Source of the DNA: Thermoanaerobaculia bacterium
GTDB taxonomy: Bacteria > Acidobacteriota > Thermoanaerobaculia > Multivoradales > JAGPDF01
Assembly: GCA_963806165.1 (NCBI GenBank)
Contig: CAWDWZ010000007.1
Coordinates: 1-64,000, forward strand
Length of the DNA stretch: 64,000 nt
Reading direction: 5' to 3'
Shown: piece by piece, positions 1 to 64,000 of the stretch
Layout of the letters: every line of letters begins with the position of its first letter
How positions within the stretch are numbered: position 1 is the stretch's first letter
Translations under genes and position numbers: made by a program
Notes under the pieces: generated by a model
The model's database searches: none
Told to the model about the DNA's origin: nothing
Seen by the model: the letters and a program-made list of their open reading frames with translations, nothing else

Positions 1-73
1 CGGGTGTAGCTCAATGGTAGAGTTCCGGCCTTCCAAGCCGGCTGTGAGGGTTCGATCCCCTTCACCCGCTCCA
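1..73 (+). tRNA. tRNA-Gly (anticodon TCC); first nucleotide cut by the window edge
   Basis: Cloverleaf is readable: 7-bp acceptor stem, GCTCAATGGTAGAGT D-arm, anticodon stem tccgg/ccgga with loop cTTCCaa, GGTTCGATCCC T-arm, 3' CCA encoded. Low-GC context. Confidence 0.85.
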
Positions 74-89
74 TTAAAAATTAAAGATT

Positions 90-207
<118 letters not shown>

Positions 208-423
208 AGTCTTATAAATAAGACTAAATTCTTAATAAAAAAATATTTAAGAAAAAGTTGACAAGTCATAGAAAACTTGGTAAGATAAATAAGTCGAAAA
301 AATGAACTTTGAAAATTAAACAGTAGGTTAATTTATATAACAAAAATTCTTATTTAAGAATTAAACTAAACAACCAAGCCAGATATTCAGATAATGATTA
401 GTCTGAGCAGGTAACAACTTTTA

Positions 424-4368
<3,945 letters not shown>

Positions 4369-4419
4369 GGAGTCGCCTGCAGATGTGGTCGGTATGCAAC
4401 AGCGCGAGGGGAGATAAAG

Positions 4420-5787
4420 ATGGCGAAGTCGCAGATTGGCGAAGCAGACCTCCGGCGGGAAATTGCTGAGTACGGCGATCAGTTCTCGAACCTCGAGAGC
4501 GACCAGCTCTTCGTGCTGTTCTTCCTCAGGGCCTTCGTCACGGAGAATGTGAGTGAGGCCGTAGCCGCACTTTGCGGGGGCAGTGGGGACAAGGGCACCG
4601 ATGCAATCCTCGTGGACGATGGGGCCCAGATTGTCTTCCTGGTGCAAGGGAAGTACCGCAAGGGGATTGGCGAGAAGGCAGAGCCGCGCAATGACGTCAT
4701 CTCTTTCGCGGCTTTGGCGGGTGACATAGCAGGAGATGAAGCGAACTTCAAGGCGCTCTTGGAAAGCATGGCTCCAGAAACCGCGCATAAGCTGGATGTG
4801 GCCCGCACGCGGGTTCGGAAGCGTGGCTATCGCCTTTCCCTCTTCTACGTGACCACGGGGCGTTGTGGCGGGAAACTGATTGAAGAGGCCGAGAAGGTCG
4901 CGCGGCGAGGGGGAAAGGACTCGAGCTTTCAGCTATTCGATGGCCGCCAGATTCTGAGGCTTGTTTCGGACTACCTCGATGGCGTAGCGCCTCCCGTTCC
5001 GTCACTAGATCTCGAACTCGAAAGTGGCAGAGGAATCGCCACCTCTGGCCCCCTGCATCGCGATGACGGAACTACCGGGATTGAGTCGTGGATTTTCTCG
5101 ATGAGCGACGTCTCTCTGGCCAAGCTCTACAAGCACTCGGGGGCACGGCTCTTTGCGAGAAATGTCCGCGGCTTCTTGGGTAGCAGCGAGATCAATCGCG
5201 GTATGGAGGCGACGCTCAAAACTGAACCTGCACACTTCTGGTACTACAACAATGGAGTAACAATTGTCTGCGACGAAGCGAAGCACGAGACCGGTCATGG
5301 GCGGGACATTCTCAGGGTGACCAATCCACAAATCATCAACGGGCAGCAGACGACGCGGACTCTTGCTCGTTCTGCGAGCGGGGTCCCCAGGGCGAGTGTC
5401 CTAGTTCGTGTGATTCGCGTCCCGCGCGGCGATGACGGAAGCTCCAGCAACGGCTTTGACAGCCTAGTGTCTAGAATTGTTGCTGCCACCAACTGGCAGA
5501 ACGCAATCGTACCCTCGGACTTGATGGCAAACGATCGCCGACAAATCGATGTCGAGCGCCAGCTGCGCAAGTTTGACTACTGGTACGTACGTAAGCGTCA
5601 GACGAAAGGCGAAACCCGGCGAGCTATGGGTTCCCGCAAGTACAGATCTGTCAAGAAAGAGGAACTCGCACAGGCAGTAGCGGCCTGTGATCTCGATCCA
5701 GTGCTCGTCCGCGAAGGGAAAGAAGGCCTATTCGAGGAGCGCCTGTACAGCAAGGTCTTCTCGACCACGGAACCGCTCACTACTTGA
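4420..5787 (+). CDS. AIPR-family abortive infection / phage resistance protein
   Basis: Conserved IINGQQTT motif and overall AIPR-like architecture. GC is visibly lower than neighbouring genes. Sits directly 3' of hsdR. Confidence 0.6.
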
Positions 5788-6191
5788 CACGATATCGAGC
5801 GATGCGAGAAGTGGCGTTCGCAGCGAAGGGTTACCCGGAGCGTGCATACGCCAAGTGGGTTGTCCTGAACTTCATTTGGTCCAAGCTTCAGCCACTGCTG
5901 AAGAGCAAAGTGAGCGCAAAGACATTCCTCCGCGTCTGCGAAAGGAATGAAGTTCCGCTGGGGCCATTGAATAGGGCCTGCAATCAGGCATTCCGTGCGG
6001 CGCTTGCGTTCTACCGAAAGGGCCGCGGAAAGGGCGAGCGGGCACAGGACGTCTCCCTCTTCTTCAAGCGAAGGAATCTGCACAAGGAGTTCTTTCGCTA
6101 TTGGAGGTCGACTGCAAACCCAGCTCGTGGAGCGTTCGGAAAGTCCTGGTCGAAGTTTGAGCGCGAGTTTAAGGATTCTGTCGCGAACTGA
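5784..6191 (+). CDS. ORF overlapping the AIPR stop by 4 nt; possibly the frameshifted C-terminus of the AIPR protein (455+135 aa = typical AIPR length)
   Basis: Shares the same lower GC as the AIPR gene. 4-nt overlap. Confidence 0.3.
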   Translation: MTRYRAMREVAFAAKGYPERAYAKWVVLNFIWSKLQPLLKSKVSAKTFLRVCERNEVPLGPLNRACNQAFRAALAFYRKGRGKGERAQDVSLFFKRRNLHKEFFRYWRSTANPARGAFGKSWSKFEREFKDSVAN

Positions 6192-6358
6192 GCCGGTTGG
6201 TCGCGTTAAGAAGGGCGGCGTTGCCAGTTGGATTGCTGTAGCGCGATGACCACGTCTGCGGGTCACGAGCCTCTGCCAGAGGAGGAACTGGCGACTTCGA
6301 TGGCGCGGACGAGAAAAGGTCGGGCCAAGGTAGGCTTCCTCGAGCTTCGTCCCCAACC

Positions 6359-7348
6359 ATGCGCTACTGGTGGGTCAACCAAAACCAGACCTTCCGCCAC
6401 GAATTCGCCGGCGGCTATCTCTGGTCGCCCAAGCGCAACACCGGCGGGCGGCGGAACCCGTTCTACGACTCGATGCGCGAGGTCTCGCCGGGAGATCTCG
6501 TCTTCGGCTTCGCCGACACCCGCATCCGCACCTTCGGGATCGCGACCTCCTACGCCTACGAGAATCCCAAGCCCGGGGAGTTCGGAAACGTCGGCCGCAA
6601 CTGGGAGCAGGTCGGTTGGCGGGTCGATGTCGATTGGCAGCAGGTGCCGACCGTCGTCCGGCCGGTCGAGTGGATGGAGCTGCTGCGCCCGCTCCTGCCC
6701 GCCAAGTACTCGCCGCTCCAACCTGACGGGCGCGGACTCCAGGGCGTCTACCTCACCGAGCTCCCCGAGCCGTTCGCGCTCGAGCTCGCGCATCTCGTCG
6801 GGAGCGTCGTCGAAGCGATCGCTCGGGCCGAGACCGTGGCCTACGTTCCAGCCTCCAACGCCGAGTCGATTCATCCGGAGCTCGCGCTCTGGGAGGAGCA
6901 CCTGCGGAAGACGATCGAGGACGACCCCAACTTACCGGCGACGGACCGCGAGGCGATCGTTCTGGCGCGGCGGGGGCAGGGGCTCTTTCGCCAGCGCGTT
7001 CAGGTGCTCGAGCACCGCTGCAGGGTCACCGGTGTCGACCGGCCGGAGCACCTCAGAGCCAGCCACTGCAAGCCGTGGCGTGACAGCGACAACGCCGAGC
7101 GGCTCGACGGGGAGAATGGGCTGCTGCTCACGCCGTCGATCGACCATCTGTTCGACCGCGGGTTCATCTCGTTTCGCGGCGATGGGCGGCTGCTCGTTTC
7201 GCCGGTGGCGCATCTGCCGTCGTTGGCGAAGATGGGGGTGCCGGTCGATCGCGCGGTCGAGGTGGGTGGGTTCAGCGAGGGGCAGGCGAGGTACCTCGAG
7301 TTTCATCGCGATCAGGTTTGGTTGGCGTCGCGGGTGGCGACTGGCTGA
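6359..7348 (+). CDS. EVE/PUA-like domain fused to an HNH endonuclease (predicted modification-dependent restriction nuclease)
   Basis: N-terminus MRYWWVNQNQT...GGYLWSPK...GDLVFGF resembles an EVE/PUA fold. C-terminal HNH_2-like core: RASHCKPWRDSDNAERLDGENGLLLTPSIDHLFDRGFISF. Confidence 0.7.
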   Translation: MRYWWVNQNQTFRHEFAGGYLWSPKRNTGGRRNPFYDSMREVSPGDLVFGFADTRIRTFGIATSYAYENPKPGEFGNVGRNWEQVGWRVDVDWQQVPTVVRPVEWMELLRPLLPAKYSPLQPDGRGLQGVYLTELPEPFALELAHLVGSVVEAIARAETVAYVPASNAESIHPELALWEEHLRKTIEDDPNLPATDREAIVLARRGQGLFRQRVQVLEHRCRVTGVDRPEHLRASHCKPWRDSDNAERLDGENGLLLTPSIDHLFDRGFISFRGDGRLLVSPVAHLPSLAKMGVPVDRAVEVGGFSEGQARYLEFHRDQVWLASRVATG

Positions 7349-7360
7349 TCGGGGTGAGCG

Positions 7361-7445
7361 CGGGAGGGGACACATAGCGGGGTCCGGAAGGTGCGCGGGA
7401 GTCGGGCAGTCTCGCCCCCGCAATGTGTCCCCAACGGGTGGCGAT
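7361..7445. repeat. Family-A palindromic repeat (GGGGACACAwAGCGGG-N~44-CCCGCAATGTGTCCCC)
   Basis: 16-bp arms form a long imperfect hairpin. Between the HNH gene and the RhuM gene. Confidence 0.7.
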
Positions 7446-7494
7446 GAGTCCCCGAGTTGCCAGATCATGAGAGGGGAATCCGTCCTTCCTGGAT

Positions 7495-8580
7495 ATGAAG
7501 AGCCCAGGAAGGGGAAGGCAGAAGTCCGATGCCGGGAAGGCGTCAGGAGCTCGAGGGAAGGCAAAGCGGACTGAGTCAGCTGTCGAGATCGCGAGCCGCG
7601 GCGAGGTACTGCTCTACGGGGAGCCCGACGGCGCCGTGCGGCTGGATGTTCGGCTCGAGAAGGAGACCGTCTGGCTCGACCTCAACCAGATCGCTGCGCT
7701 CTTCGAGCGCGACAAGTCGGTCATTTCAAGGCACTTGCGAGGCATCTTCGATTCGGGCGAACTGGATCGGGGGGCAACTGTTGCAAGAAATGCAACAGTT
7801 CAACGCGAGGGAGATCGAGAGGTCGTCCGCGACATCGAGTTCTTCAACCTCGATGCCATTCTCTCGGTCGGGTACCGGGTCAACTCCCGGCGCGGCACCC
7901 AGTTCCGGATCTGGGCGACACAGGTTCTTCGCGACCATCTGCTGCGGGGCTACACGGTCAACCAGCTGCGGCTGGACCAGCTCAACCAGGCCGTCCGCCT
8001 GATCGCCAGTACGGCGGATCGGCAGGATCTATCGGGGGACGAGGCCCGGGCGCTCCTGCGCGTGGTGGGCGAGTACAGCTTTGCGCTCGACCTGCTCGAC
8101 GACTATGACCACCAGCGGGTGGGCGTGGCGCCGCTGGGCGGGCGGCTGGTTCATCGGCTCGGGACGGAGGAGGCGCTGCGGATCGTCGAGCGCCTCCGGG
8201 AGCGGTTCGGCGCGGGGAGTCTGGTGGGGCGCCTGCGGGGCGACGGCCTGGACAGTGCCCTCGGTGCGGTCATGCAGTCGTTCGACGGCCAGGACCTCTA
8301 CCCGAGTCTCGAGGAGAAAGCCGCACACCTGCTGTACTTTCTGGTGAAAGACCACCCGTTCGTCGACGGCAACAAACGCATCGGCGCGGCGCTCTTTCTC
8401 TGGTTCCTGGAGAAGAACGGCGCGCTCGCGGGCCGCGGTGACGAGCGTCGCCTCTCGGATGCCGCTCTGGTCGCCCTGACCTTGCTGATCGCGGAGAGCA
8501 AGCCGGCCGAGAGGGATGTCGTTGTTCGAATCGTCACGCATCTTCTGATGGATCGGGCGGAAGCGGCGCGATCCTCTTGA
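7495..8580 (+). CDS. RhuM-family protein fused to a Fic/Doc (death-on-curing) domain
   Basis: RhuM motifs: ERDKSVISRHLRGIF, VGYRVNSRRGTQFRIWATQVLRDHL. C-terminal Fic/Doc motif HPFVDGNKRIGAALFLWFL. The real start may be a little downstream of 7495. Confidence 0.75.
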   Translation: MKSPGRGRQKSDAGKASGARGKAKRTESAVEIASRGEVLLYGEPDGAVRLDVRLEKETVWLDLNQIAALFERDKSVISRHLRGIFDSGELDRGATVARNATVQREGDREVVRDIEFFNLDAILSVGYRVNSRRGTQFRIWATQVLRDHLLRGYTVNQLRLDQLNQAVRLIASTADRQDLSGDEARALLRVVGEYSFALDLLDDYDHQRVGVAPLGGRLVHRLGTEEALRIVERLRERFGAGSLVGRLRGDGLDSALGAVMQSFDGQDLYPSLEEKAAHLLYFLVKDHPFVDGNKRIGAALFLWFLEKNGALAGRGDERRLSDAALVALTLLIAESKPAERDVVVRIVTHLLMDRAEAARSS

Positions 8581-8973
8581 CAAACATCTTGCCGAAGCCC
8601 ATACTCCGCCTCCGTTTTTGAACAGAGGAGCACACGTGCCACGCTGCGAACGAAATTCACTTAGCCATTCCGCTCCGAGGAACTTCCTCGGACAGACGGA
8701 TCTCCGCGCGCTGCAGGTTTGCGCGTTGGGATCTGTCACGGAGGCCGCTCTCTAGGGTTCGTTCGAATTGCGTTTCGACGCGACGAGCCTTCTGGGGAGC
8801 GATCCTCGGAAGGCTTTTTTGTTTTCCGGTCCTGTGAGACCGGTACTGCCCGGAGTGGAAGCGCCGGGAGGAGGGGAGATGTGTGCCGGGCCGCACGGCG
8901 GCGGGCGGGGAGACCCTGGAGCCCGCAAGTTCCGAGGCGGATTCGAAGCCGACACGCAGATCGAGCTTCCGCT

Positions 8974-9046
8974 AGATGGCTAGCTCAGTGGGTAGAGCAC
9001 CGAATGGAGAGTTCGGCTGTCGCGGGTTCGACTCCCGCGCCATCAC
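8974..9046 (+). tRNA. tRNA-like element with anomalies (pseudo-tRNA or indel-damaged tRNA); anticodon loop tGGAGAg
   Basis: Canonical D-arm gctcagtgggtagagc, T-arm gcgggttcgactcccgc, 6/7-bp acceptor stem (A:A at position 1-72). Anticodon stem ccgaa/ttcgg has G at position 33 and a GAG anticodon with a short variable arm. No CCA encoded. Confidence 0.35.
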
Positions 9047-9429
9047 AAAGCCGCCGAAAGGCGGCCCTGCAGGACCCGATCGCGGCGCGATGGGGATTGA
9101 ACTGCCGGTCTGACGTGCATTCTCGGAAGTCTCGACGTGCGCGGAACGGGCAACAAGGGTGGGCGCCCTGCGGCTCGGAAGGGAGAGTCTTCCGAACCGG
9201 CGGAGCGGCATCAGGGTGAAGGAGTGGGAGACGGCTTCCTCCTGCGACCTTCCCCCGTGTTTCTTCCGATGCCGCTCCGCCGGAGGTGGGGATTCGAATT
9301 CCGGGCTCCGCGTCCCATCGTGGGGCAGGCGGTTTCGGTCGCGTCGCTTTCGGTTGTGTTTCGAAGGCTTTGTTGCTGTCGATTTTCCTCGGACAGAAGG
9401 TTCGAGGGTAGCGAGAAGGGAGGTGCATC

Positions 9430-10587
9430 ATGTCGTTCCTGAAGTGGATTCGAGTGCAGTACGGACAGCGGGTCGTCGTGTACCGGGATGCGCAGCCGGT
9501 CGAGCTTCTGCGGCCGGGCCGCTACCTGCGGGTAGCGTTTGGCGGCGGGCTCGAGATCGAGCGCTTCTCGACGCGGGATCCGTGGGTGGCCACGCACATG
9601 CTGCCCGAGATCGTGCGGGCGGGGCTCCTCGAGGGTGAGGCGGTCGTGCTCGACCTGGTCGATCGGGAGCGGGCGATCGTGCGGATCGACGGCCGGTACG
9701 TTGGCGTGCGTGGCAAGGGAGTCTCGGCCGTGTGGACGGCGGAGCGCAAGGTCGAGGTCGAGCACTACGAGCTCGGGTTCGCTCTCTCGCCGTCGGGTGA
9801 GAAGGTTCCCGACGTCGAGAGCTTTCGGCTCGTCCACCCGTCGCTCGCCGTGATCGTCGAGCTGCCGGGCGCGAAGAACGAGCTCGACGTCGCCCTGGTT
9901 CCGGCCGGTTCGACCGGCCTGGTCTTTCGCGACGGCAAGCTGGTCGCGGAAATGGGTGAGCTCAGTCCGGGCCTCTTCGCGTTCTGGAAGGGTGCGGGCA
10001 AGTTTCAGGTGCTTGCCGTCGATCGGCGGGAGCAGGTGCTCGATGTCTCCGGTCAGGAGATCCTGACCGCGGACAAGGTGACCCTGCGGCTCAACGCGCT
10101 CGTCGTCTATCGCGTGGCGGATGCGGCTCTGGCGGTGACTACCGTCGAGTCGTACTCGCAGGCGCTCTACCGGCAGGCGCAGCTCGCGCTGCGGGCGGTC
10201 GTGGGCACGCGCGATCTCGAGACGTTTCTCGCCGGCAAAGACGAGGTCGTCCGCGAGCTCGAGCGAATGCTCGAGCTTCGGGCCGCCGAGCTCGGTCTCG
10301 AAGTGCGCGAGGCCGGTATCCGGGACGTCATCCTGCCGGGCGAGATGAAGGAGATCCTCAACCGGGTGGTCGAGGCGAAGAAGCGGGCGGAGGCGATGCT
10401 CCTCACGCGGCGGGAAGAGACCGCCGCGATGCGGATGCAGGCGAACACCGCGAAGATCTTCGAGTCGAGCCCGACGCTCATGAAGCTCAAGGAGCTCGAG
10501 GTCCTCGAGAAGGTGGCCGAGAAGGCCAACCTGACCGTGGTCCTGGGCGAGGGTGGGCTCTCGGAGCGCGTGATGAAGCTGGTGTAG
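9430..10587 (+). CDS. SPFH/band-7 (slipin-like) domain protein
   Basis: C-terminal half has the band-7 signature (EMKEILNRVVEAKKRAEAMLLTRREETAAMRMQANTAKI). Clean ORF with an RBS-like ggaggtg immediately upstream. Confidence 0.75.
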   Translation: MSFLKWIRVQYGQRVVVYRDAQPVELLRPGRYLRVAFGGGLEIERFSTRDPWVATHMLPEIVRAGLLEGEAVVLDLVDRERAIVRIDGRYVGVRGKGVSAVWTAERKVEVEHYELGFALSPSGEKVPDVESFRLVHPSLAVIVELPGAKNELDVALVPAGSTGLVFRDGKLVAEMGELSPGLFAFWKGAGKFQVLAVDRREQVLDVSGQEILTADKVTLRLNALVVYRVADAALAVTTVESYSQALYRQAQLALRAVVGTRDLETFLAGKDEVVRELERMLELRAAELGLEVREAGIRDVILPGEMKEILNRVVEAKKRAEAMLLTRREETAAMRMQANTAKIFESSPTLMKLKELEVLEKVAEKANLTVVLGEGGLSERVMKLV

Positions 10588-10672
10588 GGATTCGGCCTCC
10601 TCGGGTTCTCTCGAGGGGGCTTTTTTCTTGCGCTGGGTGTACCCTGTCCCGGTAGAGATCCCGGGAGGGGCC

Positions 10673-11320
10673 ATGCCGAAATCGCCCCGCTTCGCATCGA
10701 AGATTTTCGCGCTGCTGGCTCTCCTAGCAACTCCGGCCTTGGCGTCGGACGAAAAGACCGCGTCGCCTGAGCAGGTGACCATGGATCGCCTCCGCGTGCT
10801 CGCCGCCGCACTCCAGGCCTTTGTGAACGACGCGACATCCGGCGAGAATCGGCTGGAACGGGCACCGAGCGCCTGGGTACTCGCGAGCCAGCCTTCTGAG
10901 CTCGTCCGCATTCCACCGGGGAGCGAACTGCTGAGCTATCGCGAGCTCTTCGAGCTCTTAAATCCGCTCGAGGACGCCAGTTACCTGCGCGACATTCCCG
11001 AATACGACGGTTGGGGAAGGCGCATCGAGGTCTACTACTCGGAAGAAAAACTTCTCGCAGCGCGCGTCTTCAGCGTTCGCAGCCCGGGGGCGAACGGACG
11101 TTTCGACACCGATGTCTACGAGATCGGCGGGTTCCTTCCGGGGTCGGAAACGGACGATATCGTCATCGCAGACAAGCGCTTCGTTCGCTGGCCCTTGGGA
11201 ACGCCCGAGGCCGACCTCGCAGTGAAGCCCAGCGTTGGACCGGACTGGAATCGAATCAACAAAGTCGAGCCGGGCACAGGCGACCTGGGCGGCTGCTACA
11301 TCCCCCCAGCTCATCCCTGA
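10673..11320 (+). CDS. Secreted protein with a T2SS pseudopilin (GspG)-like globular domain but a Sec signal peptide
   Basis: Signal peptide MPKSPRFASKIFALLALLATPALA. GspG-like blocks: EQVTMDRLRVLAAALQAF..., DGWGRRIEVYY, SVRSPGANGRFDTDVYEIGGFLPG..DDIVIAD. No prepilin G/FTLIE leader. Confidence 0.5.
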   Translation: MPKSPRFASKIFALLALLATPALASDEKTASPEQVTMDRLRVLAAALQAFVNDATSGENRLERAPSAWVLASQPSELVRIPPGSELLSYRELFELLNPLEDASYLRDIPEYDGWGRRIEVYYSEEKLLAARVFSVRSPGANGRFDTDVYEIGGFLPGSETDDIVIADKRFVRWPLGTPEADLAVKPSVGPDWNRINKVEPGTGDLGGCYIPPAHP

Positions 11321-11559
11321 CGAGCGGGCCCCTACCGTCGGCGGCCACAAGGCGACCCGCCCGGATCCGGTGCGGTCTCTTTCAAAGAGGACGACTCGAT
11401 GCAGACCCAACGGCTCTTCCAGCGAATCCAGCAGGGGAAGCCTCACGCCGGTGTCGAGACGAGCCCGGCCGGCGCGGCGGTTAACGGCAAGTTTGTTTTC
11501 GATCCCTCGCAGGGTCTAACTCGGGTGTAACCTGTCTCTGCAGAGTTCCAGGATAAGTC

Positions 11560-12198
11560 ATGCCGATATCGCACCGCGTCGCATCGAAGGTCATCGCGTC
11601 GCTGGCGCTCTTCGCAACGCCGTCGTTGGCGGCGGACGGAAAGACCGCGTCACTGGAACAGGTGACGATGGATCGCCTCCGTGCTCTCGCCGGCGCTCTG
11701 CTGTCCCGTTATCAGGACGAAGTCTCGGGCGAGAACCGGATGGGCGCGCCGGCGAACGACTGGGTCTTCGCCAGTCAATCGTCGGATCTCATCCGAGTGC
11801 CCGACGTGAGGGCGTTGCGCTCCCGCAAGGGGGTCCTAGGGCTCCTGCGTCCCAGTGAGGACTTCATCTACCTTTGCGACGTGCCGGATCGCGATGCCTG
11901 GGGAGAGCGCATCGAGGTCTACTACGAGCAGGACAAGATCCTCTCCGCGCGTTTCCTCACCGTCCGCAGCGCCGGCGCGAATCGCCACTTCGACGCCGAT
12001 CGCTACGAGGTCGGCGGATTTCTTCCCGGAGCGGCAATCGACGACATCGTGATCGCCGACCAGCGGTTCGTGCGCTGGCCGCTGGGAGTCGCGGAGACGG
12101 AGCTTGAGGTGGAGCCGAAGATCGGAAGGTGCCCGGGCTTTGAGGACGGCTCGGGCGCGCACGCGGACGACGGCGGGGGAGCGGCGCCTGCGCAGTAG
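11560..12198 (+). CDS. Paralog of the 10673-11320 GspG-like secreted protein
   Basis: Signal peptide ...SLALFATPSLA. Same blocks: EQVTMDRLRALAGAL, WGERIEVYY, VRSAGANRHFDADRYEVGGFLPGAAIDDIVIADQRFVRWPLG. Confidence 0.5.
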   Translation: MPISHRVASKVIASLALFATPSLAADGKTASLEQVTMDRLRALAGALLSRYQDEVSGENRMGAPANDWVFASQSSDLIRVPDVRALRSRKGVLGLLRPSEDFIYLCDVPDRDAWGERIEVYYEQDKILSARFLTVRSAGANRHFDADRYEVGGFLPGAAIDDIVIADQRFVRWPLGVAETELEVEPKIGRCPGFEDGSGAHADDGGGAAPAQ

Positions 12199-12226
12199 GT
12201 AGGGGCGGGTCTCACTCCTCCCGGCG

Positions 12227-12321
12227 CGGGAGGGGACACCTGGCGGGTGGGGCAGGGACGCGCAGGCTCGGCGCTCGACTGCCCGCAAGGTGTCCCCAAC
12301 GGCCGGCAAGGTGTCCCCGAG
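12227..12321. repeat. Family-A palindromic repeat, right arm duplicated
   Basis: ggggacacctggcggg...cccgcaaggtgtcccc...caaggtgtcccc. Confidence 0.65.
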
Positions 12322-12435
12322 TGCAAGCGCCAGATGGAGGCCCCGGATTCCGTCTTTACGGAGCATGAAGAGTCCAAGTGCTGAGCGGCGGCGGGCTGCG
12401 GAGTATCCTTCTGCACGCAAGTTGCGTATAATGAA

Positions 12436-12780
12436 ATGAAGGCGGTCTTCGTTGAACTGCCCGCTTTCGCGCGGTATCGAGAGGAGTATCTCGGCGAGAA
12501 GGAGTTTCGCCGGCTGCAAGAGGCGTTGTTGACCAACCCTGCCGCTGGGGACCTGATCGCGGGGACAGGTGGGCTCCGGAAGTTGCGCTTCGGGGACGTG
12601 CGGCGGGGGAAGGGCAAGCGTGGGGGGCTGAGAGTTGTCTACTACTGGTGGGTAGCCGGGTCCCAGTTCTGGCTCTTCACCCTCTTCGACAAGGACGAGG
12701 CAATCGACTTGAGCCCTGAGCAGCGCACGTATCTGCGGGCGAGGATCAAGGCGGAGCTCGAGGCCAGGAGGAGCTCATGA
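12436..12780 (+). CDS. higB: HigB-2-like RelE/ParE-superfamily toxin
   Basis: Characteristic ...GTGGLRKLRFGDVRRGKGKRGGLRVVYYWW..QFWLFTLFDKDE. Overlaps the antitoxin start by 4 nt. Confidence 0.7.
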   Translation: MKAVFVELPAFARYREEYLGEKEFRRLQEALLTNPAAGDLIAGTGGLRKLRFGDVRRGKGKRGGLRVVYYWWVAGSQFWLFTLFDKDEAIDLSPEQRTYLRARIKAELEARRSS

Positions 12781-13121
12781 ACGAGGCAAAGACCGCAGTG
12801 CGGCGAGGCAAGAAACGCAAGCTCTTCGACGAGCTCGACGAAGGGCTCAAGGCGCTCGCCGAAAAGCGCCAGGGCAAGCGGACCCTCCGCAGCCACGAGG
12901 TCGAGATGAAACCGGCGCCGGAGGTCACTCCCCGCCAGCTCCTCGAGCTGCGCGAAGCGCTCAACCTCTCGCGCGCCCTGTTCGCCGTCTACTTGCGGAC
13001 CAACGTCCGCACCCTCGAGAACTGGGAACAGGGGCGCGCCAAGCCCAATGCGCAGGCGGCGCTCCTCATCCGACTCGTGCAGTGCTATCCCGACACCATG
13101 CAACGTCTCGCCGCTGTCTGA
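12777..13121 (+). CDS. higA: HigA-2-like XRE-family HTH antitoxin
   Basis: HTH block LLELREALNLSRALFAVYLRTNVRTLENWEQGRAKPNAQAALLIRLV. Translationally coupled to the toxin. Confidence 0.7.
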   Translation: MNEAKTAVRRGKKRKLFDELDEGLKALAEKRQGKRTLRSHEVEMKPAPEVTPRQLLELREALNLSRALFAVYLRTNVRTLENWEQGRAKPNAQAALLIRLVQCYPDTMQRLAAV

Positions 13122-13136
13122 CTGGGCCCCCAGCGC

Positions 13137-13210
13137 GGTAGGGGACACAAAGCGGGGCCGACCCGGCGGCGTGTTGTCTCATTTGCCGTGCCCCCGCATT
13201 GTGTCCCCGA
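13137..13210. repeat. Family-A palindromic repeat
   Basis: ggggacacaaagcgggg-N33-cccccgcattgtgtcccc, directly 3' of higA2. Confidence 0.7.
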
Positions 13211-13305
13211 ATGTGCCCGAGAACGGCCTGCTCCTCACGCTGATTTCGGCTGGGTTGGAGGCGGCGCTACAATCTCAAGTCGAAGCTCCTCGAGGAGGCT
13301 AGAGC

Positions 13306-13503
13306 GTGAGCCAACCAGCGACGACCGACAAGCAGCGGATGATTCGACTTCTCGAAGAGCAGCCGGACGACAGCACCTTCGAGGAGCTGCTCAAGGAGCT
13401 CGCATTCGATCGCATGGTCGAACGCGGCGTCGCTGACGCCGAGGCCGGACGAACCATCAGTCACAAGGAGATGGGCCGGAGAATCGCCTCTTGGGAGAAG
13501 TAA
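13306..13503 (+). CDS. Small addiction-module antitoxin component (ParD/TIGR02574-like)
   Basis: 65 aa, acidic, LLEEQPDDSTFEELLKELAFDRMVERGVADAEAGRTIS pattern typical of small antitoxins paired with ParE/RelE toxins. Confidence 0.45.
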   Translation: MSQPATTDKQRMIRLLEEQPDDSTFEELLKELAFDRMVERGVADAEAGRTISHKEMGRRIASWEK

Positions 13504-13601
13504 GGTGGACCGAGGAGGCCGCTGACCGGCTCCGCGAGATCCGCGACTACATCGCCAAACGCAACGCCCTCGACACCGAGCAGAGGCTCGCGGCGGTCTG
13601 A
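13491..13601 (+). pseudogene. Truncated ParE/RelE-family toxin remnant (N-terminal ~35 codons only)
   Basis: Frame encodes ...WTEEAADRLREIRDYIAKRNALDTEQRLAAV* which matches ParE N-termini, but stops after ~35 residues. Followed directly by a family-B palindrome. Confidence 0.4.
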
Positions 13602-13612
13602 GGGGTTGCGGA

Positions 13613-13645
13613 GGAAGAAGTCGGGGAGAGTCCCCATTTCCTCCC
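13613..13645. repeat. Family-B short palindrome (consensus GAAAAATGGGGAC-N1-3-GTCCCCATTTTC), degenerate copy
   Basis: gaagaagtcggggagagtccccatttcctccc. Confidence 0.5.
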
Positions 13646-13810
13646 TAAGCTCGTCTTGGCGCGCCAGAAGGCGCCTGCGAATTCCGTCTTTACCTTGGTA
13701 TGGATGTCTTAGCGGAAAAGTGGGCCCGTTGCGGAGTCGTTCCCGCGCTCGAGTCCGCCGTTGTTCGGATGACAAGTATTCCCAAATTGGGTACAATCGT
13801 TCCCATAATG

Positions 13811-14422
13811 GGAAAGTTACGAGAGAAGGCTCTGGGGAGTGGGTTGGCGGGGGCGCTATTCACGCCGGTGCAGCAGCGCGTGCTCGGGCTGCTCTTCGGG
13901 CAGCCGGAGCGGCGCTTTCGCAGCGGGGAGATCATCCGCTTGGCGGCGAGCGGGACGGGGGCGGTGCACCGCCAGTTGCAGCGGTTGGCGGCGGTGGATC
14001 TGGTCGAGGTGACCCGGGAGGGAAACCAGAAACACTATCGGGCGCGGCGCGAGTCGCCGATTTTCGCCGAGCTCCATGGGCTGATCGCGAAGACCGTCGG
14101 CATTGTCGATCCGCTGCGGCTGGCGCTCGCCCCGCTGGCCGGGAAGATCGAATTGGCGTTCGTCTTCGGCTCGATCGCCAAGGGAAGCGACACCGCGGCG
14201 AGCGATCTCGATCTTCTGGTGGTGAGCGAAGAGCTCGAATATGCCGAGGTCTATCAGGCGGTGGAGAAAGCTGAGCGCTTCCTGGCGCGGCCGGTGAATC
14301 CGACCGTCATGCGACCCGCGGAGTGGCGAGCGGCGCGGACGAGGCAGGACTCCTTCGCGTCGCGCATCGCCGAGCAGCCCAGGATCTTCGTCATCGGGAG
14401 CGAGGGAGCCGCGGGTGCCTAG
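13811..14422 (+). CDS. wHTH + minimal nucleotidyltransferase (MNT) antitoxin
   Basis: ELAFVFGSIAKGSDTAASDLDLLVV (GS..D.D nucleotidyltransferase motif) after a winged-helix N-terminus. The in-frame ORF starts at 13700; MGKLREK chosen as the likely start. Confidence 0.65.
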   Translation, partial: GKLREKALGSGLAGALFTPVQQRVLGLLFGQPERRFRSGEIIRLAASGTGAVHRQLQRLAAVDLVEVTREGNQKHYRARRESPIFAELHGLIAKTVGIVDPLRLALAPLAGKIELAFVFGSIAKGSDTAASDLDLLVVSEELEYAEVYQAVEKAERFLARPVNPTVMRPAEWRAARTRQDSFASRIAEQPRIFVIGSEGAAGA

Positions 14423-14849
14423 CCTTGAGCTCGATCGGCTGGTCGCCACTCGCGACCTACAGCGCGAGTCTGCGTCGAGGTCGGAGTTCGAGGGGCTTCT
14501 GCGCTCGGCGGAGGCGCGGCTCCAGGATGCGGAGAACGACCGGAACTCGATCGACAGCCGTTTCGACCTGGCCTACAACGCCGCACACGCACTGGCGCTC
14601 GCGGCGCTGCGTTGGCACGGCTACCGCCCGGTCAAACGCTACATCGTCTTTCCGGCGCTGGCGCACACGGTCGATCTCCCGCGCGAGAGCTGGCGCCTGC
14701 TTGCGAAGTGCCACGACCAGCGCAATCGCACCGAGTACGAGGGGCTGGCACCGATCGAGTCGGCACTCCTCGCGGGCCTCCTCGAGGTGACCCGGGAGTT
14801 GCTGGTGCGGGTGCGGGCACTGGCACCGCTGAGCATCCCGGACTCGTAG
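14415..14849 (+). CDS. HEPN-domain toxin partner of the MNT
   Basis: Overlaps the MNT stop. HEPN-like region ...KCHDQRNRTEYEG... . Confidence 0.55.
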   Translation: MPSLELDRLVATRDLQRESASRSEFEGLLRSAEARLQDAENDRNSIDSRFDLAYNAAHALALAALRWHGYRPVKRYIVFPALAHTVDLPRESWRLLAKCHDQRNRTEYEGLAPIESALLAGLLEVTRELLVRVRALAPLSIPDS

Positions 14850-14899
14850 GTACCGGGAAGACTCCTCTGGAGTCGAAGTGAGCCAGCCGCGAGCTCGCG

Positions 14900-14932
14900 A
14901 AGAAATCGGAAACAGTCCGCATTTCCTCCCGC
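14900..14932. repeat. Family-B palindrome, degenerate copy
   Basis: gaagaaatcggaaacagtccgcatttcctccc. Confidence 0.45.
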
Positions 14933-15042
14933 ACTGCCAGATTCGACCGACAGATCGCGTCTTACCTCTTTCGAGGGCAACGACCCGATGCGGATCGTGG
15001 AGGAAGACCAGCTTCCCCCAGCTTCCCGTGAAGGAGTGACCG

Positions 15043-15264
15043 ATGAAGGACTATCCCATCAACATCTTCTGGAGCGAGCCCGATGCGAGCTATGTCGCCG
15101 ACATTCCCGACCTCTTCCCCTGCACGGGTTTCGGCGCCACGCCGGAGCGGGCGCTCGCCGAGGTGATGCTCGCGCGGGAGGCGTGGCTCGAGACAGCGAA
15201 GGAGAACGGCTTGGCGTTTCCGGTAGCGATGTCGCGGTTGGATGCGGAGACGGGTGGGGGGTGA
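15043..15264 (+). CDS. HicB-like antitoxin-family small protein (no HicA seen)
   Basis: MKDYPINIFWSEPDASYVADIPDLFPCTGFGATPERALAEVMLAREAWLETAKENG resembles the HicB N-terminal domain. Confidence 0.5.
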   Translation: MKDYPINIFWSEPDASYVADIPDLFPCTGFGATPERALAEVMLAREAWLETAKENGLAFPVAMSRLDAETGGG

Positions 15265-15357
15265 GCGGCGCGCGGAGCGGTGCCCGGAATTGCTTGACAT
15301 CCAGAACGGATGCATAATGGAAACCGGACGGATCCATCAGATTCGGAAGGGGTTACC

Positions 15358-15603
15358 ATGGCGACGTTGACGCTGAAGAATGTGCCGGAAGCGCTGGTCG
15401 AGCGGCTGAAACGGGAGGCGAAGCAGAGCCGCCGAAGTCTGAATCAGGAGACGCTTGCGCGGCTCGAGGCGAGCCTGGCGACGCGCCGGCAGACCAGCGA
15501 GGAGAAGATCGCCATCATGCGGGAAGCCCACGCGCGTCTTGCGCACCTGCCGCCGATGACCGACGAGTTCCTCGACTTCGCCAAGCGCGACGGACGGCTT
15601 TGA
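15358..15603 (+). CDS. vapB: RHH (Arc/MetJ-type) VapB/FitA-like antitoxin
   Basis: MATLTLKNVPEALVERLKREAKQSRRSLNQETLARLEA. Stop overlaps the downstream TTG start (TTGA coupling). Confidence 0.65.
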   Translation: MATLTLKNVPEALVERLKREAKQSRRSLNQETLARLEASLATRRQTSEEKIAIMREAHARLAHLPPMTDEFLDFAKRDGRL

Positions 15604-16004
15604 TCGTCGTCGACACCAACCTGCTCGTCTACTCGGTCATTCCAGGCGAGAGCACGGCGCTGGCGCTTCGCGTCGCCGCAAGCGACGCCGACTGGATTGC
15701 CCCGTCTCTCTGGCGCCACGAGCTCGCCAACGCTCTGGCGACCGAGATGCGGGTGCGAGGGATGACGATGCGCGATGCCGTCATCGCTTTCTCCGCAGCC
15801 GAGCGTCTCGTGGTCGACGCGGAGCTCGCCCCCGGCCTCGAAACGAAGCTCGAGCTCGCCGCGCGCGGCAAGGTCTCGGCCTACGACGCCGAATTCGTCG
15901 CCCTGGCGCAGGAGCTCGACCTGCCGCTCGTCACCGCCGACCGGCGGCTGGCGCTGGCGTTTCCGGAAAGAGCGCGAGGGCTCGCCGAGTTCCTCGGCGA
16001 GTAG
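15600..16004 (+). CDS. vapC: PIN-domain VapC/FitB-like toxin
   Basis: IVVDTNLLVY..., acidic residues spaced as in PIN domains, C-terminal ...LVTADRRLA. Confidence 0.7.
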   Translation: MIVVDTNLLVYSVIPGESTALALRVAASDADWIAPSLWRHELANALATEMRVRGMTMRDAVIAFSAAERLVVDAELAPGLETKLELAARGKVSAYDAEFVALAQELDLPLVTADRRLALAFPERARGLAEFLGE

Positions 16005-16005
16005 G

Positions 16006-16094
16006 GGGAAATCGGGGACAGCCCCCATTCCTCGGGGACGGCTGGGAGAGGCGGGACGAACTCTCGAGAAATGGGAATAGTCCCCATTTCTTCC
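16006..16094. repeat. Two family-B palindromes ~35 bp apart
   Basis: gggaaatcggggacagcccccattcc ... gagaaatgggaatagtccccatttcttcc. Confidence 0.6.
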
Positions 16095-16144
16095 CCGGCT
16101 CACAAGGCCCTGTGGGTCTAGAATGTCGCCAAGGGAGGCGGACG

Positions 16145-16462
16145 ATGGGCCAGGGAGAGGCGCAGGTGCGCGCGCGAATGCCGGAGCTCACGGCGCTCTG
16201 TCGGCGTTTCGGCGTGCGTCGGCTCGAGCTCTTCGGGTCCGCTCTCCGCGCGGACTTCGACCCGGCGACGAGCGACCTCGATTTCCTCTTAGAGATCGAG
16301 CCGCCAACAGGCCTGGGCTACGCCGATGCCTACTTCGGCCTGCACGAGGGCCTCGAGCAGCTGTTCGGGAGAGCTGTCGATCTCGTCTCGATCGGAGCGG
16401 TCAAGAACCCCCACCTGCTGCAGGCCATCGAGCGTTCGAGGCGATCGCTCTATGCGGCTTGA
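16145..16462 (+). CDS. mntA: MNT antitoxin of a HepT/MNT pair (start ambiguous; 16178 also possible)
   Basis: RLELFGSALRADFDPATSDLDFLLE nucleotidyltransferase motif. Confidence 0.65.
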   Translation: MGQGEAQVRARMPELTALCRRFGVRRLELFGSALRADFDPATSDLDFLLEIEPPTGLGYADAYFGLHEGLEQLFGRAVDLVSIGAVKNPHLLQAIERSRRSLYAA

Positions 16463-16792
16463 GGCGCGGAAGCTGATCTGGGATGCGCGCGAGGCCGTTG
16501 CCAGGATCCAGGAGTTCACCACAGGAAGTCGCTGGAGGACTACGACGCTGACGCCCTGCTGAGCTCGGCGGTCGAGCGTCAGCTCGAGATCGTCGGCGAG
16601 GCGCTGCACCGTCTGTCCAGGCTCGATCCCGAGACGGCGGCGGGCATCGAAGGGATCTCCCGCATCGTCGGGATGAGAAATGTTCTCGCGCATGGCTACG
16701 CGACCATCGACAACCGGCTGGTATGGGATGTCGTTACGAGCAAGCTCCAGGGGCTCGCGGCGCAACTCGAAAGTCTGGCGCGCGAGGTCTGA
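16459..16792 (+). pseudogene. hepT: HepT (DUF86/HEPN) toxin interrupted by a 1-nt frameshift near 16525
   Basis: Frame 1: MRLEARKLIWDAREAVARIQEFTTG then stop. Frame 2 continues ...LEDYDADALLSSAVERQLEIVGEALHRLSRLDPETAAGIEGISRIVGMRNVLAHGYATIDNRLVWDVV... (Rx4HxY HEPN motif). Confidence 0.6.
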
Positions 16793-16806
16793 CTGGGCTT
16801 CAGTTC

Positions 16807-17112
16807 TCAGCGCTTTCGCGCGCCGCCATAGCGGGCGATCTCGGTGATCTCCTCATCCGTGACGAGGTCGATCAGGTAGAGGACGCCGCGGGCGATCCGA
16901 AAGATCAGTCGGTCCCCGGACGAGATGCGCGCTTCGCTGTAGAACTTGCCAGGAAGTATCGGTTTGATCCGCATTCCAGGCGTCGGCTGGTGCCGGGCCA
17001 GAGCTTCGATCACCCGCAGGGAGGAGAGGCGGCGAGCTACCGGCAGGCCGCGGAGGCGCTGCTCGAAGCGGCTGCCGTAAGAGACCTGCAGCTCGGCCCT
17101 GCTGGAAGTCAT
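16807..17112 (-). CDS. RelE/ParE-family toxin
   Basis: ...YSEARISSGDRLIFRIARGVLYLIDLVTDEEITEIARYG pattern. 4-nt overlap with the upstream antitoxin. Confidence 0.6.
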   Translation of the reverse strand: MTSSRAELQVSYGSRFEQRLRGLPVARRLSSLRVIEALARHQPTPGMRIKPILPGKFYSEARISSGDRLIFRIARGVLYLIDLVTDEEITEIARYGGARKR

Positions 17113-17507
17113 CGCGACTTCGAGCGCGGCTTCGAGCGCTTCGTCGGATGTGCCTGGGGGCGTGCCTGGGGGCGTGCTTGGGGGCGTCGGGTCCCGGGAG
17201 CGGAGGCCTTGGGAGATTCCGGGCCCGGCTCGTTCAGCCGGCGAGCCAGGTCGGCGACGCTCTCCCGGCGCACAGCCCCGGAGCGGATCTCCTGTTCAGC
17301 GGCACGCAGGCGCTCCTGCATTTCGGGATGGTAGAACCACCTCTGATCGCGCGGCAGCAGTTCCGCCGCCACCAGCTCGTAGCCGCCCGCCGCGGTCCGT
17401 TCCAGCAAGACGAAGTCGCCCGGCCCCACGCCCAGCGCTTCGCGCACCTCTTCGGGCAATGTGGCTCGGCCCTTCTTGTCCAGCGTCAGGTAGGTCGCAC
17501 TCGCCAT
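17109..17507 (-). CDS. AbrB/MazE/SpoVT-family antitoxin with a low-complexity RPQA-repeat C-terminal tail
   Basis: N-terminus ATYLTLDKKGRATLPEEVREALGVGPGDFVLLE is a swapped-hairpin AbrB fold. The tail is encoded by tandem 12-mers (tgcctgggggcg)x3-4 at ~17150-17200. Confidence 0.6.
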   Translation of the reverse strand: MASATYLTLDKKGRATLPEEVREALGVGPGDFVLLERTAAGGYELVAAELLPRDQRWFYHPEMQERLRAAEQEIRSGAVRRESVADLARRLNEPGPESPKASAPGTRRPQARPQARPQAHPTKRSKPRSKSR

Positions 17508-17522
17508 AGTGCGCGGAGCAAT

Positions 17523-17572
17523 AGCATCCCTTTGTGGGCTTATCCCACTGTGGGCTTATCCCACTGTGGGCT
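17523..17572. promoter_or_regulatory. Direct 16-bp repeats (tgtgggcttatcccac x2.5) upstream of the AbrB-type antitoxin; candidate operator
   Basis: ctttgtgggcttatcccactgtgggcttatcccactgtgggctga sits immediately 5' of the 17507 start on the minus strand. Confidence 0.4.
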
Positions 17573-17584
17573 GAACAGAGAGTG

Positions 17585-17612
17585 AAACTGGGGACAGTCC
17601 CCATTTCTTTTC
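17585..17612. repeat. Family-B palindrome, adjacent to a family-A copy
   Basis: gaaactggggacagtccccatttctttt. Confidence 0.6.
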
Positions 17613-17633
17613 TGCCATCTGGAGAATGGTGGC

Positions 17634-17732
17634 GAGGGGACACATAGCGGGTTCTGGCGGGGTCGCGAAGTCGGCACATCGATTCGCCCGCAATGTGTCC
17701 CCAGCTGGCAGCATTGCCCGCAATGTGTCCTC
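17634..17732. repeat. Family-A palindromic repeat, right arm duplicated
   Basis: ggggacacatagcggg...cccgcaatgtgtcccc...cccgcaatgtgtcctc. Confidence 0.7.
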
Positions 17733-17858
17733 AAAGTCCACCACTTGCAGAGTCCAGCGAAAGGGTGGACCCATGGCGAGCCGGGCCGGCTGAAACCGCA
17801 AAGCATCCAAGAAGACGTAAGGCCGATCGCACATCGCCGATCGACCCGGGGAGGTCCC

Positions 17859-18578
17859 ATGCATCTGGCGGAGATCTGGCGGTATCCGGTGAAGTCGATG
17901 GCGGGGGAGTCGCTCGAGGAGGCGGAGCTGACACCGTCGGGCGTCGAAGGCGACCGGCTGGTCCAGGTCCGCCTCGGCGATCGCCCCGACGATCGAGTGA
18001 TCACCTCGCGCAGCCGGCCGCGGCTCCTCGGGCACCGTGCGCGACTCGGCGCCGGCGGCGAGATCCTGGTCGACGGGCGACCATGGGGCGATCCGTCGGT
18101 GAAGGAGGACGTCGAGCGTGCCGCCGGAGCTGGGGCGCGGCTGGTGCGCACGGAGCTCGCCCACGAGAGATTCGACATCCTGCCGCTCCTCGTCATGACC
18201 GACGGGGCTATCGCGGTGATCTCGAACGCTTCGCTCGCCGCCGGCTCGACCGAGACCGACCGTCGCCGATTCCGGCCGAACCTGCTCATCGCCGGTGTGC
18301 CCGGTCTCGCCGAGCGCGGCTGGGAGGGGCGGCGCCTTCGGATCGGAAACCCGGGCAAGGCGGGCCAGACGGGTAGCGCCGGCGGGGTCGTGGTGGCGCT
18401 GGCCGACCTCCGCGGGCGCTGCGTCATGACGACGTTCGATCCCGACACCCTCGAGCAGGAGCCGCGCGTGCTGCGTACCATCGTCGAACGGACCGGCGGT
18501 GTCCTCGGACTGAACGCCGAAGTTGTGCGGGGCGGCCGAGTCCGCGTCGGCGATCCGGTCGAGTTGCTGGATGGGTGA
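17859..18578 (+). CDS. MOSC domain-containing protein
   Basis: MHLAEIWRYPVKSMAGESLEEAEL...GVEGDR opening is typical of the MOSC beta-barrel N-terminus; followed by the MOSC core. Confidence 0.6.
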   Translation: MHLAEIWRYPVKSMAGESLEEAELTPSGVEGDRLVQVRLGDRPDDRVITSRSRPRLLGHRARLGAGGEILVDGRPWGDPSVKEDVERAAGAGARLVRTELAHERFDILPLLVMTDGAIAVISNASLAAGSTETDRRRFRPNLLIAGVPGLAERGWEGRRLRIGNPGKAGQTGSAGGVVVALADLRGRCVMTTFDPDTLEQEPRVLRTIVERTGGVLGLNAEVVRGGRVRVGDPVELLDG

Positions 18579-18613
18579 GAATCCGGTCGGCCTTCGTGAC
18601 GCCGAGCCGGCGC

Positions 18614-18686
18614 GGTAGGGGACACAAAGCGGGGGCAACCCGCCGGCGTGTTAGCGCACCGGCCGTGCCCCCGCATTGTGTCCCCG
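18614..18686. repeat. Family-A palindromic repeat (near-identical to the 13137 copy)
   Basis: gcgcggtaggggacacaaagcggggg-N31-cccccgcattgtgtcccc. Confidence 0.7.
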
Positions 18687-18738
18687 ACGAACGCGACAGA
18701 GTTGGGTCCTGGGAGCGGATTGCGGCAAGATCGGCGGG

Positions 18739-19230
18739 ATGAGGACGGTTCGCGGACCGCGCCCGAGCGACGGCATGCCGATCGAGGAGGCGCCGGTCTG
18801 GGCGCTGGCGATCCTCGTCGCCCTCTTCGCGCTGATCTTCTTCCCGGCGCTCGTCGGCCTGGCCGAATCGTTCGGTGCCGACACGCGCGGGCACCGTCTC
18901 GAGCTCGCCGCGGGCGCCGCGGCGCTCGCTCTCTTCCTGGTCGTCGGGCTCGCGCGGCAGCGGCGCTGGCGGCGGGCGCGGTCACCGCTCGACGCGCTCG
19001 ATCCGCTCGCTCCGCTCGCTGCAGACGACCGGCCGATCTTCGCCCGCTTTTCGACCTGGCTCTGGACGACGCTCCTCTTCCCGAATGTCCTCTACGGCCT
19101 GCTCGTGCTGACGCACTCTTCGGAAGGCGCGCGCGTCGATCCGCGGGCGGCGTGGATCGTCGGCCTCGGGGTCTCGGCCCTGCAGGGCCTCTGGGCCCTC
19201 GCGGAGCGCCGGCGCGGGCGCGCCGGCTGA
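18739..19230 (+). CDS. Hypothetical membrane protein
   Basis: Several hydrophobic helices (WALAILVALFALIFFPALVGL, ALALFLVVGL, WLWTTLLFPNVLYGLLVL). No recognisable domain. Confidence 0.35.
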   Translation: MRTVRGPRPSDGMPIEEAPVWALAILVALFALIFFPALVGLAESFGADTRGHRLELAAGAAALALFLVVGLARQRRWRRARSPLDALDPLAPLAADDRPIFARFSTWLWTTLLFPNVLYGLLVLTHSSEGARVDPRAAWIVGLGVSALQGLWALAERRRGRAG

Positions 19231-19236
19231 GGGCCG

Positions 19237-19322
19237 CGGTTGTGCAGGCGGCGCTCCTCATCCGGCTCGTGCAGCGCTATCCCGACACCTTGCAACGCCT
19301 CGCCGCTACGGTTCGACGCAGA
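19237..19322 (+). pseudogene. 3' fragment of a higA2-like antitoxin gene (DNA homologous to 13050-13125)
   Basis: Encodes ...QAALLIRLVQRYPDTLQRLAATV, near-identical to the C-terminus of the 12777-13121 product (NAQAALLIRLVQCYPDTMQRLAAV). Other frames also match. No 5' part. Confidence 0.5.
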
Positions 19323-21072
19323 TGAGGAAGTGCGAGCTCAGATTGCAGGGTTGGGAGTTGAAGTTCCACCAGCGGGCATCGGCCAGGGCCGTGTACGCGG
19401 CGCCGCCCGCGGCGCCGGCGGGATTCGTCCAATCGGTGCAGGTTCCCGCCGTGGTGCCGAGGGCGGTCAAGTCGCCGTTGTGGCCGGTCCAGGTGAGCTC
19501 GGCCGCGGCGAGATAGTTGCCGTTGTGGTGCTGCCAGATCCCGGTGGGAAGCCCGGTCGCGGGGATGAGCTCGGCGCCGGTGCCGACCGCCTGGCCGTCG
19601 ATGCGGACGTAGGTCGCGCCGGCGGTCAAGGCGTTCGACGCCGGGGCGGTCGTGCGCGCGACGAGCGCGAGCGCCCCGGCCTGGTCGGCGGCACAGGTCT
19701 GGTCCGGCGTCGTCGTGCCGTTGGGCACGAAGGCGCCGTTCGAGATCCAGATCTTCTTCCCCGGCACGACGGGCGGCGTCAGGGTGGCGACCTGGGTCTT
19801 CATCAGGCAGTAGATCCGGTGCGGCGCGGCGCAGGCCTGGGTCGAGTAGCGGGTCCACGCCACCGGCCCGCCGGCGGTATCGCCGTAGGCGACGAAGCTC
19901 GACCCCCCGGTCCAGTCGCTGCAGCTCTCCGCCGTCGTGCCGTCGCTCGCGGTGCCGGTCATGACGATCTCGCTCGCCCGCCGGGTTCCGGTCTCGTCGA
20001 GATCGAGCGCCTGGAAGATCTGACGGTTGGTGAGCAGCTGGGTCTTGCTGTCGGCGAAGGGGGCGCCGTCCATCCGCACCCAGCCGCGCGGATTGCCCAG
20101 CCGCACGGTCGCGCTCGAGACGGTCGACGAGATCCAGGCCATGAAGGCGGTCCCGGCGACGTTGTTGATCCCGGCGGCGGTCGCGAGCGCGTTGCATTGG
20201 GTGTCGTAGGCGCCCACCGAGCCGAGGTTGACCGCGAAGGTCGTCGAGGAGACGAAGGCGAGATTCCAGGTCTGGGCCGAGAAGTTGGCGGTGACATTCT
20301 GCGCCGCGGTGACGCTCAGCGTGCAGTCGTGAAACGCGCCGGCGCCCGCGCAATCGTCCGCCCAGCCCGAGAAGTAGGAGCTTGCGCCGTTGCTGGTGCG
20401 CGCCGCGAGGGTGACCGCCGTGCCGTGCTCGAAGATTCCCGTGCAGGTGGCGCCGCAGGCGATGCCGGCCGGCGTGGAGGTGACCGTTCCCGTGCCGTTG
20501 CGGGTGACCGTCAAGGAGTGGCCGAAGTGCGCCGAGACGCTGGTCGTCTGGTCGACGATCACGATGCAGGCCCCGGTGCCCGAGCAGGCGCCGCTCCAGC
20601 CGAGAAAGAGGGCGTCCGCATCGGGGGTCGCGGTGAGGGTGACCTCCGTGCCGGCGTCGAAGAACGCCGAGCAGGTGGCGCCGCAGTCGATGCCGGCGGG
20701 GCTCGAGCTGACGGTGCCGCCGCCGGCGTTCGTCACCGTGAGCTGGTAGGGCGTGTCGCAGAGTCCGAGGTAGCAGATGCCCGAGAGGCAGTCGGAGCCC
20801 TGCAGGCAGTTGAGGCCGAAGGTGCAGCCCGGGCAGGAGCGGCCGCCGCAGTCGATGTCGGTCTCGCAGCCGTTCTGGATCAGGTCGGTGCAGTTGTCGA
20901 CCTCGGGCGGCACGACGTTCGACCAGAGGCAGCTGTTGCCGCTCTCGAGGCCGTCGAGGAAGAGCAGCAGGTCGGGCGTGGCCGGGCCTGACCGCACCGC
21001 ATCGGCTGCGAGCGCGGTGGGCAAGAGCGCGAGCAGCCACCCGGCGATCGCAGCCGCGGACCTTTCGGCCAT
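19306..21072 (-). CDS. Secreted protein with InlB B-repeat (Listeria-Bacteroides repeat)-like domains and two DUF1554-like domains
   Basis: Signal peptide MAERSAAAIAGWLLALLPTALA. Repeats GGGTVSSSPAGIDCGATC..., GTGTVTSTPAGIACGATC.... C-terminal halves resemble DUF1554 (Y.AWiSs...W.R.DG..., W.....C..HFLiC). Confidence 0.6.
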   Translation of the reverse strand: MAERSAAAIAGWLLALLPTALAADAVRSGPATPDLLLFLDGLESGNSCLWSNVVPPEVDNCTDLIQNGCETDIDCGGRSCPGCTFGLNCLQGSDCLSGICYLGLCDTPYQLTVTNAGGGTVSSSPAGIDCGATCSAFFDAGTEVTLTATPDADALFLGWSGACSGTGACIVIVDQTTSVSAHFGHSLTVTRNGTGTVTSTPAGIACGATCTGIFEHGTAVTLAARTSNGASSYFSGWADDCAGAGAFHDCTLSVTAAQNVTANFSAQTWNLAFVSSTTFAVNLGSVGAYDTQCNALATAAGINNVAGTAFMAWISSTVSSATVRLGNPRGWVRMDGAPFADSKTQLLTNRQIFQALDLDETGTRRASEIVMTGTASDGTTAESCSDWTGGSSFVAYGDTAGGPVAWTRYSTQACAAPHRIYCLMKTQVATLTPPVVPGKKIWISNGAFVPNGTTTPDQTCAADQAGALALVARTTAPASNALTAGATYVRIDGQAVGTGAELIPATGLPTGIWQHHNGNYLAAAELTWTGHNGDLTALGTTAGTCTDWTNPAGAAGGAAYTALADARWWNFNSQPCNLSSHFLICVEP

Positions 21073-21156
21073 GTCGGTCCCCCCTCCCGGAATTTTTCGA
21101 ACAATGCGCGCCGGCGACTCGCCTGTCAAGAGGAGCGCTGCGGGGGTAGGCAGCGT

Positions 21157-21184
21157 GAAAAATGGGGACAGGCACCATTTTCCA
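21157..21184. repeat. Family-B palindrome (GGGGACAGGCACC variant)
   Basis: gaaaaatggggacaggcaccattttcc. Confidence 0.6.
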
Positions 21185-21305
21185 TTCGCCGTCTGCTCCG
21201 CCGCTCGGGGTCCTGTCTGGCCCTTTTCCCATGGGTGCTCGCGCTGAAGAAGCGCGCTCCGCGCCCATGGGAGCCCTAGGTCCAGCCACCCCTCGCCAAC
21301 GTGTG

Positions 21306-21356
21306 GAGAAAATGGGGACTGTCCCCATTCTTTCCAGGGTTAAAGTGTGCCTGTCC

Positions 21357-21366
<10 letters not shown>
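21306..21366. repeat. Family-B palindrome plus an inverted partial copy of the GGCACC variant
   Basis: gagaaaatggggactgtccccattctttcc followed by aaagtgtgcctgtccctattttt. Confidence 0.6.
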
Positions 21367-23546
<2,180 letters not shown>

Positions 23547-23563
23547 TCTAGTCGGCGCCTTTC

Positions 23564-23630
23564 AGGGGACACAAAGCGGGGCGACCGGCGTCGTGCTGGT
23601 CGCGACTCTCTGCCCCCGCATTGTGTCCCC
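23564..23630. repeat. Family-A palindromic repeat
   Basis: ggggacacaaagcgggg-N30-cccccgcattgtgtcccc, between convergent/divergent genes. Confidence 0.7.
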
Positions 23631-23638
23631 AGGCGTGA

Positions 23639-24535
23639 TCACGGACAGTTGAAAGCGTTGATGTCGTTCGTGGCCTGCGCCAGGTGGCCCAGCGGGTTGG
23701 TGTAGTGCTTCGGCGGGGCTGGGGACTGGGTGTCGGTCACGGTGATGTCGTAGCCGACGTTGGTCGCCGCCGAGAAGTAGATCCAGTGCTTGTTGTTGAG
23801 GCTGCAGGCGTCGATCGCCTTGATCAGAACCTCCCAGATGTTCGGGTTCTGCCAGTAGAAGAGCGCCGTATCCGACGTCGCCGCCGAAGCCACGAACGCA
23901 TCCCGCCTCACCTCGGCGAAGTCCGTCCACTGAATCTCCACCCGGTAGCGGCAGGAGAGCAGCCATGCCGATGTCGGGCCCGACACGCATCCGTTGAGAG
24001 CGAACAGCAGGGAGGCGTAATCGGCTTCCCAGGTGCCGGAGACGTTGTTGCCGAAGGCCGAGCCGGCGGGAATCGCCGCCCCACCGGTGATCGCATCCGC
24101 GACGAAGTCGTGCGTCGTGTCGTTGTAGGCGACCAGGGAGTCGTCCGTGATGTCCACGACCATCCAGTAAGTCGTGCCCGGAGCCAGGGTGGCGTAGCCC
24201 GTGTAGGTCATCACGCCGGTCGATGTCGGGTTGGGGTTGGTGAAGAAAGTGCCCACCTGGGTGGTGCTCGGCTGGCCGCCGTGGTCGGTATAGATGGCCA
24301 CTCGATTGACTCCTGGAACGGCGCCGAGGGTGTACCAATCGACGTCGATGGTTGCGAGGTTCATGACCTCCGATCCGGTCGTGAACGGGTTGGCGGAGTC
24401 GGGATCGCCGCCGTAGTCGCCGTCCCGACTGTTGGCTAGATTGGACAGCAGCGGTGTCGTCGCTTGGGCAGGCAGGGTCGAGAAGACCGCCAGCAGCAGC
24501 AACATCGCGAAGGGCGCCTGCTTTGCGATTCTCAT
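23639..24535 (-). CDS. Secreted hypothetical protein
   Basis: Signal peptide MRIAKQAPFAMLLLLAVFSTLPAQA. Clean ORF, no recognised domain. Confidence 0.45.
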   Translation of the reverse strand: MRIAKQAPFAMLLLLAVFSTLPAQATTPLLSNLANSRDGDYGGDPDSANPFTTGSEVMNLATIDVDWYTLGAVPGVNRVAIYTDHGGQPSTTQVGTFFTNPNPTSTGVMTYTGYATLAPGTTYWMVVDITDDSLVAYNDTTHDFVADAITGGAAIPAGSAFGNNVSGTWEADYASLLFALNGCVSGPTSAWLLSCRYRVEIQWTDFAEVRRDAFVASAATSDTALFYWQNPNIWEVLIKAIDACSLNNKHWIYFSAATNVGYDITVTDTQSPAPPKHYTNPLGHLAQATNDINAFNCP

Positions 24536-24716
24536 GGTTGCTCTCCTTTCGGGTGAATCGGCCGCCCCCAAATGTCATCCGCCGCCCCCGACGTCGGATT
24601 CATGGGAGCCCATGGGGACCGACTCCATCGCGCCCATCTTGCCGCCGATGCTCCGCCGGGCGAAGTGATCCGATGCGCAGCGGCGCCGGTCGCGCGGCGC
24701 TAGGATCCGGCTCGTC

Positions 24717-26273
24717 GTGAGCGAACCGATTCCGGCCAGTTTCGTCTTCGGGCGCTTTCAATACGACGGCCGCGCGGGGAGGCTCCTGCTCGACGGCCGC
24801 GAGGTTCCGCTGCCGCCGCGCGAGCTCCATCTCCTGGGGATCTTCCTCGAGCGCCCCGCGGAGTGGCTGGGCGAAGAGTGGTTGGCCCACGGACTCTGGC
24901 CGCAGGCGGTGCCCCCCACGGGCGAGCTCGATCGCCTGGTGCGCGAGCTCACGGCCGCCCTCGACCGCGGAGCGGACGGAGTCACGACGATCCAGAGCCT
25001 CAAGAAGCGCGGCTATCGCTGGCTCCTGCCGGTCCGCAGGGTGAGCGTCCCGGCTGCCGAGGCCGGCGCTCCGCCGTCCGATGCGCCGGCGCCCGGGCGG
25101 ACCCCGGCGCGCGCACCGGCGATCGCGGAGGCGCGCAGCGCCCACCGCATGCTGGTCTCGCCCCGCCGGCTGGCGATCGGACTGCTGGCAGTCGGAGCCT
25201 TCGCTGGCGCCCTTTCCTGGATGGTGCGCGCGCAGGCGCGACGCGCCGCGAGCGCCGAAGCGGCAGCCAGGGCCAGTGCTCCCGATCCGGCGGCGCGGCG
25301 CTCCGCGGCGGCGGCGGAGGTGGCCAAGGGAGTCGCCGCCGCGCGCCAGAGCGACCCCGCCTCCCGGCAACTTGCGATGTTGCGCTTCGAGGCCGCCCTG
25401 GAGCTCGATCCGAGCCCTTCGAGTCAGGCGGTCGCGCATGCCGGGCTCGCCGCCACGCTCATCCTCGAGGACGATCTCGCGTCCGCCCGCCGCGAGGCCG
25501 AGGCGGCGGTCGCGCTCGACGGCCAGCTCGCCGATGCGCACGCGGCTCTTGCCATGACGCAGTTGTTTTCCGACCGTGACGCGATCGCCGCGCGAGCTTC
25601 CGCCGAGCGCGCGCTGGCGCTCGACGTCGGGAGCATCGGCGCGCGGCGGGCGCTCGCCTGGGTGAGCGCGGTCGAGGGTCGCTTCGAGACCTCGTTCGCG
25701 CTCCTCCTGCAGGCGCGCTCGCCGACGCTCTTCGATCCCGAGCTCGCGACCGACGAGGGGACGATTCTCTATCTCGCGGGCCGCGCGCTCGAGGCGCGGC
25801 GGCAGCTCAACGAGGTCGTCCTCCGCGAGCCGGCCTGCCGGCGCGCGCACGCCGCTCTGGCCGCGCTCCATCTCACCGAGCGCCGGCTGGGCGCCGCGGC
25901 GGTCGAGCTCGAGCTCCGCGATGCCCTGGGGGAGACGGGCGCCGGCGCGGCGCGCGACGTGGAGCGGATCCGCCAGAGCGCCGGCGGCGCCTGGACGGCG
26001 CCCGACGCGGGCGAGGCGGCGCGGCAGCTCGAGGAGCGCGCCCGGAACGTCCACCTGCACGGGTCGCCCGGCTCGGAGCTCGAAGCGGCGCGGATCTTCG
26101 CGCAGTTCGGCGAGCGCGACCTCGCGCTCGCGGCCCTCGCGCGCGCCCTCGAGCGGCGCGAGAGCGCCGCGGCGCTCGCCCGGATCGATCCCGCCTTCAC
26201 GCCGCTGCGCTCCTGGGCCGCCTTCCGCGACCTCCTGGATCGCGCCGGCGTGCCGGCGCTCGCCAGCCCCTAG
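24717..26273 (+). CDS. CadC/OmpR-type winged-helix transcriptional regulator with TM segment and TPR domain
   Basis: N-terminal trans_reg_C-like (FGRFQYDGRAGRLLLDGREVPLPPRELHLLGIFLERP...SLKKRGYRW), hydrophobic segment, then TPR-like repeats. Confidence 0.65.
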   Translation: MSEPIPASFVFGRFQYDGRAGRLLLDGREVPLPPRELHLLGIFLERPAEWLGEEWLAHGLWPQAVPPTGELDRLVRELTAALDRGADGVTTIQSLKKRGYRWLLPVRRVSVPAAEAGAPPSDAPAPGRTPARAPAIAEARSAHRMLVSPRRLAIGLLAVGAFAGALSWMVRAQARRAASAEAAARASAPDPAARRSAAAAEVAKGVAAARQSDPASRQLAMLRFEAALELDPSPSSQAVAHAGLAATLILEDDLASARREAEAAVALDGQLADAHAALAMTQLFSDRDAIAARASAERALALDVGSIGARRALAWVSAVEGRFETSFALLLQARSPTLFDPELATDEGTILYLAGRALEARRQLNEVVLREPACRRAHAALAALHLTERRLGAAAVELELRDALGETGAGAARDVERIRQSAGGAWTAPDAGEAARQLEERARNVHLHGSPGSELEAARIFAQFGERDLALAALARALERRESAAALARIDPAFTPLRSWAAFRDLLDRAGVPALASP

Positions 26274-26677
26274 CTAGCGCGGCTTCTTGACGGTCCGACG
26301 CGGTTTGAGAGAGGCTGGGGCAGCGGCCGGTGGGTCCCCTTGGGAGCGCTGCCGTAGGGGGCTTCGGGTTCGCGGACCAGGGCGGCGAGCGAGTCGGGCG
26401 CGAGACCGCGGCGGAGCTCCTCGTGGACGCGCTCGGCGAGGTAGACCTTGAGCAGTGACTGGTAAGGAACGTCCATTCGGTTGGCCAGCACCTTGAGATC
26501 GGCGAGCAGCGTCTCGGGGAGACGCAACGAGATCGTCTCCGTCGAGGGTCGTAGGTTCGGGAAGGTGACTCTCCGCGCCCGCGACCAGTCGACGTAGTCC
26601 GTCGAGTCGTGCGTCGCCCAGAACTCGCGCTCCTCCTGCTCGCTACGAAAGGCCGGAACCGCCGGGCGGACCTTCAT
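26270..26677 (-). CDS. brnA: BrnA-like antitoxin (CopG/RHH, DUF4415 type)
   Basis: SEQEEREFWATHDSTDYVDWSRARRVTFPNLRPSTETISLRLPETLLADLKVLANRMDVPYQSLLKVYL. In-frame ORF extends to 26704. Confidence 0.6.
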   Translation of the reverse strand: MKVRPAVPAFRSEQEEREFWATHDSTDYVDWSRARRVTFPNLRPSTETISLRLPETLLADLKVLANRMDVPYQSLLKVYLAERVHEELRRGLAPDSLAALVREPEAPYGSAPKGTHRPLPQPLSNRVGPSRSRAS

Positions 26678-26990
26678 GCTCTTCCTCCTCGCGCGCTCTG
26701 TCATAGATGCTGCGCTCCTTTCGGCTCATGTCGCGTGCCGAGATCACCCGCAGCCGCTTGCCCCGGATCGTGAGAACGACCAGAAGTCGCCGCCCGGCCC
26801 GTGTCTGCCCGAGGGCGAGAAGTCGGGGCTCGTTCTGCGAGTGGACGAGATCCTCGGACAGGAGTAAAGGTCGCTCACCGAAGAGCTCTTCGCACTCACT
26901 CCTGCGCACTCCGTGGCGCCGCCAGATCTTCTCCGAGTTGCCTCGCGTCCCACTCGAACTCGACAACGTCGGGGAACGGACGCTCACCGC
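26643..26990 (-). pseudogene. brnT: BrnT-like (DUF497) toxin, frameshifted between the FEWD motif and the rest
   Basis: One frame gives ...VVEFEWDARQ..., another gives ...SEKIWRRHGVRRSECEELFGERPLLLSEDLVHSQNEPRLLALGQTRAGRRLLVVLTIRGKRLRVISARDMSRKERSIYD. Confidence 0.5.
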
Positions 26991-27001
26991 CGCGCACCGA
27001 G

Positions 27002-27640
27002 TCAGTATATGGGAGACATATACGTCCTGTCTAGGTTGCCCAGATCGGTGAATTGGGGCTCCTTGCCAGCGCGCCTCGTTTCGGGGCCGCAGCCCGCGCG
27101 GCTCAGTCGGTGCCCGGCGGCTTCGGCGCGGGTCGCGGGTGTCGCCTCGGGCGCGCTCTCCTTGGGCGGCGTGATCATGATGTGCGCGCCGGCGGTGCCG
27201 GGGAACATGAGCCAGGGGCCGCCCGGGCCCGGGGGCGAGAGCGGCAGGCCGGTCGTCTCCTGGGTGGCGTACGGCATGTAGACGACGTAGCGCAGGTAGG
27301 GGTCGACCACTTTGCCGCTCGCCGGGTCGAAGCGCGTGCCGGTCAGGACGTAGAGGGTCGCCGGAGTCTTGGGCATCGCGAGCGTGCCGGCGTCCGCCTC
27401 GCTCCAGCGGCGCTTCATGCGCTCCTCGCCGGTGACGTCCGCGGCGTCGAGCTCGCGGCCGCGGCGCATGAACGGCTCGAGCGACTTGTGGTAGCAGGCG
27501 ACACTGAACTTGTCGTCGCCCGGCTGGTCGGCGAGGCAGACGAGATCGTTGCTGCCGGCACGCAGGACGACGACCGCGCTCTTGCCCCCCGCGGCGGCAT
27601 AGCCCAGGACCTCGGCGCCGGCGCGCCGATCCTCCGGCGC
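27002..27640 (-). CDS. Hypothetical protein (start uncertain)
   Basis: Codon-usage-consistent ORF. The upstream part of the ORF call is low-complexity and probably not coding. Confidence 0.3.
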   Translation of the reverse strand, partial: APEDRRAGAEVLGYAAAGGKSAVVVLRAGSNDLVCLADQPGDDKFSVACYHKSLEPFMRRGRELDAADVTGEERMKRRWSEADAGTLAMPKTPATLYVLTGTRFDPASGKVVDPYLRYVVYMPYATQETTGLPLSPPGPGGPWLMFPGTAGAHIMITPPKESAPEATPATRAEAAGHRLSRAGCGPETRRAGKEPQFTDLGNLDRTYMSPIY

Positions 27641-27934
27641 CGCCTGGAGCGCGGCGGCGATCTGCTCGGCGGCCGGGGGGGGAGGCTCGGTACCGCTGCC
27701 GGCTCCGGTACCGGCTCCGCGGCGCGGATACGCCCGCCGCGAACACCAATCCGCAACCGATGCCGAGCCTGAATCCAATCGTCGCGAGTACGTTGCCAAC
27801 AGTTCATCTACGAGCCCCCTCGCAACGGCGCCCTCTGTTTCTGCGCCCGGCTGCCGATCCTAACGGAGACTCCTGCTCCCGCATTGTGGAAAGATAGGAA
27901 AGTCCCGACCTCGAGGTTCCGCGAGGAGATGCCG

Positions 27935-28429
27935 ATGGCGAGCGTGCAGAAACCGTCGATTCAAGAGCTCTATCCCGCCGATTTCGCGCACTGTTACGGC
28001 TGCGGCAGGCTCAACGCCCATGGGCTTCACCTCGAGAGCGCGTGGGAGGGCGAGGAGGTCGTCGCGCGCTTCACGCCGCAGCCGCAGCACATCTCGGTGC
28101 CCGGCTATCGTTTACGGCGGCCTGATCGCGTCGCTCATCGACTGCCACGCCATGGCGACCGCGGCGGCCTCCGCCGAGCGCCTCGCTGGTCGTCCTCGGC
28201 CGTGGTCGGGACCGGCGCGATGCCGCGCTACGTCACGGCGGCGCTGCGCGTCGACTATCTCCTCCCCACGCCGCTCGGCCCGGAGCTCGTCGTGCGCGGC
28301 CGGGTGCGCGAGACCGGACGCCGGAAGATCGTCGTCGAAGTCACCGTCTCGGCCGCCGGCCGGGAGACCGCGCGCGGCGAGGTCGTGGCCGTCCCGATTC
28401 CCGAGGCGATGGTGGTCAGCGCTTCGTGA
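27935..28429 (+). pseudogene. PaaI-family (hotdog) thioesterase with two closely spaced frameshifts (~28110 and ~28200)
   Basis: Frame 1: MASVQKPSIQELYPADFAHCYGCGRLNAHGLHLES... Middle in another frame: AIVYGGLIASLIDCHAMATAAASAERLAG. Frame 1 resumes: YVTAALRVDYLLPTPLGPELVVRGRVRETGRRKIVVEV. Confidence 0.55.
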
Positions 28430-29291
28430 TGTCGATGCCGCCGCCGCTCGAGCGCAGCTTGAGGAGCGCTCCGCCGCCGTTCAGAGTTCCGCGCACGTCG
28501 TCGCGCCCGACGCGGCCGTGCACCGTGAGCGGCAGATCGCAGTCGACCGAGCCGCCGGAGGAGCTGGCGTCGATCTCCAGCCCGACCGCCGGATCGAGGC
28601 GTGCTTCGACGCCGCCGCCGGAGGAGTCGAGGCTGCCGCCGTGGGCGTTGCCGGCCGCGAAGGAGACGCTCACCGCTCCGCCGGAGCTCCCGGCGACGAC
28701 CGCGCCGTGGGCCTCGCGGATCTCGACGCCGCCGCCGCTGCTCGAGGCGTCGAGGTCGCCGGCCACGTTCTCGGCAGCGATCGAGCCGCCGCTGCTCGAG
28801 AGCTTCGCGGCGCCGCCGAGCGCCGACACCTGCACGCCGCCGCCGGAGCTCTCGGCATCGACTTTCCCGGCGAGATTCGCGATGTCGATGCCCCCGCCCG
28901 AGCTCTCCACCTCCGTGCCGGCGCTCCGGGGGAGCGTGACCTCGACCTGCGTGTGGTCGTCATGGATCCCGAACCAGCTCGCGGGCCCGTGCGACTTGCG
29001 CTCGAGCACCATCTCGACCCGGTCCGGCCGCGGGGTCTCGAAGCGCACCGTGAAGACGTCCGCGAAATCCTGGCGCTTCGACGTCACCGTGATCACTGCT
29101 TCGCTGCCTTCGCCGCCGCGGATCTTGACGCCCCCCGCTTCCGAGCGCACGGAGAAGGTCCCGCCGGCCGCGAGCGGCAGCCGCTTCTCGAGCCGATAGT
29201 CCGCCCCCCAGGCGGCCGACGGAGCGCCCGCGGCCCAGCCAGCGCCTGCGGCCAACATCAGGAATGCCCAACCGATTCTCTTCGAGTGCAT
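28416..29291 (-). CDS. DUF4097-family putative adhesin (beta-helix-like repeats), secreted
   Basis: Signal peptide MHSKRIGWAFLMLAAGAGWAAG. Repeated SSGGG(I/V)xI units. Confidence 0.6.
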   Translation of the reverse strand: MHSKRIGWAFLMLAAGAGWAAGAPSAAWGADYRLEKRLPLAAGGTFSVRSEAGGVKIRGGEGSEAVITVTSKRQDFADVFTVRFETPRPDRVEMVLERKSHGPASWFGIHDDHTQVEVTLPRSAGTEVESSGGGIDIANLAGKVDAESSGGGVQVSALGGAAKLSSSGGSIAAENVAGDLDASSSGGGVEIREAHGAVVAGSSGGAVSVSFAAGNAHGGSLDSSGGGVEARLDPAVGLEIDASSSGGSVDCDLPLTVHGRVGRDDVRGTLNGGGALLKLRSSGGGIDITKR

Positions 29292-29394
29292 GAACAGTTC
29301 CTCCTGGGAGTACAACGGATCGGAACCTCCGAGGTTTCGCCGGCCGGGACGATCTTTCCCCTGCGACCCGCGTATTCTTCCCCAGGAGGGAACG

Positions 29395-30786
29395 ATGTCC
29401 AGGGAGCCGGAGCCGGGGCTGTGCGATGCGGCGAGCGCGGGACAGCTCTCCGCCGAGGAGCGTTGCGAGCTCCTGCTCGAGATCGCGCGCCGCAGCCGGG
29501 GCACGCTCGACCTCGCCCAGATCCTCGACCGTCTGCTCGACGCGGTCGGGACCGTGGTCGACTACGACGCCGCCGGCATCTTCGCCCTCTCCGAGATCCT
29601 GGAGCAGGGAGCCGCGCCGTGGATGGGGAAGATCACCGGCGTGGCGCGGCGCGGCTATCTCGAGCGGCCGGTGGCCGACGACCGCATGCTCGCCGGCGCC
29701 GAGGGCCTGGTCGGCCACGCCATTCGCAGCGGGGAGAGCCTGCTGGTGAGCGACGTGCGGCGCGATCCGCGCTACGTCGTCGGGCGGCGGGAGACGCTGT
29801 CGGAGATGGTCGTTCCGATCCGCGTCGACGGGCGCGCGATTGCCGCGCTCGACGTCGAGAGCGACCAGGCGGCGGCGTTCGACAGCTGCGACCTCGAACG
29901 GCTCGAGTTCTTCGCCGCGGCGGCGGCGATGGCGATCGAAAAGGCGATGCTGCACCGGCACCTGGTCGAGCTCGAGCAGATCGGCGCGCAGCTGCGCATC
30001 GCGCGCGAAGTCCAGCTCGGGCTCTTGCCGCGCACTGCGCCGGAGCTGCCGGGCTGGGAGATCGCCGGGCTCTGCCGGCCGAGCCTCGAGCTCGGCGGCG
30101 ATCTCTACGACGACTTCCCGCTCGCCGGCGGGCGCCACGGCCTGGTGATCGGCGACGTCGCCGGCAAGGGAGTGCCCGCGGCGCTGATCATGGCGACCTT
30201 CCGCGCCCTGCTGCGCGCCCGGCGCGACTCCCCTCTGACGGCTCCGGCGGCCGGGGGGACCGCCCCGGACGAAAGGCAGAGCGCCGGTCCGGCGGCGACC
30301 GTGGCGGCGGTGAGCAGACTTCTGCGCGAGTCGACGGCGACGCGCGGCTTCGTCACCTGCTGCTACGCGGCGCTCGATCCGGCGAGCGGTGAGATGGTCT
30401 ACGCGAGTTGCGGCCATCCGCCCGGACTCCTGGTGCGGCGCGGGGGTGAGCGCAGGTTTGAGCGCAGGTATGACATCGAGGAGCTCGACAACTGCGGTCC
30501 GGCGCTCGGCGCCTTCGAGCACGAGGAGTTCGTCGAGCGCCGAGTGGCCTTGGCTCCGGGGGACTGGCTGCTGCTTTATACCGACGGACTGACCGAGGCG
30601 TTGAATCCGGCCGGCGAGGCGTTCGGGAGCGAGCGCGCGCGCGCGGTGCTGGTCGAGCTCGTCGCGCGCCGGGCGCTCTCCGCGCCGCAGCTCGCCGAGG
30701 AGCTCGTCCGCCGCGTCGCCGATTTCGTCGCCGCCTCGCACTTTGCCGACGACCTGACGCTCGTCGTCGTGCACCGCCTGCCGTAA
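29395..30786 (+). CDS. GAF domain + PP2C/SpoIIE-type serine phosphatase (RsbU-like)
   Basis: GAF region (LDLAQILDRLLDAV...), PP2C region (GGDLYDDFPL...LVIGDVAGKGVPAALIMATFRALL, ...CGHPPGLLVRR..., LLLYTDGLTEALN). Confidence 0.75.
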   Translation: MSREPEPGLCDAASAGQLSAEERCELLLEIARRSRGTLDLAQILDRLLDAVGTVVDYDAAGIFALSEILEQGAAPWMGKITGVARRGYLERPVADDRMLAGAEGLVGHAIRSGESLLVSDVRRDPRYVVGRRETLSEMVVPIRVDGRAIAALDVESDQAAAFDSCDLERLEFFAAAAAMAIEKAMLHRHLVELEQIGAQLRIAREVQLGLLPRTAPELPGWEIAGLCRPSLELGGDLYDDFPLAGGRHGLVIGDVAGKGVPAALIMATFRALLRARRDSPLTAPAAGGTAPDERQSAGPAATVAAVSRLLRESTATRGFVTCCYAALDPASGEMVYASCGHPPGLLVRRGGERRFERRYDIEELDNCGPALGAFEHEEFVERRVALAPGDWLLLYTDGLTEALNPAGEAFGSERARAVLVELVARRALSAPQLAEELVRRVADFVAASHFADDLTLVVVHRLP

Positions 30787-30797
30787 TCTTCCCGCAG

Positions 30798-30866
30798 GAG
30801 GGGACACAATGCGCGGGCCAGCTTTAACGCGGCTCGCAGATCGGGTCGCCCGCGAATTGTGTCCCC
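30798..30866. repeat. Family-A palindromic repeat
   Basis: ggggacacaatgcgcggg-N30-cccgcgaattgtgtcccc. Confidence 0.7.
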
Positions 30867-30876
30867 GGTGTCGTCT

Positions 30877-32247
30877 TCAGGTTTGTCGGCGGCGCATCCG
30901 CGTAAGGGCCGCGGCACCCAATCCGCCCGCCAGAAGCACCAGGCCCAACGGCCCCAGGGCTGGCACCTCGACGGCCGAGCCGCCCGCGGTCTCGTAAGCG
31001 CCGATATCCACCGCCGTCCCCTGGATGCGCGCGACACCGTCCAGGTCGCCCGCGATGTCGCCGGGGACCTGCGCGCTGTTGCCGGCGTTTCTCGCCGGGC
31101 TGCTCAACTGCAGATGAAAGTCGTTCGCACCCACGAACCGCGGATCGGTGAACAGGGTGCCCGGTCCGGCGATGAAGTTCTCGCTGCCGTTGCCAAAGAC
31201 GAGATTGTGGTCGTTGGTGAAGGTGGCCTCGAAGCCGGGCTCGACGGAGATGCCGACGTTGGTGTTACCGGCGACGATGTTGTTCGCCAGGACGCCGGTG
31301 ACTGTCGCTCCGAGGTCGCCCCGTGCGCTCTCCGTGATGCCGTCCGCGCCGTTGGCGATCGTGTTGTTGACGACGGTGAAGGTGCCGTCGCCCTGGCTGA
31401 CGTTGAGCGCGATGCCTCCCGGCTGTCCGGCGACGCTGATCTGCCCGCCGCGCAGGAGGTTGTTGACGACCCGTGCCGTGAGCGACCCGCCAGGCGCGAA
31501 CTGAAAGACGAAGATGCCGTTGTTGAAACCCTGACCGCTGATGTCGTTGGCCAGGAGGTCGACGCTCAGGACGTGGATGCCGTTGAAGGCCCCGATCACC
31601 GCGTTCTGGGTCGATTCACCGGTCTGGACGATCACGTTGCCGGCGACCCGGCCGCTGGCGTCGCTCTCGAAGGCGCCGACCGAGATCGCGCCGATCTGGT
31701 CGCCGGCGCTGAAGCCGTCCACCGTGATCCGGTTGTCGGAGACGTCGAAAGTCACTGGACCGTAGGGCGGTTGGGTGTTGCCGCTGTAGATCTCGACCGC
31801 CGTGCCGAAGCTGAAGGTGTCGAGGATGACGTTGTTGCGAAAGGTGACATCGAAGGCGCCCACGCCGCCCTGCACTCCGAGGAAGCGGCCGTTGGCGATC
31901 GTCAATCCCTCCACCACGATCGTGGCCGGCGCGGCGCCGCCGAAGGCGAAGATGCTGTTGGGCGAGATGAAGACGGGCGTGAAGCCGGCCGCGGCACGCA
32001 GCGTGAGGCTCTTGTCGTCGATCTGCGGCGTTTCGTCGATCGGACCGTCGGTGGCGATCTCGACGATGTCGCCGGCGGCAGCGGCGTCGATGCAGGCCTG
32101 CAGCGTCCCGGCGCAGCCCGCCGAGGGCCAGGTGGCGGCGGAGAGCGGGCAAGCGGCGACCGCCGCGACCAGCACCGCGAGGCAGAGTCGAGTTCTTGCG
32201 TCGAGCGCTGCCTTCGCCTTCGTCGTGAATTCGTTCCACTTTCTCAT
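30877..32247 (-). CDS. Right-handed parallel beta-helix repeat protein with a PEP-CTERM-like tail (VPALGPLGLVLLAGGLGAAALTRMRRRQT)
   Basis: Signal peptide. Repeated NN(V/I)(I/V)xxN beta-helix rungs. C-terminus has a TM helix plus an Arg cluster. Confidence 0.65.
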   Translation of the reverse strand: MRKWNEFTTKAKAALDARTRLCLAVLVAAVAACPLSAATWPSAGCAGTLQACIDAAAAGDIVEIATDGPIDETPQIDDKSLTLRAAAGFTPVFISPNSIFAFGGAAPATIVVEGLTIANGRFLGVQGGVGAFDVTFRNNVILDTFSFGTAVEIYSGNTQPPYGPVTFDVSDNRITVDGFSAGDQIGAISVGAFESDASGRVAGNVIVQTGESTQNAVIGAFNGIHVLSVDLLANDISGQGFNNGIFVFQFAPGGSLTARVVNNLLRGGQISVAGQPGGIALNVSQGDGTFTVVNNTIANGADGITESARGDLGATVTGVLANNIVAGNTNVGISVEPGFEATFTNDHNLVFGNGSENFIAGPGTLFTDPRFVGANDFHLQLSSPARNAGNSAQVPGDIAGDLDGVARIQGTAVDIGAYETAGGSAVEVPALGPLGLVLLAGGLGAAALTRMRRRQT

Positions 32248-32262
32248 GTCCGGAGCCCTCTC

Positions 32263-33030
32263 TCAGTTTCTAGCGACGCGACAGTATAGCCGGACCGTCC
32301 GCTTCAACCTCTCCGGCAGCACCGCCAGCACCTCCGGATCGAGGCCGAGCGCCCAGTGGCAGGAGGTCGCTTCGAGGTTGCTGGCGCCGGGGGTCGTGCT
32401 GTCGACGGCGGCCTGCCAGGCGACGATGCCGTCACGGCGGCTCCAGATCGCGGTCACCGGAACTCGGATCGGGATCTCGTTCGCGGCGCCGACGAGGCGG
32501 TCGATCTCCTCGATATCCCAACCCTGGATGCGGTAGAAGCCGGCGATCGCGGTATGGCGGAGACCGCCGACGACCGGACTGCCGAGCGTGACGACCGCCC
32601 GCACGAGGTCGGGGCGCAAGCGCGCGAGCTCGCGCGCCAGCACGCCGCCAAGGCTCCAGCCGACGAGCGCGACCGGCGACCGCGTCTCAAGGACGAGCGC
32701 TTCGAGGCGCGGCAGGAGGCGCGCGAGCGTCGCCGCGGCGTCGGGCGGATTGCGGCCCAGCCCCCAGCCGCGCGCGTCGAAGCCGTGCCGGCGGAGATAG
32801 CGGCGGAGCGGGCGCGTCGAGAAGTCGCCGACCCCCATGCCCGGAAAGACGAGCACCAGCTCGCCCTCGCCGCGCGGCGCGGCGGCCACCTCGCCGCGGA
32901 GGCGAGGGTCGAATCGCCGCCAGAGCTCGCGGAAGATCAAGAGTTGCAGGACGAGCGCGCCCAAGAGCGTCGGCGGTCGCGCCGGGAGCGCCGGCGCGGG
33001 GGTGCCGGCGGGCCAGAGCGCAAGGGGCAT
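32263..33030 (-). CDS. Alpha/beta hydrolase (lipase/esterase-like, GWSLGG nucleophile elbow)
   Basis: LVGWSLGGVLARELA motif. Clean ORF. Confidence 0.6.
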   Translation of the reverse strand: MPLALWPAGTPAPALPARPPTLLGALVLQLLIFRELWRRFDPRLRGEVAAAPRGEGELVLVFPGMGVGDFSTRPLRRYLRRHGFDARGWGLGRNPPDAAATLARLLPRLEALVLETRSPVALVGWSLGGVLARELARLRPDLVRAVVTLGSPVVGGLRHTAIAGFYRIQGWDIEEIDRLVGAANEIPIRVPVTAIWSRRDGIVAWQAAVDSTTPGASNLEATSCHWALGLDPEVLAVLPERLKRTVRLYCRVARN

Positions 33031-33054
33031 CGCGCTCAGGCTAACAGGGGACGA

Positions 33055-33178
33055 GCGGGAGGGGACACATCGCGCGGGGCCTCGCCGTCAAGGTGTCCCT
33101 CCAAGGTGTCCCTCCAAGGTGTCCCTCCAACGTGTCCCTCCAAGGTGTCCCTCCAACGTGTCCCTCCAACGTGTCCCC
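33055..33178. repeat. Family-A repeat whose right arm is tandemly amplified (13-mer aaggtgtccctcc x ~7, 33089-33178)
   Basis: Left arm ggggacacatcgcgcgggg, then aaggtgtccctcc / aacgtgtccctcc units ending ...gtgtcccc. Confidence 0.7.
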
Positions 33179-33190
33179 GGTGCTGGCGGC

Positions 33191-34672
33191 CTAGCCGGTC
33201 TTCATCTTGGCGCGCAGCAGGGCGAAGTTCAGGTTGGTGAGGGTGTTGTCGTTGCGGGCGCCGTCGGCGAGCTCCTTGGCTTGCGCGCTATCACCTTTGC
33301 CGGCGTGAGCCTGGGAGAGGTAGTAGCGATTGAAGGGGTTGAGGAGGTTGGCCTGGCCGAGCTCGGCGATCGCCGCGTCCCACTTCTTCTCGGCGAGCGC
33401 GAGGCGGCCGGCGATCTCGTGCGCCAGGCGCTGCTGGAACGGACTGCCCGAGGTCGCGACCGCTTTGGTGAGCGCCGCGGATTCCTTGTTTGCGGCGGCC
33501 AAGTCCGCCTTGGCGAGCGCGACCTTGGCGCGGTTGTAGGTCGCGAGGCGGCGTTGGTTCGCCTTGTTGGCCTCGGCCACGTTGGGTGCCGCTTCGACCG
33601 AGTCGCTGGCCTTGCGGTAATGGCCCTCGGCGGCCGCGGCGTCACCCGAGGCGAGCGCGATGTCGCCCATCGCGACCTCGTCGCCGGCCATGCCGAGGAC
33701 GTCCTTCGTCTTCTCGGCCAGGTCGAGCTGCTTCGCCATCTCGGCCTGGGCGGCCGGGAAGTTGCCCTCGAAGGCGTAGGAGACCGTCTTCGCGAACAGG
33801 CCGGCGCGGCGTTGGCCGTCGTCTTCGGCCTTGGCGAGCGTCGCGTCGAGCTCGGCGCGCGCCGCGGCGCCCTTGCCCTCGAGATCGAGGCAGGTGGCGA
33901 TGCCGTAGCTCGAGTTGAAGAAGTCGGGGCGCACCGCGAGCGCCTTGCGGTAGTGGGCGATCGCCTCGTCGAAGCGTCCGAGCTTGAGGAGCAGCTCGGC
34001 GTAGGAGTCGTACGGATTGGGGTCGTCGGGCAGGACCTCGGTGTACTTCTTGAACGCCGCTTCGGACTTCGCCATGTCGCCGAGGAAGCGGTAGCTGTAG
34101 CCCATCTGGTTGTAGATCTGCGAGAAGTCGGGCGCAATCTTGACGGCGCGCTCGTAAAGAGCGATCGCTTCCCGGTAGCGCTGGGCCCCGAAGTGGGCGC
34201 CGCCGAGCAGCACCAGGGCGCGTTCGTCGGCGGGGTACTTCTGCACCAGCTCGTCGTAGAACTTGACCTGCGCCGCGATGTCGCCATGCCCGCCGGCGTC
34301 GGCTCCGAGAATCATCAACCGTTCGCCGTCCGAGACCTTGCCGGAAAGGCTCGCGGCTTTGCCGAGCTTGGCGAAGAACTCCTTGGCGCTCGCCTGAGCG
34401 TTGGCGAGGCCGAGCCAGCCGAGGGCGAAATTGGGGTCCGCCGCGATCGCCTTCTCGAAGAAGGGGCGCGACTCCTGGACGCGCAGGCGCTCGGCGAGGT
34501 CGCGCCCTTGGAGGTAGGCGGCGCGCGCCTCGGGCGAGGCGGTGGTGATCGGGACCTTGCCATCGGTCGCGGCTTTTTCGGCGCCCGCGGCACGGGCCGA
34601 GGAAGCCGACAGCACGGGGACGGCGAGCGCGAGGGCCAAGACAAATCCTGTGAGCCTGCGTTGGGGGGTCAT
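33191..34672 (-). CDS. Secreted TPR-repeat protein
   Basis: Signal peptide MTPQRRLTGFVLALALAVPVLSASSARA, then many TPR-like helices (AIALYERAVKIAPDFSQIYNQMGYSYRFLGD...). Confidence 0.65.
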   Translation of the reverse strand: MTPQRRLTGFVLALALAVPVLSASSARAAGAEKAATDGKVPITTASPEARAAYLQGRDLAERLRVQESRPFFEKAIAADPNFALGWLGLANAQASAKEFFAKLGKAASLSGKVSDGERLMILGADAGGHGDIAAQVKFYDELVQKYPADERALVLLGGAHFGAQRYREAIALYERAVKIAPDFSQIYNQMGYSYRFLGDMAKSEAAFKKYTEVLPDDPNPYDSYAELLLKLGRFDEAIAHYRKALAVRPDFFNSSYGIATCLDLEGKGAAARAELDATLAKAEDDGQRRAGLFAKTVSYAFEGNFPAAQAEMAKQLDLAEKTKDVLGMAGDEVAMGDIALASGDAAAAEGHYRKASDSVEAAPNVAEANKANQRRLATYNRAKVALAKADLAAANKESAALTKAVATSGSPFQQRLAHEIAGRLALAEKKWDAAIAELGQANLLNPFNRYYLSQAHAGKGDSAQAKELADGARNDNTLTNLNFALLRAKMKTG

Positions 34673-34896
34673 GACTGCCTCCATCCTGGGGTGCATCGCC
34701 GGACCGGGGCGGTCGGGCGCGATCGGGTCGGGCGGGTCGGGCGAGTCGGGCGAGTCGGGGCGGCTCGGGCCATTCTCAACATACGGCGTCGCGCCGCGCA
34801 AGTTTGTGCGCCACTGCCGGAAGATGGGGTCCCCGGCACGCGCGGCTCCGCGGACGGCGTCGGAGGCCTTCGGATCCGCTCCGGACTCGGATCGGA

Positions 34897-36954
34897 CTAG
34901 GGGTCGAATCGGCTCCAACGGGCGGGCGAGCCGCACTCCAGCCCATCGGCGAACAGGCCCCCGTCGTCGTGGATCGTCAGCGTCACGGTCGCGAGGTTGG
35001 ACTCGATCTTGCCGTCCCAGGCGGCGAAGGTGAAGTGATCGCTGCCGTCGAAGCCGGCGTCGGGATAGAGGAGCGCCTGCGTTCCGACGAGTGCCACTGT
35101 GCCGTGCGCCGGTTGGTCGACGATGCGCAGCGCGAGCGGGTCGCCGTCCGGATCGGTGGCCGAGAGGGCGATCCGCAGCGGAATGGCAGCCGAGGCAGTC
35201 GCCCCTCGCGAGGTCGCGACCGGCGCATGGTCGGTCGTCTGGTTCTCGCTCGAAGGACCGTTGTGGCAGAGGTAGCAACCGATCTTGGCGCCGCGGAAGA
35301 GACTCTTGGCTCCCCAGTTCGTCGTCGCAATCCAGGCGCGCTGCGAAGCCGAGAGCACGGTGCCGCGCGCGTCGCCGCCATGACAGTCGAGGCACGCCGT
35401 GGTGCCATGCGCTTCCGCGTAGTCGGCGTGGTCGCCGACCCAGATCTGTCCGAGCGGATGCAGACCGTGCGGGCCGGCCAGGCCCGGGCTCACCGCGGCG
35501 TGGCAGCTCAAGCACTCGGTGAGCATGCCGACATGCCCCTGGACGAGAATGCTCTGCACGTTGTCGTTCTCGTGGCTCGAGGGGAAGATGGCGTGGGTCG
35601 AGCCGTGGCAGGCCTCGCAGGCCAGTCCGCCGTGACCGAACGAGAAGCGGTAGAGATCGAAACCGGCGGCCGGAACGTCGGGTTGGGTGGCGAAGATCGG
35701 ATCGACCGGGTCGCGCGGCAGGCCGTCGGCGGTGAAGACGGTGGTGTAGCGGATCTCACCGGCGTTCGCGACCGCGGTGCCGGTGTGGCAGTTCTGGCAG
35801 GTCGGCTGGTCGAGCCAGCCGATGCGGCTCGGCGCTCCGACTGCCGCCATGCCGCCGTGGCAGCTCTGGCACTGCATCGCCGGCAGGCCGTCCGCGCCGA
35901 TCGCCTTGCCCATCGCGCCGCGCAGGCAGCGCGTGGTCGATCCGGGGTGGCAGCGATAGCAGGCACTGCGCAGGCTCGACGAGCCGAGGGCGAGGCCGGA
36001 GACGGGGTCCGTGACGGTGGCGTGGAGAGTATGCACCGCCGTGGTCAGCTGGGTGAGATCGACGAGGCCGGAGCCGGGCAGCGCGTTCGACGGATGGCAG
36101 GCCGCGCAGAGCACCGCGCGGCCTCCGGCGACCGTCGCTTCGAGGCCCGCGGGATTGAAGCCGTTGTGCGCCAGCGCGTCGACGAAGACGGGATTGCCGA
36201 TCTGCTGCTCGTCGTGAAAGCGGAGGATGTTGCGCCGGTAATCGCGCTGCGGATCGGCGTCGAACACCCAGCCGCCTGCGGGGCGCGCCGCGTCCGACGA
36301 GCCCGACGCGTGACAGGCCGAACAGTCCATCTCGTCGGAGACGGGCAGGACGATGCGGGTCTCGGCGAGGAGCGCTGCGCCGTCCCGGGCGACGATGCGC
36401 ATCATCGGATAGGAGTTGCGGGCTTCGAGATCGTCGATCGGAGTCAGCGGGATTCCTTCCGCGCTGAACCAGGCGGAGGCGCTGCTGAAGGTCATCGGCT
36501 GCGGCGTGTTCGCCGCGCCGGGCATGTCGTGTCCGGCGAGGCCCTGGTCGGGGGAGAGGGGGAGGCCGAAGAAATCGGCGACGTAGTCCCAGAAGTTCGT
36601 CTTGCCGACCGAGCTGCGATTGATCGATCCGGCGGGATCGGCGACGGCCTCGTAGGTCACGATCACGCTGCCGGGAACGGTGACGAGCTGACCCGACGGA
36701 TCGATCAGCTGGGCGTGGATCGTGTTGAAGGGCGGCAGGATGGCGAAGGTCGAAAAATCGGCGTCGAGGCAGTGCATTCCAAGATCGTTCCAGGCGATGA
36801 GCCGCCAGGCGGATTCGGGCGTCGAAGCGCGCCCGGAAGCGGCTGTCGGAGCGAGCCCGAAGGAAGCGATCAGAGAGAGCAGGACCAGGGGGAGGAGTGT
36901 GGCCGGGAAACGCCGGAGGAGATAGGAGTCTGAATCGCGGTATAGGACTCTCAT
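34897..36954 (-). CDS. Secreted multiheme c-type cytochrome (about 9 CxxCH motifs) with a C-terminal beta-sandwich and the shared LFADGLE.G...WS tail
   Basis: CSACH, CAACH, CYRCH, CQSCH, CQNCH, CEACH, CLSCH, CLDCH, CYLCH. N-terminal signal/TM. C-terminus ...GLFADGLECGSPARWSRFDP. Confidence 0.75.
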   Translation of the reverse strand: MRVLYRDSDSYLLRRFPATLLPLVLLSLIASFGLAPTAASGRASTPESAWRLIAWNDLGMHCLDADFSTFAILPPFNTIHAQLIDPSGQLVTVPGSVIVTYEAVADPAGSINRSSVGKTNFWDYVADFFGLPLSPDQGLAGHDMPGAANTPQPMTFSSASAWFSAEGIPLTPIDDLEARNSYPMMRIVARDGAALLAETRIVLPVSDEMDCSACHASGSSDAARPAGGWVFDADPQRDYRRNILRFHDEQQIGNPVFVDALAHNGFNPAGLEATVAGGRAVLCAACHPSNALPGSGLVDLTQLTTAVHTLHATVTDPVSGLALGSSSLRSACYRCHPGSTTRCLRGAMGKAIGADGLPAMQCQSCHGGMAAVGAPSRIGWLDQPTCQNCHTGTAVANAGEIRYTTVFTADGLPRDPVDPIFATQPDVPAAGFDLYRFSFGHGGLACEACHGSTHAIFPSSHENDNVQSILVQGHVGMLTECLSCHAAVSPGLAGPHGLHPLGQIWVGDHADYAEAHGTTACLDCHGGDARGTVLSASQRAWIATTNWGAKSLFRGAKIGCYLCHNGPSSENQTTDHAPVATSRGATASAAIPLRIALSATDPDGDPLALRIVDQPAHGTVALVGTQALLYPDAGFDGSDHFTFAAWDGKIESNLATVTLTIHDDGGLFADGLECGSPARWSRFDP

Positions 36955-37156
36955 GCCTTTCCCTTACGCGCATCTCTGGGCGGCGGAAAGAGCTGTTAGG
37001 GTAGGTGGCGAGCTGCCCGTTCGCGCAGGTCGACGAGCGATCGAACTGACATTCAAACGCTCCCGGTGGCGCCTGACGGCCGGCCGATGGCATTCCTCGT
37101 GCACGCCCTCTCCGCAGTCAGGTTCGCAGCGTCCCGAGAGTCGACGGAGGCACCGC

Positions 37157-37570
37157 ATGCACAGTCCCAGTTTCATCGCAAAGTGGACGACCTACGGTCC
37201 GCAGCTCCGGAGCGTATTGCGGATCGTGGCGGCGTTGCTCTTCGTGCAGTTCGGCACGATGAAGCTCTTCGCCTTTCCGGTCGGGCTGCCGCCGAACGGC
37301 GGCACCGCGACCTTCCTCACCCAGGTCTGGTTCGGCGGCGTGCTCGAGCTCGTGGGCGGCGGACTGCTCCTGGTGGGACTCTTCACCCGCCCGGTCGCCT
37401 TCGTTCTGGCGGGGGAGATGGCGGTCGCCTACTTCCAGTTCCACGCGCCGAAAGGCCCCTGGCCGCTCGTGAACGGCGGGGTCGCGGCGATCGTCTTCTG
37501 CTTCCTCTGGCTCTACTTTTCGGCCGCCGGCGCGGGCCCGTGGAGCCTCGACGCCCGGCGCGGGCGCTAG
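37157..37570 (+). CDS. DoxX-family membrane protein
   Basis: MHSPSFIAKWTTYGPQLRSVLRIVAALLFVQFGTMKLFAFP... typical DoxX. Confidence 0.6.
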   Translation: MHSPSFIAKWTTYGPQLRSVLRIVAALLFVQFGTMKLFAFPVGLPPNGGTATFLTQVWFGGVLELVGGGLLLVGLFTRPVAFVLAGEMAVAYFQFHAPKGPWPLVNGGVAAIVFCFLWLYFSAAGAGPWSLDARRGR

Positions 37571-37589
37571 GCCCGGCTCTCCTGCGCCC

Positions 37590-39018
37590 CTAGGGCACCT
37601 GGACCGTCCAGGCGTCGGTCGTGCCGCCCTCGAAGCCGTCCAGGAAGAGGATGAACGGCAACGGGGCACCGTCGGCCTCGACGGCGCCGATGTCGCAGCC
37701 GTCGGCGGTGTCGGGAATGAGCGGGTTGTCGACCGGACGGCGGTTGGTCGCGATCGCGCCGTAGCCGCGCTGATCGCGGCGGTCGTCCGGGCACTCCCCG
37801 TGGTCGACGAGAAGACTGCCCGGCGAGGGGGCGTGGGTTCGCGTGGGGCCGCCGTTGTCGGCGAGCAGATCGAGGCCGGCGACGACCGGCGCGGCTCGGC
37901 TGCCGACCCAGTCGTCGTTGGCGTTGGGCGCGCCGGTGGGAAAGAAGGCATCGGCACCGTCGCGGACACCGATCAGGTTGAGACCTTGCGACAGAATCGC
38001 GGAGCTCGCGTTGACCGAGAGGTCGCTCGGCAGCGCGCTGCCGAAATTGTTGCCGATCACGCTGTTGTGCAGGTTCACCGTCGAGGGAGAAAGGATATCG
38101 GCGACGAGGTAGAGACCGCCGCCGAGCTCTCCGGTATCGTCCAGGTTCACGTCGGCACTGTTTTGAGTGATGGTCGTGCTGTCGATCAGAACCGTGCCAT
38201 AGATCACGATCACGCCGCCCGCGGCATCCTCCGCGCTGTTGCCGCTCACGGTCGAGCGCCGGATCTCGCCGTTCGTCCAGCCGAAGACCACCCCGCCGCC
38301 CGCCCCCTCGTTCACCACGTTGTTTCCGGAGATCGTCGAATCCAAGATGCGCAGGAAGGCGGTGGGCGCGCCGCCGGGCGTCACGATTGCGGGCCCGCCT
38401 TCGCCGAGCAAGTAGATTCCGCCTCCGCTCCGGCTGACGTTGTTGTCGACGGCGCTGCGCACGAGCGTGATCGCGGCGGCATGATCGCCGTAGATCGCCC
38501 CGCCGGTGGAAAGGGACTCGCAGGCCGTGATGCGGCTGTCGAAGACCTCGAGGAAGTCGCTTTCGTGGATCGTGATGCAGCCACCGCCGCCCGAGTGCAG
38601 CCCGTTGCGGATGGTCAGGCGCTCGAGGCTGCAGCAGCTTGCCGTTCGGCGCGCCGTTCAGCACCAGCACGCGGTGATCGGCGCCGTTCAGGGTGAGCGC
38701 GCCGGTGAGTGGCCCGGAGATCGTCAGGTTCTGCGTGATGATCGGCAGGTCCGAGCCGAGGACGATCGCGCCGGTGAGATCGAACGTCACGACGTCGTCG
38801 CCGCTCCCGGCGGGGCAGCCCAGGTGCGCGAGGTCGTCGTTCGCGGCCTGGATCGCCTCCCGGAGGGAGCACAGGCCGTCGTCGGCGTCGGTGTCGGAGA
38901 GCGTGTCGACGGCGATCGTCGCCGCCGTGAGAGGCGCCGGGAGGGCGAGGTGCAGCGCCGCGAGGGTCGGGAGCGCGAAAGCGCAGAGAGCGATGGGAGT
39001 GAACCTGGAAAGGGGCAT
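37590..39018 (-). pseudogene. Secreted right-handed beta-helix protein with N-terminal CSLREAIQAAN motif and shared C-terminal LFLDGFEGG..W tail; one frameshift near 38640
   Basis: N-terminal frame from 39018 (MPLSRFTPIALCAFALPTLA...DGLCSLREAIQAANDD...). Switches near 38640 to the frame giving ...LERLTIRNGLHSGGGGCITIHESDF...RSAVDNNVSRSGGGIY... and ends ...PLPFILFLDGFEGGTTDAWTVQVP. Confidence 0.6.
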
Positions 39019-39180
39019 GAGAGTCTCCTTTCCTCAAGTGGCGACAATCGTGCCCGAATCTGGACATGGGAGCTCGCGGTTCGCCGGCGGGGGCTACCGA
39101 GACCCGGCCGCGAGGCCTTAGGATGGGTTGGCTCACCTGGGCTCAGGTCCCAAGAGAGAAAGCGAAGAGGAGATCGAGAG

Positions 39181-40131
39181 ATGGCGGACAAGAAGATCAT
39201 CGCGGTGGTCGGCGCCACGGGCGCGCAGGGCGGCGGACTGGTGCGGGCGATTCTGGCGGACAAGGGGAGCGAGTTCGCGGTGCGGGCGATCACCCGCAAG
39301 CCCGACTCGGACAAGGGAAAGGCGCTCGCCGCGGCGGGCGTCGAGGTGGTGGCGGGGGACGCCGACGCTCCGGCGACGCTCGCCGGCGCATTCGCCGGCG
39401 CCCACGGGGCCTTCGTGGTGACGAACTTCTGGGAGCATCTCTCCGCCGAGCGCGAGCTCGCGCAGGCGACCGCGATGGCGCGCGCCACGCGCAGCGCGGG
39501 GGTGGAGCATGTCGTCTGGTCGACCCTCGAGGACACGCGCAAGTGGATTCCGCTCGCCGATCCGCGGGTGCCGACGCTGCACGGCAAGTACAAAGTGGAG
39601 CACTTCGACGCCAAGGGCGAAGCCGACGCCGTCTTCGCCGCCGAGGCGGCGCCGACGAGCTACCTCGTGACCTCGTTCTACTGGGACAACTTCATCCACT
39701 TCGGCATGGGTCCGCGCCGCGGCGAGAACGGCAAGCTCGGCATCGCCTGGGCGGCCGGTGGCGCGCCGTTGCCCGGTATCGCGGTGGACGACATCGGCGC
39801 TTGCGCCTACGGGGTCTTCAAGAAGGGAGCGGGCGTCGCCGGGAAGCGCTACGGGATCTGTGGCGAGGTCCTCACCGGGCAGCAGATGGCGGCGGGAATG
39901 GCCAAACATCTCGGCGAGCCGGTGAGCTTCACCGACGTGCCGTTCGAGGTCTACCGCAACCTCGGCTTCCCGGGCGCCGAAGACATGAGCAACATGTTCC
40001 AGGTCCAGTCGATCTTCTCCAAGGAGTTCCTGGCCAACCGCAGCGTGAAGCTCGCACGGTCCCTCCATCCCGGCCTGCAGAACTTCGACACCTGGCTGAC
40101 CCGAAACATCAAGAGGATCCCGATCGGCTAA
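39181..40131 (+). CDS. NmrA-family NAD(P)-binding protein
   Basis: MADKKIIAVVGATGAQGGGLVRAIL Rossmann start. NmrA-like length and pattern. Confidence 0.7.
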   Translation: MADKKIIAVVGATGAQGGGLVRAILADKGSEFAVRAITRKPDSDKGKALAAAGVEVVAGDADAPATLAGAFAGAHGAFVVTNFWEHLSAERELAQATAMARATRSAGVEHVVWSTLEDTRKWIPLADPRVPTLHGKYKVEHFDAKGEADAVFAAEAAPTSYLVTSFYWDNFIHFGMGPRRGENGKLGIAWAAGGAPLPGIAVDDIGACAYGVFKKGAGVAGKRYGICGEVLTGQQMAAGMAKHLGEPVSFTDVPFEVYRNLGFPGAEDMSNMFQVQSIFSKEFLANRSVKLARSLHPGLQNFDTWLTRNIKRIPIG

Positions 40132-40433
40132 CTAGATTCGCGAGCGCGCCGCCACGCCTTCGGTTGCCATGGGATCCCCTCCGTTCGGTCGGGACCCCGG
40201 TCGATCTCATCTTTCTCTTGCGGACAGGGGCCCCACCACCCAGGCGGGCAGTGGAGACGCCCACTCATGCGGGCGGTTGCGCGGTGGGATGGCACAGGCA
40301 CCATATGAAGTGGAGGTCGCGGAGCTCGCGGTCGCGCGCTCCGGCGCCGGGTTGAACCTCCAGCCGAAGATCGCCACCGAAGGCCTCTCGTTCCGGCGTC
40401 GCGGGTCTCCCTCCGTGGCGGGGGAGACCTCTG

Positions 40434-41657
40434 ATGCAGTTCTTCCGCGTTCTCGCTTCGCTTGCCCTCGCTGCTCTCGTCGCCTCGCCGCTCTCCGCGG
40501 TGACGCGACGCATGTTCATCTCTTCGGTCACAGGTAACGGGAATCTCTCCACCTGGGCCGACGCAGGGGGTTTGACCGGACTCGAAGCCGCCGACGCCGT
40601 CTGCCAGGCGCGCGCCACCGCGGCGAGCCTGCCCAACGCGTCGGGCTACCGGGCCTGGCTCTCCGACTCGGTCGACGACGCCTACTGCCGGATGCACAAC
40701 CTCGCTGGCACGCGAGAGACGAACTGTGGTCAGGCGACGCTTCCGGACACCGCGGGCCCGTGGTGGCGCACCGACGGCAAGCCGTTTGGCGCCGGACTTC
40801 CCGACCTCGTAGCCCCGCTCGAGCAGGTGCTCCTTCCGCCCTCGGTGAACGAGTTCGGCGTCGACTTGCAGATCGCCCAAACCTGGACCGCGACGAAACT
40901 GGACGGCGCCGTGGGCCCGGGTTCTTGCGCCAACTGGACCTCGGCGGCGCCTGCGGATCTGGCGCACTTCGGATTGGCCTACGACACGTCCGGCAGCTGG
41001 ACCTTCGCCGGAACTTCGGGCTGCTCGGATTGGAATCTCCGCCTCTACTGTTTCGAAACCGGTCTCGGGGATCCCCTGCCGATTTTCCCGCCTTGGGGGC
41101 GCCTGGCCTTCGCGACCTCTGCGGAGGGTACAGGCGACCTGAGCTCCTGGCCCGGCGCGGCCGGCGCGACCGGACTCGCAGCGGGTGACGCGATCTGCCG
41201 GAACCTCGCTTCGGCGGCGGGCCTCCGGCAGTCCGCCTCATTCAAGGCCTGGCTCTCAGCGGAAGGCACGAATGCGATCGGCCGCTTCCAGCATGACGGA
41301 CCATGGATGAGGCTCGACGGCATCGTGGTCGCGGAGAGCCGCCTGGACCTGACCGACGGCGATCTCGACTCGCCGATCAACCTGACCGAGACCGGGCTGT
41401 ACGTGGGCGGTGCCGGAATCTGGACCGGCACTCTGATGGACGGGTCGTTCGCTCCGACGAACTGCTCCAACTGGATCTCGACGACCGCGACGGGGGAAAT
41501 CGGAGTGGCGAACAATTCCCTCCTCGCGTGGACCTCCAATGGCAGCCTCACCTGTGGCTTCGCCTACGCCAGCCTCTATTGCCTGCAGGACTTGCCGCTC
41601 ATTTTCCTCGACGGCTTCGAGAGCCAGGGGACGCGGGCGTGGTCGACCGTGCAGTGA
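40434..41657 (+). CDS. Secreted protein with two DUF1554-like domains and the shared C-terminal tail (LPLIFLDGFESQGTRAWSTVQ)
   Basis: Signal peptide MQFFRVLASLALAALVASPLSA. RMFISS...GNGNL.TW..AGGL.GLEAADAVC...YRAWLS...LYCFE, repeated. Confidence 0.6.
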   Translation: MQFFRVLASLALAALVASPLSAVTRRMFISSVTGNGNLSTWADAGGLTGLEAADAVCQARATAASLPNASGYRAWLSDSVDDAYCRMHNLAGTRETNCGQATLPDTAGPWWRTDGKPFGAGLPDLVAPLEQVLLPPSVNEFGVDLQIAQTWTATKLDGAVGPGSCANWTSAAPADLAHFGLAYDTSGSWTFAGTSGCSDWNLRLYCFETGLGDPLPIFPPWGRLAFATSAEGTGDLSSWPGAAGATGLAAGDAICRNLASAAGLRQSASFKAWLSAEGTNAIGRFQHDGPWMRLDGIVVAESRLDLTDGDLDSPINLTETGLYVGGAGIWTGTLMDGSFAPTNCSNWISTTATGEIGVANNSLLAWTSNGSLTCGFAYASLYCLQDLPLIFLDGFESQGTRAWSTVQ

Positions 41658-41762
41658 GTCCCTAGTCCTCCGCTACGGCACCGAGACCGACCAGCGGCAA
41701 ACCCTGGGCGCGCGAGGAGCTCGATTTTCTAGTACTCTTCGTCGCTTCTTGGGAGATCTCAC

Positions 41763-42389
41763 GTGGTCCACTTGCGAACTTCGCTGCTCAGCCTTCTCGC
41801 CGTGCTCGGCTGCGCGGGTGCGTCGTCGGCGCAGAATCTGCTGACGATCAACCCGGACTTCGACAGCGGCCTCGGCCTGACCTCGTGGCAGACTGCCTGG
41901 GGCTCTTGGGTCCTGGGAGCCGACTCGGGGAGCTGCCTGCTCTCGGAGTCCGCGGCGGGCACGTCGGCGGATTCGGGTGGGACCCAGATCATCGGGCTGG
42001 TCTCGGAGCAGTGCATTCCGCTCGATCCGGTAGCGACGCCCACGCTCTTCATGGGAGCCCTCTACAGGTCCTCGGCGAACGTCTACACGCGCTTCTATCT
42101 GCAGTTCTTCTCCGACGGCACCTGCACGACGTTCGACAGTTGGAGCGCCTGGGCGTTCGGCTCCATTTCACCGAACTGGAATTCGATCCTGGGCGCGATC
42201 CCGATCCCGGCGACGGCTCTGTCCGCGAAGGTCTGGAACGACGTCATCCCCGCCTCGGCCTCGGAGCCGCAGTTCACCGCCTCGTTGGATCGGATCTATC
42301 TCGGCGTGCTGCCGTGGATCTTCGTCGACGGCTTCGAGGCCGAGAGCGGCAGCGCCTGCCACTGGTCGAGCATCGTCGGCGGGATCTGA
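41763..42389 (+). CDS. Secreted hypothetical protein ending in the shared tail (LPWIFVDGFEAESGSACHWSSIV)
   Basis: Signal peptide MVHLRTSLLSLLAVLGCAGASSA. No recognised domain. Confidence 0.5.
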   Translation: MVHLRTSLLSLLAVLGCAGASSAQNLLTINPDFDSGLGLTSWQTAWGSWVLGADSGSCLLSESAAGTSADSGGTQIIGLVSEQCIPLDPVATPTLFMGALYRSSANVYTRFYLQFFSDGTCTTFDSWSAWAFGSISPNWNSILGAIPIPATALSAKVWNDVIPASASEPQFTASLDRIYLGVLPWIFVDGFEAESGSACHWSSIVGGI

Positions 42390-42432
42390 GAAGCGCGGGA
42401 TCAGCGAACGCTGGACTTTCCCGGCGCTCTTT

Positions 42433-42705
42433 CTAGTTCCAGTCGCCGCCGCCGCAGCAGCCGCCCCCGCCCCCTCCACATTGCGGGCGGCCGCAGCCGA
42501 AACCCTCGCTGGCTTCCGCATGCGCGTGCGCCGCGCCCGAGCCGTTGCCCATGGAGCCGGATGCCACCGCGAAGGTGGAGAGCTGGCGCTCGACGTGCTG
42601 GCCACCGCACGCCGGGCAGACGGTCTCGGCGGCGTTCGCACCCAGGTGCTGGATCAGCTCGAAGCGCCCCTGACAAGCGGGGCAGCGGTATTCGTAGAGT
42701 GGCAT
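42433..42705 (-). CDS. FmdB-family zinc-ribbon protein
   Basis: MPLYEYRCPACQGRFELIQHLGANAAETVCPACGG...; Gly-rich tail. Confidence 0.6.
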   Translation of the reverse strand: MPLYEYRCPACQGRFELIQHLGANAAETVCPACGGQHVERQLSTFAVASGSMGNGSGAAHAHAEASEGFGCGRPQCGGGGGGCCGGGDWN

Positions 42706-42796
42706 CGGCGGTCCTCCCAGCCGACATTCTATCGTCGCTCCCCCGAATCGCCCGCCTCCCGCGCCAGCTGAGGCAGAATGCGGGTGAGCCGGCAAC

Positions 42797-43832
42797 CGTG
42801 AAGAAATGGGGACAGGCACCGATTCTCTCTTTCCTCGCGTTCGGCGCGTGGCTGATCGGGGTTGCGGCGGGAGGAGGCGGGATGCCGCGGGTCGTCGTCG
42901 AGGCGCCGCCGGCGCTCGCGCCGGTGGCGCGGGAAATCGAGGCGTTGGCACCCGCAGCGCTCGCCGCGGCGGCGCGCCTCACCGGCGTCCTCGCCAGCGA
43001 AGCGGCCGCGGCGTCCGGCTCGGGACCGGCTCCGATCAACGTCCTTCTGGTGGAGGAGGGAGCCGCCGGGGCGCGCGCGGTGCCGCCCTGGATCTCGGGC
43101 TACGCGATCGGGACCGATCAGATCGTGCTGCTGCCGGCGCGGGTCCATCGCTATCCCGACTTCGGCCTGGCCGCGCTGCTCCGTCACGAGTTGACCCACG
43201 TCTATGTCGCCCGCGCGGCGGGCGCCGGTGACGTACCGCGCTGGTTCAACGAAGGTCTGGCGCTGGCGGTGGGCCGCGAGTCGGATCTCGGCGATCGTGC
43301 CCGCGTGGCGCTGGCGGTGATGAATGACTCGAGCCTGCCGCTCGCCCGCCTCGATGTCGCATTCGCCGGCGGCGAGGCCGAGGTCCAGTCGGCTTATGCG
43401 CTCGCCGGCGATTTCGTGCGCGAGCTGCTGCAGCGCCACGGTCAGGAGACGGCGGCGCTGGTTCTTTCCGGAGTCGCGCGCGGCGAGCGCTTCCGCGACG
43501 CCTTTCGCACGGCGACCGGAGAGTCCCTCGCTGACTTCGAGGCCAGCTACTGGAAACGCCGCACCCTGCTCGATCGTTGGGTGCCGATTCTCTCGAGCTC
43601 GGTTCTGCTCTGGGGCGGCATCGCTCTCCTCGCTCTCGCCGCCATCCGCCGCCGCCGCGCCCGCGACGCCGCGCGCCTGGCGCGCTGGGGAGTGGAAGAA
43701 GGAGAGATTCCGGGCGAGCTCGACATGGATGTCGAAGGCGAGCTCGAAGGTGAGCTCGAAGAAGCGGCGGAAAAACCGCCGGACGATTGGCCGCCGCGCA
43801 AGCCCGATCGCAAGCTCTGGCGCCGCCGATGA
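42797..43832 (+). CDS. Membrane-associated protein with an HExxH (HELTH) putative metallopeptidase motif and an acidic repeat tail
   Basis: ...GLAALLRHELTHVYVARAAG...WFNEGLALAV... C-terminal TM helix (LLWGGIALLALAAI) then ELDMDVEGELEGELEE. Start approximate. Confidence 0.45.
42800..42827. repeat. Family-B palindrome (GGGGACAGGCACC variant)
   Basis: gaagaaatggggacaggcaccgattctc. Confidence 0.5.
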
Positions 43833-43996
43833 GCCGACTCCGACAGAGGCCGCGAGCCAGATTGTCCGTGCGCTCTTCCGGGGCCAACTTTCGCCGCGAT
43901 AGCGAGTAATTAAGTCGAGTGGCGGACCCTGAGCTGCCCGGTCCCGAGCGCGCAGTGTAGAGAGCAGGGCCGGTTCTCTGTCAGGCTTGAGGTGAA

Positions 43997-44758
43997 ATGA
44001 GGATGCGGGATCGTGTCGAAGAGCTGATCTGGGAGAGCCGGGACGGGGAGATTTCCCCGGAGGACCGGGAGTTTCTCGCCGCCCGATTGGCCCAGGATCC
44101 AGCAGCCCGGGCTGCAGCCGAGGCTGCGGCGAGCTTCGCCGCGCGACTCGAAGCAGCGGTGAGCGAGGCGCAACCACCGCCGGAGCTGCGTCTGCGGATC
44201 CAGGCGGCGCTAGCCAGCGCTCGCCGGGAGCCGCGCCGGAGCACGCTCGGCGAGTTTGTGCGGAACCTGTTGCTGCCGCCCCGCACTCCGCGCCTCGCCT
44301 ACCTTTCGGCCGCACTCATTGGACTCGTCCTGGGCGGCGCCGGCACCTACCTCTTCCACGCCGCGCGCCAGCACGGCCCGATTCCCGTGCAGGAGCTCTA
44401 CGGCACGATGGGACCGCGCTCCGCCGGCGGCGTCAACCTTGAGCTTGCCGGCGGCGCTGGTGTCCTGACGCTGCGCCGCCAAGGCTCCGTTTTGGAGGTC
44501 GAGGCCGATCTCCCGGCGCATTCCCTGGACGAGATTCAAATTCGCGGCGCAGCACTACACACCCGCCGCTTTGTGGCGCAGCCGGGCAGCGCCGCCCGCC
44601 TCCAGGCGACCGAACAGGAGGTCGCAGTGCGCGAGCTCGGCCCCGGGCGGCACCTCCTCGTGCTGGAATTCGGTGACGCGGGCGTGCCCATCGAGCTCAC
44701 CGTCTCCGGCCGAGGCCGGCTCCTCCTTCATCGCGCGCTGCGTCTGGCCGATCTCTGA
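43997..44758 (+). CDS. Anti-sigma factor (N-terminal anti-sigma domain, single TM, periplasmic C-domain)
   Basis: N-terminal helical anti-sigma region, TM LAYLSAALIGLVLGGAG. Context: divergent from an ECF sigma. Confidence 0.5.
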   Translation: MRMRDRVEELIWESRDGEISPEDREFLAARLAQDPAARAAAEAAASFAARLEAAVSEAQPPPELRLRIQAALASARREPRRSTLGEFVRNLLLPPRTPRLAYLSAALIGLVLGGAGTYLFHAARQHGPIPVQELYGTMGPRSAGGVNLELAGGAGVLTLRRQGSVLEVEADLPAHSLDEIQIRGAALHTRRFVAQPGSAARLQATEQEVAVRELGPGRHLLVLEFGDAGVPIELTVSGRGRLLLHRALRLADL

Positions 44759-44796
44759 GGAGGCGGCGCCCGGCGCTCGCCACCCGCCAGCTCTCC

Positions 44797-45808
44797 ATGC
44801 CGTCGATTCTCTCCCTTGCGGTCGGTCTTCTGCCGGTCATCTGCTTCCTGCTCGCGTTGATCGCGCTCGACAGCTACAAGCTCGTTTCCTTGCGTCGCGT
44901 CCTCGCTCTCCTGGCAATGGGCGGCCTTGCCGCAGTTGCCAGCCTGCCCACCAACCGGGCTGTGGTCGAGTTGCTGTGGCTGGATACCTCGAGCCTGGTG
45001 CACTACGCGGCGCCAGTCGTCGAAGAGTCACTCAAGGGTGCGCTGGTGGTTTTCTTGATCTTGCGCCGTCGCATCGGGTTCCTCGTCGACGCCGCCATCT
45101 CAGGCTTCGCGGTCGGCGCCGGTTTCGCGACGGTGGAGAATGTGCACTGACGCTCTGGCGCTGGGGCCGCCGCATCTCGGGGTCTGGCTGGTGCGCGGAC
45201 TGGGTACGGCAGTGATGCACGGGGGTGCTACCGCCTGTCTGGCGATCCTGGCGAAGAGCCTGGCCGACCGTTGGGGAGGGGCGAGGCTCGCCGTCTTTCT
45301 CCCCGGTTGGCTGCTGGCCGTCCTCCTGCACTCCGCGTTCAACCACTTCTTCCTCGCCCCGGACCTCTCGACGTTGGCCCTGATCACCGTCTTGCCCCTT
45401 GTGTTCGTCCTCGTTTTCCGGGCGAGTGAGGAACGGACGCGCGAGTGGCTGGGGACGGGATTCGACACCGACGCCGAGCTACTCGAGCTGGTGCATTCGG
45501 GGAGGGTGGCGGAGAGCCGGATAGGAACCTACCTGCAATCGCTGCAGGAGATGCTCCCGCCCGCCGTGGTGGCCGACATGCTCTGCCTGCTGAGGCTCCG
45601 CCTCGAACTGTCGATCTGCGCCAAGGGAATGCTGCTGCTGAAGAAGGCCGGGATCCCGGCGGCGCCCGACCCCGACGTGAGAGAGAAGTTCACGGAGCTC
45701 GAGTTCCTGGAGCGCTCGATCGGCAAGACCAGCCTCGCCGCGCTACATCCGATCCTCAACTTCAGCGACCGCGACCTCTGGCAACATCACATGCTGGGCG
45801 GGCGCTGA
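44797..45808 (+). pseudogene. prsW: PrsW-family intramembrane protease, frameshifted near 45145
   Basis: EExxK-type (VEESLKGAL), FATVENV and HSAFNH motifs are split across two overlapping ORFs (44797-45150, 45140-45808). Confidence 0.55.
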
Positions 45809-45820
45809 GCCGGGCAGGAG

Positions 45821-46363
45821 TCAGGGCCCGGAGCCGAAACGGACGAGCCGCTCGCGCAGAGCGCTCCGCGCCTCGAATAGGCGGGACTTGATGGTCTTCA
45901 CAGGTACGCCGATCACCTCGGCCATCTCCAGGTAGGAGAGGCCGTGAAAGTGGCGCAGCACGACAACGGCGCGCTGCGCCGGCGGCAGTTCGAGGACCGC
46001 GTCCTGAATCTCGCGTCCGGCCTCGCGGGCGGCGCTCTCCTGCTCCGGGCTGGCTGCGCCGCTCGCCCACTCCGGATCGAGCTCGACAAAGCGGCGGCGC
46101 TCCTGGACGGTGTCCAACGCCTCATTCATGCCGATGCGATAGATCCAACTGAAGAACGGCCGCGTGGTGTCGAAGCGGTGAAGGTTCTTGTACGCCTTGA
46201 GGAAGGTGGATTGAGCGGCGTCCATGGCGTCGGCGGGATTTCCCGTCACGCGCAGGGCGAGGTTGAAAATCCTCGACTCGTAGCGCTCGACCAGCTCGTC
46301 GAAGGCCCGCCGCTCCCCGGCGAGGGTGGCCCGGGCCAGCTCGCTGTCGTCTCGTATCGGCAT
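45821..46363 (-). CDS. ECF (sigma-24) RNA polymerase sigma factor
   Basis: Region 2 (AFDELVERYESRIFNLALRVTGN...AQSTFLKAYKNLHRFD) and region 4 (LPPAQRAVVVLRHFHGLSYLEMAEVIGVPVKTIKSRL). Confidence 0.85.
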   Translation of the reverse strand: MPIRDDSELARATLAGERRAFDELVERYESRIFNLALRVTGNPADAMDAAQSTFLKAYKNLHRFDTTRPFFSWIYRIGMNEALDTVQERRRFVELDPEWASGAASPEQESAAREAGREIQDAVLELPPAQRAVVVLRHFHGLSYLEMAEVIGVPVKTIKSRLFEARSALRERLVRFGSGP

Positions 46364-46403
46364 GAGTGCGGTGGGCGTTGCGAGACCTTTCCGAGGCGCT
46401 TCG

Positions 46404-46688
46404 TCAACCGATGTCGAAGATGGCGTCGAACATAGCGAGCCGAAAGAGCTCGCGAATGTGGGGGTTCAGATTCACCAGCTTGAGACGGTGGCCGGAGTCC
46501 ATGAGCCTTTTTTGCAGGCCGAGCAGCACCCCCAGCCCGGCGCTCGAGATGTAAGCCAGATCCTGGCAGTCGACGACGGCCGAACTCGTCACCCCGGCCA
46601 GCAGCTCTCTGGCCCTCTCTTGCTCGGCGGCGTCGAACCGGCCGACGAGCTTGAGAGAACCGTCCTCCGCGAAGCGGACCTCGAACAT
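46404..46688 (-). CDS. STAS-domain anti-sigma factor antagonist (RsbV/SpoIIAA-like)
   Basis: ...VVDCQDLAYISSAGLGVLLGLQKRLMDSGHRLKLVNLNPHIRELFRL. Confidence 0.7.
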   Translation of the reverse strand: MFEVRFAEDGSLKLVGRFDAAEQERARELLAGVTSSAVVDCQDLAYISSAGLGVLLGLQKRLMDSGHRLKLVNLNPHIRELFRLAMFDAIFDIG

Positions 46689-46689
46689 C

Positions 46690-47139
46690 TCAGCGCCTCC
46701 GCTGTTTCTCCGCCGACACACGCATCGCGCGGTCCTGATACTCGTAAGTGACTCGATCCACGACAGAATTGACGAGGTGCATGCCCAGCCCGCCGGGATT
46801 CCTCTCCGCGAGCGGTACGTCCAGCTTCACCGCTGGAACGGACTTAAGATCGAAAGGCTCCACGTCGTAGTCTGTGAAGCGGAGAAAGACACGAGGCTCG
46901 GAGACGTCGAGCTCCAGCAGAATGTGGTCGCCGCGTCCCACGTTGTGCCGGATCATGTTGGTGAACAACTCTTCGGCGGCGAGGTTGATGCAGAAGGCGG
47001 TGTCCTCTTCGGCCGAGCCTTCCGGAAGTCGCGCCTGGAGAAACGCGAACATTTCATCGAGCGCGGAGAGTTTCCTCGCCAGCCGGCAGGATTGCAGCAC
47101 GGTTTCGAGCAAGATATCACCCCAAGGTAGCACGACCAT
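46690..47139 (-). CDS. Anti-sigma regulatory factor (RsbW-like Ser kinase, HATPase_c_2)
   Basis: ...INLAAEELFTNMIRHN...GGLGMHLVNSVVDRVTYEY. Confidence 0.65.
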   Translation of the reverse strand: MVVLPWGDILLETVLQSCRLARKLSALDEMFAFLQARLPEGSAEEDTAFCINLAAEELFTNMIRHNVGRGDHILLELDVSEPRVFLRFTDYDVEPFDLKSVPAVKLDVPLAERNPGGLGMHLVNSVVDRVTYEYQDRAMRVSAEKQRRR

Positions 47140-47190
47140 TCGGCGGCCCGCGCGTCCTCACCGCTGGACTGGCACGCTAAGCTAGACAGG

Positions 47191-48891
47191 ATGTTTCGCC
47201 TCCACGTCGTCCCGGCGGAAGGCCAGGCGTTCGATCGTCTGGTCGATGGGGAGGAGCTGGTCATCGGCCGGGCTGCCCACGCCGACCTCGAGGTGGCGGA
47301 CCTTTGCGTATCGCGACGCCATGCTCGACTCTTCAGGCAGGGCGAGAGCCTGATGCTAGAGGACCTGGTCTCGCATAGCGGGACATACCTCAATGGTAGG
47401 CGGCTCGTGGGCCCCGCGGCAGTAAGCCCTGGCGACACGATCCGGATCGGAGGAACGGTCATCTCCGTGCACTCCGATTCCGCTCCAGCTTTCACGCCCG
47501 CGGCAGGCGAAGCCCCTGTCACCGAGCTCTTTCGACCCGCGGTCGACTTCCTCAGTGTCGCTCCGCCGGCCGCCGAGCTCCGCGACAACCAATTCGCGCG
47601 CTATGCCGAACGGCTCGAGATGATCAATGGCGTCCACCGCGCTTTGGGCCGGTCGATCTCGCTCAAAGACCTGCTGGAGCTCATTCTCGATCGGGTGTTC
47701 GACCACCTGCAGCCGGAAGACGGCGCGATCGTGCTGCGCAGCGAAAATGGAGAGTTCTATCGCGCCGCGACACGGACGTCGACCGGAGGCAAGGTGGATG
47801 ATCTCTACTCGCGTACCCTTTTGCACGAGGTCGCCGAAAAGGGGATGGCGGCACTTGTCCTGGACGCGCGCGAGGACGAGCGCTTCGCCGCTGCCGAGAG
47901 CTTCGTCGCCTCGGGCATTCGCAGCCTGGTGGCGGCGCCCCTGTTCGATGGCGAGGGCTGTCTGGGAATGATCGCTCTCAGCTCCCGTCTGCATCTGCGG
48001 CGCTTTTCCACCGAGGACATGGAGCTGCTGGTCTCGCTCGCCTCGGTTGCGGCGCTGCGGATACGTAACATCGCACTGACCGACGAAGCTTCCGAACGTC
48101 GGCGCATGAAGGAGGAGCTCGACTTGGCGCGGAAAATCCAGGTAGCTCTCCTGCCGGCACGGCTGCCAGAGGTTCCTGGATACTCGCTGTACGGAGACAA
48201 TCTTGCGTCGCGCGGTGTCTCCGGCGACTATTACCTGGTCACCGAGCGGCCTGTCGCGGATGGCTCTGAGAGCTCCGATCGCTCCGCTGGCGCCGATGCA
48301 TCCGCAGCGGCAAGAGAATGCGTGCTGATGGTCGCCGACGTCGCCGGCAAAGGGATGACCGCGGCGTTGCTGGCCGCCTGCCTCGAAGCGCTCTCGGCCG
48401 GGCCGATCGAGGAAGGCCTGCCGCCGGAGGCCATCTGTGCGCGCATCGCCCGGCTGCTGTACGCCCGTACCAGCGCCGAGAGTTTCGCGACCGCGTTCCT
48501 GGGAGTGCTCGATCCAGCGACCGGTCGCTTGCGCTACGCCAATGCCGGACACAATCCGGCCCTCCTCGTTCGCGCCTCCGGAGAGGTCGAGCGCCTGCTT
48601 GCCACCGGCACCCCCCTGGGTGTGCTGCCGGCGGCACGCTACACGGTGGCGGAGGTCACCCTTGCCCAAGGAGAGTTCCTGGTTCTTTACACGGACGGCA
48701 TCGTCGAAGCCACGAACCCCGACGACGAGGAGTACGGCCTCGAGCGGATGATCGAGACCGTGCTGCGGCATCGCGGGGAGAGCCTGGATCGACTGGCCCG
48801 TGCTCTGAACGCCGATCTCGAGACCTTCGTGCGCGGCATCCCCTTCGCCGACGACCGGACCCTGGTGCTCCTGCGGCGGCTCGCTCTCTGA
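47191..48891 (+). CDS. FHA + GAF + PP2C/SpoIIE phosphatase (RsbU/RsbP-like partner-switch input phosphatase)
   Basis: FHA (LVIGRAAHADLEVADLCVSRRHARLF...LEDLVSHSGTYLNGRR). GAF. PP2C (GVSGDYYLV...LMVADVAGKGMTAALLAA, YANAGHNPALLVR, LVLYTDGIVEATN). Confidence 0.8.
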   Translation: MFRLHVVPAEGQAFDRLVDGEELVIGRAAHADLEVADLCVSRRHARLFRQGESLMLEDLVSHSGTYLNGRRLVGPAAVSPGDTIRIGGTVISVHSDSAPAFTPAAGEAPVTELFRPAVDFLSVAPPAAELRDNQFARYAERLEMINGVHRALGRSISLKDLLELILDRVFDHLQPEDGAIVLRSENGEFYRAATRTSTGGKVDDLYSRTLLHEVAEKGMAALVLDAREDERFAAAESFVASGIRSLVAAPLFDGEGCLGMIALSSRLHLRRFSTEDMELLVSLASVAALRIRNIALTDEASERRRMKEELDLARKIQVALLPARLPEVPGYSLYGDNLASRGVSGDYYLVTERPVADGSESSDRSAGADASAAARECVLMVADVAGKGMTAALLAACLEALSAGPIEEGLPPEAICARIARLLYARTSAESFATAFLGVLDPATGRLRYANAGHNPALLVRASGEVERLLATGTPLGVLPAARYTVAEVTLAQGEFLVLYTDGIVEATNPDDEEYGLERMIETVLRHRGESLDRLARALNADLETFVRGIPFADDRTLVLLRRLAL

Positions 48892-48961
48892 CAGGCGGCG
48901 CCAACTTTCGGCGCCGGCGGGTGTACTTCATGGTGAAGGACGACTCGAAAGGAGAAGTGCC

Positions 48962-50223
48962 ATGAGCAACCCGAAGAGATGGGCGATCGCGGCGTTCATC
49001 ACGATCGCGGTGGTGGCGGTTTTCGGCCTGTACTATCCGCGCCCGCAGGCGACTTCCGTCGCCGGCACGATGGGTGGGGTGGAGAAGGCCGAGCGCTACC
49101 GGACAGCGCAGATCGCCAAGGGAGACGTCGGTCTCGAGAACCCGGAAGTCCACAATCTGCTCCAGAACGAGGAGGTCCAGCGCCTCTTCGCGGACGACAC
49201 GTTCCGCAAGGCGCTGGCCAGCCCCGCCATCCAGGCGGCGCTTGCCAACCCGGCGCTGCAGGCGGCGCTCGCCAATCCGGCGGTAGCGGCGGCGCTGGCC
49301 AACCCGGCGCTGCAGGCGGCGCTCGCGAATCCGGCAGCTGCGGCAGCGTTGTCAAGTCCGGCGCTGCAGTCCGCGCTCGCCAGTCCGGCGGCCGCGGCGG
49401 CACTCTCGAGCTCGGCGATGCACTCTGCGCTCGCCAGTCCGGCGATGCAGTCGGCTCTCGCCAGCCCGACGATGCGGGCCGCGTTGGCGCAGCCGGCGGT
49501 GGCGGCGGGGCTCGCCAGCCCGGCATTGCAGCTGCGTTGGCCAGTCCGGCAATCGCCGCGGCGCTCTCCAGCCCGGCGCTCCAGTCCGCTCTGGCGCAGC
49601 CCGCCATGCAGGCCGCGCTCGCCGATCCGGCGTTCCAATCCGCCCTGGCACAGCCGGCGATGCGGTCCGCGCTCTCGAGCCCGGCGCTCGCCGAGGCTCT
49701 GGCGAGCCCGGCGCTCAAAGCGGAGCTGGTCAGTCCGACCTCCAAGCCGCGCTGGCGAGCCCGGCCCTCCAGGCCGCTCTCGCCAACCCGGCGCTCGCAA
49801 GGGCGCTGGCCAATCCGGCGCTGGCCTCGGCCCTAGCGCAGCCTGCTTTCGCGGCGGCTCTGGCGCAGCCGGCGGTGGCTTCCGCGCTCACCCAGCCGGC
49901 CATGCAGGCCGCACTCGCTCAGCCGGCGCTCGCGGCCGCCCTCGCCCAGCCGGCGGTGGCGGCGGGGTTGGCCAGTCCGGCGCTCTCGGCGGCTCTGGCG
50001 CAGCCGGCGATGGCAGCGGCTCTCGCCAGTCCGGCGATGTGGGCGGCGTTGGCGCAACCCGCCCTGTCGGCGGCGCTCGCCAACCCGGCGCTGCAAGCCG
50101 CGCTGGCGAGTCCGGCGATGCGGTCGGCGCTGGCGCAGCCGGCGATGCAGCAGGGGCTCGCGTCGGCGCTGCTCATGCCGGCGATCCAAGCCAATGCCAT
50201 GCGATCGGATCTGGCGAAACAGT
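48962..50223 (+). pseudogene. Membrane-anchored protein made of ~40 tandem 9-aa repeats (L-A-x-P-A-x-Q-x-A; 27-bp DNA repeats), 2 frameshifts
   Basis: N-terminal TM helix (WAIAAFITIAVVAVFGLYY). Repeats LANPALQAA / LASPAMQSA / LAQPAVAAG read in frame 1 to ~49540, frame 2 to ~49745, frame 3 to 50223. Confidence 0.55.
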
Positions 50224-50331
50224 GAATCGGCCGGGCGTCCCGGCGATGCCGGCGGGCCCGTCGCTGGTGGCGGGCCCGCCGGCGGTTTCTTCGCCGTTCG
50301 AGTGGACAACTGGCCGCGACCGAGTTGGCTG

Positions 50332-53103
50332 ATGGAAGGCTTCGCGGCACGGCGCATTGCTGGGTGGACTGCTAGGACTGCGCTGGCCACGCTGGCTTCG
50401 CTGGCAACGCTGACCGCTTCTCCGGCGGAAGGCCAGCTGAAGGCGCTGCGCACCGAAGAGCTCCAACTGGTCTACTACGGCACCCTGCGTTATCTCGTGC
50501 CGCACGTCGCGCGCTGCTTCGAGAATGCGCTGGAGTTTCATCGCCAGACCTTCGGCTGGACGCCTTCGGAGCCGGTCTCCGTTCTCCTCCACGACTTCTA
50601 CGATCACGGCAACGCCGCCGCTTCGAGCGTGCCTTCGAACTACGTGCTCGCGGCGGTGGCGCCGTTCAGCTACGCCTTCGAGATCATCCCCGGGAACGAG
50701 CATCTCAACTGGATGCTCAACCACGAGCTGGTTCACGTCCTGGCGAGCGACATGGCGGCCGGCCGGGACGTGACGGCGCGCCGGCTCTTTCGCGGCAAGG
50801 TCTACCCGAGCCAGGAGCAACCGCTGTCGATGGTCTGGAGTTATCTGACCTCGCCGCGCCTCTACTCGCCGCGCTGGTACCACGAGGGCATCGCCAGCTT
50901 CATGGAAACCTGGATGGCGGGTGGACTGGGCGCGCCCAGAGCGCCTACGACGAGATGGCGTTTCGCACGATGGTCTGCGACGACAAGCCGATCCACGACC
51001 TGCTCGGATTCGAGACCGCAGCCACGACCGTCGACTTTCAGGTCGGCGCCAATGCCTATCTCTATGGCACTCGCTTCATGAGCCACCTCGCGCTCCGATA
51101 CGGGCCCGAGAAGCTCATCGCCTGGGTCGCGCGCACCGAGGGCAGCGCGCCCTTCTACTCGCGGCGCTTCGAGCAGCTGTTCGGCCTGCCGCTGGAGAAG
51201 GCCTGGGCGGAGTGGATCGCCGCCGAGTCGGAGTTCCAGCGCGCCAACCTCGAGCGTCTGCGCCAGAACCCGATCACCGCGGCGCAGCCGGTCGGCGATC
51301 GGCCGCTCGGGTCGGTGTCGCGGCCGGCCCTGGATCGCGTCGCGGGGGCGGTCTACCTCGGCGTCAGCTACCCGGGGCAGGTCGCGCATCTGGCGCGGCT
51401 CGATCTCGCGAGCGGCAAGCTCACCAAGCTCGTTGACCTCAAGGGCGCGGCGCTTTTCGGGGTGACCTCGATCGCGCTCGACCCGGAAGCGAAGCGGCTC
51501 TTTTTCGTCACCGACAACAACGACCTGCGGGATCTGAACGCTCTCGACCTCGCTACCGGCAAGGTCCGCAAGCTGCAGGTAGATGCGCGCGTCGGCGATC
51601 TCGCCTTCGATGCCACGACCCGCGAGCTCTGGGGCGTGCGCCACTACAACGGCATCTCGACCCTGGTGCGGATTCCGGCGCCTTACACCGAGTGGAAGCA
51701 GGTGGACTCGTTTCCGTACGGAACGGACATCTATTCGCCCGACATCTCGCCCGACGGCAAACGCCTGGCTGCGTCGCTCACCTTCGTCGACGGCAGCCAG
51801 GCGCTGGCGCTGTTCGATATCGAGAAGCTCCGTGCGGTGACGCCGGCTACGAAGCGATCGCCGAGCTCGGGAGCTCGTCGCCGGCCGACTTCGTCTTCTC
51901 GTCCGACGGCGCCTTTCTCTACGGCTCCTCTTACTATTCGGGGGTCTCGAACCTTCTACCGCTACCGCTTCGCGGACGGCGAGCTCGAGCCGCTCACCAA
52001 CGCCGACAGCGGTTTCTTCCGGCCGGTGCCGCTCGACGACCAGACGCTCTTCGCGCTGCGCTACACTGGGGAGGGGTTCGAGCCCGTCACCCTTCCCATC
52101 CGCCCGGTTTCGTCGCTGCGCTCGATCGAGTTCCTGGGCACGGCGGTGGCCGAGAAGTGGCCGATCGTCCGCAGCTGGAACATCGGCTCGCCGGCCGAGA
52201 TCGACCTCGCGGCGAAGACGCGCTACGACGGCGATTTCTCGATTCTCGGCTCGGTGGGCCTGTCGTCGGTCTACCCGATCGTCGAGGGCTACAAGGACGC
52301 CGTCGCGGCCGGGGTGCACTTCGACCTTCGCGATCCGCTGAGCCTGTCGCAGCTCGGGCTGTCGCTCTCGTACTCGCCGGACTCCGCGCTCGCGGCGGCG
52401 GAGCGCTGGCACGCCCTGGCCGAGCTGCGCTACCTCGACTGGCGGGCGCACGCGAGCTTCAATCGCGCCGACTTCTACGATCTCTTCGGGCCCGCCGAGA
52501 GCGGCCGCAAGGGCTACGCGCTCGGCCTCGAATACGTTCATACCCTTATCCTCGACGAGCCAAATCGACGGCTCGACGTTCGCGCGGCGCGACGGGTTAC
52601 GGCGATCTCGACACCCTGCCGGGCTTCCAGAACGTCCCCTCGCCCGCCAGCGACCTGGTCGAGCTCTCCGCTGGCCTCGATTACAAATCGGTGCGTGCCT
52701 CGCTCGGCGCGATCGAGCCCGAGGAGGGCGTCGAGCTGACGCTCGGCGGCGGCGATCGATTGGTCGCCGGCGAGCACTTCCCGCTGGCGCACTTCGACTT
52801 CGCGCGCGGCCTCGCCCTGCCGCTCGACCACTGCTCGCTCTGGCTGCGACAGCACGATCGGCGGCGCTCGAGGTGACCGCGAGAGCCCGTCGGAAACGTC
52901 TACTTCGGCGGCTTCCGCAACAACTGCGTCGGACGACGGGCCTACCGGAGTTACCGCGATCCGCTGGCCTTCCCGGGCTTCGAGATCGACCAGATCAAGG
53001 CCCACAGCTTCGGCAAGGCGATCGTCGAGCGGAACCTGCCGCCGCTGCGGCTGCGCCTCGGCAATCCGACGCTGTACGCCAACTCGATCGACGTCGCTTT
53101 CTG
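50332..53103 (+). pseudogene. Large (~920 aa) multidomain protein with an HExxH (HELVH) region and TolB-like beta-propeller repeats; >=5 frameshifts; may continue past 53103
   Basis: Segments alternate between frames: MEGFAARR...WMLNHELVHVLASD...; ...YDEMAFRTMVCDDKPI...; ...YSPDISPDGKRLAASLTFVDGSQALALFD...; ...RYRFADGELEPLTNADSGFF...; ...GNVYFGGFRNNCVGRRAYRSYRDPLAFPGFEIDQIKAH... Confidence 0.5.
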
Positions 53104-53399
53104 AGGGCGCGCTGATCGCTGATCCCGACCAGGGCGGCAGCGGCGGAGCAGACCACGGACGGCATCGAGATCGACGCCTGGTTCACCCTGCTCACCGACT
53201 TGGAGCTGACCCTGGCTCGCGCGCCGCCGCGGCCAGCGGAGCGGCGAACGTCGAGCGACGGATCGTCGTGCTGCTGCGTGCTGCCGCTGTGGTCCCCGCC
53301 TCGACGCGCGAGCCTGGAGGTTGGCGCGAAGCCCGGTTGAAAGGCATCGGCACACAGGCGTTCGCGTCCCGTCGATTCTCCGCGCGCCTCAGGCGGCGT

Positions 53400-56300
53400 G
53401 GCGGCTGTGTCGGACGACAAGGCAGACCGGGCGCGAGCGCGGCCGAGGATCTCGATGAGCGAGTCGACGCTGAAGCGGTCGATCTTGCGCCCGTGTGAAA
53501 TCGCTGATCGGCGGCTGCGGTAACGGCTGCAGGAGCTGGGCAGCCGCAGCCTGGGTCGGCTCTCGCGCTGCCGACAGGCGGGAAGGCTGGATCATCGGGA
53601 TCGGCGCGGATCTTCAATTCTGCGCCTTCTCAGCGAGAACCCGAGATCGGCGAAGATCATCGTCCGCTCGAAGGGCGGAATCTGGACGACATCGACTCCT
53701 CCCTTCCACTGCAGCGACGTGCTCGAGCTCCTTCAGCGGGAGCGCGCCGAGCTCAGTCGGCAGCCCAGGTCTTTCGGTCTTCTTCGCGAAGCGCATGCAG
53801 GCATGGACGGCTTCCCGAAACCTGGCCACGTAGAGCGCGCGATGCTGCAGTCGCGTCTGAATCCGGATTCTCCACTACGCCTGCGCTGATCGACGGCATC
53901 AGTTTCCAATCGGACCAGACGCAGACCCTGCTGGACCTCTTGGAGCTGATATCCGGACGCCCGCGGCGCGTCCTCAGGACGCTCGCGCAGGTCGGAAAGC
54001 GAGCTGCGGACCGACGTGAGGGGGCGAAGCACCACGGAAGGACGACACACCTGTTTGTATAGATCCTCGACCCTCCGCCAGGTCGCCCGCCTGCCGGAGC
54101 CGCTGCGTCGTTAGGCAGGTAGCGGACGCCTGACCCAGCGCGAGGAACGGAGGGCTTCGCCCGGAGGCCTCGAACCTGGCGCCGCTCAGGACTCGACGCG
54201 CGAGCCGACCTCGAAGCGGCGCGGGGTTTGCGACTGCGTGCGGTCGCTGAACGCGGAGCTGCTGAAGCCGTGGATGTTCTCGCAGACGGCGATCGTCCGC
54301 TCGCTGTCGAGAATGTTGGCGACCGAGCCGATCAACGCGACTCCGATCTGCCGAAGTCAAGATGGCGGGCGAGCGAGAGGTCGAGCTGGTAGTCGCTGTT
54401 GGCGCGCCGGCTGCTGCGTGCCGAGAAACGCTCGGCCGCCATAACTTCGAACAGAGGCCTCGGCTTGCGCGTAGGGGAACGGCGACGACCAGAAGAACGT
54501 TGACGCTGACGAAGTTCGGCCGCAAAAGGGTAGCGACGAAGTCGACCCGGCCGGCGCGTGTCGCCGATGCGGCAGCCGTAGCGCTCGACGCAGAGCTCGG
54601 GCAGACGTCGAAGTTGGCGTTGGTGCCGAGCGTGCCGATCAGATGGCCTTGGGAATCGACCAGGCGCACGACGCCAGCAGCCAGAGCCAGTCGGTGGCGC
54701 GGGATCCAGCTTCAGGATCGCGGCTGCAACTTGTGCCGAAGACCAGGGAGTTGGAAACGATGTAGAGGAGCAGGAACCGTCGTCGCGCGGTCAGGCGCCG
54801 AGGTTGCCGGAGCCGCCCCGAAGAAGCTCCGGGACCTCTCTGTCCACGTACCACAGCTTCATCGAGGTTCGCCGCGCGACTGCGCTCACAACCGACTATC
54901 AGCTCGTTGGCATAGGGGTGGATCCAGGCCGGCGGCGATCCGGGTCTGGCTCAGCCGAAGACGTCGGACGGGCGAGCGACCAGCCATTGGGTCCGAACCG
55001 TCCGGACCGGTGATCCAGGGCTGGCCGAGCTGGTCGGCCACACTTGTGGGGCGAGGTGACGCCGAGAATGTCGAGCAGGAGCCACACTGCGAGAGAGAGA
55101 AACCGACGCGCGCGTAGTCGGGCAAGCGCGGTCGTGGCCGTGAATGCAGCTGGTCGATGAGGCTGAAAGCACCCCGGCGTCACCGGTCAGTATCTGAGGC
55201 CAGGCCGAGCCGCTGAAGGAGAGGTCGGCGATGGCGGTGCGGTGACGCCGAGGTGACCTGGTCGTAGCGGGCGCCGATCTTAGAGTCAGGTTGGCCGGAC
55301 CTTCCAGCGAGGCTGCAAGCAGACGGACCGTCTTGCCGGTCGAGGCGAACTCCTGATCGCAGGTGTCAATCATTAATACGGTCAGCGACGATCAACTGTC
55401 CTCGGTACAGCGTCCGAGGTGAAGTCGTAGTAGAAGCCGCCGGCCAGGGCGAAGTCGCGCCGCCGGTAGCTGAAGATCGCTGTGCCGATGCTCGATGACG
55501 ATGCGCCGGCGAAGTCGTCGATGAACCAGGAGAGGTCGGCCGTACTGGTCGCGGTCGCGGCTGGAATAGTAGATCGAGAGCGTTCAGGAAGTGCTCAACT
55601 GCTGACATCATTGTAGTGTCCGCCGCGTCGAAGTTGCTGCTCTGGCTGGTAGACATTGTAGTCGATCCGGTTGATGCCGATGCCGAGGTTCCAGAGCAGG
55701 TCGCGCGCAGCACGCCGCTCGCGCCGCCGAACAATGGCGCCGCTGAGCTTGGAGCCGTAGGTCGATCCAGCCGACGAACTGATGGCGTTCGAGTCGTCGT
55801 GTCACGGATCGGCGAACGACTTGCGGGTCAGGCGCGAGCGAGGCGCGGCCTGCCAGGTTGAGCCTGCCAGGTAGGCGGTGGTGGCGTTCTCGCTGTGAAG
55901 TTGTCGCGCAGAGGATGCGTTGAACGCGAGTTGTAGATATTCATAGGCGGCGAAAGAACGAGTTGATCGTGATGATCGGGCCGCCGAGGCGGCGGATCGA
56001 ACCACTTCGTCGGTATCGTGATTGAAACGGTCGCTGTTCTGGGTGATCCAGCTTGAGCAAGCGGTGTCGAAAAGCTGCCCGAGAACTCGTTGCCGCCGGA
56101 CTTGGTGACGATGTTGACGACCCCGCCGATGGCGCCGCGCAACTCGGGCTGAAGTCTGTCTGGAGCGACACTTGAATTGTGTCGAACGGCAGATCGGTAG
56201 CCGAGTCGCCGGCCGCTGGGTCGGTGGTGTTCATGCCGTCGATCAGGAAGCGTTGCGGTAGATCGACGATCCGGTACCAGCGAGTCTCAGCGAAGCCCAA

Positions 56301-56900
56301 GGTCGATACCGCCGCCATGTCCAGCATGCTTCCATAGTCGCGCCAGTCGCGGCAAGCGCTGCACCTTCGAGGAACTCCGAACTCAAACGTCTGCGCGGCC
56401 GAACCGCGCCGGATCGACCATGGCTGTCAGGACCGTCATCTCTTCGGCGAAACTGTGAGTGCATCCCGACGTCGAGCTGGGTGGCGGCGGTCGAGGTGGG
56501 ACTGGACTTCGTCGCGCTCCTGAAACGAAGCCGGAGAGCTCGAACCGACGGCGAACAGCCGGGCGAAGAGGACCGGAATCTGGAAACGCCTTCCGCGTCG
56601 GTGACCAGGATCCTCGATGCCGCCGACGAGTCGGCGACGATACCGTCACTGTCGCTCCGGGCAGCGGTTGCTCTTCGCCCTCCGGACGGCGCTCAGTCGA
56701 ATTCAGCCGGTGGCGACTCGCCACTCCCAGGGTCGCGACGAAAGGCTAAGAACGAAAGCAGCCGCGACTGTTCCATCCTTCGCCGTCGCACCGGCGACGT
56801 TAGCTGCTCGAAGTGGAATCGCTGCGAGTCTGCCTCAAATGACTGGCTGCCGCAGGGAAGCGCCGTCGTTGCGCGGACCCACGTGAGAGCGACGAGCAGG
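53400..56900 (-). pseudogene. Remnants of a TonB-dependent receptor with an N-terminal CarbopepD_reg-like domain; badly fragmented (many frameshifts/stops)
   Basis: Minus-strand fragments: ...PGATVTVS... (carboxypeptidase-regulatory-like), ...RGAIGGVVNIVTKSGGNEFSGS... (end of plug domain), ...RANSDYQLDLSLA... (barrel strand). No frame stays open for more than ~250 codons. Confidence 0.3.
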
Positions 56901-58379
56901 GGGATGAGATCAGTCGCGTCGAGGCGATACTGTTCCGGAAGTGCTGTCAGTCTGGACGGACGGTTCCAGACCTTGCCGCTCAATCGCTGGCGCCGAGGCG
57001 GTGGTACATTGGGCATGGAGCCTTAGCTCCATGAAGCTCACCGCTGGTACCCGTCTGGACCGTACGAAGATTACGGCGCTGTGGCGGGGGAGGTGGTCGG
57101 CGGTCGACGAACCGCGGCTGGCTGGTGATGCCTGGCGATGAAGGTCCTGCTGGAAGCGTTGGCAATGATCTGGAACGGTGGCGGTGCTCCAGCGAGGGGC
57201 GAAAGCAGTTGCTCGCCCTCAACGATCTGAAAGATCGCCACGGTGCACTCAGTCGACGAGATCGGTGGCGCGGCGCTTCTCTAACCATGGAAGTGGTGGA
57301 AGGGAAGACGTGGCTCAGTCATTCTGGGAGCGGGGCGACCGGAGCCGCGCCGCCGAAGGCGATCTGCGACCGACGGCGCCCGCCTCGAACGCGCGCGGAG
57401 TCATCTCGATCCTGAGACTTCAACCTGAGTCACGGTCATCCGCCGAGGGGCGGGGTCAAGGGCGCCGTCGCCCTCGCCAAAACGACGCGGAGAGTGCCCT
57501 GGCGCCGACCCTGACCCCACCCTCACGGCGGGGCGACCTGTGCCGGCCAGATCGGACCCGGCGACATGTCCCCGAGCAGGCCCAGGGCCGCAGCGGTCAA
57601 CCGCGCTCGGACCTCTTCGCTCGGCGGGCACCTGCTTACTCGAGATGGCGACCGGCAGGCGGGCCTGTTCACCGGCGAGAGCCAGGCGGCGGTGATCTCG
57701 GCGATCTGGCGTGACGTGCTCTTCGCTGTCAGCGACGTCAACCGGACCTTGCTGGTTGGCTGGTCGTGCACCGTCCAGCGCCGCCTGCAGAAGGCAGCCG
57801 AGAAGCGCGGCTCACGCTGGAGAGGGACGTACGGGTGCTGCTGGCGCTGCAGGAGGTCGCCGCATCGCCGCGCGCGGCTTTGTGGAAGGAACGACAGCCA
57901 TCGCGGCCGACGCTGGTCGCGGCCGTTGCCGTCGCCAGCCGGCCTGGAATTTTTTTTCGTGCGCGATGGTCCGGCCGCCGAGCCGAAGATCGGCGTTCGT
58001 CGGAAGGTGGAAGAGTTCACCAGGCGGTGGCGCTGATCGCAGGCTTGGTCGCCTCCGCCATACCGATGCCAGAACTCGGTCGAAGTGACTGGGGAGGCCG
58101 ACGGCGATCCATACCTCAGGCGGCCCAGGTTCTGATCGGCGAACAAGGGCTGAATCCTGGAAGCCTGGAACAGCGTCGGCAAGACGCCGCCGAGAAGATC
58201 CGCGTGCCGTTGACCCAGACTCCTCCGGATCGACAGCCCAGGTACGCTTCGGCGATCCTAGATCCGCCCACGATGGAGCGGCACGTCGACATCCATTCGA
58301 AGGAGAGTGTTCCACCGGAAATGATTCCCGAATCCCCTGAGCTCGGTCGGGTCCAGCGTCTTCTTCACCGTCAACACTC

Positions 58380-60416
58380 TTCCGGGAAGCGGGCGCGAAC
58401 TTTGGATCTCCGACGGTACGGCGGGCGGAACCCTGCAGGTCAAGGACATCCGTCCCGGCCAGTTGGGCTCGGCTCCGTTCCTCTTCACGCCGGTCGGTTC
58501 GACGCTTTACTTCGTCGCCAACGACGGCGCCAACGGGAGCGAGCTTTGGAAGTCCGACGGCACCGAAGTCGGTACGGTGATGGTCAAGAACAACCCCCGG
58601 AAGCGCCTCGTCGTCGCCCAGCGACCTGGTGGCGGTCGGCGCGACGCTCTACTTCGTCGCGACCGACGGTACGACCGGGCGCGAGGTCTGGAGATCCGAC
58701 GGTACTCCGGCGGCACCGTTCCGGTCGCCGACCTGGTGCTCGGAGCGGCTTCGAGCTCACCCTCCCGTCTGCTCGCGCTGGGCTCGAATCTCGTTTTGTT
58801 CGCCAACGACGGCGTGCACGGGCTCGAGCCCTGGATCTCTGACGGGAGCGGGCCCGGAACGTCGATGATCTCCGACTTCAACCCCGGCAGCGCCAACGGC
58901 GTGGACGCGACCCTCGTTCCGAGAGTGGTCGGGGGCGCGCTCTATCTGGCGATCGACACCGGTGCGTCGGGGTTCGATCCGTGGGTTTCGGACGGGACCG
59001 TCGGCGGGAGCTCGATAATCGCGGATCTGGCGGTCGGCGAGGGTGACGGCCGATTGCCTTCCTTCGAATCGTTTTCGGCGCCGCTCGGCAGCGGCAGCGA
59101 GTTGGTCTCGATCACGAACGTCGCTGTCTTCCCCGGCTTCGAGCCGGCGACGGGTTGGGAGCTCTGGCGGACCGACGGGACGCCGGCGGGCACGACGCTG
59201 CTCTCCGACCTTCGACCTGGAGCGGCATCCTCGTCCCCTGGCGGCTGACGCGCGTAGGAAACCGCGTCTATTTCTTCGCCAACGACGGCACGAACGGGCA
59301 GGAGCTCTGGGTTACGGACGGAACCGCGTTGGGCACCGTGCTGGTCGCCGATCTCGCCGCTGGTGATCTCGGGTTGAACTATGAGTACCAGCCCCCCTCG
59401 CCCTATTTTCGCGGCAAAGATGCCGTCGGCGCTGTCGACGATCAGCTCCTCTTCATGGCCAACGCGGGTGCGGGGCCGCGTCTGCTGGAATACCGACGGC
59501 ACCCCGGCGGGCACCGCGGCTCTGGCGGCGGCGACCGCCTTCGGGGGCAACTCTGGAATCGGGATCCTCGGCGGCCTCGCCTACTTCCTCGAGAAAGCGC
59601 GCGTCGTTCGATCTGTGGAAATCGGACGGTACTTCCGGCGGGACGACGCTCGCCGTGCCCAACAGCGCTACGCTGGATTTCGGCGGGGAGGGCCCGTTCG
59701 TGCGCGCTGGGCAGCGGCTCTATTTCGATGCCAGTGCCGACATCGGTTCGGGCCTCGACTTCGGATTGCTGACCTCGGACGGAACGGTGGGAGGCACAAC
59801 GGGGGGACGTATCGCTCCCGCGGACACGGAGTATCGCACCGCCTTGGGCGACCGGCTGGTGTTCGCGCACCAGGACGGCACGCACGGTTACGAGCCCTGG
59901 ATCACCGACGGCTCGCCAGGCGGCTCCTCGCTCGTCGCCGACATCCTGCCGGGCCTCGCGAGCTCGTCGCCGCAGTCGTTCATCGAGCTCGGCGGCGTGC
60001 TCTTTTTCGCCGCGGACAACGGCGCGACCGGTGTCGAGCTCTGGCGGACCGACGGCACGGGTCCCGGGACACAACTCTTTCTGGATATCGCCCCGGGAGC
60101 GGCCGACTCGTACCCGCGCTGTCTGACGGAGATCGGCGGCATCCTCTATTTCGCCGCCTACCGGCCCGGCGAGGTGTCGGAGCTCTGGCGAACGGACGGC
60201 ACGGTGGTCGGCACCGAGCTCGTCGCAGATCTCGCGACCGGCGACGGCTCGTCGTCGCCGTGCGGCTTCGCGCGCGTCGGGGACAAAGTGGTCTTCACCG
60301 CCTGGGATGCGACCTTCGGCCGCGAGCTGCGCGTCATCGACGACCTCGGGCAGGTACTTCTTCCGAGCTCCTTCGAAGACGGAACGTTCGGCGACTGGAG
60401 CCTGTTCGTGCAGTAG
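58380..60416 (+). pseudogene. ELWxxDGT-repeat beta-propeller protein with >=6 frameshifts; ends in the shared tail (SSFEDGTFGDWSLFVQ)
   Basis: About 10 repeats of ...L(Y/F)F.A.DG..G.ELW.(S/T)DGT..GT.LV.D(I/L).PG..(S/G)S.P... distributed over ORFs 58463-, 58629-, 59155-, 59381-, 59655-60416. Confidence 0.5.
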
Positions 60417-60566
60417 CTGGAGTCGAGCGAAGTGTCGCTCAGAACTCGAAGCCCTGGCCGACTTCGAAGCGCCGCGGGGTCTGCCACTCAGGGGGATCGG
60501 TGAAGCTGTAGCCGCCGCAGCCGTGAGTGTCTTCGCAGACGCCGACCGCCGTAGATGACCCGGCGC

Positions 60567-61766
60567 CTAGGGCGCCGTTGCTGACCAAGCGCCGAGGTTG
60601 GCGTCCTCGAAGTCGTCGGCGAAGAGAGTTCCCATCCAGAAGGCGCGCACGCGGGTGACGCCGGCGAGGGTGACTTCGAAGGTCCAGCGGCCGGCGGCGC
60701 CGCCGCCGAAGCCGGGGTTGCTCCACGAGACGTAGGCGGCGTTGTACTCCTGGGTCGCGGTGTAGTTGGTGGACTGGTAGGTCGTGCCGTTCGGCCGGCG
60801 GACGACGAAGGCGAGCAGGAAGGCCGGTGTCAGGTCGCGCACGTAGGCGCGGAAGTAGATCGGATCGCCGTTCACGAACAGGCGCTTCTCGTTGGGGGTC
60901 TCCTGCCCCGGGCAGGTCGGAATGATCGGCGCGGCGAAGCCGGTCGACGCATGGTTGATCGTCGGCTGGCGGTAGGCCGGCTGTTGGGCCCAGAGACTCT
61001 CGAGGGTGAGCGTTTCGCAGAGTCCGTCGTAGGGATCGAGCAGCGGCCCCGGGTAGGTCCCCGAGTCGTGGACCTCGAAGTGGAGGTGAGGTCCGGTCGA
61101 CGAGCCGGAGCTCCCGACGATGCCCAGATACTCGCCGGTCACGACCGTCTCGCCGACCTGCTTCGGCGTCACCGAGCCGTTCTTGAAGTGGCCGTAGATC
61201 GCGGTCGATCCGTCCGCATGCTGGATCACGATCAGATTCGCGTTGCCGCCGCCTGCCACGCAGCTGCGGTCGGAGTTGCCATCGTCGCGCACCAGGATCG
61301 TCCCGGGCGCGGCGGCGAGCGCTTGCAGCCGGAAAAGATCCATCGACAGCCAACCGTAGGGCCAGGTGAAGATGTCGGTGCCGTGATGCTGGTCGTAAGT
61401 GCGCGCGCCGCAGTTCCAGTCGAGAATCGGCCCGACTGCGCTGTCCTGATCGACGAACGCCGAAGTTCCCCAGTGCGAGAAGTAGCCGATGCCGGCGCTC
61501 GCGAGCGGCCAGGCGAAGGTCGTGGCGATCCGTGGGTCCGGCAGAGGCAGGAGCCCCGCGGCGGAGAGTCGCGCTCTGGCCGCCTCGATCCGCGCCGCGA
61601 GCTGCGCCTCGTCGGCGGGAGAGAAGCTGTCACGCGGCGCGGCGACCTCGCCGCTCATTGTGAGCTCGAAGGTGTCGGTAGGCTCCGCTTTCTGCGCCAG
61701 CGTCGAGTGCGCGAGTCCCCCGACTCCGAGCAAGAAGAAAATCGCGGTCCGGCGCGGTGCGCGCAT
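60567..61766 (-). CDS. Secreted M23-family (LytM-like) peptidase ending in the shared tail (LFADDFEDANLGAWSATAP)
   Basis: Signal peptide MRAPRRTAIFFLLGVGGLAHSTLA. M23 motifs HHGTDI and GSSGSSTGPHLHFEV. Confidence 0.75.
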   Translation of the reverse strand: MRAPRRTAIFFLLGVGGLAHSTLAQKAEPTDTFELTMSGEVAAPRDSFSPADEAQLAARIEAARARLSAAGLLPLPDPRIATTFAWPLASAGIGYFSHWGTSAFVDQDSAVGPILDWNCGARTYDQHHGTDIFTWPYGWLSMDLFRLQALAAAPGTILVRDDGNSDRSCVAGGGNANLIVIQHADGSTAIYGHFKNGSVTPKQVGETVVTGEYLGIVGSSGSSTGPHLHFEVHDSGTYPGPLLDPYDGLCETLTLESLWAQQPAYRQPTINHASTGFAAPIIPTCPGQETPNEKRLFVNGDPIYFRAYVRDLTPAFLLAFVVRRPNGTTYQSTNYTATQEYNAAYVSWSNPGFGGGAAGRWTFEVTLAGVTRVRAFWMGTLFADDFEDANLGAWSATAP

Positions 61767-61794
61767 CGCGACCGCAGCCTATCCGAACCCAGCG

Positions 61795-63239
<1,445 letters not shown>

Positions 63240-63243
<4 letters not shown>

Positions 63244-64000
63244 GACGGCACCTCCGTCCTGCGGGCGCTGGGACCCGGGGATCCGCTCCCATGGATGGCG
63301 TCGACGATCTCCTCGACCGACGGCAGGGAGCCGCCGAGCCGGCGCACCGATTCGATGCGCGGCGGAGCGACTCCGGCGTGCGAGAGCGCGAGCCGGAGCT
63401 CGTCCTCGAGCTGGCCGGCGCTCGCTTCGACCACGACCAGTCGCTGGGTGTGCCGGAGCAGGGGCAGGAGCGGGCGGATCGGGAACGGCCAGAGGGTCAC
63501 CGGCCGGAAGAGACCGGCGCGCACGCCTTGCGCCCGCAGCCGTTCGACGGCGCCCTTGGCCATCCGCGCCGGCGTATTGCACGCGACCAGGAGAAGCTCG
63601 GCGTCGCGGGTGCGGTAGCGCTCGGCGCGCTCTTCGTCCTTCTGCATCTGCCGGTACTTGTCGAGCAGGTGCAGGTTGTGCGCTTCGAGGTCGGTCTCGC
63701 TCAGATAAACCGAGGTGACCAGATTGTGCCGGTGGGCGCGGTCGCCGGTGACGGCCCAGCCGGGCACGCCCGGGCAGACGAAGAAGGGCGGCAGATCGAT
63801 CTTGCCGGTCATCTGCCCGAGAAAGCCGTCGGCCAGCAGCACGACGGGATTGCGGTACTTGAGAGCGAGCTCGAAGGCGAGCATGGTGAGGTCGAGCATC
63901 TCCTGCGGCGACGCCGGCGCGAGGACGATGGCATGGGTCTCGCCGTGCCCGAGGCCGCGACAGGCGAGCTTGATGTCCGACTGCTCGGGCGCGATGTTGC
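63240..64000 (-). CDS. korA: 2-oxoacid:ferredoxin oxidoreductase alpha subunit, C-terminal part (5' end lies beyond the window)
   Basis: ...PVVLLADGFLGQMTGKIDLP...VEASAGQLEDELRLALSHAG... overlaps korB start by 4 nt. The ORF runs off the window end. Confidence 0.65.

Follow-up and report, generated by a model that had tools for sequence, protein, structure and literature searches.

A predicted hairpin repeat at the junctions of a hypervariable defence island in Acidobacteriota

An imperfect palindrome recurs between the genes of a 64,000-nucleotide stretch of a Thermoanaerobaculia contig (hereafter the window, meaning the whole stretch analysed), which raises the question of what kind of element it is and why its copies lie where they do. 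A reading made from the letters alone (the sequence-only reading) had counted eight intergenic copies of 70–100 bp with simply complementary arms, and had grouped them with REP/BIME/MITE-like elements or recombination sites.

Results

The repeat family in the window

The repeat family proved to be real: 16 arm matches to GGGGACACAWNGCG (1 mismatch allowed) were found in the window compared with 0.26 expected, a number reached in 0 of 100 shuffles. A covariance model built from 61 copies recovered all eight proposed copies between 7366 and 33178, seven as complete elements and one as a degenerate element. All of them lie on the + strand, which outscored the − strand by 25–40 bits for every window copy, and all are indeed intergenic, each placed between GC3-supported ORFs. 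From 34 to 64 kb the model found no clear extra copy, the best other match (39230–39318) scoring 19.4 bits with an E value of 0.019.

The palindrome measured 66–68 nt, shorter than had been proposed, with 17-nt arms around a loop that is fixed in length (32–34 nt) and variable in sequence. The arms form an outer stem of 10 bp (GGGGACACAW/WTGTGTCCCC) and an inner stem of 5–7 bp (GCGGG/CCCGC), and they are not simply complementary: arm position 11 carries an A·A (rarely G·A) mismatch in 61 of 61 aligned copies. This conserved mismatch fixes the polarity of the element and points to its recognition as a folded single strand. The flanks are also conserved and asymmetric, reading GCGCGG(K)A 5′ of the palindrome and (A/G)AC 3′ of it, and neither AAC/GTT boxes, target-site duplications nor a U-tract were found at the elements.

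Element 1 (7366..7432, subtype A, arms GGGGACACATAGCGGGG / CCCCGCAATGTGTCCCC, loop 33 nt) is preceded by the 5′ flank GCGCGGGA (7358–7365), scores 72.9 bits on the + strand and 36.0 on the − strand, and has a predicted DNA fold of −27.1 kcal/mol (z −3.8). Element 2 (12232..12297, 71.7 bits, arms GGGGACACCTGGCGGG / CCCGCAAGGTGTCCCC) is a variant of subtype A with a change at position 9 of each arm and a G·A mismatch. The best score in the window, 76.2 bits, belongs to element 4 (17636..17702, subtype A), whose loop includes GGCGGGGTCGCGAAG, as it does in relatives, and which matches 10 or more elements of related arrays. Element 4 sits in a divergent intergenic region. Elements 3 (13141..13208, arms GGGGACACAAAGCGGGG / CCCCGCATTGTGTCCCC, 5′ flank GCGCGGTA, 69.8 bits, z −3.8) and 5 (18618..18685, 68.2 bits, z −5.7) are of subtype C, were both detected as repeat D13, and are 87% identical over the whole element. 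Element 6 (23565..23630, 62.4 bits, z −5.1) shares their arm subtype and is only 74–75% identical to them, so that of three loops described as near-identical two remain. It lies just past a Ser/Thr-kinase gene and is antisense to local transcription, because both of its neighbours are minus-strand genes.

Element 7 (30800..30866, subtype D, arms GGGGACACAATGCGCGG / CCGCGAATTGTGTCCCC, 36.5 bits, z −3.9) has its mismatch displaced by one position and lies between convergent genes; its orthologous site in the relative C is a tandem GTGTCCCCGTGAC repeat. The degenerate element 8 (33061..33178, 19 bits) has an intact left arm (33061–33079), but where the right arm would be the 13-mer CAAGGTGTCCCTC is repeated 6.8 times in tandem (33089–33177), which bears out the roughly sevenfold amplification noted earlier. 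A metagenome contig, L077, has an intact element at the orthologous position.

Folding and the case for DNA

The predicted fold was 3.4–5.7 standard deviations better than shuffles in six of the seven full copies, while element 2, folded with its extra arm, reached a z of only −1.6. At stem positions left free by the search pattern, pair changes were two-sided (4, 8, 3 and 28 sequences) and never one-sided, with Watson-Crick pairs only, and 99.6% of the cells were paired compared with 28–54% when the partner was slid. No G·U (G·T) pair occurred among 915 stem cells though two-sided changes were frequent, and this lack of G·T intermediates argues for DNA rather than RNA. The conservation of the arms across genera, alongside drifting loops, points to a sequence-specific reader.

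Both results weigh against the idea that the hairpins are cis-acting RNA elements (3′-UTR stabilisers, RNase III or processing sites, or insulators) repeated only through duplication or exchange of cassettes, which we consider unlikely. Stable stems would suit such a role, as would gene context: in 51 of 56 scorable contexts the element adjoins the 3′ end of a gene, only 5 being divergent promoter regions, the 5′-side gene is co-oriented with the element in 40, and a downstream motif stops a few bases before start codons, so that the unit fills the intergenic space. However, the elements lack a U-tract and were passed over by a terminator scan that canonical terminators elsewhere in the region satisfied, no Rfam family matched, and three of the eight copies in the window lie antisense to local transcription or outside it, with their genomic orientation unchanged. 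An RNA role also leaves the duplicated arm ends and 13-mer arrays described below unexplained. Element orientation agreed with local GC skew by 51:18, a ratio that gene orientation confounds, as does the fact that copies in one array are not independent.

Distribution in other genomes

The element also occurs elsewhere in related genomes, so the sequence-only reading is not refuted on that count. In 70 genome loci, the 66–68 nt form came almost wholly from Thermoanaerobaculia/Acidobacteriota metagenome-assembled genomes (MAGs), with roughly 20–30 copies per genome in Thermoanaerobaculia MAGs and 24 and 18 exact-pattern copies in the two best assemblies; 39 further metagenome contigs carried it and viral contigs did not. 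A large share of the copies is concentrated in one array, and others occur singly across the core genome or in tandem with no ORF between them. The element matched no named repeat family and was absent from the searched literature. Judged by these sequences, the repeat is specific to an uncultured group of Acidobacteriota.

A shuffled defence island

Elements 1–5 lie inside a hypervariable toxin-antitoxin and defence island (1918..21356, + strand). By Pfam, its genes include a truncated hsdR, AIPR, HNH, RhuM-Fic, tRNA-Leu, Band7 and an HTH protein, together with an MNT-type nucleotidyltransferase, a HicB-like protein, RHH-PIN, a MazE-like protein and MOSC. Island modules recur in shuffled order in the related genomes C and J at 67–90% nucleotide identity (most 71–87%), and collinearity with both resumes only from the kinase gene (21357–23546) next to element 6. 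The arrays of C and J both terminate at this same gene, bordering its far (left) side. Co-orientation is strict, with 13 of 13 elements in 33 kb of J (binomial p = 0.0002) and 8 of 8 in the window (p = 0.008), and the array elements of C are also co-oriented. The window copies are strictly co-oriented junctions of a hypervariable cassette island, a result that goes beyond the sequence-only reading.

The cargo of the arrays consists of toxin-antitoxin and defence genes. Some "cassettes" reach 4.8 kb with several operons, and the MOSC gene has elements of different subtypes after it, or no element at all, depending on the genome. In J, a single PLD-helicase-DUF3427 gene is represented by pieces, each with elements at its borders, gene fragments begin directly at elements, and about 100 codons are absent where the helicase gene is interrupted.

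Exchange inside the hairpin

Junctions were compared by identity in 20-nt sliding windows. Units sharing the upstream gene were 75–100% identical over a stretch that starts at the conserved left motif, crosses the hairpin and runs some 40 nt further, and then dropped to 35–45%. Units sharing the downstream gene showed 25–60% identity upstream, except for the conserved left motif (up to 85%), and were mostly 90% or more identical from the 5′ foot of the hairpin onward, with loop windows at 80–85%. The left flank therefore travels with the gene before the element and the right flank with the gene after it, which places the exchange inside the hairpin. Two loci, L038 and L091, are apparent recombinants with crossovers in the loop (base-level alignments, judged by eye), and their crossover positions differ, as is easier to reconcile with exchange by homologous recombination or template switching than with a dedicated site-specific enzyme. 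Ends of homology blocks were enriched near elements (46% vs 23%), an enrichment confounded because block ends and elements are both tied to gene ends. No empty site was found.

Extra right-arm ends accompany the hairpins. The duplications reported in two copies are present after element 2 (GGCAAGGTGTCCCC, 12305..12318, + strand) and element 4 (TTGCCCGCAATGTGTCCTC, 17714..17732, + strand), and a shorter, partial end, GATGAGTCCCC, lies 10 nt downstream of element 1 (7443..7453, + strand); the same motif follows the intact element-8 orthologue in L077. Such ends were found downstream of 31 of 116 copies and upstream of 11 of 116 (p = 0.001), and the arm terminus also forms tandem arrays, with a repeat unit of about 13 nt (10–13 in L081), at six or more independent loci. 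Further downstream, a conserved H3 motif, GCCAGAT-N-GGAATCCGTCCTTCC (7459..7489, + strand), follows element 1 and stops 5 nt before the ATG (7495) of the RhuM-Fic gene, and an H3-type motif, GCCAGATGGAGGCCCCGGATTCCGTCTTTAC (12329..12359, + strand), follows element 2; in relatives, the H3 motif stays with the downstream gene. The element is also found in relatives within BIME-like mosaics and within a nested palindrome of 165–190 nt. The outer ends of a 165-nt unit read GAGACGG/CCGTCTT.

Search for a mobilising enzyme

About 700 kb around some 140 copies was searched with IntI1 and IS200 TnpA sequences and with a RAYT C-terminal motif. No tyrosine recombinase was matched there, bar one weak hit in L031 (E = 0.0045), and the 4–7 kb around the first element contained none, either in the window or in J. 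The TnpA probe matched no IS200-type Y1 transposase, nor did the RAYT motif find a match, RAYT being too distant from the TnpA probe for exclusion. The array ORFs included no transposase or recombinase families, nothing connected the elements with a phage integrase or an IS110-type enzyme, and a crude scan of 1–40 kb for RYYYAAC...GTTRRRY returned nothing. The copies thus do not form an attC set with an integrase.

These results bear on the possibility that the repeats are non-canonical attC-like sites, at which a recombinase encoded elsewhere or at the array end would read the folded strand and move gene-plus-hairpin cassettes, and the purine-purine mismatch would select the strand as extrahelical bases do in attC. 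Much of the locus resembles this arrangement: co-oriented arrays, mostly short same-strand toxin-antitoxin and defence ORFs with an element after each, which is also the layout of sedentary chromosomal integrons, cassette order shuffled between genomes, a left flank that goes with the upstream gene and a right flank with the downstream one, and an imperfect palindrome with conserved asymmetry and a variable loop. Integrase-free attC clusters (CALIN) are moreover common in genomes (PMC4889954). Yet besides the missing recombinase, there is neither the conserved AAC/GTT triplet nor the layout of R/L boxes, the two mapped crossovers lie at unlike positions, gene fragments start straight at elements, the MOSC gene changes or loses its element, tandem elements lack ORFs, and the largest units hold several operons, so we regard attC-like sites as improbable.

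Still less probable is a MITE, a deletion derivative of a DDE-type insertion sequence moved by a transposase in trans with either the 16-nt arms or the GAGACGG/CCGTCTT ends as terminal inverted repeats: inverted ends, small size, many unrelated locations, subfamilies of near-identical copies and a once continuous gene bounded in pieces would fit, but neither candidate boundary shows a target-site duplication, the flanks are asymmetric and conserved instead of variable, the ~700 kb contain neither a full-length element nor a transposase gene with such ends, a conserved internal mismatch and strict co-orientation are unexpected for cut-and-paste MITEs, and the lost helicase codons exclude a simple insertion.

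Discussion

On our best reading the repeat is new, and its closest known kind is REP/REPIN/BIME. We see about even chances that it is a lineage-specific, hairpin-forming extragenic element of this likeness that serves as the junction for recombination in an integron-like cassette island. The class first proposed thus survives in part: the copies are extragenic, recur in relatives, join BIME-like mosaics and take part in recombination, but a strict MITE is unsupported because target-site duplications are absent, and a typical REP because the copies number tens, not hundreds, with a large share in one array.

According to this explanation, the copies would join the gene modules of a toxin-antitoxin and phage-defence cassette island, and exchanges within the hairpin would reassort these modules between genomes. 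We infer that the element acts as a folded single DNA strand, which would form most easily on the lagging-strand template, the + strand here. A structure-specific enzyme from elsewhere in the genome (HUH/RAYT-like or a tyrosine recombinase) may nick and join it; or it may stall replication and lead to template switching or short-homology recombination between copies. Duplicated right-arm ends and 13-nt tandem arrays would then arise as by-products when such events recur at the 3′ foot of the hairpin.

Compared with the REP/REPIN/BIME systems of Enterobacteria and Pseudomonas (REPIN features from PMC3337134), the repeat is likewise a short extragenic imperfect palindrome with a predicted single-strand hairpin and two inverted arms, whose spacer drifts while the hairpin is kept. 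Both lie mostly downstream of genes and in mosaic clusters with other motifs, have no target duplications, and carry a purine-rich G-N-A-G immediately 5′ of the stem, which here applies to most copies in the window. In contrast to REPs, the arms are not themselves palindromic, copy number is lower and clustered, orientation within the array is strict instead of alternating, the purine-purine mismatch is conserved, the elements are junctions of shuffled gene cassettes, and no RAYT gene was detected beside any copy with probes weak for RAYT.

With attC sites, sedentary chromosomal integrons and CALIN (attC features from PMC4889954), the elements share co-oriented imperfect palindromes between short, mostly one-strand ORFs, cargo rich in toxin-antitoxin and defence genes, variable cassette order between related genomes, a chimeric site with each side linked to its neighbouring gene, an asymmetric unpaired feature that marks one strand, and a variable terminal loop. 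They differ in that neither an integron integrase nor an attI site was found here, AAC/GTT triplets and R/L boxes with extrahelical bases are missing, the crossover position is not fixed in the two mapped cases, and elements also bound gene fragments and are scattered across the core genome, singly or as tandems without ORFs.

The Neisseria dRS3/RS intergenic mosaic and Correia elements are unrelated in sequence and lineage, and are direct repeats or MITEs with target duplications. Nevertheless, in these and in REP-mediated rearrangements of enterobacteria, short repeats cluster in variable islands and serve as portable recombination sites that exchange cassette-like segments, a likeness shared by the elements described here.

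Copies, folding and polarity of the hairpin element

When the window was searched with the arm pattern GGGGACACAWNGCG, allowing one mismatch, 16 matches were obtained against 0.26 expected, and no shuffle got to 16. Using a covariance model built on 61 copies together with direct site reading, we defined seven complete elements, all on the + strand, at 7366-7432, 12232-12297, 13141-13208, 17636-17702, 18618-18685, 23565-23630 and 30800-30866 (elements 1 to 7, respectively). Element 8, on the same strand, is degenerate: past an intact left arm (33061-33079), the 13-mer CAAGGTGTCCCTC is repeated in tandem 6.8 times (33089-33177). The repeat family proposed by the sequence-only reading is therefore real, with the roughly sevenfold amplification of a right-arm 13-mer that it described. 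The duplicated right arms that it reported after elements 2 and 4 are also present, and a shorter duplicate follows element 1. Its length of 70-100 bp needs correction, as the elements measure 66-68 nt, with 17-nt arms and a loop of 32-34 nt, and its three near-identical loops come down to those of elements 3 and 5 (elements 87% identical), since element 6, of the same arm subtype, is 74-75% identical to both. The covariance model gave no clear additional copy in 34-64 kb, the best other match being 19.4 bits (E 0.019) at 39230-39318. At every window copy the + strand beat the - strand by 25-40 bits, so the element is polar, and the polarity is common to all eight copies.

The element is an imperfect palindrome repeated outside genes, in which two inverted arms enclose a spacer that preserves the hairpin; taken singly, the 16-17 nt arms are not palindromic. 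The arms (GGGGACACAW.GCGGG) show one mismatch and lack bulged bases. Conservation extends into the flanks, which are asymmetric: 5' of the element they read GCGCGG(G/T)A in the window and GGCGYGGC(G)A in relatives, and 3' of it (A/G)AC. When folded as single-stranded DNA, the full window copies other than element 2 (six of seven) were 3.4-5.7 sd better than shuffles; element 2, folded with its extra arm, reached a z of -1.6 only.

In the 61-copy alignment, stem positions left free by the search pattern act as base pairs. At four stem positions, changes (in 4, 8, 3 and 28 sequences) always involved both sides, and 99.6% of cells were paired, compared with 28-54% when the partner column was slid by 1-3. 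Left-arm position 11 (A, sometimes G) stands opposite a right-arm A in 61 of 61 sequences, a mismatch that the search pattern does not force and that is purine-purine on the + strand and pyrimidine-pyrimidine on the other. Since copying one arm from the other would erase it, this conserved mismatch implies selection on the folded form, read strand-specifically. G·T(U) intermediates were absent from all 915 cells, so a DNA hairpin fits better than an RNA hairpin. A purely RNA-level role of the hairpins is a rival reading that we consider improbable.

Distribution in other genomes and databases

With both arms fixed (GGGGACACNNNGCG...CGCNNNGTGTCCCC), scanning of one genome per species yielded 70 loci, so the element recurs well beyond the window; 39 short metagenome contigs matched an oriented pattern of greater stringency. 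The 66-68 nt form came almost entirely from Thermoanaerobaculia/Acidobacteriota MAGs, whose conserved genes are mostly 70-90% identical to those of the window at the nucleotide level, which indicates that the window comes from an organism related to them. The two best assemblies hold 24 and 18 exact-pattern copies, to which the covariance model adds about 15%, and at least a quarter to half of these copies sit in one array. No Rfam family matched at gathering thresholds, nor at E-values up to 5 on 7-34 kb, and the arm sequences were not found in the literature searched, so the element matches no named family in these sources; the sequence-only reading had likewise not recognised the consensus. 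That literature also held nothing tying Thermoanaerobaculia to integrons. The element pattern matched no viral contig and 7-24 kb had no megablast match to phage records, and a phage or plasmid origin was rejected.

The remaining genome matches fall in at least eight other phyla, and about 19 of these 26 loci hold a perfect palindrome of 27 nt (GGGGACACSWTGCSGCAWSGTGTCCCC) that has its outer stem in common with the main element and that we treat as a different object and a separate observation; it might be a related mobile family or a convergent terminator stem. Its form, GGGGACAC(G/C)(A/T)TGC(G/C)GCA(T/A)(C/G)GTGTCCCC, is near-identical across MAGs labelled Syntrophales, Elusimicrobia, Poribacteria, Proteobacteria and others (loci L006, L016, L017, L019, L022, L023, L036, L042, L044, L048, L050, L051, L057, L060, L061, L067 and L070). 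The same 13-bp stem occurs across phyla, usually with AT-rich palindromic flanks and often with an extra half-copy. At L019, two copies flank a HigBA-type toxin-antitoxin operon; cross-phylum transfer of this cassette with its hairpin was rejected, the protein identity of about 50-57% being too low.

The defence island of the window

The window is chromosomal and opens with tRNA, 5S rRNA and 16S rRNA genes, past which the G+C content is 65-72%, with a dip to 59% at 4-6 kb, and the GC skew is steadily positive. The layout of window 1-4368 is unusual, as the tRNA (1-70), 5S (91-207) and 16S (421-1917) are not followed by a 23S; a type I restriction R-subunit gene lies directly 3' of the 16S, its N-terminal part missing and its SWI2/SNF2 domain starting from about nt 2038. 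Either the island edge has truly been rearranged or the assembly was joined at an rRNA gene.

Between about 2 and 21 kb, this N-terminally truncated R subunit is accompanied by AIPR, HNH, RhuM-Fic, tRNA-Leu, Band7, HTH, MNT-type nucleotidyltransferase and HicB-like genes, an RHH-PIN pair, and genes for MazE-like and MOSC proteins, and the region is a toxin-antitoxin and defence island. A ribosomal-protein cluster at 9-16 kb was considered and rejected, Pfam giving toxin-antitoxin and defence genes there instead. From 21 kb on, ordinary chromosomal genes follow (a Ser/Thr kinase with TPR repeats, a SpoIIE phosphatase, a multihaem cytochrome and others). Among 40 window proteins, Pfam detected no integrase or transposase domain.

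Several other features of the window were recorded. The tRNA-Leu(GAG) gene of the island (8974-9046), with RhuM-Fic on one side and Band7 on the other, may once have served as an integration target. Two paralogous tandem genes (10628-11320 and 11560-12198), which code for 230 and 212 aa without a Pfam family and are 71-73% identical in nucleotides, recur as a pair in the arrays of C and J, two related genomes described below, and in those of L026, L032 and L054, and the N-termini of the C homologues appear signal-peptide-like. A 67-nt stretch at 13049-13115, coding for the C-terminus of the HTH protein (12777-13121), is repeated with 93% identity at 19241-19307, the end of ORF 18648-19325, where a GC3 frame change near 19230 suggests a fused or frameshifted remnant beside element 5. 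A second repeat family, the short palindrome GAAATGGGGAC(A/T)GTCCCCATTTC with an A-tract and a T-tract, lies at 13614-13645, 14899-14930, 16008-16094, 17581-17612 and 21305-21336 and looks like a bidirectional terminator. It has the GGGGAC stem start in common with the main family, and at 16008-16094 two of its palindromes form a unit of about 90 nt that is found three times in C. Farther on, an in-frame tandem repeat at 49210-50160 (period 27/54 nt, about 35 copies, 66-69% matches) lies within ORF 48962-50332 and encodes an Ala/Pro/Leu-rich repeat protein, and repeats of about 143 nt at 58390-60214 code a tandem ...ELW..DGT... motif, probably of a beta-propeller or FG-GAP-like repeat protein.

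Cassette-like arrays in related genomes

By joining neighbouring loci, the array regions of two related genomes were assembled, C (24 kb of CAWBFZ010000002.1) and J (40 kb of JANNGS010000018.1). Modules of window 7-20 kb recur in both in a different order, at 67-90% nucleotide identity (most 71-87%). Both arrays end at the kinase gene, and from this gene on C is again collinear with the window. J carries 13 elements in 33 kb in a single orientation, and C carries 6-9 in 13.6 kb. Their ORFs are mostly short and on the same strand as the elements, with an element 35-100 nt behind. The Pfam families found (CopG, HI1420/Gp49, ParE, HicA, FitA, AbiEii, MNT, Fic, PLD-helicase-DUF3427, DUF499, Bro-N and ADP-ribosylglycohydrolase) are toxin-antitoxin and defence functions, and no transposase or recombinase family was detected by Pfam among the C and J array ORFs. 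At the kinase-side array border, L004 (CAWBFZ010000001.1:1-8000) overlaps L027 and L039 (CAWBFZ010000002.1) of the same MAG over 8 kb at 96.3% identity, so the bin holds two strains or haplotypes of this border.

Within contexts that are non-independent inside arrays, at least one gene 3' end adjoined the element in 51 of 56 scorable cases, the 5'-side gene was co-oriented with it in 40, and divergent promoter regions made up five. Element orientation agreed with the local GC skew 51 times and disagreed 18 times, an agreement confounded by gene orientation; elements 6, 7 and 8 are + oriented even though the genes around them lie on the - strand or converge. An intrinsic terminator, with its GC-rich stem, short loop and U-tract, was rejected as the identity of the element, as there is no T-tract, the 3' flank being (A/G)AC, and a terminator scan skips the elements while calling canonical terminators nearby.

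A larger unit, mosaics and arm-end tandems

In relatives, subtype A elements are nested in an imperfect palindrome of 165-190 nt with three parts: a left motif GYTRGAGACGGGGCGG, the 67-nt hairpin, and a right motif AAMTGCYGGCGCCAGATG-N10-GGATTCCGTCYTT that stops a few bases 5' of the next start codon. In the consensus fold of this unit, GAGACGG pairs with CCGTCTT and CTGGCG with CGCCAG. Of 52 occurrences of the left motif, 45 are followed by a hairpin within 60 nt. In the window, the right motif is retained at copies 1 (7459-7489) and 2 (12329-12359), where the left motif survives in traces only. The distances of the left, loop and right parts correlate weakly (rho 0.12-0.32) and are uninformative alone. 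Inspected by eye, the right motif gave no support for a sigma-70, sigma-54 or ECF promoter, and a promoter scan calls none there.

Subtype B elements of relatives are dispersed in the core genome, where they form part of mosaics that also include another long palindrome and additional motifs, an organisation that recalls BIMEs. Such mosaics (L045:1700-2700, L020:1400-2400, L047:4300-5200, L037:3600-4500 and L004:5700-6400) contain the long palindrome GGCGCTCGGGATCTTGGGGTCGGC...GCCGGCCCCAAGATCCCGAGTGCC, the motif GCTCGGGGTCCTGTCTGG and 13-nt left-arm-end tandems (GGGACACGTTGGC x3; GGACACACACGGA x3).

An extra right-arm terminus (..GTCCC) was present within 70 nt downstream of 31 of 116 elements and upstream of 11 (p = 0.001). 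Independent loci also carry the arm terminus in tandem, repeating about every 13 nt (every 10-13 nt in L081): window element 8, the C site orthologous to window element 7, L039 and L081, and, in a mirrored left-arm form, L047 and L004. Since the metagenome contig L077 holds an intact element at the site orthologous to window element 8, the tandem array in the window is the derived state.

Exchange between modules inside the hairpin

Units that share an upstream gene and have different downstream genes (e.g. L038 vs L007, L012 and L091) showed 75-100% identity in 20-nt sliding windows over the conserved left motif, the hairpin and about 40 nt past it, and then 35-45%. Units that share a downstream gene and have different upstream genes (L038 vs L072 and L041; L091 vs L026) showed 25-60% identity upstream, where the conserved left motif, unlike the rest, reached up to 85%, and mostly at least 90% from the hairpin 5' foot on, with loop windows at 80-85%. 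According to these profiles, the left flank goes with the upstream module and the right flank with the downstream module, which puts the module junction within the shared hairpin. In base-level alignments read by eye, the partner switch lies at the loop centre in L038 and at the left arm/loop boundary in L091, so the two mapped crossovers do not share one fixed nucleotide (n=2).

A single PLD-helicase-DUF3427 gene occurs in J as separate pieces, each of which has elements at its borders, with about 100 codons absent between pieces, and the junction of an element with the helicase from motif II (DEFHH) is present twice; elements can thus border gene fragments and not whole cassettes alone. The fragments (L007/L041/L049) lie at reverse-complement coordinates 3107-6219, 13724-14239, 15201-15707 and 17729-18175. 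Ends of homology blocks were significantly enriched near elements (46% vs 23%), a figure confounded by gene ends. Flank-joining revealed no empty site, and the regions orthologous to elements 6 and 7 are too diverged for indel ends.

Search for associated enzymes

About 700 kb around elements was searched by phmmer with IntI1 and IS200 TnpA probes, and with a regular-expression motif. REP/REPIN sequences have a cognate RAYT (HUH/Y1) gene in single copy, which they typically flank. Neither a match to the IS200 probe, which is distant from RAYTs, nor a Y-x3-NP-type motif was found in 109 loci or the window, and the RAYT gene that the sequence-only reading had proposed to look for was detected beside no copy with these probes. 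Pfam found no integron integrase in window 1-7.4 kb or J 1-4 kb, and the IntI1 probe found none in the loci apart from one marginal tyrosine-recombinase-like match (L031:5672-6133, E = 0.0045), 1.3 kb from a subtype B element on JANNGS010000014.1. All-against-all clustering of flanking ORFs gave no recurrent enzyme, mostly synteny and spurious ORFs spanning the repeat.

Interpretation and comparison with known systems

The reading that we put forward, and to which we give about an even chance, is that of a REP/REPIN/BIME-like hairpin repeat acting as folded single-stranded DNA and serving as the recombination junction of a cassette-like defence island. Folding would be easiest on the lagging-strand template, here the + strand. 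By one route, a structure-specific enzyme encoded elsewhere might nick and join at the hairpin foot, which would account for the amplified arm ends as well as for the polarity and the conserved mismatch. By another, the hairpin might stall replication and lead to template switching or short-homology exchange between copies, which would explain the scattered crossovers and gene fragments.

A true integron-like site-specific system with an unrecognised recombinase would share with integrons the co-oriented sites and the variable cassette order, and we consider it improbable. An IntI gene with attI beside the first cassette is a feature of integrons, though not required for CALIN. The attC site is marked by an AAC/GTT triplet and by R and L boxes with bulged bases (PMC4889954). 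An unpaired central spacer is a further feature of attC. The triplet and the bulged boxes are absent from the arms, a crude scan for the attC consensus gave zero sites, and an integron integrase was found neither in the 4-7 kb next to the first element nor in the loci searched; canonical attC sites were thus rejected, and with them an attC set with its integrase, which the sequence-only reading had named as grounds for refutation. It would be something of a long shot that the hairpins are the sites of an undescribed Acidobacteriota cassette-capture system, integron-like, with sites folded from a single strand, polarity set by the mismatch and co-oriented toxin-antitoxin and defence cassettes, a different site sequence and a non-IntI recombinase or nuclease encoded away from the array. 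A MITE is very unlikely, as inverted ends are present but target-site duplications and a parent element are not. The earlier description as REP/BIME/MITE-like elements or recombination sites accordingly stands for the extragenic palindrome, the BIME-like mosaics and the exchange within the hairpin, and not for a strict MITE.

To our knowledge, integrons are so far the sole well-understood bacterial route to stockpile and reshuffle promoterless gene cassettes, and sedentary integrons are now regarded as stores of toxin-antitoxin and anti-phage genes. The integron-like architecture of the present uncultured Acidobacteriota lineage (co-oriented structured repeats, shuffled order and exchange in the repeat) comes without an integron integrase or attC signature. 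Should a dedicated enzyme exist, this would be a second, independent solution to cassette capture and of high interest; should there be none, it would show clearly how REP-like hairpins serve as portable recombination junctions in the build-up of defence islands. The covariance model and consensus offer a handle for locating such islands in metagenomes, and the conserved mismatch leads to a testable prediction on strand-specific recognition.

Structured extragenic repeats and cassette arrays are of a known kind, while the family, its lineage, the mismatch-defined polarity and the junction role in an integrase-less, integron-like toxin-antitoxin and defence array are undescribed in the sources searched. 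A hallmark of REP/REPIN sequences is a GTAG-type tetranucleotide at the hairpin 5' foot; G(G/T)AG overlaps the first stem G in five of the eight window copies, and relatives have GCGA, GGCA or TTCC before GGGG. Like REP/REPIN sequences, whose typical features with RAYTs were taken from PMC3337134, the element is an extragenic imperfect palindrome with two inverted arms and a spacer. It differs in that its 16-17 nt arms are not palindromic themselves and in its copy number, 24 and 18 by exact pattern in the best two assemblies against hundreds dispersed per genome. A typical REPIN population was rejected, as the copies are in the tens, clustered and co-oriented, with no RAYT detected beside any. 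As in integrons and CALIN, at least two co-oriented sites separate ORFs, and cassette order varies between genomes. An integron attC has one fixed exchange position; exchange here takes place within the hairpin, and the two crossovers that could be mapped are at different places (n=2).

Follow-up and report, generated by a model that had tools for sequence, protein, structure and literature searches.

Integrons mobilize their gene cassettes by means of an IntI-type tyrosine recombinase, clusters of attC sites that lack such an integrase are referred to as CALINs, and toxin–antitoxin (TA) modules such as HigBA2 and ParDE are classic cargo of chromosomal integrons. Small modules bounded by short sites are also known from the pdif (XerC/D) modules of Acinetobacter plasmids, which have 28-bp sites with an 11-6-11 layout, alternate in orientation, and depend on Xer, and from the neisserial intergenic mosaic elements (dRS3/RS), which are bounded by short repeated sites; the modules and mosaics of these systems are reshuffled between replicons or strains. 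Among mobile elements, IS200/IS605 transposes as a single strand with a bias set by the direction of replication, and the IS110 family is reported to target REPs. In Photorhabdus, a clustering of TA genes in spots of high turnover has been described, with frequent pseudogenization of the toxins (PMC13617665).

The DNA considered here is a 64-kb chromosomal stretch, referred to below as the window, from a soil member of the Acidobacteria (Thermoanaerobaculia).

We place slightly better than even confidence in the interpretation that its TA locus is a chromosomal accessory hotspot, i.e., a TA/defense island with REP-like intergenic hairpins, in which rearrangement takes place near the repeats and the toxins erode.

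Toxin–Antitoxin Modules of the Array

Seven TA modules are found between 12.4 and 17.5 kb, every one of them with evidence from a family match, a PDB match, or a predicted fold, and all are co-oriented on the plus strand except for the inverted RelE/AbrB pair on the minus strand, which confirms the original prediction of seven modules or antitoxins with this one inversion. The genes of the array are the following:

12436–12780, plus strand: HigB2 toxin, intact; PDB match to HigB-2 (5ja8/5ja9), E 1.8e-27, and a weak PF06296 match
12777–13121, plus strand: HigA2-type HTH antitoxin, intact; HTH_3, MqsA, and NadS matches
13306–13503, plus strand: ParD-like antitoxin, now an orphan; weak NCBIfam RelB/ParD match, E 0.03
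13700–14422, plus strand: HTH + nucleotidyltransferase (MntA-like, MNT) antitoxin; family matches
14415–14849, plus strand: HEPN-fold toxin, apparently intact; AF2 model
15043–15264, plus strand: HicB-like antitoxin; weak Pfam match
15358–15603, plus strand: VapB (FitA-like ribbon-helix-helix) antitoxin; family match
15600–16004, plus strand: VapC PIN toxin, intact; family match
16112–16462, plus strand: MNT (MntA-like) antitoxin; family match
16452–16792, plus strand: hepT, frameshifted; family match and comparison with intact homologues
16807–17112, minus strand: RelE/YafQ-fold toxin; AF2 model (pLDDT 84) matching YafQ/RelE
17109–17507, minus strand: AbrB/MazE-type antitoxin; family matches
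17860–18578 (open from 17745), plus strand: MOSC-domain protein; a unit of the array that is not a TA module
18741–19230, plus strand: ORF for which membrane helices are predicted and no homologue was detected

The HigB2/HigA2 pair shows the expected layout, with the gene of the RelE-fold toxin upstream and its stop codon overlapping the antitoxin start at 12777–12780, and in both type VII (HepT/MntA) pairs the MNT antitoxin precedes a HepT (DUF86) or HEPN toxin. For the HEPN protein at 14415–14849, a sequence-family search returned no match; its AF2 model (pLDDT 90) matches the HEPN protein 2hsb and, more weakly, HEPN/MNT toxins. Homologues of the ParD-like protein lie upstream of a full-length ParE in three related loci (L009, L025, and L039), the ParE of L009 matching PF05016 with E 1e-14. 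The array is surrounded by HsdR, AIPR, HNH, and Fic genes, its GC content is 3–6 points lower than that of the flanks, and promoter-like −10 hexamers, read by eye, precede several of the units.

Hairpin Repeats at the Unit Junctions

Palindromes of two families, A and B, had been predicted to follow most of the modules, and repeats are indeed present at most junctions of the array, both families being far above chance. Family A is a polar inverted doublet with 16-bp arms, one conserved A·A mismatch, a 35-nt spacer, and the ends GGGGACAC / GTGTCCCC; 17 of its half-sites occur in the window (0.18 expected), and all eight window copies fall within 7.3–33.2 kb, those outside the TA block lying at 7.4, 23.6, 30.8, and 33.1 kb. 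Family B consists of 12+12-nt palindromes that frequently form pairs at a distance of 59 nt, with nine matches in the window (0 expected) and with copies outside the TA block at 21.2–21.4 and 42.8 kb. The following copies are relevant here:

7366–7432, plus strand: family-A copy preceding RhuM/Fic, beyond the interval originally reported
12232–12318, plus strand: family-A doublet (12232–12297) with an extra 3′ half-site (12303–12318)
13130–13210, plus strand: family-A copy, subtype A2, 88% identical to 18607–18687 over 81 nt
13614–13644, no strand assigned: family-B palindrome
14899–14929, no strand assigned: family-B palindrome, degenerate
16005–16094, no strand assigned: B–B doublet, two palindromes at a distance of 59 nt, also present as a unit in L001, L007, and L011
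17584–17610, no strand assigned: family-B palindrome
17636–17732, plus strand: family-A doublet (17636–17702) with an extra half-site (17717–17732)
18607–18687, plus strand: family-A copy, subtype A2, partner of 13130–13210, the pair bracketing a 5.5-kb block
23565–23630, plus strand: family-A copy adjoining a Ser/Thr kinase gene, with a positional counterpart in both L008 and L011

The asymmetric A·A mismatch is kept in 71 of 74 family-A doublets and the spacer measures 35 nt in 62 of the 74, pairing in the 16-bp stem reaches 97.5%, four pairs being changed on both sides, and within each contig every copy points in the same direction. The arms are 96% identical, as compared with 55–60% for the loops; among the window copies the arms are likewise 96% identical and the loops 40%, which marks these copies as old and divergent.

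Such strong constraint on the arms, together with the shared position of the kinase-side copy in three genomes, would suit repeats that are purely regulatory or structural (transcript-end or insulator hairpins, mRNA-stabilizing 3′ structures, or operator-like sites common to the units of the island), with the turnover of units left to ordinary illegitimate recombination and horizontal exchange. Family A is positioned 14–40 nt past the stop codons of plus-strand genes and, at 30.8 kb, between convergent genes where no promoter is needed, family B resembles a short bidirectional terminator, and the TA units are devoid of the classical long-stem terminators that follow the SPFH gene and occur near 8.8 kb. 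This explanation nevertheless appears quite unlikely, as family A lacks a U-tract and is polarized irrespective of the direction of the local genes (a plus-strand copy beside minus-strand genes at 23.6 kb), no Rfam family matches the repeats, a simple terminator would not need the conserved A·A mismatch, and the concentration of the repeat in one type of island would be left unexplained.

Gene Stubs and Turnover among Related Loci

Three of the toxins, ParE, HicA, and HepT, are disabled, their counterparts being intact in relatives, and further gene remnants are scattered through the array:

12319–12381, plus strand: Fic-leader stub, a copy of the conserved leader GCCAGAT..GGATTCCGTCTTTAC..ATGAAGAG, followed by the higBA promoter
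13491–13601, plus strand: parE::higA chimeric stub, parE codons 1 to ~22 (13491 to ~13555) followed by a higA tail
14988–15042, plus strand: hicA stub, in which an internal deletion of ~190 nt leaves the start-codon region abutting the final ~15 codons
19241–19307, plus strand: higA2 3′-end stub of 67 nt without a stop codon, filling the gap between two convergent genes

The truncated ParE of the original prediction is a real stub, its ParE part corresponding to positions 1–26 of the PF05016 profile, but it is not a plain truncation: the last 10–12 codons of the ORF (~13566–13601) derive from the 3′ end of a second higA allele, and 13572–13613 matches the end of the L007 higA with 93% identity. 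A deletion of ~1.1 kb has fused parE to higA, a fusion explained by the intact parDE–higBA order in L009, L025, and L039. The HicB-like antitoxin gene is present as predicted but is not solitary, the deleted hicA lying upstream of it; HicA is intact in L035 (PF07927, E 1e-11). Compared with intact homologues, hepT has lost 1 nt near 16522 and is thereby frameshifted; this could be a long-read error. The second higA2 fragment was recovered by alignment (13049–13115 and 19241–19307, 93% identical over 67 nt), but it does not adjoin a family-A copy as had been claimed, since the nearest one (18618–18685) is ~550 nt away with an ORF between them. The Fic leader also precedes the RhuM/Fic gene, at 7433–7513, and is found in other genomes.

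For comparison, 44 related loci were fetched, and statements on order and orientation cover those that were mapped. The mapped relatives share the Fic, ParDE, HigBA, MNT/HEPN, MNT/HepT, HicAB, VapBC, RelE/AbrB, MOSC, and kinase units, which are permuted in order and constant in orientation relative to the polarity of family A. The homologous place differs in content and order from one relative to another, with the kinase, Fic, and MOSC genes recurring as landmarks, and the surrounding genes in the relatives encode ResIII/DUF3427/PLD nucleases, Fic, and HTH proteins. Stubs are common there as well: HEPN is truncated in L020, L027, L036, and L039, a hicB 5′ end is found in L011 and the 3′ end of a 212-aa gene in L026, and 3′ ends of DUF3427 helicases precede many family-A copies. 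The predicted cassette-like array in flux is thereby borne out, and because relatives hold the same operons in different orders, the locus is regarded as a fast-changing accessory island and not as an integron.

Family A is concentrated in homologous islands and also occurs as single copies beside housekeeping genes of related genomes (SOD, MsrAB, aconitase, and a tRNA), so that it is not TA-specific. In exact-pattern scans of MAGs, whose assemblies tend to break at repeats, one genome had seven copies, five on a 24-kb contig and one on a 1.29-Mb contig, a distribution far from the uniform spread that would have spoken against the original prediction, and another had ten, of which nine shared a single contig; a family-A copy is found at the end of several metagenome contigs.

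The island is built from small operons that stand on their own, namely TA pairs of types II and VII and a few other small genes, with extragenic hairpin repeats of two families set between them. In the mechanism proposed here, selection may maintain the arms of the repeats, either because the folded strand is recognized by a host factor or because the arms serve as hairpins at transcript ends between units. Whole units would be gained, duplicated, moved, and lost via recombination in or near co-oriented repeats, which would preserve the orientation of every unit, and small deletions and frameshifts would disable toxins and leave behind the parE, hicA, and hepT stubs, the two higA tails, and the Fic leader. 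Neither the turnover of units nor the erosion of toxins would need a dedicated integrase. Breakpoints between genomes do lie near repeats, at no single fixed position (e.g., ~40–55 nt downstream of family A before parD, and just upstream of a −35 box in L018), which is weak evidence given that nearly every intergenic gap of the array holds a repeat. Furthermore, the window copies of family A share only 16–20 identical bases, except for the 13130/18607 pair (81 nt, 88%), and this is short for RecA-dependent exchange, a point against the mechanism.

Search for a Recombinase and a Mobile Element

The search for recombinases spanned the 64-kb window and ~190 kb of related loci. A tblastn search with approximate IntI1 and XerD queries gave no match at E < 0.1, either in the window or among 41 related loci, and no integrase was detected by Pfam among 39 window ORFs or, within the 25 commonest families listed, among 86 ORFs of related loci. 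Homologues of IntI/Xer, resolvase, Y1, and IS110 were absent from the window and related loci searched, except for one IS110 insertion in L042, a remote query for an IS200-like (Y1) transposase had no match in ~255 kb, and a heuristic scan for RYYYAAC/GTTRRRY attC-like sites gave no candidates at 7–25 kb or in the whole window. The absence of integrase and attC cores from the window thus stands as originally stated.

The co-oriented cassettes, each followed by an imperfect folded palindrome, are a feature of the integron type. An integron proper was rejected, there being no IntI/XerD-like recombinase, no attC-like structures, and −10 hexamers of the units' own, and the integron-like dynamics first suggested are not supported over the DNA searched; the array resembles an integron by analogy only. 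A more speculative proposal is that family A, and possibly B, acts as an attC analogue, the folded single strand being read by a recombinase encoded elsewhere, with units excised and reinserted. The polar hairpins at cassette junctions, with their conserved mismatch, fixed geometry, variable loops, and strict co-orientation, the permutation of cassettes with preserved orientation, the concentration of copies in islands, and the integron-like cargo of HigBA2, ParDE, and similar modules would all agree with it. We consider it very unlikely, as it lacks both a recombinase homologue (save the IS110) and attC cores in the DNA searched, the junctions vary in position, the units have promoter-like sequences of their own, lone copies sit at housekeeping genes with no cassette, and A–A tandems with nothing between them occur. 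Equally improbable is its extension, in which family A would be the site of an undescribed, non-IntI cassette-shuffling system whose recombinase, encoded elsewhere, reads the hairpin with its A·A mismatch strand-specifically; if true, such a recombinase would move TA/defense operons within and between Thermoanaerobaculia islands, as a functional analogue of attC × attC recombination of independent origin.

MITEs in the strict sense were likewise rejected, since target-site duplications and sharp ends are missing, homology runs variably into gene ends, and the window copies are old; the MITE-mediated dynamics of the original prediction are not supported in this sense. More broadly, both families could be nonautonomous mobile elements (REPINs/MITEs) served by a RAYT or IS transposase elsewhere, their insertions being tolerated here and unrelated to the cassette rearrangements. 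Their co-orientation would fit a replication-biased single-strand transposition of the IS200/IS605 kind, an IS110-family element lies beside a family-A copy in L042, and family A is extragenic, has dispersed single copies at housekeeping loci, and combines an inverted-doublet form with constant spacing, like the REPINs (PMC3116915, PMC3337134). We nonetheless judge this unlikely, given that no Y1 transposase was found in the ~255 kb, each MAG has only ~7–10 exact copies, the variable flank homology is typical of segmental duplication, the loop divergence argues against a recent burst, and the half-site tandem arrays look like slippage.

Comparison with Known Systems

The accessory hotspot that we favor shares with sedentary chromosomal integrons and CALINs the co-oriented small cassettes rich in TA modules (HigBA2, ParDE, RelE-type), the imperfect palindrome, folded, polar, and variable in its loop, that follows most units, and an order that differs among relatives. 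It differs from them in having no intI, no RYYYAAC/GTTRRRY cores, units with promoter-like sequences of their own, junctions at no fixed nucleotide, and a repeat that is also found singly at housekeeping loci. With the pdif modules and dRS3/RS elements it has in common small modules, often TA, or mosaics bounded by short repeats; unlike pdif, family A is a 67-nt hairpin doublet of uniform orientation and without a dif-like layout.

As extragenic, hairpin-forming inverted doublets of fixed spacing, the family-A repeats match the REP/REPIN–RAYT systems of Pseudomonas and Enterobacteria, which consist of ~16–20-nt units forming long hairpins, with conserved arms and a free spacer, and occur as single copies and in clusters (PMC3116915, PMC3337134). 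In contrast to these, family A has a very low copy number, is strongly concentrated in one island, shows no RAYT in the available ~255 kb, has a loose 5′ GTAG motif (GKAG or GCGA), and forms half-site tandem arrays. The TA clusters of Photorhabdus are linked to transposases and integrases (PMC13617665), whereas neither is seen at this locus, and the present island differs further in its defense genes (type I R-M, AIPR, Fic, and helicase-nucleases) and its two repeat families. What the two have in common (PMC13617665) are small clusters of high turnover in which deletion and toxin pseudogenization give rise to orphan antitoxins.

TA modules and their chromosomal setting

All seven of the toxin-antitoxin (TA) modules listed in the original prediction, at 12.4-17.5 kb, proved to be real by PDB, Pfam/NCBIfam or fold evidence. 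HigB2 matches the Vibrio cholerae HigB-2 structures (E 1.8e-27), HigA2 is an HTH/MqsA/NadS-type protein, and Pfam or NCBIfam matches back the assignments of VapB/VapC, HicB, AbrB, the HepT domain and both MNT proteins. Two proteins with no sequence-family match were modelled from homologue alignments; the models predict a HEPN fold for the 144-aa protein (pLDDT 90, top match 2hsb, with weaker structural matches to MntA-HepT and HEPN/MNT complexes) and a RelE/YafQ fold for the 101-aa minus-strand protein (pLDDT 84). The ParD-like protein (65 aa) has a weak family match, and close homologues of it are followed by a full-length ParE (PF05016, E 1e-14) in L009, L025 and L039, three of the related loci (L-numbers) retrieved from other Thermoanaerobaculia/Acidobacteriota MAGs or metagenome contigs. 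Direct repeats TGTGGGCTTATCCCAC, in about 2.5 copies, lie upstream of abrB (17527-17570), and a palindrome ACGCAAGTTGCGT, overlapping a TATAAT box, lies upstream of higB2 (12404-12430); both are probable operators.

The TA block is part of a wider chromosomal defence/accessory island, as follows from the GC content of the array, which is 3-6 points lower than in the DNA to its right (about 68% in the window overall), and from the defence genes upstream of the reported interval, which encode a type I restriction R subunit, an AIPR protein, an HNH nuclease and a RhuM/Fic protein.

Features of the surrounding DNA (window coordinates)
1-70, partial tRNA
91-207, 5S rRNA
421-1917, complete 16S rRNA
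1708-8580, defence genes upstream of the TA block, with GC falling to 0.56-0.62 at 4-6 kb
8974-9046, tRNA-Leu(GAG), inside the variable island
10628-12198, a tandem pair of paralogues (230 and 212 aa, 71-73% identical at the nucleotide level) without family assignment
18741-19230, ORF rich in GC at third codon positions, with apparent membrane helices
49200-50200, dense internal repeats in a k-mer survey, e.g. GCGCTGGCCAACCCGGCGCTGCAGGCGGCGCTCGC and GCCAGTCCGGCG; probably a repeat-rich coding region

The arrangement of the rRNA genes at the left end is unusual in that no 23S gene follows the 16S gene and a protein-coding gene comes directly next. The 230- and 212-aa paralogues travel as a pair in relatives, with a 3' stub of one in L026, and a search of 5.8 billion proteins gave the ORF at 18741-19230 no homologue at E<=1e-3.

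Two intergenic repeat families

Family A, a polar hairpin doublet with 16-bp arms, has eight elements in the window, at 7.36, 12.23, 13.14, 17.63, 18.61, 23.56, 30.79 and 33.06 kb, and none past 33.2 kb; its half-sites number 17 against 0.18 expected. In a set of 74 doublets drawn from the window and 41 related loci, the spacer is 35 nt in 62, and in 71 position 11 of the 5' arm is a purine and its counterpart in the 3' arm (read as reverse complement) a T, which places an A·A (or G·A) mismatch within an otherwise 16-bp stem. Stem pairing amounts to 97.5%, a figure inflated by the fact that copies had been picked by arm similarity, with four pairs altered on both sides, and was matched by 0 of 500 shuffles. 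All copies are co-directional on every contig with at least two oriented ones. Over all pairs, the arms are 96% identical and the loops 55-60% (only 40% within the window), so that the copies are old and their arms constrained. Extra tandem half-sites occur at 12303 and 17717, and arrays of truncated half-site units at 33089-33180 (seven 13-nt units, CAAGGTGTCCCTC) and at 2227-2412 of L011 (six units, period 26-47 nt).

Family B consists of a 12+12-nt palindrome (AGAAATGGGGAC-W-GTCCCCATTTCT), in many cases as pairs 59 nt apart, with nine copies in the window against none expected; two of these score as short terminator-like hairpins. Rfam gave no match to either family at gathering or at permissive E-values, by which a known RNA family was ruled out, and both families appear undescribed. 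A separate conserved leader, GCCAGAT-N10-GGATTCCGTCTTTACC-N5-ATG, stands immediately ahead of the start codon in genes that are unrelated to one another (Fic, MNT, hicA), in many related loci and at four places in the window.

7463-7497, conserved leader
12334-12366, conserved leader
13664-13702, conserved leader
14938-14990, conserved leader

This leader is not sigma-70-like and belongs to no known RNA family, and the hairpin predicted after it, the stem of which varies with compensation, may mask the ribosome-binding site.

Among GTDB representative genomes, the exact family-A doublet occurs in only five Thermoanaerobaculia/Acidobacteriota MAGs, where it is clumped (5 copies on a 24-kb contig vs 1 on a 1.29-Mb contig in one MAG, and 9 on a single 197-kb contig in another), in disagreement with the uniform spread that would have spoken against the original prediction. 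The neighbouring genes in these MAGs are mostly those of HTH proteins, ResIII/helicase/DUF3427/PLD nucleases, Fic, nucleotidyltransferases and RHH antitoxins. Some solitary copies adjoin a superoxide dismutase gene and a tRNA, others are close to MsrAB and aconitase, and one lies directly upstream of another HigB/HigA pair. Since solitary copies stand beside housekeeping genes while the others clump in islands, family A is strongly enriched in this type of island and is not TA-specific. All sequences found by the repeat search belong to Thermoanaerobaculia/Acidobacteriota MAGs or to unlabelled JGI metagenome contigs, and several metagenome contigs end at a family-A copy, so that assemblies may under-count it. 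The doublet was absent from IMG/VR, by which a phage or satellite origin was ruled out.

Cassette order and the recombination readings

The units of the window recur in relatives in permuted order, as given below in window orientation, where [A] and [BB] are repeat copies and HEPN' is a cut-short HEPN gene.

L039: Fic-[A]-ParDE-HigBA-...-[A]-MNT/HEPN'-MNT/HepT
L036: [A]-MNT/HEPN'-MNT/HepT-[A]-...-tRNA-SPFH
L001 and L011: HigA-p230-p212-ParD-[BB][A]-...-MOSC-[A]-[BB]-HicB-[A]-VapBC-...-[A]-kinase
L013: Fic-[A]-MNT/HepT-[A]-[A]-ParDE

Measured against family-A polarity, no homologous gene at any locus is turned round compared with the window, and such permutation without inversion is expected from recombination between direct repeats or from a directional site-specific system. 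The most alike family-A pair of the window (13130 and 18607, 88% identical over 81 nt) flanks a 5.5-kb block of five TA modules and MOSC, which could have been gained or lost by one exchange. In L036 (tRNA at 5723-5795) and L037, the tRNA-SPFH block follows the MNT cassettes, whereas in the window it stands upstream of the TA block. A reading of the Fic/tRNA junction as an empty and a filled site, in the window and L018, was dropped because the comparison gave different left neighbours and no clean insertion.

The proposal of a cassette array shaped by site-associated recombination holds in so far as the array is cassette-like and the events fall at or near repeats, but not as regards a fixed junction nucleotide: homology of the parDE unit begins 40-55 nt past family A, and that of L018 starts some 10 nt before a -35 box. 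Many family-A copies are flanked by longer similarity, contributed on the left by the 3' end of a DUF3427-helicase gene and on the right by the leader and first codons of the Fic gene, each retained to a varying extent. Gene-end flanks of variable length argue for segmental duplication followed by deletion and not for a transposon with defined ends, so the label MITE does not suit families A and B. A "long" 200-nt element around family A was likewise rejected, its extension being the same helicase and Fic gene ends.

The label integron-like fares no better, and neither an integron nor a CALIN is present by the evidence of the tblastn and heuristic attC-core searches, which agree with the original finding of no integrase or attC cores in the window. 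Neither the window nor any of 41 loci gave a match to XerD, IntI1, IS200 TnpA or gamma-delta resolvase at E<0.1, a result that is a screen and not proof, and the scan returned no attC candidate. Serine resolvase, IS200/RAYT-like Y1 transposase and IS110 were also rejected for want of matches in the window or loci, apart from L042, in which an IS110-family transposase (PF01548/PF02371, 3308-4500) has inserted, together with its upstream non-coding end, some 100 nt away from a family-A copy; no homologue of it was found in the window or the other loci. A dedicated hairpin-directed recombination system at family A, which would be the interesting outcome, is improbable in our estimate.

Toxin decay and higA remnants

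Three of the seven toxins (parE, hicA, hepT) are disabled. The predicted truncation of ParE stands, with the amendment that the rest of the ORF is of other origin: the match to intact parE ends near 13555, and from about 13566 the ORF consists of the last 10-12 codons of a higA. The segment 13572-13613 is 93% identical to the end of the L007 higA with its downstream bases, and runs into a family-B palindrome like the higA end in L001. Given the order parD-parE-higB-higA in L009, L025 and L039, a deletion of about 1.1 kb accounts for the stub. L035 encodes a HicA toxin (PF07927, E 1e-11) whose gene overlaps the start of hicB; the window hicA is reduced to the start region and the last ~15 codons (14988-15042). 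Compared with L036, hepT has lost one base near 16522, which splits the ORF; a sequencing error could be the cause. Decay of a similar kind is seen in relatives, with HEPN cut at codon ~66 in L020, L027, L036 and L039.

The remnant of a second higA2 copy near 19.24 kb is confirmed by alignment with the intact gene (19241-19307 vs 13049-13115, 62/67 identical), but it does not lie next to a family-A copy as had been claimed, the nearest being ~550 nt away. This stub has no stop codon and exactly spans the gap between two convergent genes, and its five substitutions and unique flanks count against an assembly artefact. With an identity of no more than 79-82% to the alleles of L001 and L007, it derives from the window's own higA allele, and the stub at 13566-13601 comes from an L007-like allele; the array has therefore contained three or more higBA copies, from two lineages. 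An integrative island at the higA 3' end, with the 67-nt direct repeats as attL and attR, was set aside because no integrase was found, the stub at 13566-13601 comes from another allele and is accounted for by deletion relative to L009, L025 and L039, and the two stubs differ in their end-points.

Interpretation and comparison with known systems

The best-supported account, to which we give slightly better than even chances, is that of a TA/defence hotspot in which operons would be parted by REP-like, strand-polar hairpins under selection, and in which turnover would proceed by duplication, deletion and exchange near the repeats, together with progressive toxin loss. The hairpins may have a reader, may end transcripts and may be used in recombination. 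Family A unites traits that as a rule mark a folded strand recognised by a protein, namely arms that hardly vary, a mismatch and a spacer that are both fixed, and a single polarity. If such a partner exists, the island would be a natural place to seek a new hairpin-directed recombinase or RNA/DNA-binding factor; without one, it would still be a useful example of REP-like elements with a local and not a genome-wide distribution.

The loci provide a multi-genome view, in a poorly studied soil phylum, of how chromosomal TA modules live and die, in which intact, half-dead and near-erased copies of the same modules can be aligned across relatives, yielding exact deletion end-points for parE::higA, hicA and HEPN. 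The likeness to a known system lies in this pattern of toxin decay, which matches the toxin loss reported for the chromosomal TA systems of Photorhabdus (PMC13617665).

Follow-up and report, generated by a model that had tools for sequence, protein, structure and literature searches.

Family-B Repeats in the Window

The window, a 64-kb stretch of DNA from a member of the Thermoanaerobaculia (Acidobacteriota), carries short palindromic repeats, designated family B, that lie mostly inside a toxin-antitoxin island. A profile search of the window with nhmmer identified nine copies between positions 13614 and 42829, in keeping with the initial annotation, which had counted at least eight and overlooked the degenerate copy at 14899-14929. 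Eight of them are grouped inside 8 kb. The copies are listed below, with the strand where one was assigned.

13614-13644: copy 1, imperfect GGGGAGAGTCCCC; 12 nt past a truncated ParE-like frame ending at 13602, 56 nt before ATG 13700
14899-14929: copy 2, degenerate CGGAAACAGTCCGC; 50 nt past stop 14849; the HicB-like gene at 15043 follows after 114 nt
16005-16033: copy 3, GGGGACAGCCCCC, left half of a doublet; begins 1 nt past the PIN gene stop at 16004
16067-16094: copy 4, GGGAATAGTCCCC, right half of the doublet; the nucleotidyltransferase gene at 16112 follows after 18 nt
17582-17609: copy 5, perfect core TGGGGACAGTCCCCA; 75 nt upstream of a MazE/AbrB-like gene on the minus strand (start 17507) and followed, 27 nt later, by a family-A copy
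21155-21183, plus strand: copy 6, GGGGACAGGCACC variant; 26 nt upstream of the minus-strand gene 19306-21129
21305-21335: copy 7, AATGGGGACTGTCCCCATT, the best of the nine, perfectly palindromic over 19 nt; lies downstream of the kinase gene and forms a pair with copy 8
21337-21366, minus strand: copy 8, decayed GGCAC-type variant AAAAATAGGGACAGGCACAC; overlaps the Ser/Thr kinase stop codon 21357-21359
42799-42829, plus strand: copy 9, GGGGACAGGCACC variant between divergent genes; ATG 42882 follows after 53 nt, and the minus-strand ATG 42705 is 94 nt away

The gene starting at ATG 42882 encodes a Peptidase_MA_2 protein and is preceded by the ribosome-binding site GGAGGAGG. In copy 6, the outer arms GAAAATGG and CCATTTTC still pair.

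The repetition far exceeds chance expectation: GAAAAATGGGGAC, with up to two mismatches, has seven matches in the window against 0.61 expected (none of 100 shuffles reached seven), and ATGGGGAC has eight against 1.17 expected. Using a gene map based on GC3 frames and Pfam, all nine copies fall outside likely coding sequence, as had been claimed, with copy 8 overlapping the kinase gene at its last few codons and stop. The paired arrangement first placed at 16006-16094 and 21306-21366 is recovered at 16005-16094 and 21305-21366, as is the vicinity of family A (from 17636, next to the B copy at 17582-17609). The GGGGACAGGCACC variant, also pointed out earlier, is present at 21164 and 42808, and its inverted form, with two mismatches, at 21346-21358. 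Such multi-copy, intergenic dispersal, as singlets and two pairs, is that of the repeats linked to TIR-associated tyrosine transposases (TIRYTs), in which Acidobacteria are described as rich (PMC3733652).

Palindrome and Hairpin Quality

The initial description of family B as a perfect palindrome of 25-30 bp was overstated. A perfect GGGGAC-N-GTCCCC core occurs only at 17596 and 21320, the longest perfect palindromes measure 15 and 19 nt, and the remaining copies are imperfect. The consensus GGGGWSAS, which takes the form GGGGACAG in family B, is strictly present in six of the nine copies (at 13623, 16014, 17590, 21164, 21319 on the minus strand, and 42808), the other three being one or two bases off. 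Over the whole window it is found 40 times, against 24 in shuffles, and families A and B account for the excess.

Folded as single-stranded DNA, the hairpins are weak (−1.7 to −8.9 kcal/mol), and three of the nine copies fold no better than shuffles. The energies are −6.4 kcal/mol for copy 1 (z −1.2), −6.6 for copy 2 (z −2.3), −7.7 for copy 4 (z −2.9), −7.0 for copy 5 (z −2.1), −5.5 for copy 6 (z −2.1), and −8.9 for copy 7 (z −2.5). No significant hairpin was found for copy 8 (−1.7 kcal/mol, z −0.5) or copy 9 (z +0.2). The whole doublet, at 16002-16099, reaches −23.6 kcal/mol (z −2.7). None of the Rfam 15 families matched the B copies at gathering threshold or at E ≤ 1.

These folds bear on the proposal that the palindromes are mainly bidirectional intrinsic terminators, or 3'-end hairpins stabilising mRNA, selected between operons. 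Each copy does place a G+C stem between an A-run and a T-run, several follow directly on stop codons (13614, 16005, and 21305/21337), and a passage of PMC3733652 describes classical REPs as acquiring such roles. Nevertheless, the copies form short, weak stems with broken T-tracts (ATTTC). Even a lax terminator rule is passed by only two of the nine, copy 5 being one of them; terminator-like sites in the region number 8, against 4.6 in shuffles. Several copies also stand upstream of start codons in divergent regions (17582, 42799). An intrinsic terminator, understood as a stable G+C stem followed by a U-tract, was rejected on the lax-rule count and the folding energies, and the broader proposal is improbable. 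If the copies do end transcription or stabilise mRNA, the effect would be secondary, at most incidental.

Sister Repeat Family A

A second family, A, is represented in the window by eight copies of a hairpin of about 67 nt, of the form GGGGACACAWWGCGG…CCGCWWTGTGTCCCC:

7366-7432: copy 1 of 8, hairpin of about 67 nt
12232-12318: copy with duplicated right arm
13141-13208: copy
17636-17732: copy beside B copy 5; basic unit 17636-17702, extra right-arm repeat 17718-17732
18618-18685: copy
23565-23630: copy
30800-30866: copy
33061-33178: copy with its interior expanded by about eight tandem 13-nt units, CAAGGTGTCCCTC

All eight open with GGGGACAC, a form of the GGGGWSAS tag that is present on both arms, which agrees with the earlier remark that the two families have a GGGGAC core in common. 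This kinship is meaningful; both families are GGGGWSAS-tagged. The further suggestion that B is the minimal hairpin form of A did not hold: A lacks the A/T-rich flanks GAAGAAAT…ATTTCTTC of B, and a derivation of B by shortening of A was rejected, since many genomes have B-type palindromes without A.

The Palindrome across Bacteria

Family B is not specific to its source genome. When one genome per species was scanned with AAATGGGGACNGTCCCCA, the core AAATGGGGAC-W-GTCCCCATTT turned up at no fewer than 120 loci from about 15 phyla, cultured isolates included. Among the matches listed, the full 21-nt palindrome is complete at 72 of 152 sites, against about 1.6% expected, and 147 of the 152 have A or T at their centre. 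This cross-phylum identity is the single point of note. The conservation of the loop and centre is more than terminators need, nor would one expect terminators to be nearly identical across phyla or to flank transposase genes (see below). The genes next to the palindrome are unrelated from locus to locus. All-against-all clustering of the neighbouring ORFs of the matches listed yielded generic clusters (ABC ATPases, response regulators) and one Y1_Tnp family, an IS200-like Y1 HUH transposase, which is the sole noteworthy protein family common to them.

The same distribution weakens the idea that the palindromes are operators through which a dimeric DNA-binding protein (an AbrB/MazE, RHH, or HTH antitoxin) autoregulates the island operons. 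This idea draws on the dyad symmetry of the sequence, on the position of eight of the nine copies in or beside the island, which encodes HTH/MqsA-like, nucleotidyltransferase, HicB-like, FitA-RHH plus PIN, and MazE-like proteins, and on the proximity of some copies to promoters (e.g., 16067-16094, 18 nt before a start codon, and 17582-17609). However, no toxin-antitoxin family is common to the neighbours listed. The initial annotation had proposed looking for fixed distances from start or stop codons, and none exist: in the window the spacing lies anywhere between 1 and about 136 nt, and stop codons precede several of the copies. Family B also flanks genes unrelated to toxin-antitoxin systems, namely the kinase gene at 21357-23546, the Peptidase_MA_2 gene, and a MOSC gene; at least five unrelated antitoxin folds in the island would have to be served by one repeat family; and the MazE-like gene has a better candidate operator in a separate 17-nt direct repeat at 17530-17572. 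The toxin-antitoxin operator was thus rejected, on the lack of a fixed position, the other neighbours, and the unrelated contexts at those loci, and is the least probable of the readings considered. The earlier proposal of a site for a dimeric DNA-binding protein survives in part: a protein very probably recognises the palindrome, but the one associated with it is a Y1 HUH transposase rather than an AbrB or HTH antitoxin.

Association with TIRYT Transposase Genes

A Y1_Tnp gene lies at 5 of the 120 loci listed, and in all five cases inverted GGGGAC…/…GTCCCC palindromes stand on both sides of it. The encoded protein matches Pfam PF01797 above threshold, and its nearest solved structure is E. 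coli TnpAREP bound to REP (4ER8). Scores on the NCBIfam model REP_Tyr_transpos (NF047646) are 57-71 bits, below the curated RAYT cutoff of 80. In the five aligned proteins (183-253 aa), the HuH motif NH[TV]H is invariant and the Y motif reads RY[IV]E/HxNP (also given as RY[IV]ExNP, invariant); LWQG is found in three of them, the other two having LWDS and LQQD. These features agree with the description of subclass 2.1 in Table 1 of PMC6006769, which gives NHVH or NH[YF]H as HuH motif, W[EQ], and YIELNP or Y[IV]HLNP as Y motif. Subclass 2.1 TnpAY1 has been equated with TIRYT, with a median length of 238 aa, NHVH, and YIELNP (Quentin 2018, PMC6006769), and corresponds to the Group-1 RAYTs of Bertels 2017 (PMC5581495). 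No biochemistry of subclass 2.1 or TIRYT enzymology was found in the literature searched.

The flanking arrangement was followed in a further sample consisting of 80 metagenome homologues, four fetched contexts, and two plasmid examples. The repeats flanking the homologues are inverted repeats of the type (G)GGGAC[A/G]. All four fetched homologues (Azonexus, Desulfosediminicola, Nitrosomonas, and Pseudomonadales) have GGGGACAGACCAC upstream and GTGGTCTGTCCCC downstream, and the R. rubrum and P. aeruginosa plasmids show the same inverted-repeat flanking of the TIRYT gene. An unbiased inverted-repeat search covering 66 metagenome loci found (G)GGGAC in the best flanking repeat of about 55 of them (counted by eye). 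GKGACR is found within 260 nt upstream of 75 of 82 genes, with a modal distance of about 55 nt before the start codon. Repeats of the form GGGGACAG-N-CACC, resembling copy 6, also flank TIRYT genes elsewhere. Many other genomes have repeats identical to family B on either side of their TIRYT genes.

Family B is accordingly best read, with a probability of about 80%, as a family of REP-like, non-autonomous hairpin repeats bearing the GGGGWSAS tag of TIRYT terminal inverted repeats and dispersed between genes by a TIRYT. The enzyme was probably encoded outside the window and acted in trans. The presence of a TIRYT in the source genome, the use of a single-stranded DNA substrate, and mobilisation of the repeats by the transposase are inferred as the most likely circumstances. 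Weighing against this reading are the weak hairpins, the report of no REP-like structures for subclass 2.1 (PMC6006769), the lack of a TIRYT/Y1 gene in the window and three related loci, and the crowding of eight of the nine copies into 8 kb. In the proposed sequence of events, a Y1 HUH transposase whose gene lies elsewhere in the genome would recognise the GGGGAC(A)G head and the palindrome folded as a single-stranded hairpin; it would then cut and rejoin single-stranded DNA, placing B singly or as the doublet of about 90 nt into non-coding spacers, where the copies would subsequently decay. The palindrome may also be recognised as double-stranded DNA, given that subclass 2.1 proteins often have a C-terminal helix-turn-helix domain (PMC6006769).

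Comparison with Known Systems

The closest counterparts are the TIRYT repeats, or TIRtrons (Di Nocera 2013, PMC3733652), which share GGGGWSAS (here GGGGACAG in B and GGGGACAC in A), are in some cases partly or wholly self-complementary, and are dispersed between genes as singles, dimers, and clusters; in other genomes, TIRYT genes are bordered by identical palindromes as inverted copies. Family B differs in that its window is devoid of a cognate TIRYT gene, and in its perfect-palindrome form and near-identity across about 15 phyla, both absent from the TIRYT literature compared. Quentin 2018 (PMC6006769) reports no REP-like structures for subclass 2.1.

Canonical REP/REPIN-RAYT systems, known from E. 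coli, Pseudomonas, and Stenotrophomonas, are GT[AG]G-tagged and served by TnpAREP of subclasses 2.2 and 2.5. Family B resembles them as intergenic palindromes of 20-40 nt occurring as singlets and inverted doublets, and through a related Y1 HUH enzyme that carries its own repeats on either side (the REPtron arrangement) and has the E. coli TnpAREP-REP complex as nearest solved structure. The differences are threefold. The B-associated proteins fall short of the NCBIfam RAYT cutoff; the B core is almost invariant across phyla, where canonical REPs are specific to a lineage and evolve together with their RAYT; and no 5' GT[AG]G foot, as seen with RAYT subclasses 2.2, 2.4, 2.5, 2.7, and 2.8, abuts the B stem, which is bordered by GAAGAAAT and ATTTCTTC. 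The only GTAG nearby (15999-16002) belongs to the stop codon region of the PIN gene.

The subterminal hairpins of IS200/IS605 likewise involve the Y1 HUH superfamily and hairpin DNA as a recognition element, but B repeats are dispersed without a gene, and the B-associated genes are low-copy, with the class-2 Y motif Y---NP instead of the Y---Q of IS200. Toxin-antitoxin operators and intrinsic terminators have in common with B the dyad symmetry, the intergenic location, and the position beside toxin-antitoxin operons; B differs from the former by its lack of fixed promoter spacing, from the latter by its lack of a consistent U-tract, and from both by a distribution across phyla that is independent of neighbouring genes.

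A more specific proposal, put forward tentatively and at slightly less than even odds, is that the largest RAYT group (Group 1, subclass 2.1, TIRYT) has AAATGGGGAC-W-GTCCCCATTT (about 21 nt) as its cognate hairpin, almost unchanged in at least 15 phyla. If so, a subclass reported to be without REP-like sequences does run a REP/REPIN-like system, and the sequence it recognises is frozen throughout bacteria, in contrast to classical REPs, which are lineage-specific and co-evolve with their RAYTs. Such conservation would imply frequent horizontal spread or an unusually constrained protein-DNA interface.

Doublets in Related Thermoanaerobaculia

Three related Thermoanaerobaculia loci also contain B copies: seven in L009, two in L086, and four in L087. 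A tblastn search found no TIRYT/Y1 gene in the 64-kb window or in these three loci. This result, together with the many decayed copies (14899, 21337, and 42799), fits a reading of B as fossil or domesticated sites, in which the TIRYT was lost from the lineage, or acts as a regulator binding double-stranded DNA via its C-terminal domain, leaving immobile repeats with at most an architectural or regulatory role in the host. Group-1 RAYTs are indeed described as largely domesticated and of low copy number (PMC5581495), and HTH-like tails occur on subclass 2.1 proteins (PMC6006769). Nevertheless, the absence of the gene says little, because it covers 64 kb plus 24 kb of the lineage, and the doublets argue against immobility, so that this reading is unlikely, if somewhat less so than the terminator.

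The window doublet (16005-16094, about 90 nt) recurs twice in L009, a locus from a related metagenome-assembled genome, at 2146-2230 and 5262-5351, with 79-84% identity. Homology ends at the repeat ends, the flanks being unrelated, and the doublet is therefore a discrete recurring unit. The two L009 doublets are 93% identical to each other while the flanking genes have diverged by at least about 15% from the window, which suggests fairly recent copying.

Family-B Copies in the Window and in Related Genomes

A profile made from the copies of family B, the short GGGGAC/GTCCCC palindromic repeat, was run on the window and retrieved exactly nine of them.

Family-B copies in the window (profile search)
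13614-13644, family-B copy
14899-14929, family-B copy
16005-16033, family-B copy
16067-16094, family-B copy
17582-17609, family-B copy
21155-21183, family-B copy
21305-21335, family-B copy
21337-21366, family-B copy
42799-42829, family-B copy

The consensus is GAAGAAATGGGGAC-W-GTCCCCATTTCTTC, with a right-arm variant, GGCAC(C), in three of the nine. Matches in the window far exceed expectation, with seven for GAAAAATGGGGAC at up to two mismatches (0.61 expected), eight for ATGGGGAC (1.17 expected), and four for GGGGACNGTCCCC at up to one mismatch (0.37 expected). The motif is, therefore, real and non-random, but its initial annotation as a perfect palindrome was slightly overstated, as the core is perfect in only two of the nine copies. 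Folded as single-stranded DNA, six copies beat their shuffles (-5.5 to -8.9 kcal/mol, z about -2 to -3), and three decayed copies do no better than theirs. Rfam returned no family for the repeats, either at the gathering threshold or at E ≤ 1, and an exact-sequence literature search with GGGGACAGTCCCC and GGGGACTGTCCCC matched solely an unrelated human antisense-oligonucleotide paper. A CRISPR-like array was rejected, because the spacing is irregular and the copies are single or paired.

A locus from a related Thermoanaerobaculia MAG (L009, assembly CAWBFZ01) shares about 85% identity with parts of the window, which assigns the window to that class. Within 8 kb it has seven family-B copies and several of family A; two more Thermoanaerobaculia loci have four (L087, from the same assembly) and two family-B copies. 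The doublet at 16005-16094 is found twice in L009, the two copies being 93% identical to each other and 79-84% identical to that of the window. As this homology stops at the repeat ends, with unrelated flanks, the doublet behaves, at the sequence level, as a discrete unit.

Gene Context

The gene map of the window was built from codon-position G+C and Pfam. It places all nine family-B copies outside coding sequence, bearing out the intergenic location first proposed, with one copy (21337-21366) overlapping a kinase stop codon. By this map, intergenic sequence makes up about 17% of the region between 12 and 24 kb, and yet it contains all eight of the copies located there, the chance of which is roughly 0.17^8 by our own rough estimate. 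A toxin-antitoxin island occupies 12.4-17.5 kb and encodes an HTH/MqsA-like protein, nucleotidyltransferases, a HicB-like protein (15043-15264), FitA-RHH+PIN (FitA-like gene at 15310-15603), and MazE-like proteins (17109-17507); family-B copies are also found beside Ser/Thr kinase, MOSC, and Peptidase_MA_2 genes. A fixed distance to start or stop codons was looked for, and the distance proved variable, from 1 to about 136 nt.

The terminator rule and single-stranded DNA folding lend weak support to family B as an intrinsic terminator. This would be a secondary role at most, since even a lax rule retains only two of the nine copies, and termination leaves the conserved loop unexplained. A sigma-54 promoter reading of the GGCACC variant was rejected by eye, because its spacing to a GC element misfits.

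Several other observations concern the island and its surroundings. A short reading frame at 13505-13602 (WTEEAADRLREIRDYIAKRNALDTEQRLAAV*), which presumably resembles the N-terminus of a ParE/RelE-type toxin, stops 12 nt ahead of family-B copy 1 and may thus be what is left of a toxin gene, truncated at the repeat. A 67-nt 3' piece of the HTH/MqsA-like antitoxin gene (13049-13115) recurs in intergenic sequence 6.2 kb away, at 19241-19307, with 93% identity, which suggests a gene-fragment relic and rearrangement within the island. G+C is 59-66% in the island and its surroundings (4000-18000), downstream of tRNA-Leu (8974-9046), and about 68-72% in the rest of the window (18000-64000). Six of the eight family-A and eight of the nine family-B copies lie between 7 and 24 kb, and this low-G+C, repeat-rich zone may be a genomic island or a repeat-tolerant zone.

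Palindrome Distribution Across Phyla

Scanning one genome per species with AAATGGGGACNGTCCCCA gave at least 120 loci. Among the matches listed, these belong to about 15 phyla (Bacillota, Actinomycetota, Pseudomonadota, Acidobacteriota, Gemmatimonadota, Myxococcota, Omnitrophota, Elusimicrobiota, Caldisericota, Armatimonadota, Nitrospirota, Planctomycetota, Bacteroidota, Kiritimatiellia, and Paceibacterota) and span 27-75% G+C. The palindrome is present in cultured isolates, e.g., Fictibacillus halophilus, Peribacillus spp., Olsenella uli, and Novosphingobium sp., and a MAG assembly artefact was, therefore, rejected. Still among the matches listed, the full 21-nt palindrome occurs at 72 of 152 sites and the centre base is A or T at 147; 23 loci have at least two sites, usually separated by 27-121 nt, and the flanks vary between genomes, yet often prolong the palindrome. 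Its near identity across some 15 phyla is the one notable aspect. Phage carriage was searched for in 2.9 million viral contigs, with 0 matches.

This spread, independent of gene context, together with the variable spacing to genes, contradicts the proposal that family B is an operator for the AbrB/HTH antitoxins of the island. A better operator candidate for the MazE/AbrB-like antitoxin is a 17-nt unit, CTTATCCCACTGTGGG(C), repeated 2.5 times in tandem at 17530-17572; it lies directly upstream of the antitoxin gene, which is on the minus strand and starts at 17507.

In a betaproteobacterial genome, Usitatibacteraceae MAG_AAO_AS.47, a composite element consists of a palindrome, a TGTAACA…TGTTACA hairpin, and a second palindrome, with 48-66 nt spacing. 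It occurs on at least eight contigs (L030, L039, L058, L072, L094, L103, L108, and L113) and appears to be a high-copy, REPIN-like derivative.

Association with a Y1 Transposase

For the 120 listed loci, clustering covered every ORF no more than 1.2 kb from a palindrome. The clusters were generic (ABC-ATPase, response regulator), apart from a spurious one reading through the repeats themselves and one small family of IS200-like Y1 transposases. By tblastn, this family was found in five of the 120 listed loci, from Gemmatimonadaceae, Acidobacteriota, Lachnospiraceae, an unclassified MAG, and Fictibacillus halophilus, and in all five, inverted GGGGAC-type palindromes or half-sites bracket the gene. 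The proteins (183-253 aa) have invariant HuH (NH[TV]H) and Y (RY[IV]ExNP) motifs and reach 57-71 bits with the NCBIfam RAYT model, below its cutoff of 80; their closest solved structure is the E. coli TnpAREP-REP complex (4ER8). A profile search yielded more than 7,800 homologues, most of them named merely "transposase", and the enzyme is rare on plasmids (28 of 72,556).

The link was then examined from the enzyme side, as the TIR-associated tyrosine transposase (TIRYT). Upstream of each of four homologues with contigs (Azonexus, Desulfosediminicola, Nitrosomonas communis, and a Pseudomonadales MAG) there is either …GGGGACAGACCAC…, at a distance of about 55-60 nt, or a GGGGACGGAGCAC hairpin, and the reverse complement of the upstream repeat lies just downstream of the gene. 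An unbiased search of 80 metagenome loci took the best inverted repeat that spans the gene, and its arm contains (G)GGGAC in about 55 of the 66 evaluable loci, counted by eye. Of 82 loci, 75 have G[GT]GAC[AG] no more than 260 nt upstream (our own estimate of the expectation is roughly 23%), and the modal distance is about 55 nt. The flanking arms form a continuum, from fully self-complementary, e.g., AAATAGGGACAGTCCCTATTT and AATGGGGACAGACCCCATTT, through GGGGACAG-N-CACC forms that match the variant of the window, to non-palindromic, e.g., GGGGACACCATAC…. On plasmids, AAAGGGGTCAGACCCCTT lies on both sides of a TIRYT copy in R. rubrum ATCC 11170, and AAAGGGGACAGAT… upstream of a TIRYT gene in P. 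aeruginosa.

No TIRYT was found by tblastn in the window or in the related loci. The family-B sites may possibly be fossils or domesticated, with no active enzyme.

TIRYT genes adjoin toxin-antitoxin pairs in unrelated genomes, namely HepT/MNT in Azonexus (L121, 11943-12574) and PIN/VapB in Nitrosomonas communis (L123, 10867-11459), and that of the R. rubrum plasmid adjoins a Doc toxin and regulator (L205, 1-482). The co-location of repeats with toxin-antitoxin islands may be general.

Relation of Families A and B to TIRYT Repeats

RAYT-like genes flanked by terminal inverted repeats were named TIRYTs by Di Nocera et al. 2013 (PMC3733652), who described GGGGWSAS as common to many TIRYT repeats. 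Some of these repeats are self-complementary, some form moderately abundant families of singles, dimers, or clusters, and Acidobacteria constitute a sharply defined TIRYT group. TIRYTs correspond to TnpAY1 subclass 2.1 and to Bertels' Group 1 (Quentin et al. 2018, PMC6006769); subclass 2.1 has a median length of 238 aa and NHVH and YIELNP motifs, and no REP-like sequence was found for it in that study. Among RAYT groups, Group 1 has the widest distribution (21 classes), and its flanking 16-mers are only modestly repeated (Bertels et al. 2017, PMC5581495).

Family B belongs to this known kind of element. The window contains 40 GGGGWSAS sites where 24 are expected, and the excess is made up of GGGGACAC, which occurs 17 times and belongs to family A, and GGGGACAG, six of whose eight occurrences belong to family B; families A and B are thus both TIRYT-type repeat families with the GGGGWSAS tag. 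They resemble the repeats of Di Nocera et al. in this tag, and family B is the self-complementary type, as are some of theirs. Family A resembles a dimer, in inverted orientation, of a repeat that is not itself palindromic. The kinship first noted between the two families is real as a shared transposase tag, but goes no further: family B is not a truncated family A, since their flanks differ.

An integron attC reading of family A, prompted by the cassette-like toxin-antitoxin genes, was set aside because of its TIRYT tag and because similar GGGGACACAAT… repeats flank TIRYT genes elsewhere. In the family-A element at 33061-33179, the interior is expanded by about eight tandem copies of a 13-nt unit, CAAGGTGTCCCTC, with a GGGACAC-like core on the other strand.

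Proposed Mechanism and Significance

By analogy with E. coli TnpAREP and IS608, and from what is established for Y1 HUH enzymes (PMC8266576), we infer that a TIRYT encoded elsewhere would recognise the GGGGAC(A)G head in a hairpin context on single-stranded DNA, and would then disperse singlets or doublets. As TIRYT proteins carry extra C-terminal domains, they may also recognise double-stranded DNA.

One known kind of selfish or domesticated element explains both abundant intergenic repeat families of the window, and the toxin-antitoxin island loses a regulatory reading that was tempting but wrong. A perfectly self-complementary REP-like hairpin is also tied to Group-1 RAYT/TIRYT genes in many phyla. 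The searchable literature yielded no biochemistry of subclass 2.1 or TIRYTs, and GGGGACAG-headed hairpins are an obvious substrate for a first in-vitro cleavage and strand-transfer assay.

Other Features of the Window

Window G+C is about 68%. The rRNA genes at 1-1917 are in an unusual order: the 5S gene, preceded by a tRNA that the window edge cuts, lies directly upstream of the 16S gene, all three being on the same strand.

rRNA genes
91-207, 5S rRNA
421-1917, 16S rRNA

Two tandem paralogous genes (10628-11320 and 11560-12198; 230 and 212 aa), with no Pfam match, are 71-73% identical in DNA at a spacing of 887 nt, and have a homologue in L009 with about 85% identity. A long run of degenerate repeats at 49157-50229 has a period of 27 nt (17 registers, 60-75% identity) and presumably represents repetitive coding sequence. 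At 58390-60250, repeats spaced about 142-144 nt encode a recurring …GxELWxSDGT… motif, which we take to be, probably, a protein with ELWxxDGT-type repeats.

Follow-up and report, generated by a model that had tools for sequence, protein, structure and literature searches.

Short, lineage-restricted C-terminal tags that recur on numerous unrelated proteins exported by Sec in a single genome are known from the PEP-CTERM, IPTL-CTERM and GlyGly-CTERM systems. The PEP-CTERM and IPTL-CTERM signals combine a motif, a transmembrane helix and a basic cluster. The T9SS CTD (Por_Secre_tail, PF18962) is a soluble C-terminus without transmembrane helix, found on protease, glycosidase-like and adhesin-like cargo with signal peptides; it forms a folded β-sandwich of 70–100 residues and occurs mainly in Bacteroidota. 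Dockerins, donor strands and SpyTag-like elements are small modules, mostly C-terminal and sometimes N-terminal or duplicated, that tether diverse secreted enzymes.

The tail presented here is an uncatalogued C-terminal tag. It shares its shortness, its lineage restriction and its spread over unrelated Sec-exported proteins with the first group. Unlike exosortase, archaeosortase and rhombosortase signals, it has no transmembrane helix, basic cluster or known sortase-like partner, and unlike such tripartite signals it also occurs N-terminally or in tandem. It resembles the T9SS CTD in its solubility and its cargo, and differs from it by its 19 residues and its concentration in Acidobacteriota. 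The unit length, about 21 residues, together with the tandem copies recalls the two 22-residue segments of dockerin, a resemblance only; the tag has no sequence or model similarity to dockerin, no cohesin-like or incomplete-fold receptor was identified, and the binding mode is conjectural.

The window analysed is a stretch of 64,000 nucleotides from a Thermoanaerobaculia bacterium. Six unrelated exported proteins encoded in it have in common an ending of about 19 residues, (I/L/V)F-x-DGFE-x6-W-(S/T)-x3-4-stop. All six C-termini quoted in a preliminary description of this DNA are present in the translated window and are real copies; that list missed a seventh, which is N-terminal in a mature protein. 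The copies, with their scores against a 21-position HMM, and a comparator are the following.

20908–20964, minus strand: seventh copy, LFLDGLESGNSCLWSNVVP, in the protein encoded by 19306–21075 (minus strand); 29.1 bits.
30877–32247, minus strand: comparator, a choice-of-anchor-Q paralogue ending in IPTL-CTERM; NF041518 40.6 bits, TIGR04174 23.2 bits.
34900–34956, minus strand: tail LFADGLECGSPARWSRFDP of the multihaem cytochrome/Big_9 gene 34897–36954; 27.0 bits.
37593–37649, minus strand: tail LFLDGFEGGTTDAWTVQVP of the CSLREA/β-helix/choice-of-anchor-Q gene 37590–39018; 32.4 bits.
41601–41654, plus strand: tail IFLDGFESQGTRAWSTVQ of the DUF1554 protein, gene 40434–41657; 31.5 bits.
42318–42386, plus strand: tail IFVDGFEAESGSACHWSSIVGGI of the 42389 protein, a small CBM-like jelly-roll gene, 41763–42389; 12 bits.
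60357–60413, plus strand: tail LLPSSFEDGTFGDWSLFVQ, a degenerate copy, of the ELWxxDGT-repeat protein, gene from about 58325 to 60416; 22.2 bits.
60570–60626, minus strand: tail LFADDFEDANLGAWSATAP of the M23 peptidase, gene 60567–61766; 30.4 bits.

The different domains claimed for the carriers were confirmed as multihaem cytochrome and Big_9, β-helix and choice-of-anchor Q, DUF1554, ELWxxDGT repeats, and Peptidase_M23. The tails are indeed devoid of transmembrane helix and basic cluster. A signal peptide had been attributed to all six proteins. It is visible in four genes, and appears in the β-helix gene once a single frameshift at about 38628 is bridged; the N-terminus of the ELWxxDGT protein is unreadable, the frame being broken by several frameshifts. 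The C-terminus of the latter, ending at 60416 on the plus strand, reads SSFEDGTFGDWSLFVQ followed by the stop. This degenerate tail is kept in a close orthologue fragment (P0002), and consensus tails are found in more distant ELW proteins (L214 and L205). Tails are also borne by orthologues of the cytochrome/Big_9 protein in L162 and L181 (56–57% identity), by an orthologue of the DUF1554 protein in L195, and by an orthologue fragment of the M23 peptidase (P0001). The seventh copy lies about 12 residues past the predicted signal-peptide cleavage site, which places it at the N-terminus of the mature protein. The region downstream of it is Cys-rich and is not a jelly roll.

When the motif was searched in the six frames of the window, six matches were obtained, five of them at most 25 codons from a stop. 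The chance expectation from 200 dinucleotide-preserving simulations was a mean of 0.07 matches, and 0.015 near a stop. The HMM gave exactly seven matches in the window, at 12–32 bits, with a next best of 4.8 bits; six of the seven matched copies were themselves in the training alignment, and the 42389 tail was outside it. The DNA identity between the copies is only 49–74%, and none of the ORFs downstream of the tails is jelly-roll-like.

The tail of the 42389 protein contains a two-residue insertion and a conserved cysteine. It is present in 26 of 26 homologues, with the D, F, E, GSAC and W of the core invariant. It holds one of the four conserved cysteines of the family and is never lost among these homologues; in this family the tail may form a covalent part of the fold. 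Synteny around the homologues is not conserved.

In public genomes, the consensus of the tag is [ILV]-F-x-D-G-F-E-S-G-D-T-S-A-W-S-x-T-V-P-COOH. Among the matches listed from a genome scan, a stop lies within 20 codons of the seed match in 118 of 132 cases, most often at 16. About 100 of 120 tag loci, again among the matches listed, belong to Thermoanaerobaculia, Holophagae or Ca. Multivoradales MAGs, proportions that are approximate since the scan pattern is biased to the consensus. Independent HMM matches in the flanks are all at most 13 residues from the stop (17/17). When 1.84 billion representative proteins were searched with a profile, 4499 matches were obtained at E ≤ 1e-3; among the best 150 of these, about 45 of some 50 single-copy matches end exactly at the last residue. 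A word-indexed homologue search with the tail alignment gave 3 matches only. The logo of 128 tails (F 95%; D/F/E/G/W 100%) has a final P in 67% (86/128), and the distance from D to the end is 16 residues in 85 of the 128. Upstream, positions −7 to −4 are enriched in P and G, indicating a Pro/Gly-rich linker. Within the acidobacterial lineage, the tag has a fixed length and a strictly C-terminal position.

The tag is present in hundreds of independent assemblies and is conserved between orthologues at 40–80% identity. Every synonymous codon is used to encode it, in genomes of 43–75% GC. Because of this diversity of codons the tail is not a DNA repeat, and selection on it acts at the peptide level. 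Stand-alone N-terminal copies and tandem copies also exist, so that the unit is autonomous. In the L213 protein, a transmembrane helix and a basic anchor come after the module, which is therefore not necessarily the terminal signal.

A signal-peptide-like N-terminus was found in 76 of 88 carriers (86%) versus 129 of 422 control ORFs. The 65 carriers with a Pfam assignment match 44 families, including S8, M14, M28, trypsin-like, BNR, FG-GAP, multihaem cytochromes and PAD. This diversity and the signal-peptide enrichment uphold the idea of a modular tag on unrelated Sec-exported proteins. Type I secretion relies on a C-terminal signal after RTX repeats in proteins without signal peptide; the carriers are of the Sec type, and Pfam detects no RTX repeats in those of the window. 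Neither in the window nor in 120 related loci (0.9 Mb) was dedicated machinery (partner, protease or transporter) found beside the carriers. Annotation of the window and clustering of 1335 ORFs from these loci turned up nothing beyond kinases, ECF sigma factors and sulfatases of generic type.

Pfam and NCBIfam models gave no match on the tail, whether whole proteins, isolated tails or consensus-type carriers were submitted, and NCBIfam gave nothing on the tails even at E ≤ 10. In particular, the module of 19–23 residues is matched by neither PF18962 nor TIGR04183, and no Pfam dockerin, with its paired EF-hand-like Ca2+ loops, matches the tails or the carriers. The combination of motif, transmembrane helix and basic cluster is absent from the tails, and the 30877 protein scores with TIGR04174 in the same search. 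There is no PDB entry covering the tag. In the literature on choice-of-anchor proteins, IPTL-CTERM and acidobacterial sorting or secretomes, no publication on it was found. The tail had been put forward as unlike any described sorting signal or named C-terminal domain model, and this stands for Pfam, NCBIfam and the literature.

The β-helix protein matches NF041518 (choice-of-anchor Q) with 42.7 bits for a cutoff of 25. This model covers the domain just upstream of a variable C-terminus; among the carriers it is matched by the β-helix protein only, and it says nothing of the tail. In the paralogue at 30877, where a choice-of-anchor-Q domain also precedes, a transmembrane helix and RMRRRQT are found where the β-helix paralogue has the tail. 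This ending, previously called PEP-CTERM-like, is actually an IPTL-CTERM domain (23.2 bits, cutoff 20.5). Among 120 homologues of the choice-of-anchor-Q family, 65 have full tails, about 10 only the core, and 15 no tail. Other endings are of the LPxxLK type (5), a transmembrane helix with a basic cluster (2–3), and a T9SS CTD in the position of the tag (1). The tail thus stands in the slot where other members have IPTL-CTERM-like anchors, a T9SS domain or no signal at all, and it interchanges with these recognised C-terminal anchors.

In other proteins, the same motif forms the opening strand pair of CBM4/9/22- and ConA-like jelly rolls; when all sequence data are considered, the tag sequence is therefore not confined to C-termini. 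The tag carries the N-terminal signature of CBM4/CBM9/CBM22 (PF02018) and ConA-like domains (PF14099, LamG), that is, a hydrophobic residue followed by F-x-(D/N)-G-F-E-x-G-x4-W. The motif aligns with positions 1–40 of PF14099 and 2–46 of PF02018, both below threshold, and with residues 12–26 and 173–186 of PDB 4XUP, where its two CBM22 modules begin. In related proteins the match is limited to the first ~20–40 profile positions. In multi-domain proteins it recurs every 190–300 amino acids, at domain starts. Unlike these jelly rolls, the tag lacks the remaining 130–200 residues of the sandwich, stopping 3–6 residues past the W, and its passengers are not CBMs. Occurrence inside proteins had been named as evidence against a tag; the motif is found internally or N-terminally in many jelly-roll proteins, whereas acidobacterial copies are C-terminal by the above counts (118/132 among the matches listed; 17/17 with the HMM). 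For phage proteins with an N-terminal motif, PHROG gives only families of unknown function. In AlphaFold2 models, the core of the 42389 protein has a CBM16/CBM4-like jelly-roll fold and its tail a pLDDT below 50; P0005 has a pLDDT of 90.9 overall, falling to 58, 50 and 39 per 10-residue block over the last ~23 residues. Such low values are weak evidence for tails this short. Packing of the tail in cis on its passenger is not supported by the two models, neither of which shows docking, with the same reservation.

The tails all represent one autonomous module, some 19 residues long and joined by a Pro/Gly linker to many Sec-exported families of Thermoanaerobaculia and Holophagae. The chances appear about even that this module is recognised in trans after Sec export, as a signal for sorting or for retention at the cell surface. 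Docking of a β-strand may be involved, with β-strand augmentation as the likeliest mode: the hairpin would dock on a receptor in the manner of a jelly roll's first hairpin, the tag acting as a miniature dockerin or donor strand. Unlike with PEP-CTERM or LPXTG, neither membrane insertion nor transpeptidation would take place. A more specific version, which we regard as doubtful, is that of a natural 'split jelly roll', in which the detached CBM-like first strand pair would complete, or exchange strands with, a putative surface receptor.

It is unlikely, yet conceivable, that the tag is instead a cleavable signal for secretion through a dedicated outer-membrane translocon; like the T9SS CTD, it would be recognised in the periplasm and removed upon cargo export. 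Its strictly C-terminal position with constant length and end, the preceding Pro/Gly linker, the T9SS-like cargo (proteases, glycosidase-like repeats, adhesin-like β-helices) and the alternation with T9SS CTD and IPTL-CTERM in homologues are consistent with this. However, intact copies are also N-terminal in mature proteins, in tandem or upstream of a transmembrane anchor, 19 residues are far below any known folded domain recognised by a translocon, and no candidate machinery was seen in the window or the 120 loci.

Somewhat less probable still, the tag could be a stability cap or a mini-motif that binds glycans or Ca2+ on its own. With no protein receptor, it would attach exported proteins to polysaccharide or LPS of the cell itself, or shield the C-terminus. 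The derivation from carbohydrate-binding modules, the invariant acidic D/E and aromatic F/F/W, and the apparent ability to work at either terminus and in tandem point in this direction, and the terminal Pro of 67% of the tails could hinder carboxypeptidases. The two-strand fragment nevertheless has no binding cleft, which in a CBM is formed by the rest of the sandwich, and sequence conservation as extreme as this, in carriers from more than 40 families, speaks for a specific macromolecular partner. Remnants of jelly-roll domains cut by stops or assembly errors, or a DNA-level repeat, are highly improbable: the motif is identical to real jelly-roll starts and frameshifts do exist in the window assembly, but codon diversity and the fixed end point (85/128 for the D-to-end distance, 86/128 for the last P) effectively refute such an artefact, as do retention in orthologues and independent assemblies, the divergence of the window copies at the DNA level and the lack of jelly-roll-like ORFs downstream.

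The link to the first hairpin of CBMs suggests a route by which a domain fragment evolves into a sorting or docking tag, and an autonomous tag of 19 residues could serve protein engineering. Thermoanaerobaculia and Holophagae are abundant soil and sediment bacteria, mostly uncultured. By rough extrapolation, a genome may encode about 100 tagged proteins; a tag of this extent, so far uncatalogued, defines a predicted exoproteome and provides annotators with a new C-terminal domain model to build. It bears on how these bacteria position extracellular multihaem cytochromes, proteases and glycan-active proteins on the cell or outside it, and points to a component for recognition or secretion that is still missing. 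If split jelly-roll docking were true, it would organise about 100 exoenzymes, cytochromes and adhesins per cell without membrane anchor or sortase, and would represent a cohesin/dockerin-like or donor-strand-like assembly principle.

Translation of the six ORFs agreed exactly with the C-termini quoted in the preliminary description. The passengers are unrelated, as had been proposed, with different families assigned by Pfam and NCBIfam. The tail carriers of the window are:

Multihaem cytochrome with a Big_9 domain (Pfam/NCBIfam)
Right-handed beta-helix protein with a choice-of-anchor-Q domain (Pfam/NCBIfam)
DUF1554 protein (Pfam/NCBIfam)
ELWxxDGT repeat protein (Pfam/NCBIfam)
Peptidase_M23 (Pfam/NCBIfam)
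p42389, 41763-42389 (+), a small secreted CBM-like protein of 208 residues without family match

An unbiased six-frame regular-expression scan found the motif six times in the window, and in five cases a stop lies no more than 25 codons away; the means in 200 dinucleotide-preserving simulations were 0.07 and 0.015 matches. The ELWxxDGT tail is too degenerate for this expression. An HMM of 21 columns, trained on 26 tails, produced seven matches in the window at 12–32 bits (next best 4.8 bits); six of the seven belonged to the training alignment, and the p42389 tail, at 12 bits, did not. All six C-terminal copies are real, and there is a seventh copy, LFLDGLESGNSCLWSNVVP, about 12 residues past the signal peptide of the protein encoded at 19306-21075 (-); what comes after it is a Cys-rich region with InlB-B-like repeats, and no jelly roll. 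Tail-bearing orthologues of the cytochrome, DUF1554 and ELWxxDGT proteins occur in acidobacterial MAGs (57%, 42% and about 40% identity, respectively), which places the window in their lineage.

Signal peptides had been attributed to all six proteins. That of the ELWxxDGT protein is putative, its N-terminus being unreadable because the gene is broken by several frameshifts (about 58560-59600 (+)), and the beta-helix protein has one only in the upstream frame. The beta-helix gene contains one frameshift, at about 38628 (38627-38629 (-)), and both the signal peptide and a CSLREA motif are in the frame upstream of it. The frameshifts in the two genes are either long-read assembly indels or marks of pseudogenes; an assembly origin is conceivable since many tail-bearing MAGs are long-read bins. 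The public call of the window beta-helix protein (P0004, on a 1.30-Mb contig) has 290 residues and is truncated in the same way.

The tail genes of the window are surrounded by regulators and housekeeping genes:

Ser/Thr kinase with TPR repeats
Two GAF-PP2C phosphatases
ECF sigma factor
PrsW fragment
Peptidase_MA_2 gene
NmrA, DoxX and POR genes

When 1335 ORFs from 120 loci among the matches listed were clustered, the only recurrent neighbours were generic, and no dedicated machinery was found near the carriers. Elsewhere in the window, the ORF at 48962-50332 (+) contains a long low-complexity repeat (…PALQAALANPAVAAALANP…) and has no convincing family match, and a tRNA-Leu(GAG) is located at 8974-9046. 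The GC content of positions 1-1700 (0.38–0.55) is far below that of the remaining window, and the third-position GC frame signal is not clear at 53100-57300; both regions may be non-coding, degraded or foreign DNA.

The pattern DGFE[ST]G[DN]T[ST]xW was scanned over one genome per GTDB species and returned at least 120 loci. About 100 of 120 among the matches listed are from Acidobacteriota MAGs (Thermoanaerobaculia including Ca. Multivoradales, Holophagae, Sulfomarinibacteraceae), and a few from Polyangiaceae, Gammaproteobacteria, Kangiella or Crocinitomicaceae; non-terminal copies among them come from Actinomycetales, Peribacter and Acanthopleuribacter. The stop codon lies at most 20 codons from the D in 118 of the 132 matches listed, with a mode of 16. 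The HMM found 17 further copies outside the seed pattern on the flanks of the loci listed, every one within 13 residues of a stop. By rough extrapolation, there would be about one tail per 50 kb, or of the order of 100 per genome.

In the logo of 128 tails among the matches listed, positions -7 to -4 are rich in P and G, and the core is directly preceded by [ILV] (93%) and F (95%). D, F, E, G and W are invariant, in part because the tails were selected by an expression fixing these residues, and the second G reaches 98%. The turn is dominated by S (82%), D (84%), T (95%), S (77%) and A (65%), and the last residue is P in 67%. Every synonymous codon is in use across genomes of 43–75% GC, and the window copies are only 49–74% identical in DNA, which indicates that selection acts on the peptide and not on the DNA. 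On this and the logo data, an artefactual origin of the tails is rejected.

Carriers are enriched for export signals: among the matches listed, 88 carriers have complete 5' ends, and by a crude heuristic 76 of these possess signal-peptide-like N-termini, versus 129 of 422 control ORFs from the same loci. Sixty-five carriers among the matches listed fall into 44 Pfam families, including peptidases (subtilases, M14, M28, trypsin-like), BNR and sortilin repeats, FG-GAP, beta-helices, InhA-MAM, multihaem cytochromes, PAD, GSDH and DUF1554. The beta-helix protein has homologues of about 480 residues, which carry a signal peptide and a CSLREA domain. The region past the CDIGAxE end of their choice-of-anchor-Q domain, the slot, was typed in 120 of them.

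Occupancy of the slot in 120 beta-helix homologues
Full tail: 65/120
Core only (e.g. IFEDGFES-stop; RIFINGFDGDR-stop in Dokdonella): about 10/120
Nothing: 15/120
(Y/F)LPxxLK-type ending: 5/120
Transmembrane helix and basic cluster, IPTL-like: 2–3/120
T9SS Por_Secre_tail: 1/120
RTX-like repeats or other extensions: remainder

The tail thus occupies the place of recognised sorting signals. A recurrent slot ending, (Y/F)LP(I/L)(I/L)LK plus 0–3 residues, is seen in P0080, P0084, P0102, P0112 and P0121. The tail at 30877, described as PEP-CTERM-like, is an IPTL-CTERM behind a second choice-of-anchor-Q domain. It ends a paralogous beta-helix protein (30877-32247 (-)), and a like protein is encoded in locus L242 (11133-12449). 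With this paralogue beside the tails, the genome maintains two or more C-terminal tag systems in parallel.

Searching 1.84 billion representative proteins with the tail HMM yielded 4499 proteins at E ≤ 1e-3, and three contexts were sorted from the best 150 of these. In context A, the motif is the opening strand pair of a domain repeated along large multi-domain proteins: it returns every 190–300 residues, and the last copy stands about 185–205 residues before the C-terminus. In context B, single copies with the consensus (L/I)IFADGFESGDTSAWSATVP end exactly on the last residue of about 45 of about 50 proteins. In context C, small proteins with a leader carry two copies in tandem, 21–24 residues apart; one protein carries four. 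Lone copies directly after a signal peptide occur in P0271 and P0179. Over all sequence data, the motif is thus not exclusive to C-termini. One family of 140–160 residues (P0145, P0151, P0153, P0158, P0191, P0267) has a hydrophobic leader, a conserved core (I/L)(I/L)xxPDGxYPP(S/T)DG and two tandem C-terminal tails.

In IMG/VR, the pattern FxDGFExGxxxxW was bimodal in position among the matches listed: either the stop follows 14–27 codons past the F, with unrelated upstream sequences, or it lies more than 190 codons away, the motif being at the extreme N-terminus, after a signal peptide or internal. Phage-contig proteins of about 325 residues (L005, L013, L023, L065, L071, L085, L116) start with M-(A/S/G)-R-(I/V)-F-(I/M)-D-G-F-E-x-G without signal peptide. 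They correspond to phrog_6368 and phrog_2448, of unknown function, and in many cases two or three paralogues lie in tandem.

With scores below the Pfam threshold, the context-A motif aligns to PF14099 (positions 1-40) and PF02018 (positions 2-46), and a profile search of PDB sequences matched only 4XUP, at the start of each of its two CBM22 modules. From these alignments, the peptide shares its sequence with the hairpin that opens CBM4/9/22- and ConA-like jelly rolls, but it is found as an independent unit too. In the AlphaFold2 model of the intact orthologue P0005 (66-sequence alignment, mean pLDDT 90.9), the last 23 or so residues are undocked and fall to 58, 50 and 39 per 10-residue block. 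The p42389 model has a confident core (residues 42-181), resembling CBM16, CBM61, CBM4-2 and MAM jelly rolls, and a tail (188-208) below 50. The tail is invariant in p42389 and its 25 homologues, and one of the four conserved cysteines lies inside it (SGSACHW), so that a disulfide bond may join it to the core in this family. The N-terminal NLLTNPDFDxGxGLxxW of the family is a degenerate motif copy. In the window, 106 nt separate the p42389 gene from the tail-bearing DUF1554 gene upstream of it; no conserved synteny was found around the homologues, near which are further tail carriers and one IPTL-CTERM protein.

No curated model of the tag, or paper on it, was found in Pfam, NCBIfam, PDB sequences or open-access text. 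The tail, a peptide at the C-terminus of exported proteins, is modular, uncatalogued and lineage-enriched, and it is interchangeable with known anchors. A putative signal to a translocon is less favoured than docking, because of the origin in a jelly-roll hairpin, the occasional N-terminal or tandem use, and one case (L213, a Holophagae MAG) in which the module is followed by ALFGDGPLVNGMLLVLMVAGAAVMRLKER and a stop, placing the hairpin directly upstream of a transmembrane helix and basic C-terminal anchor. The putative tag would be read in trans after Sec export, for sorting or retention, with beta-strand augmentation as a candidate mechanism of docking.
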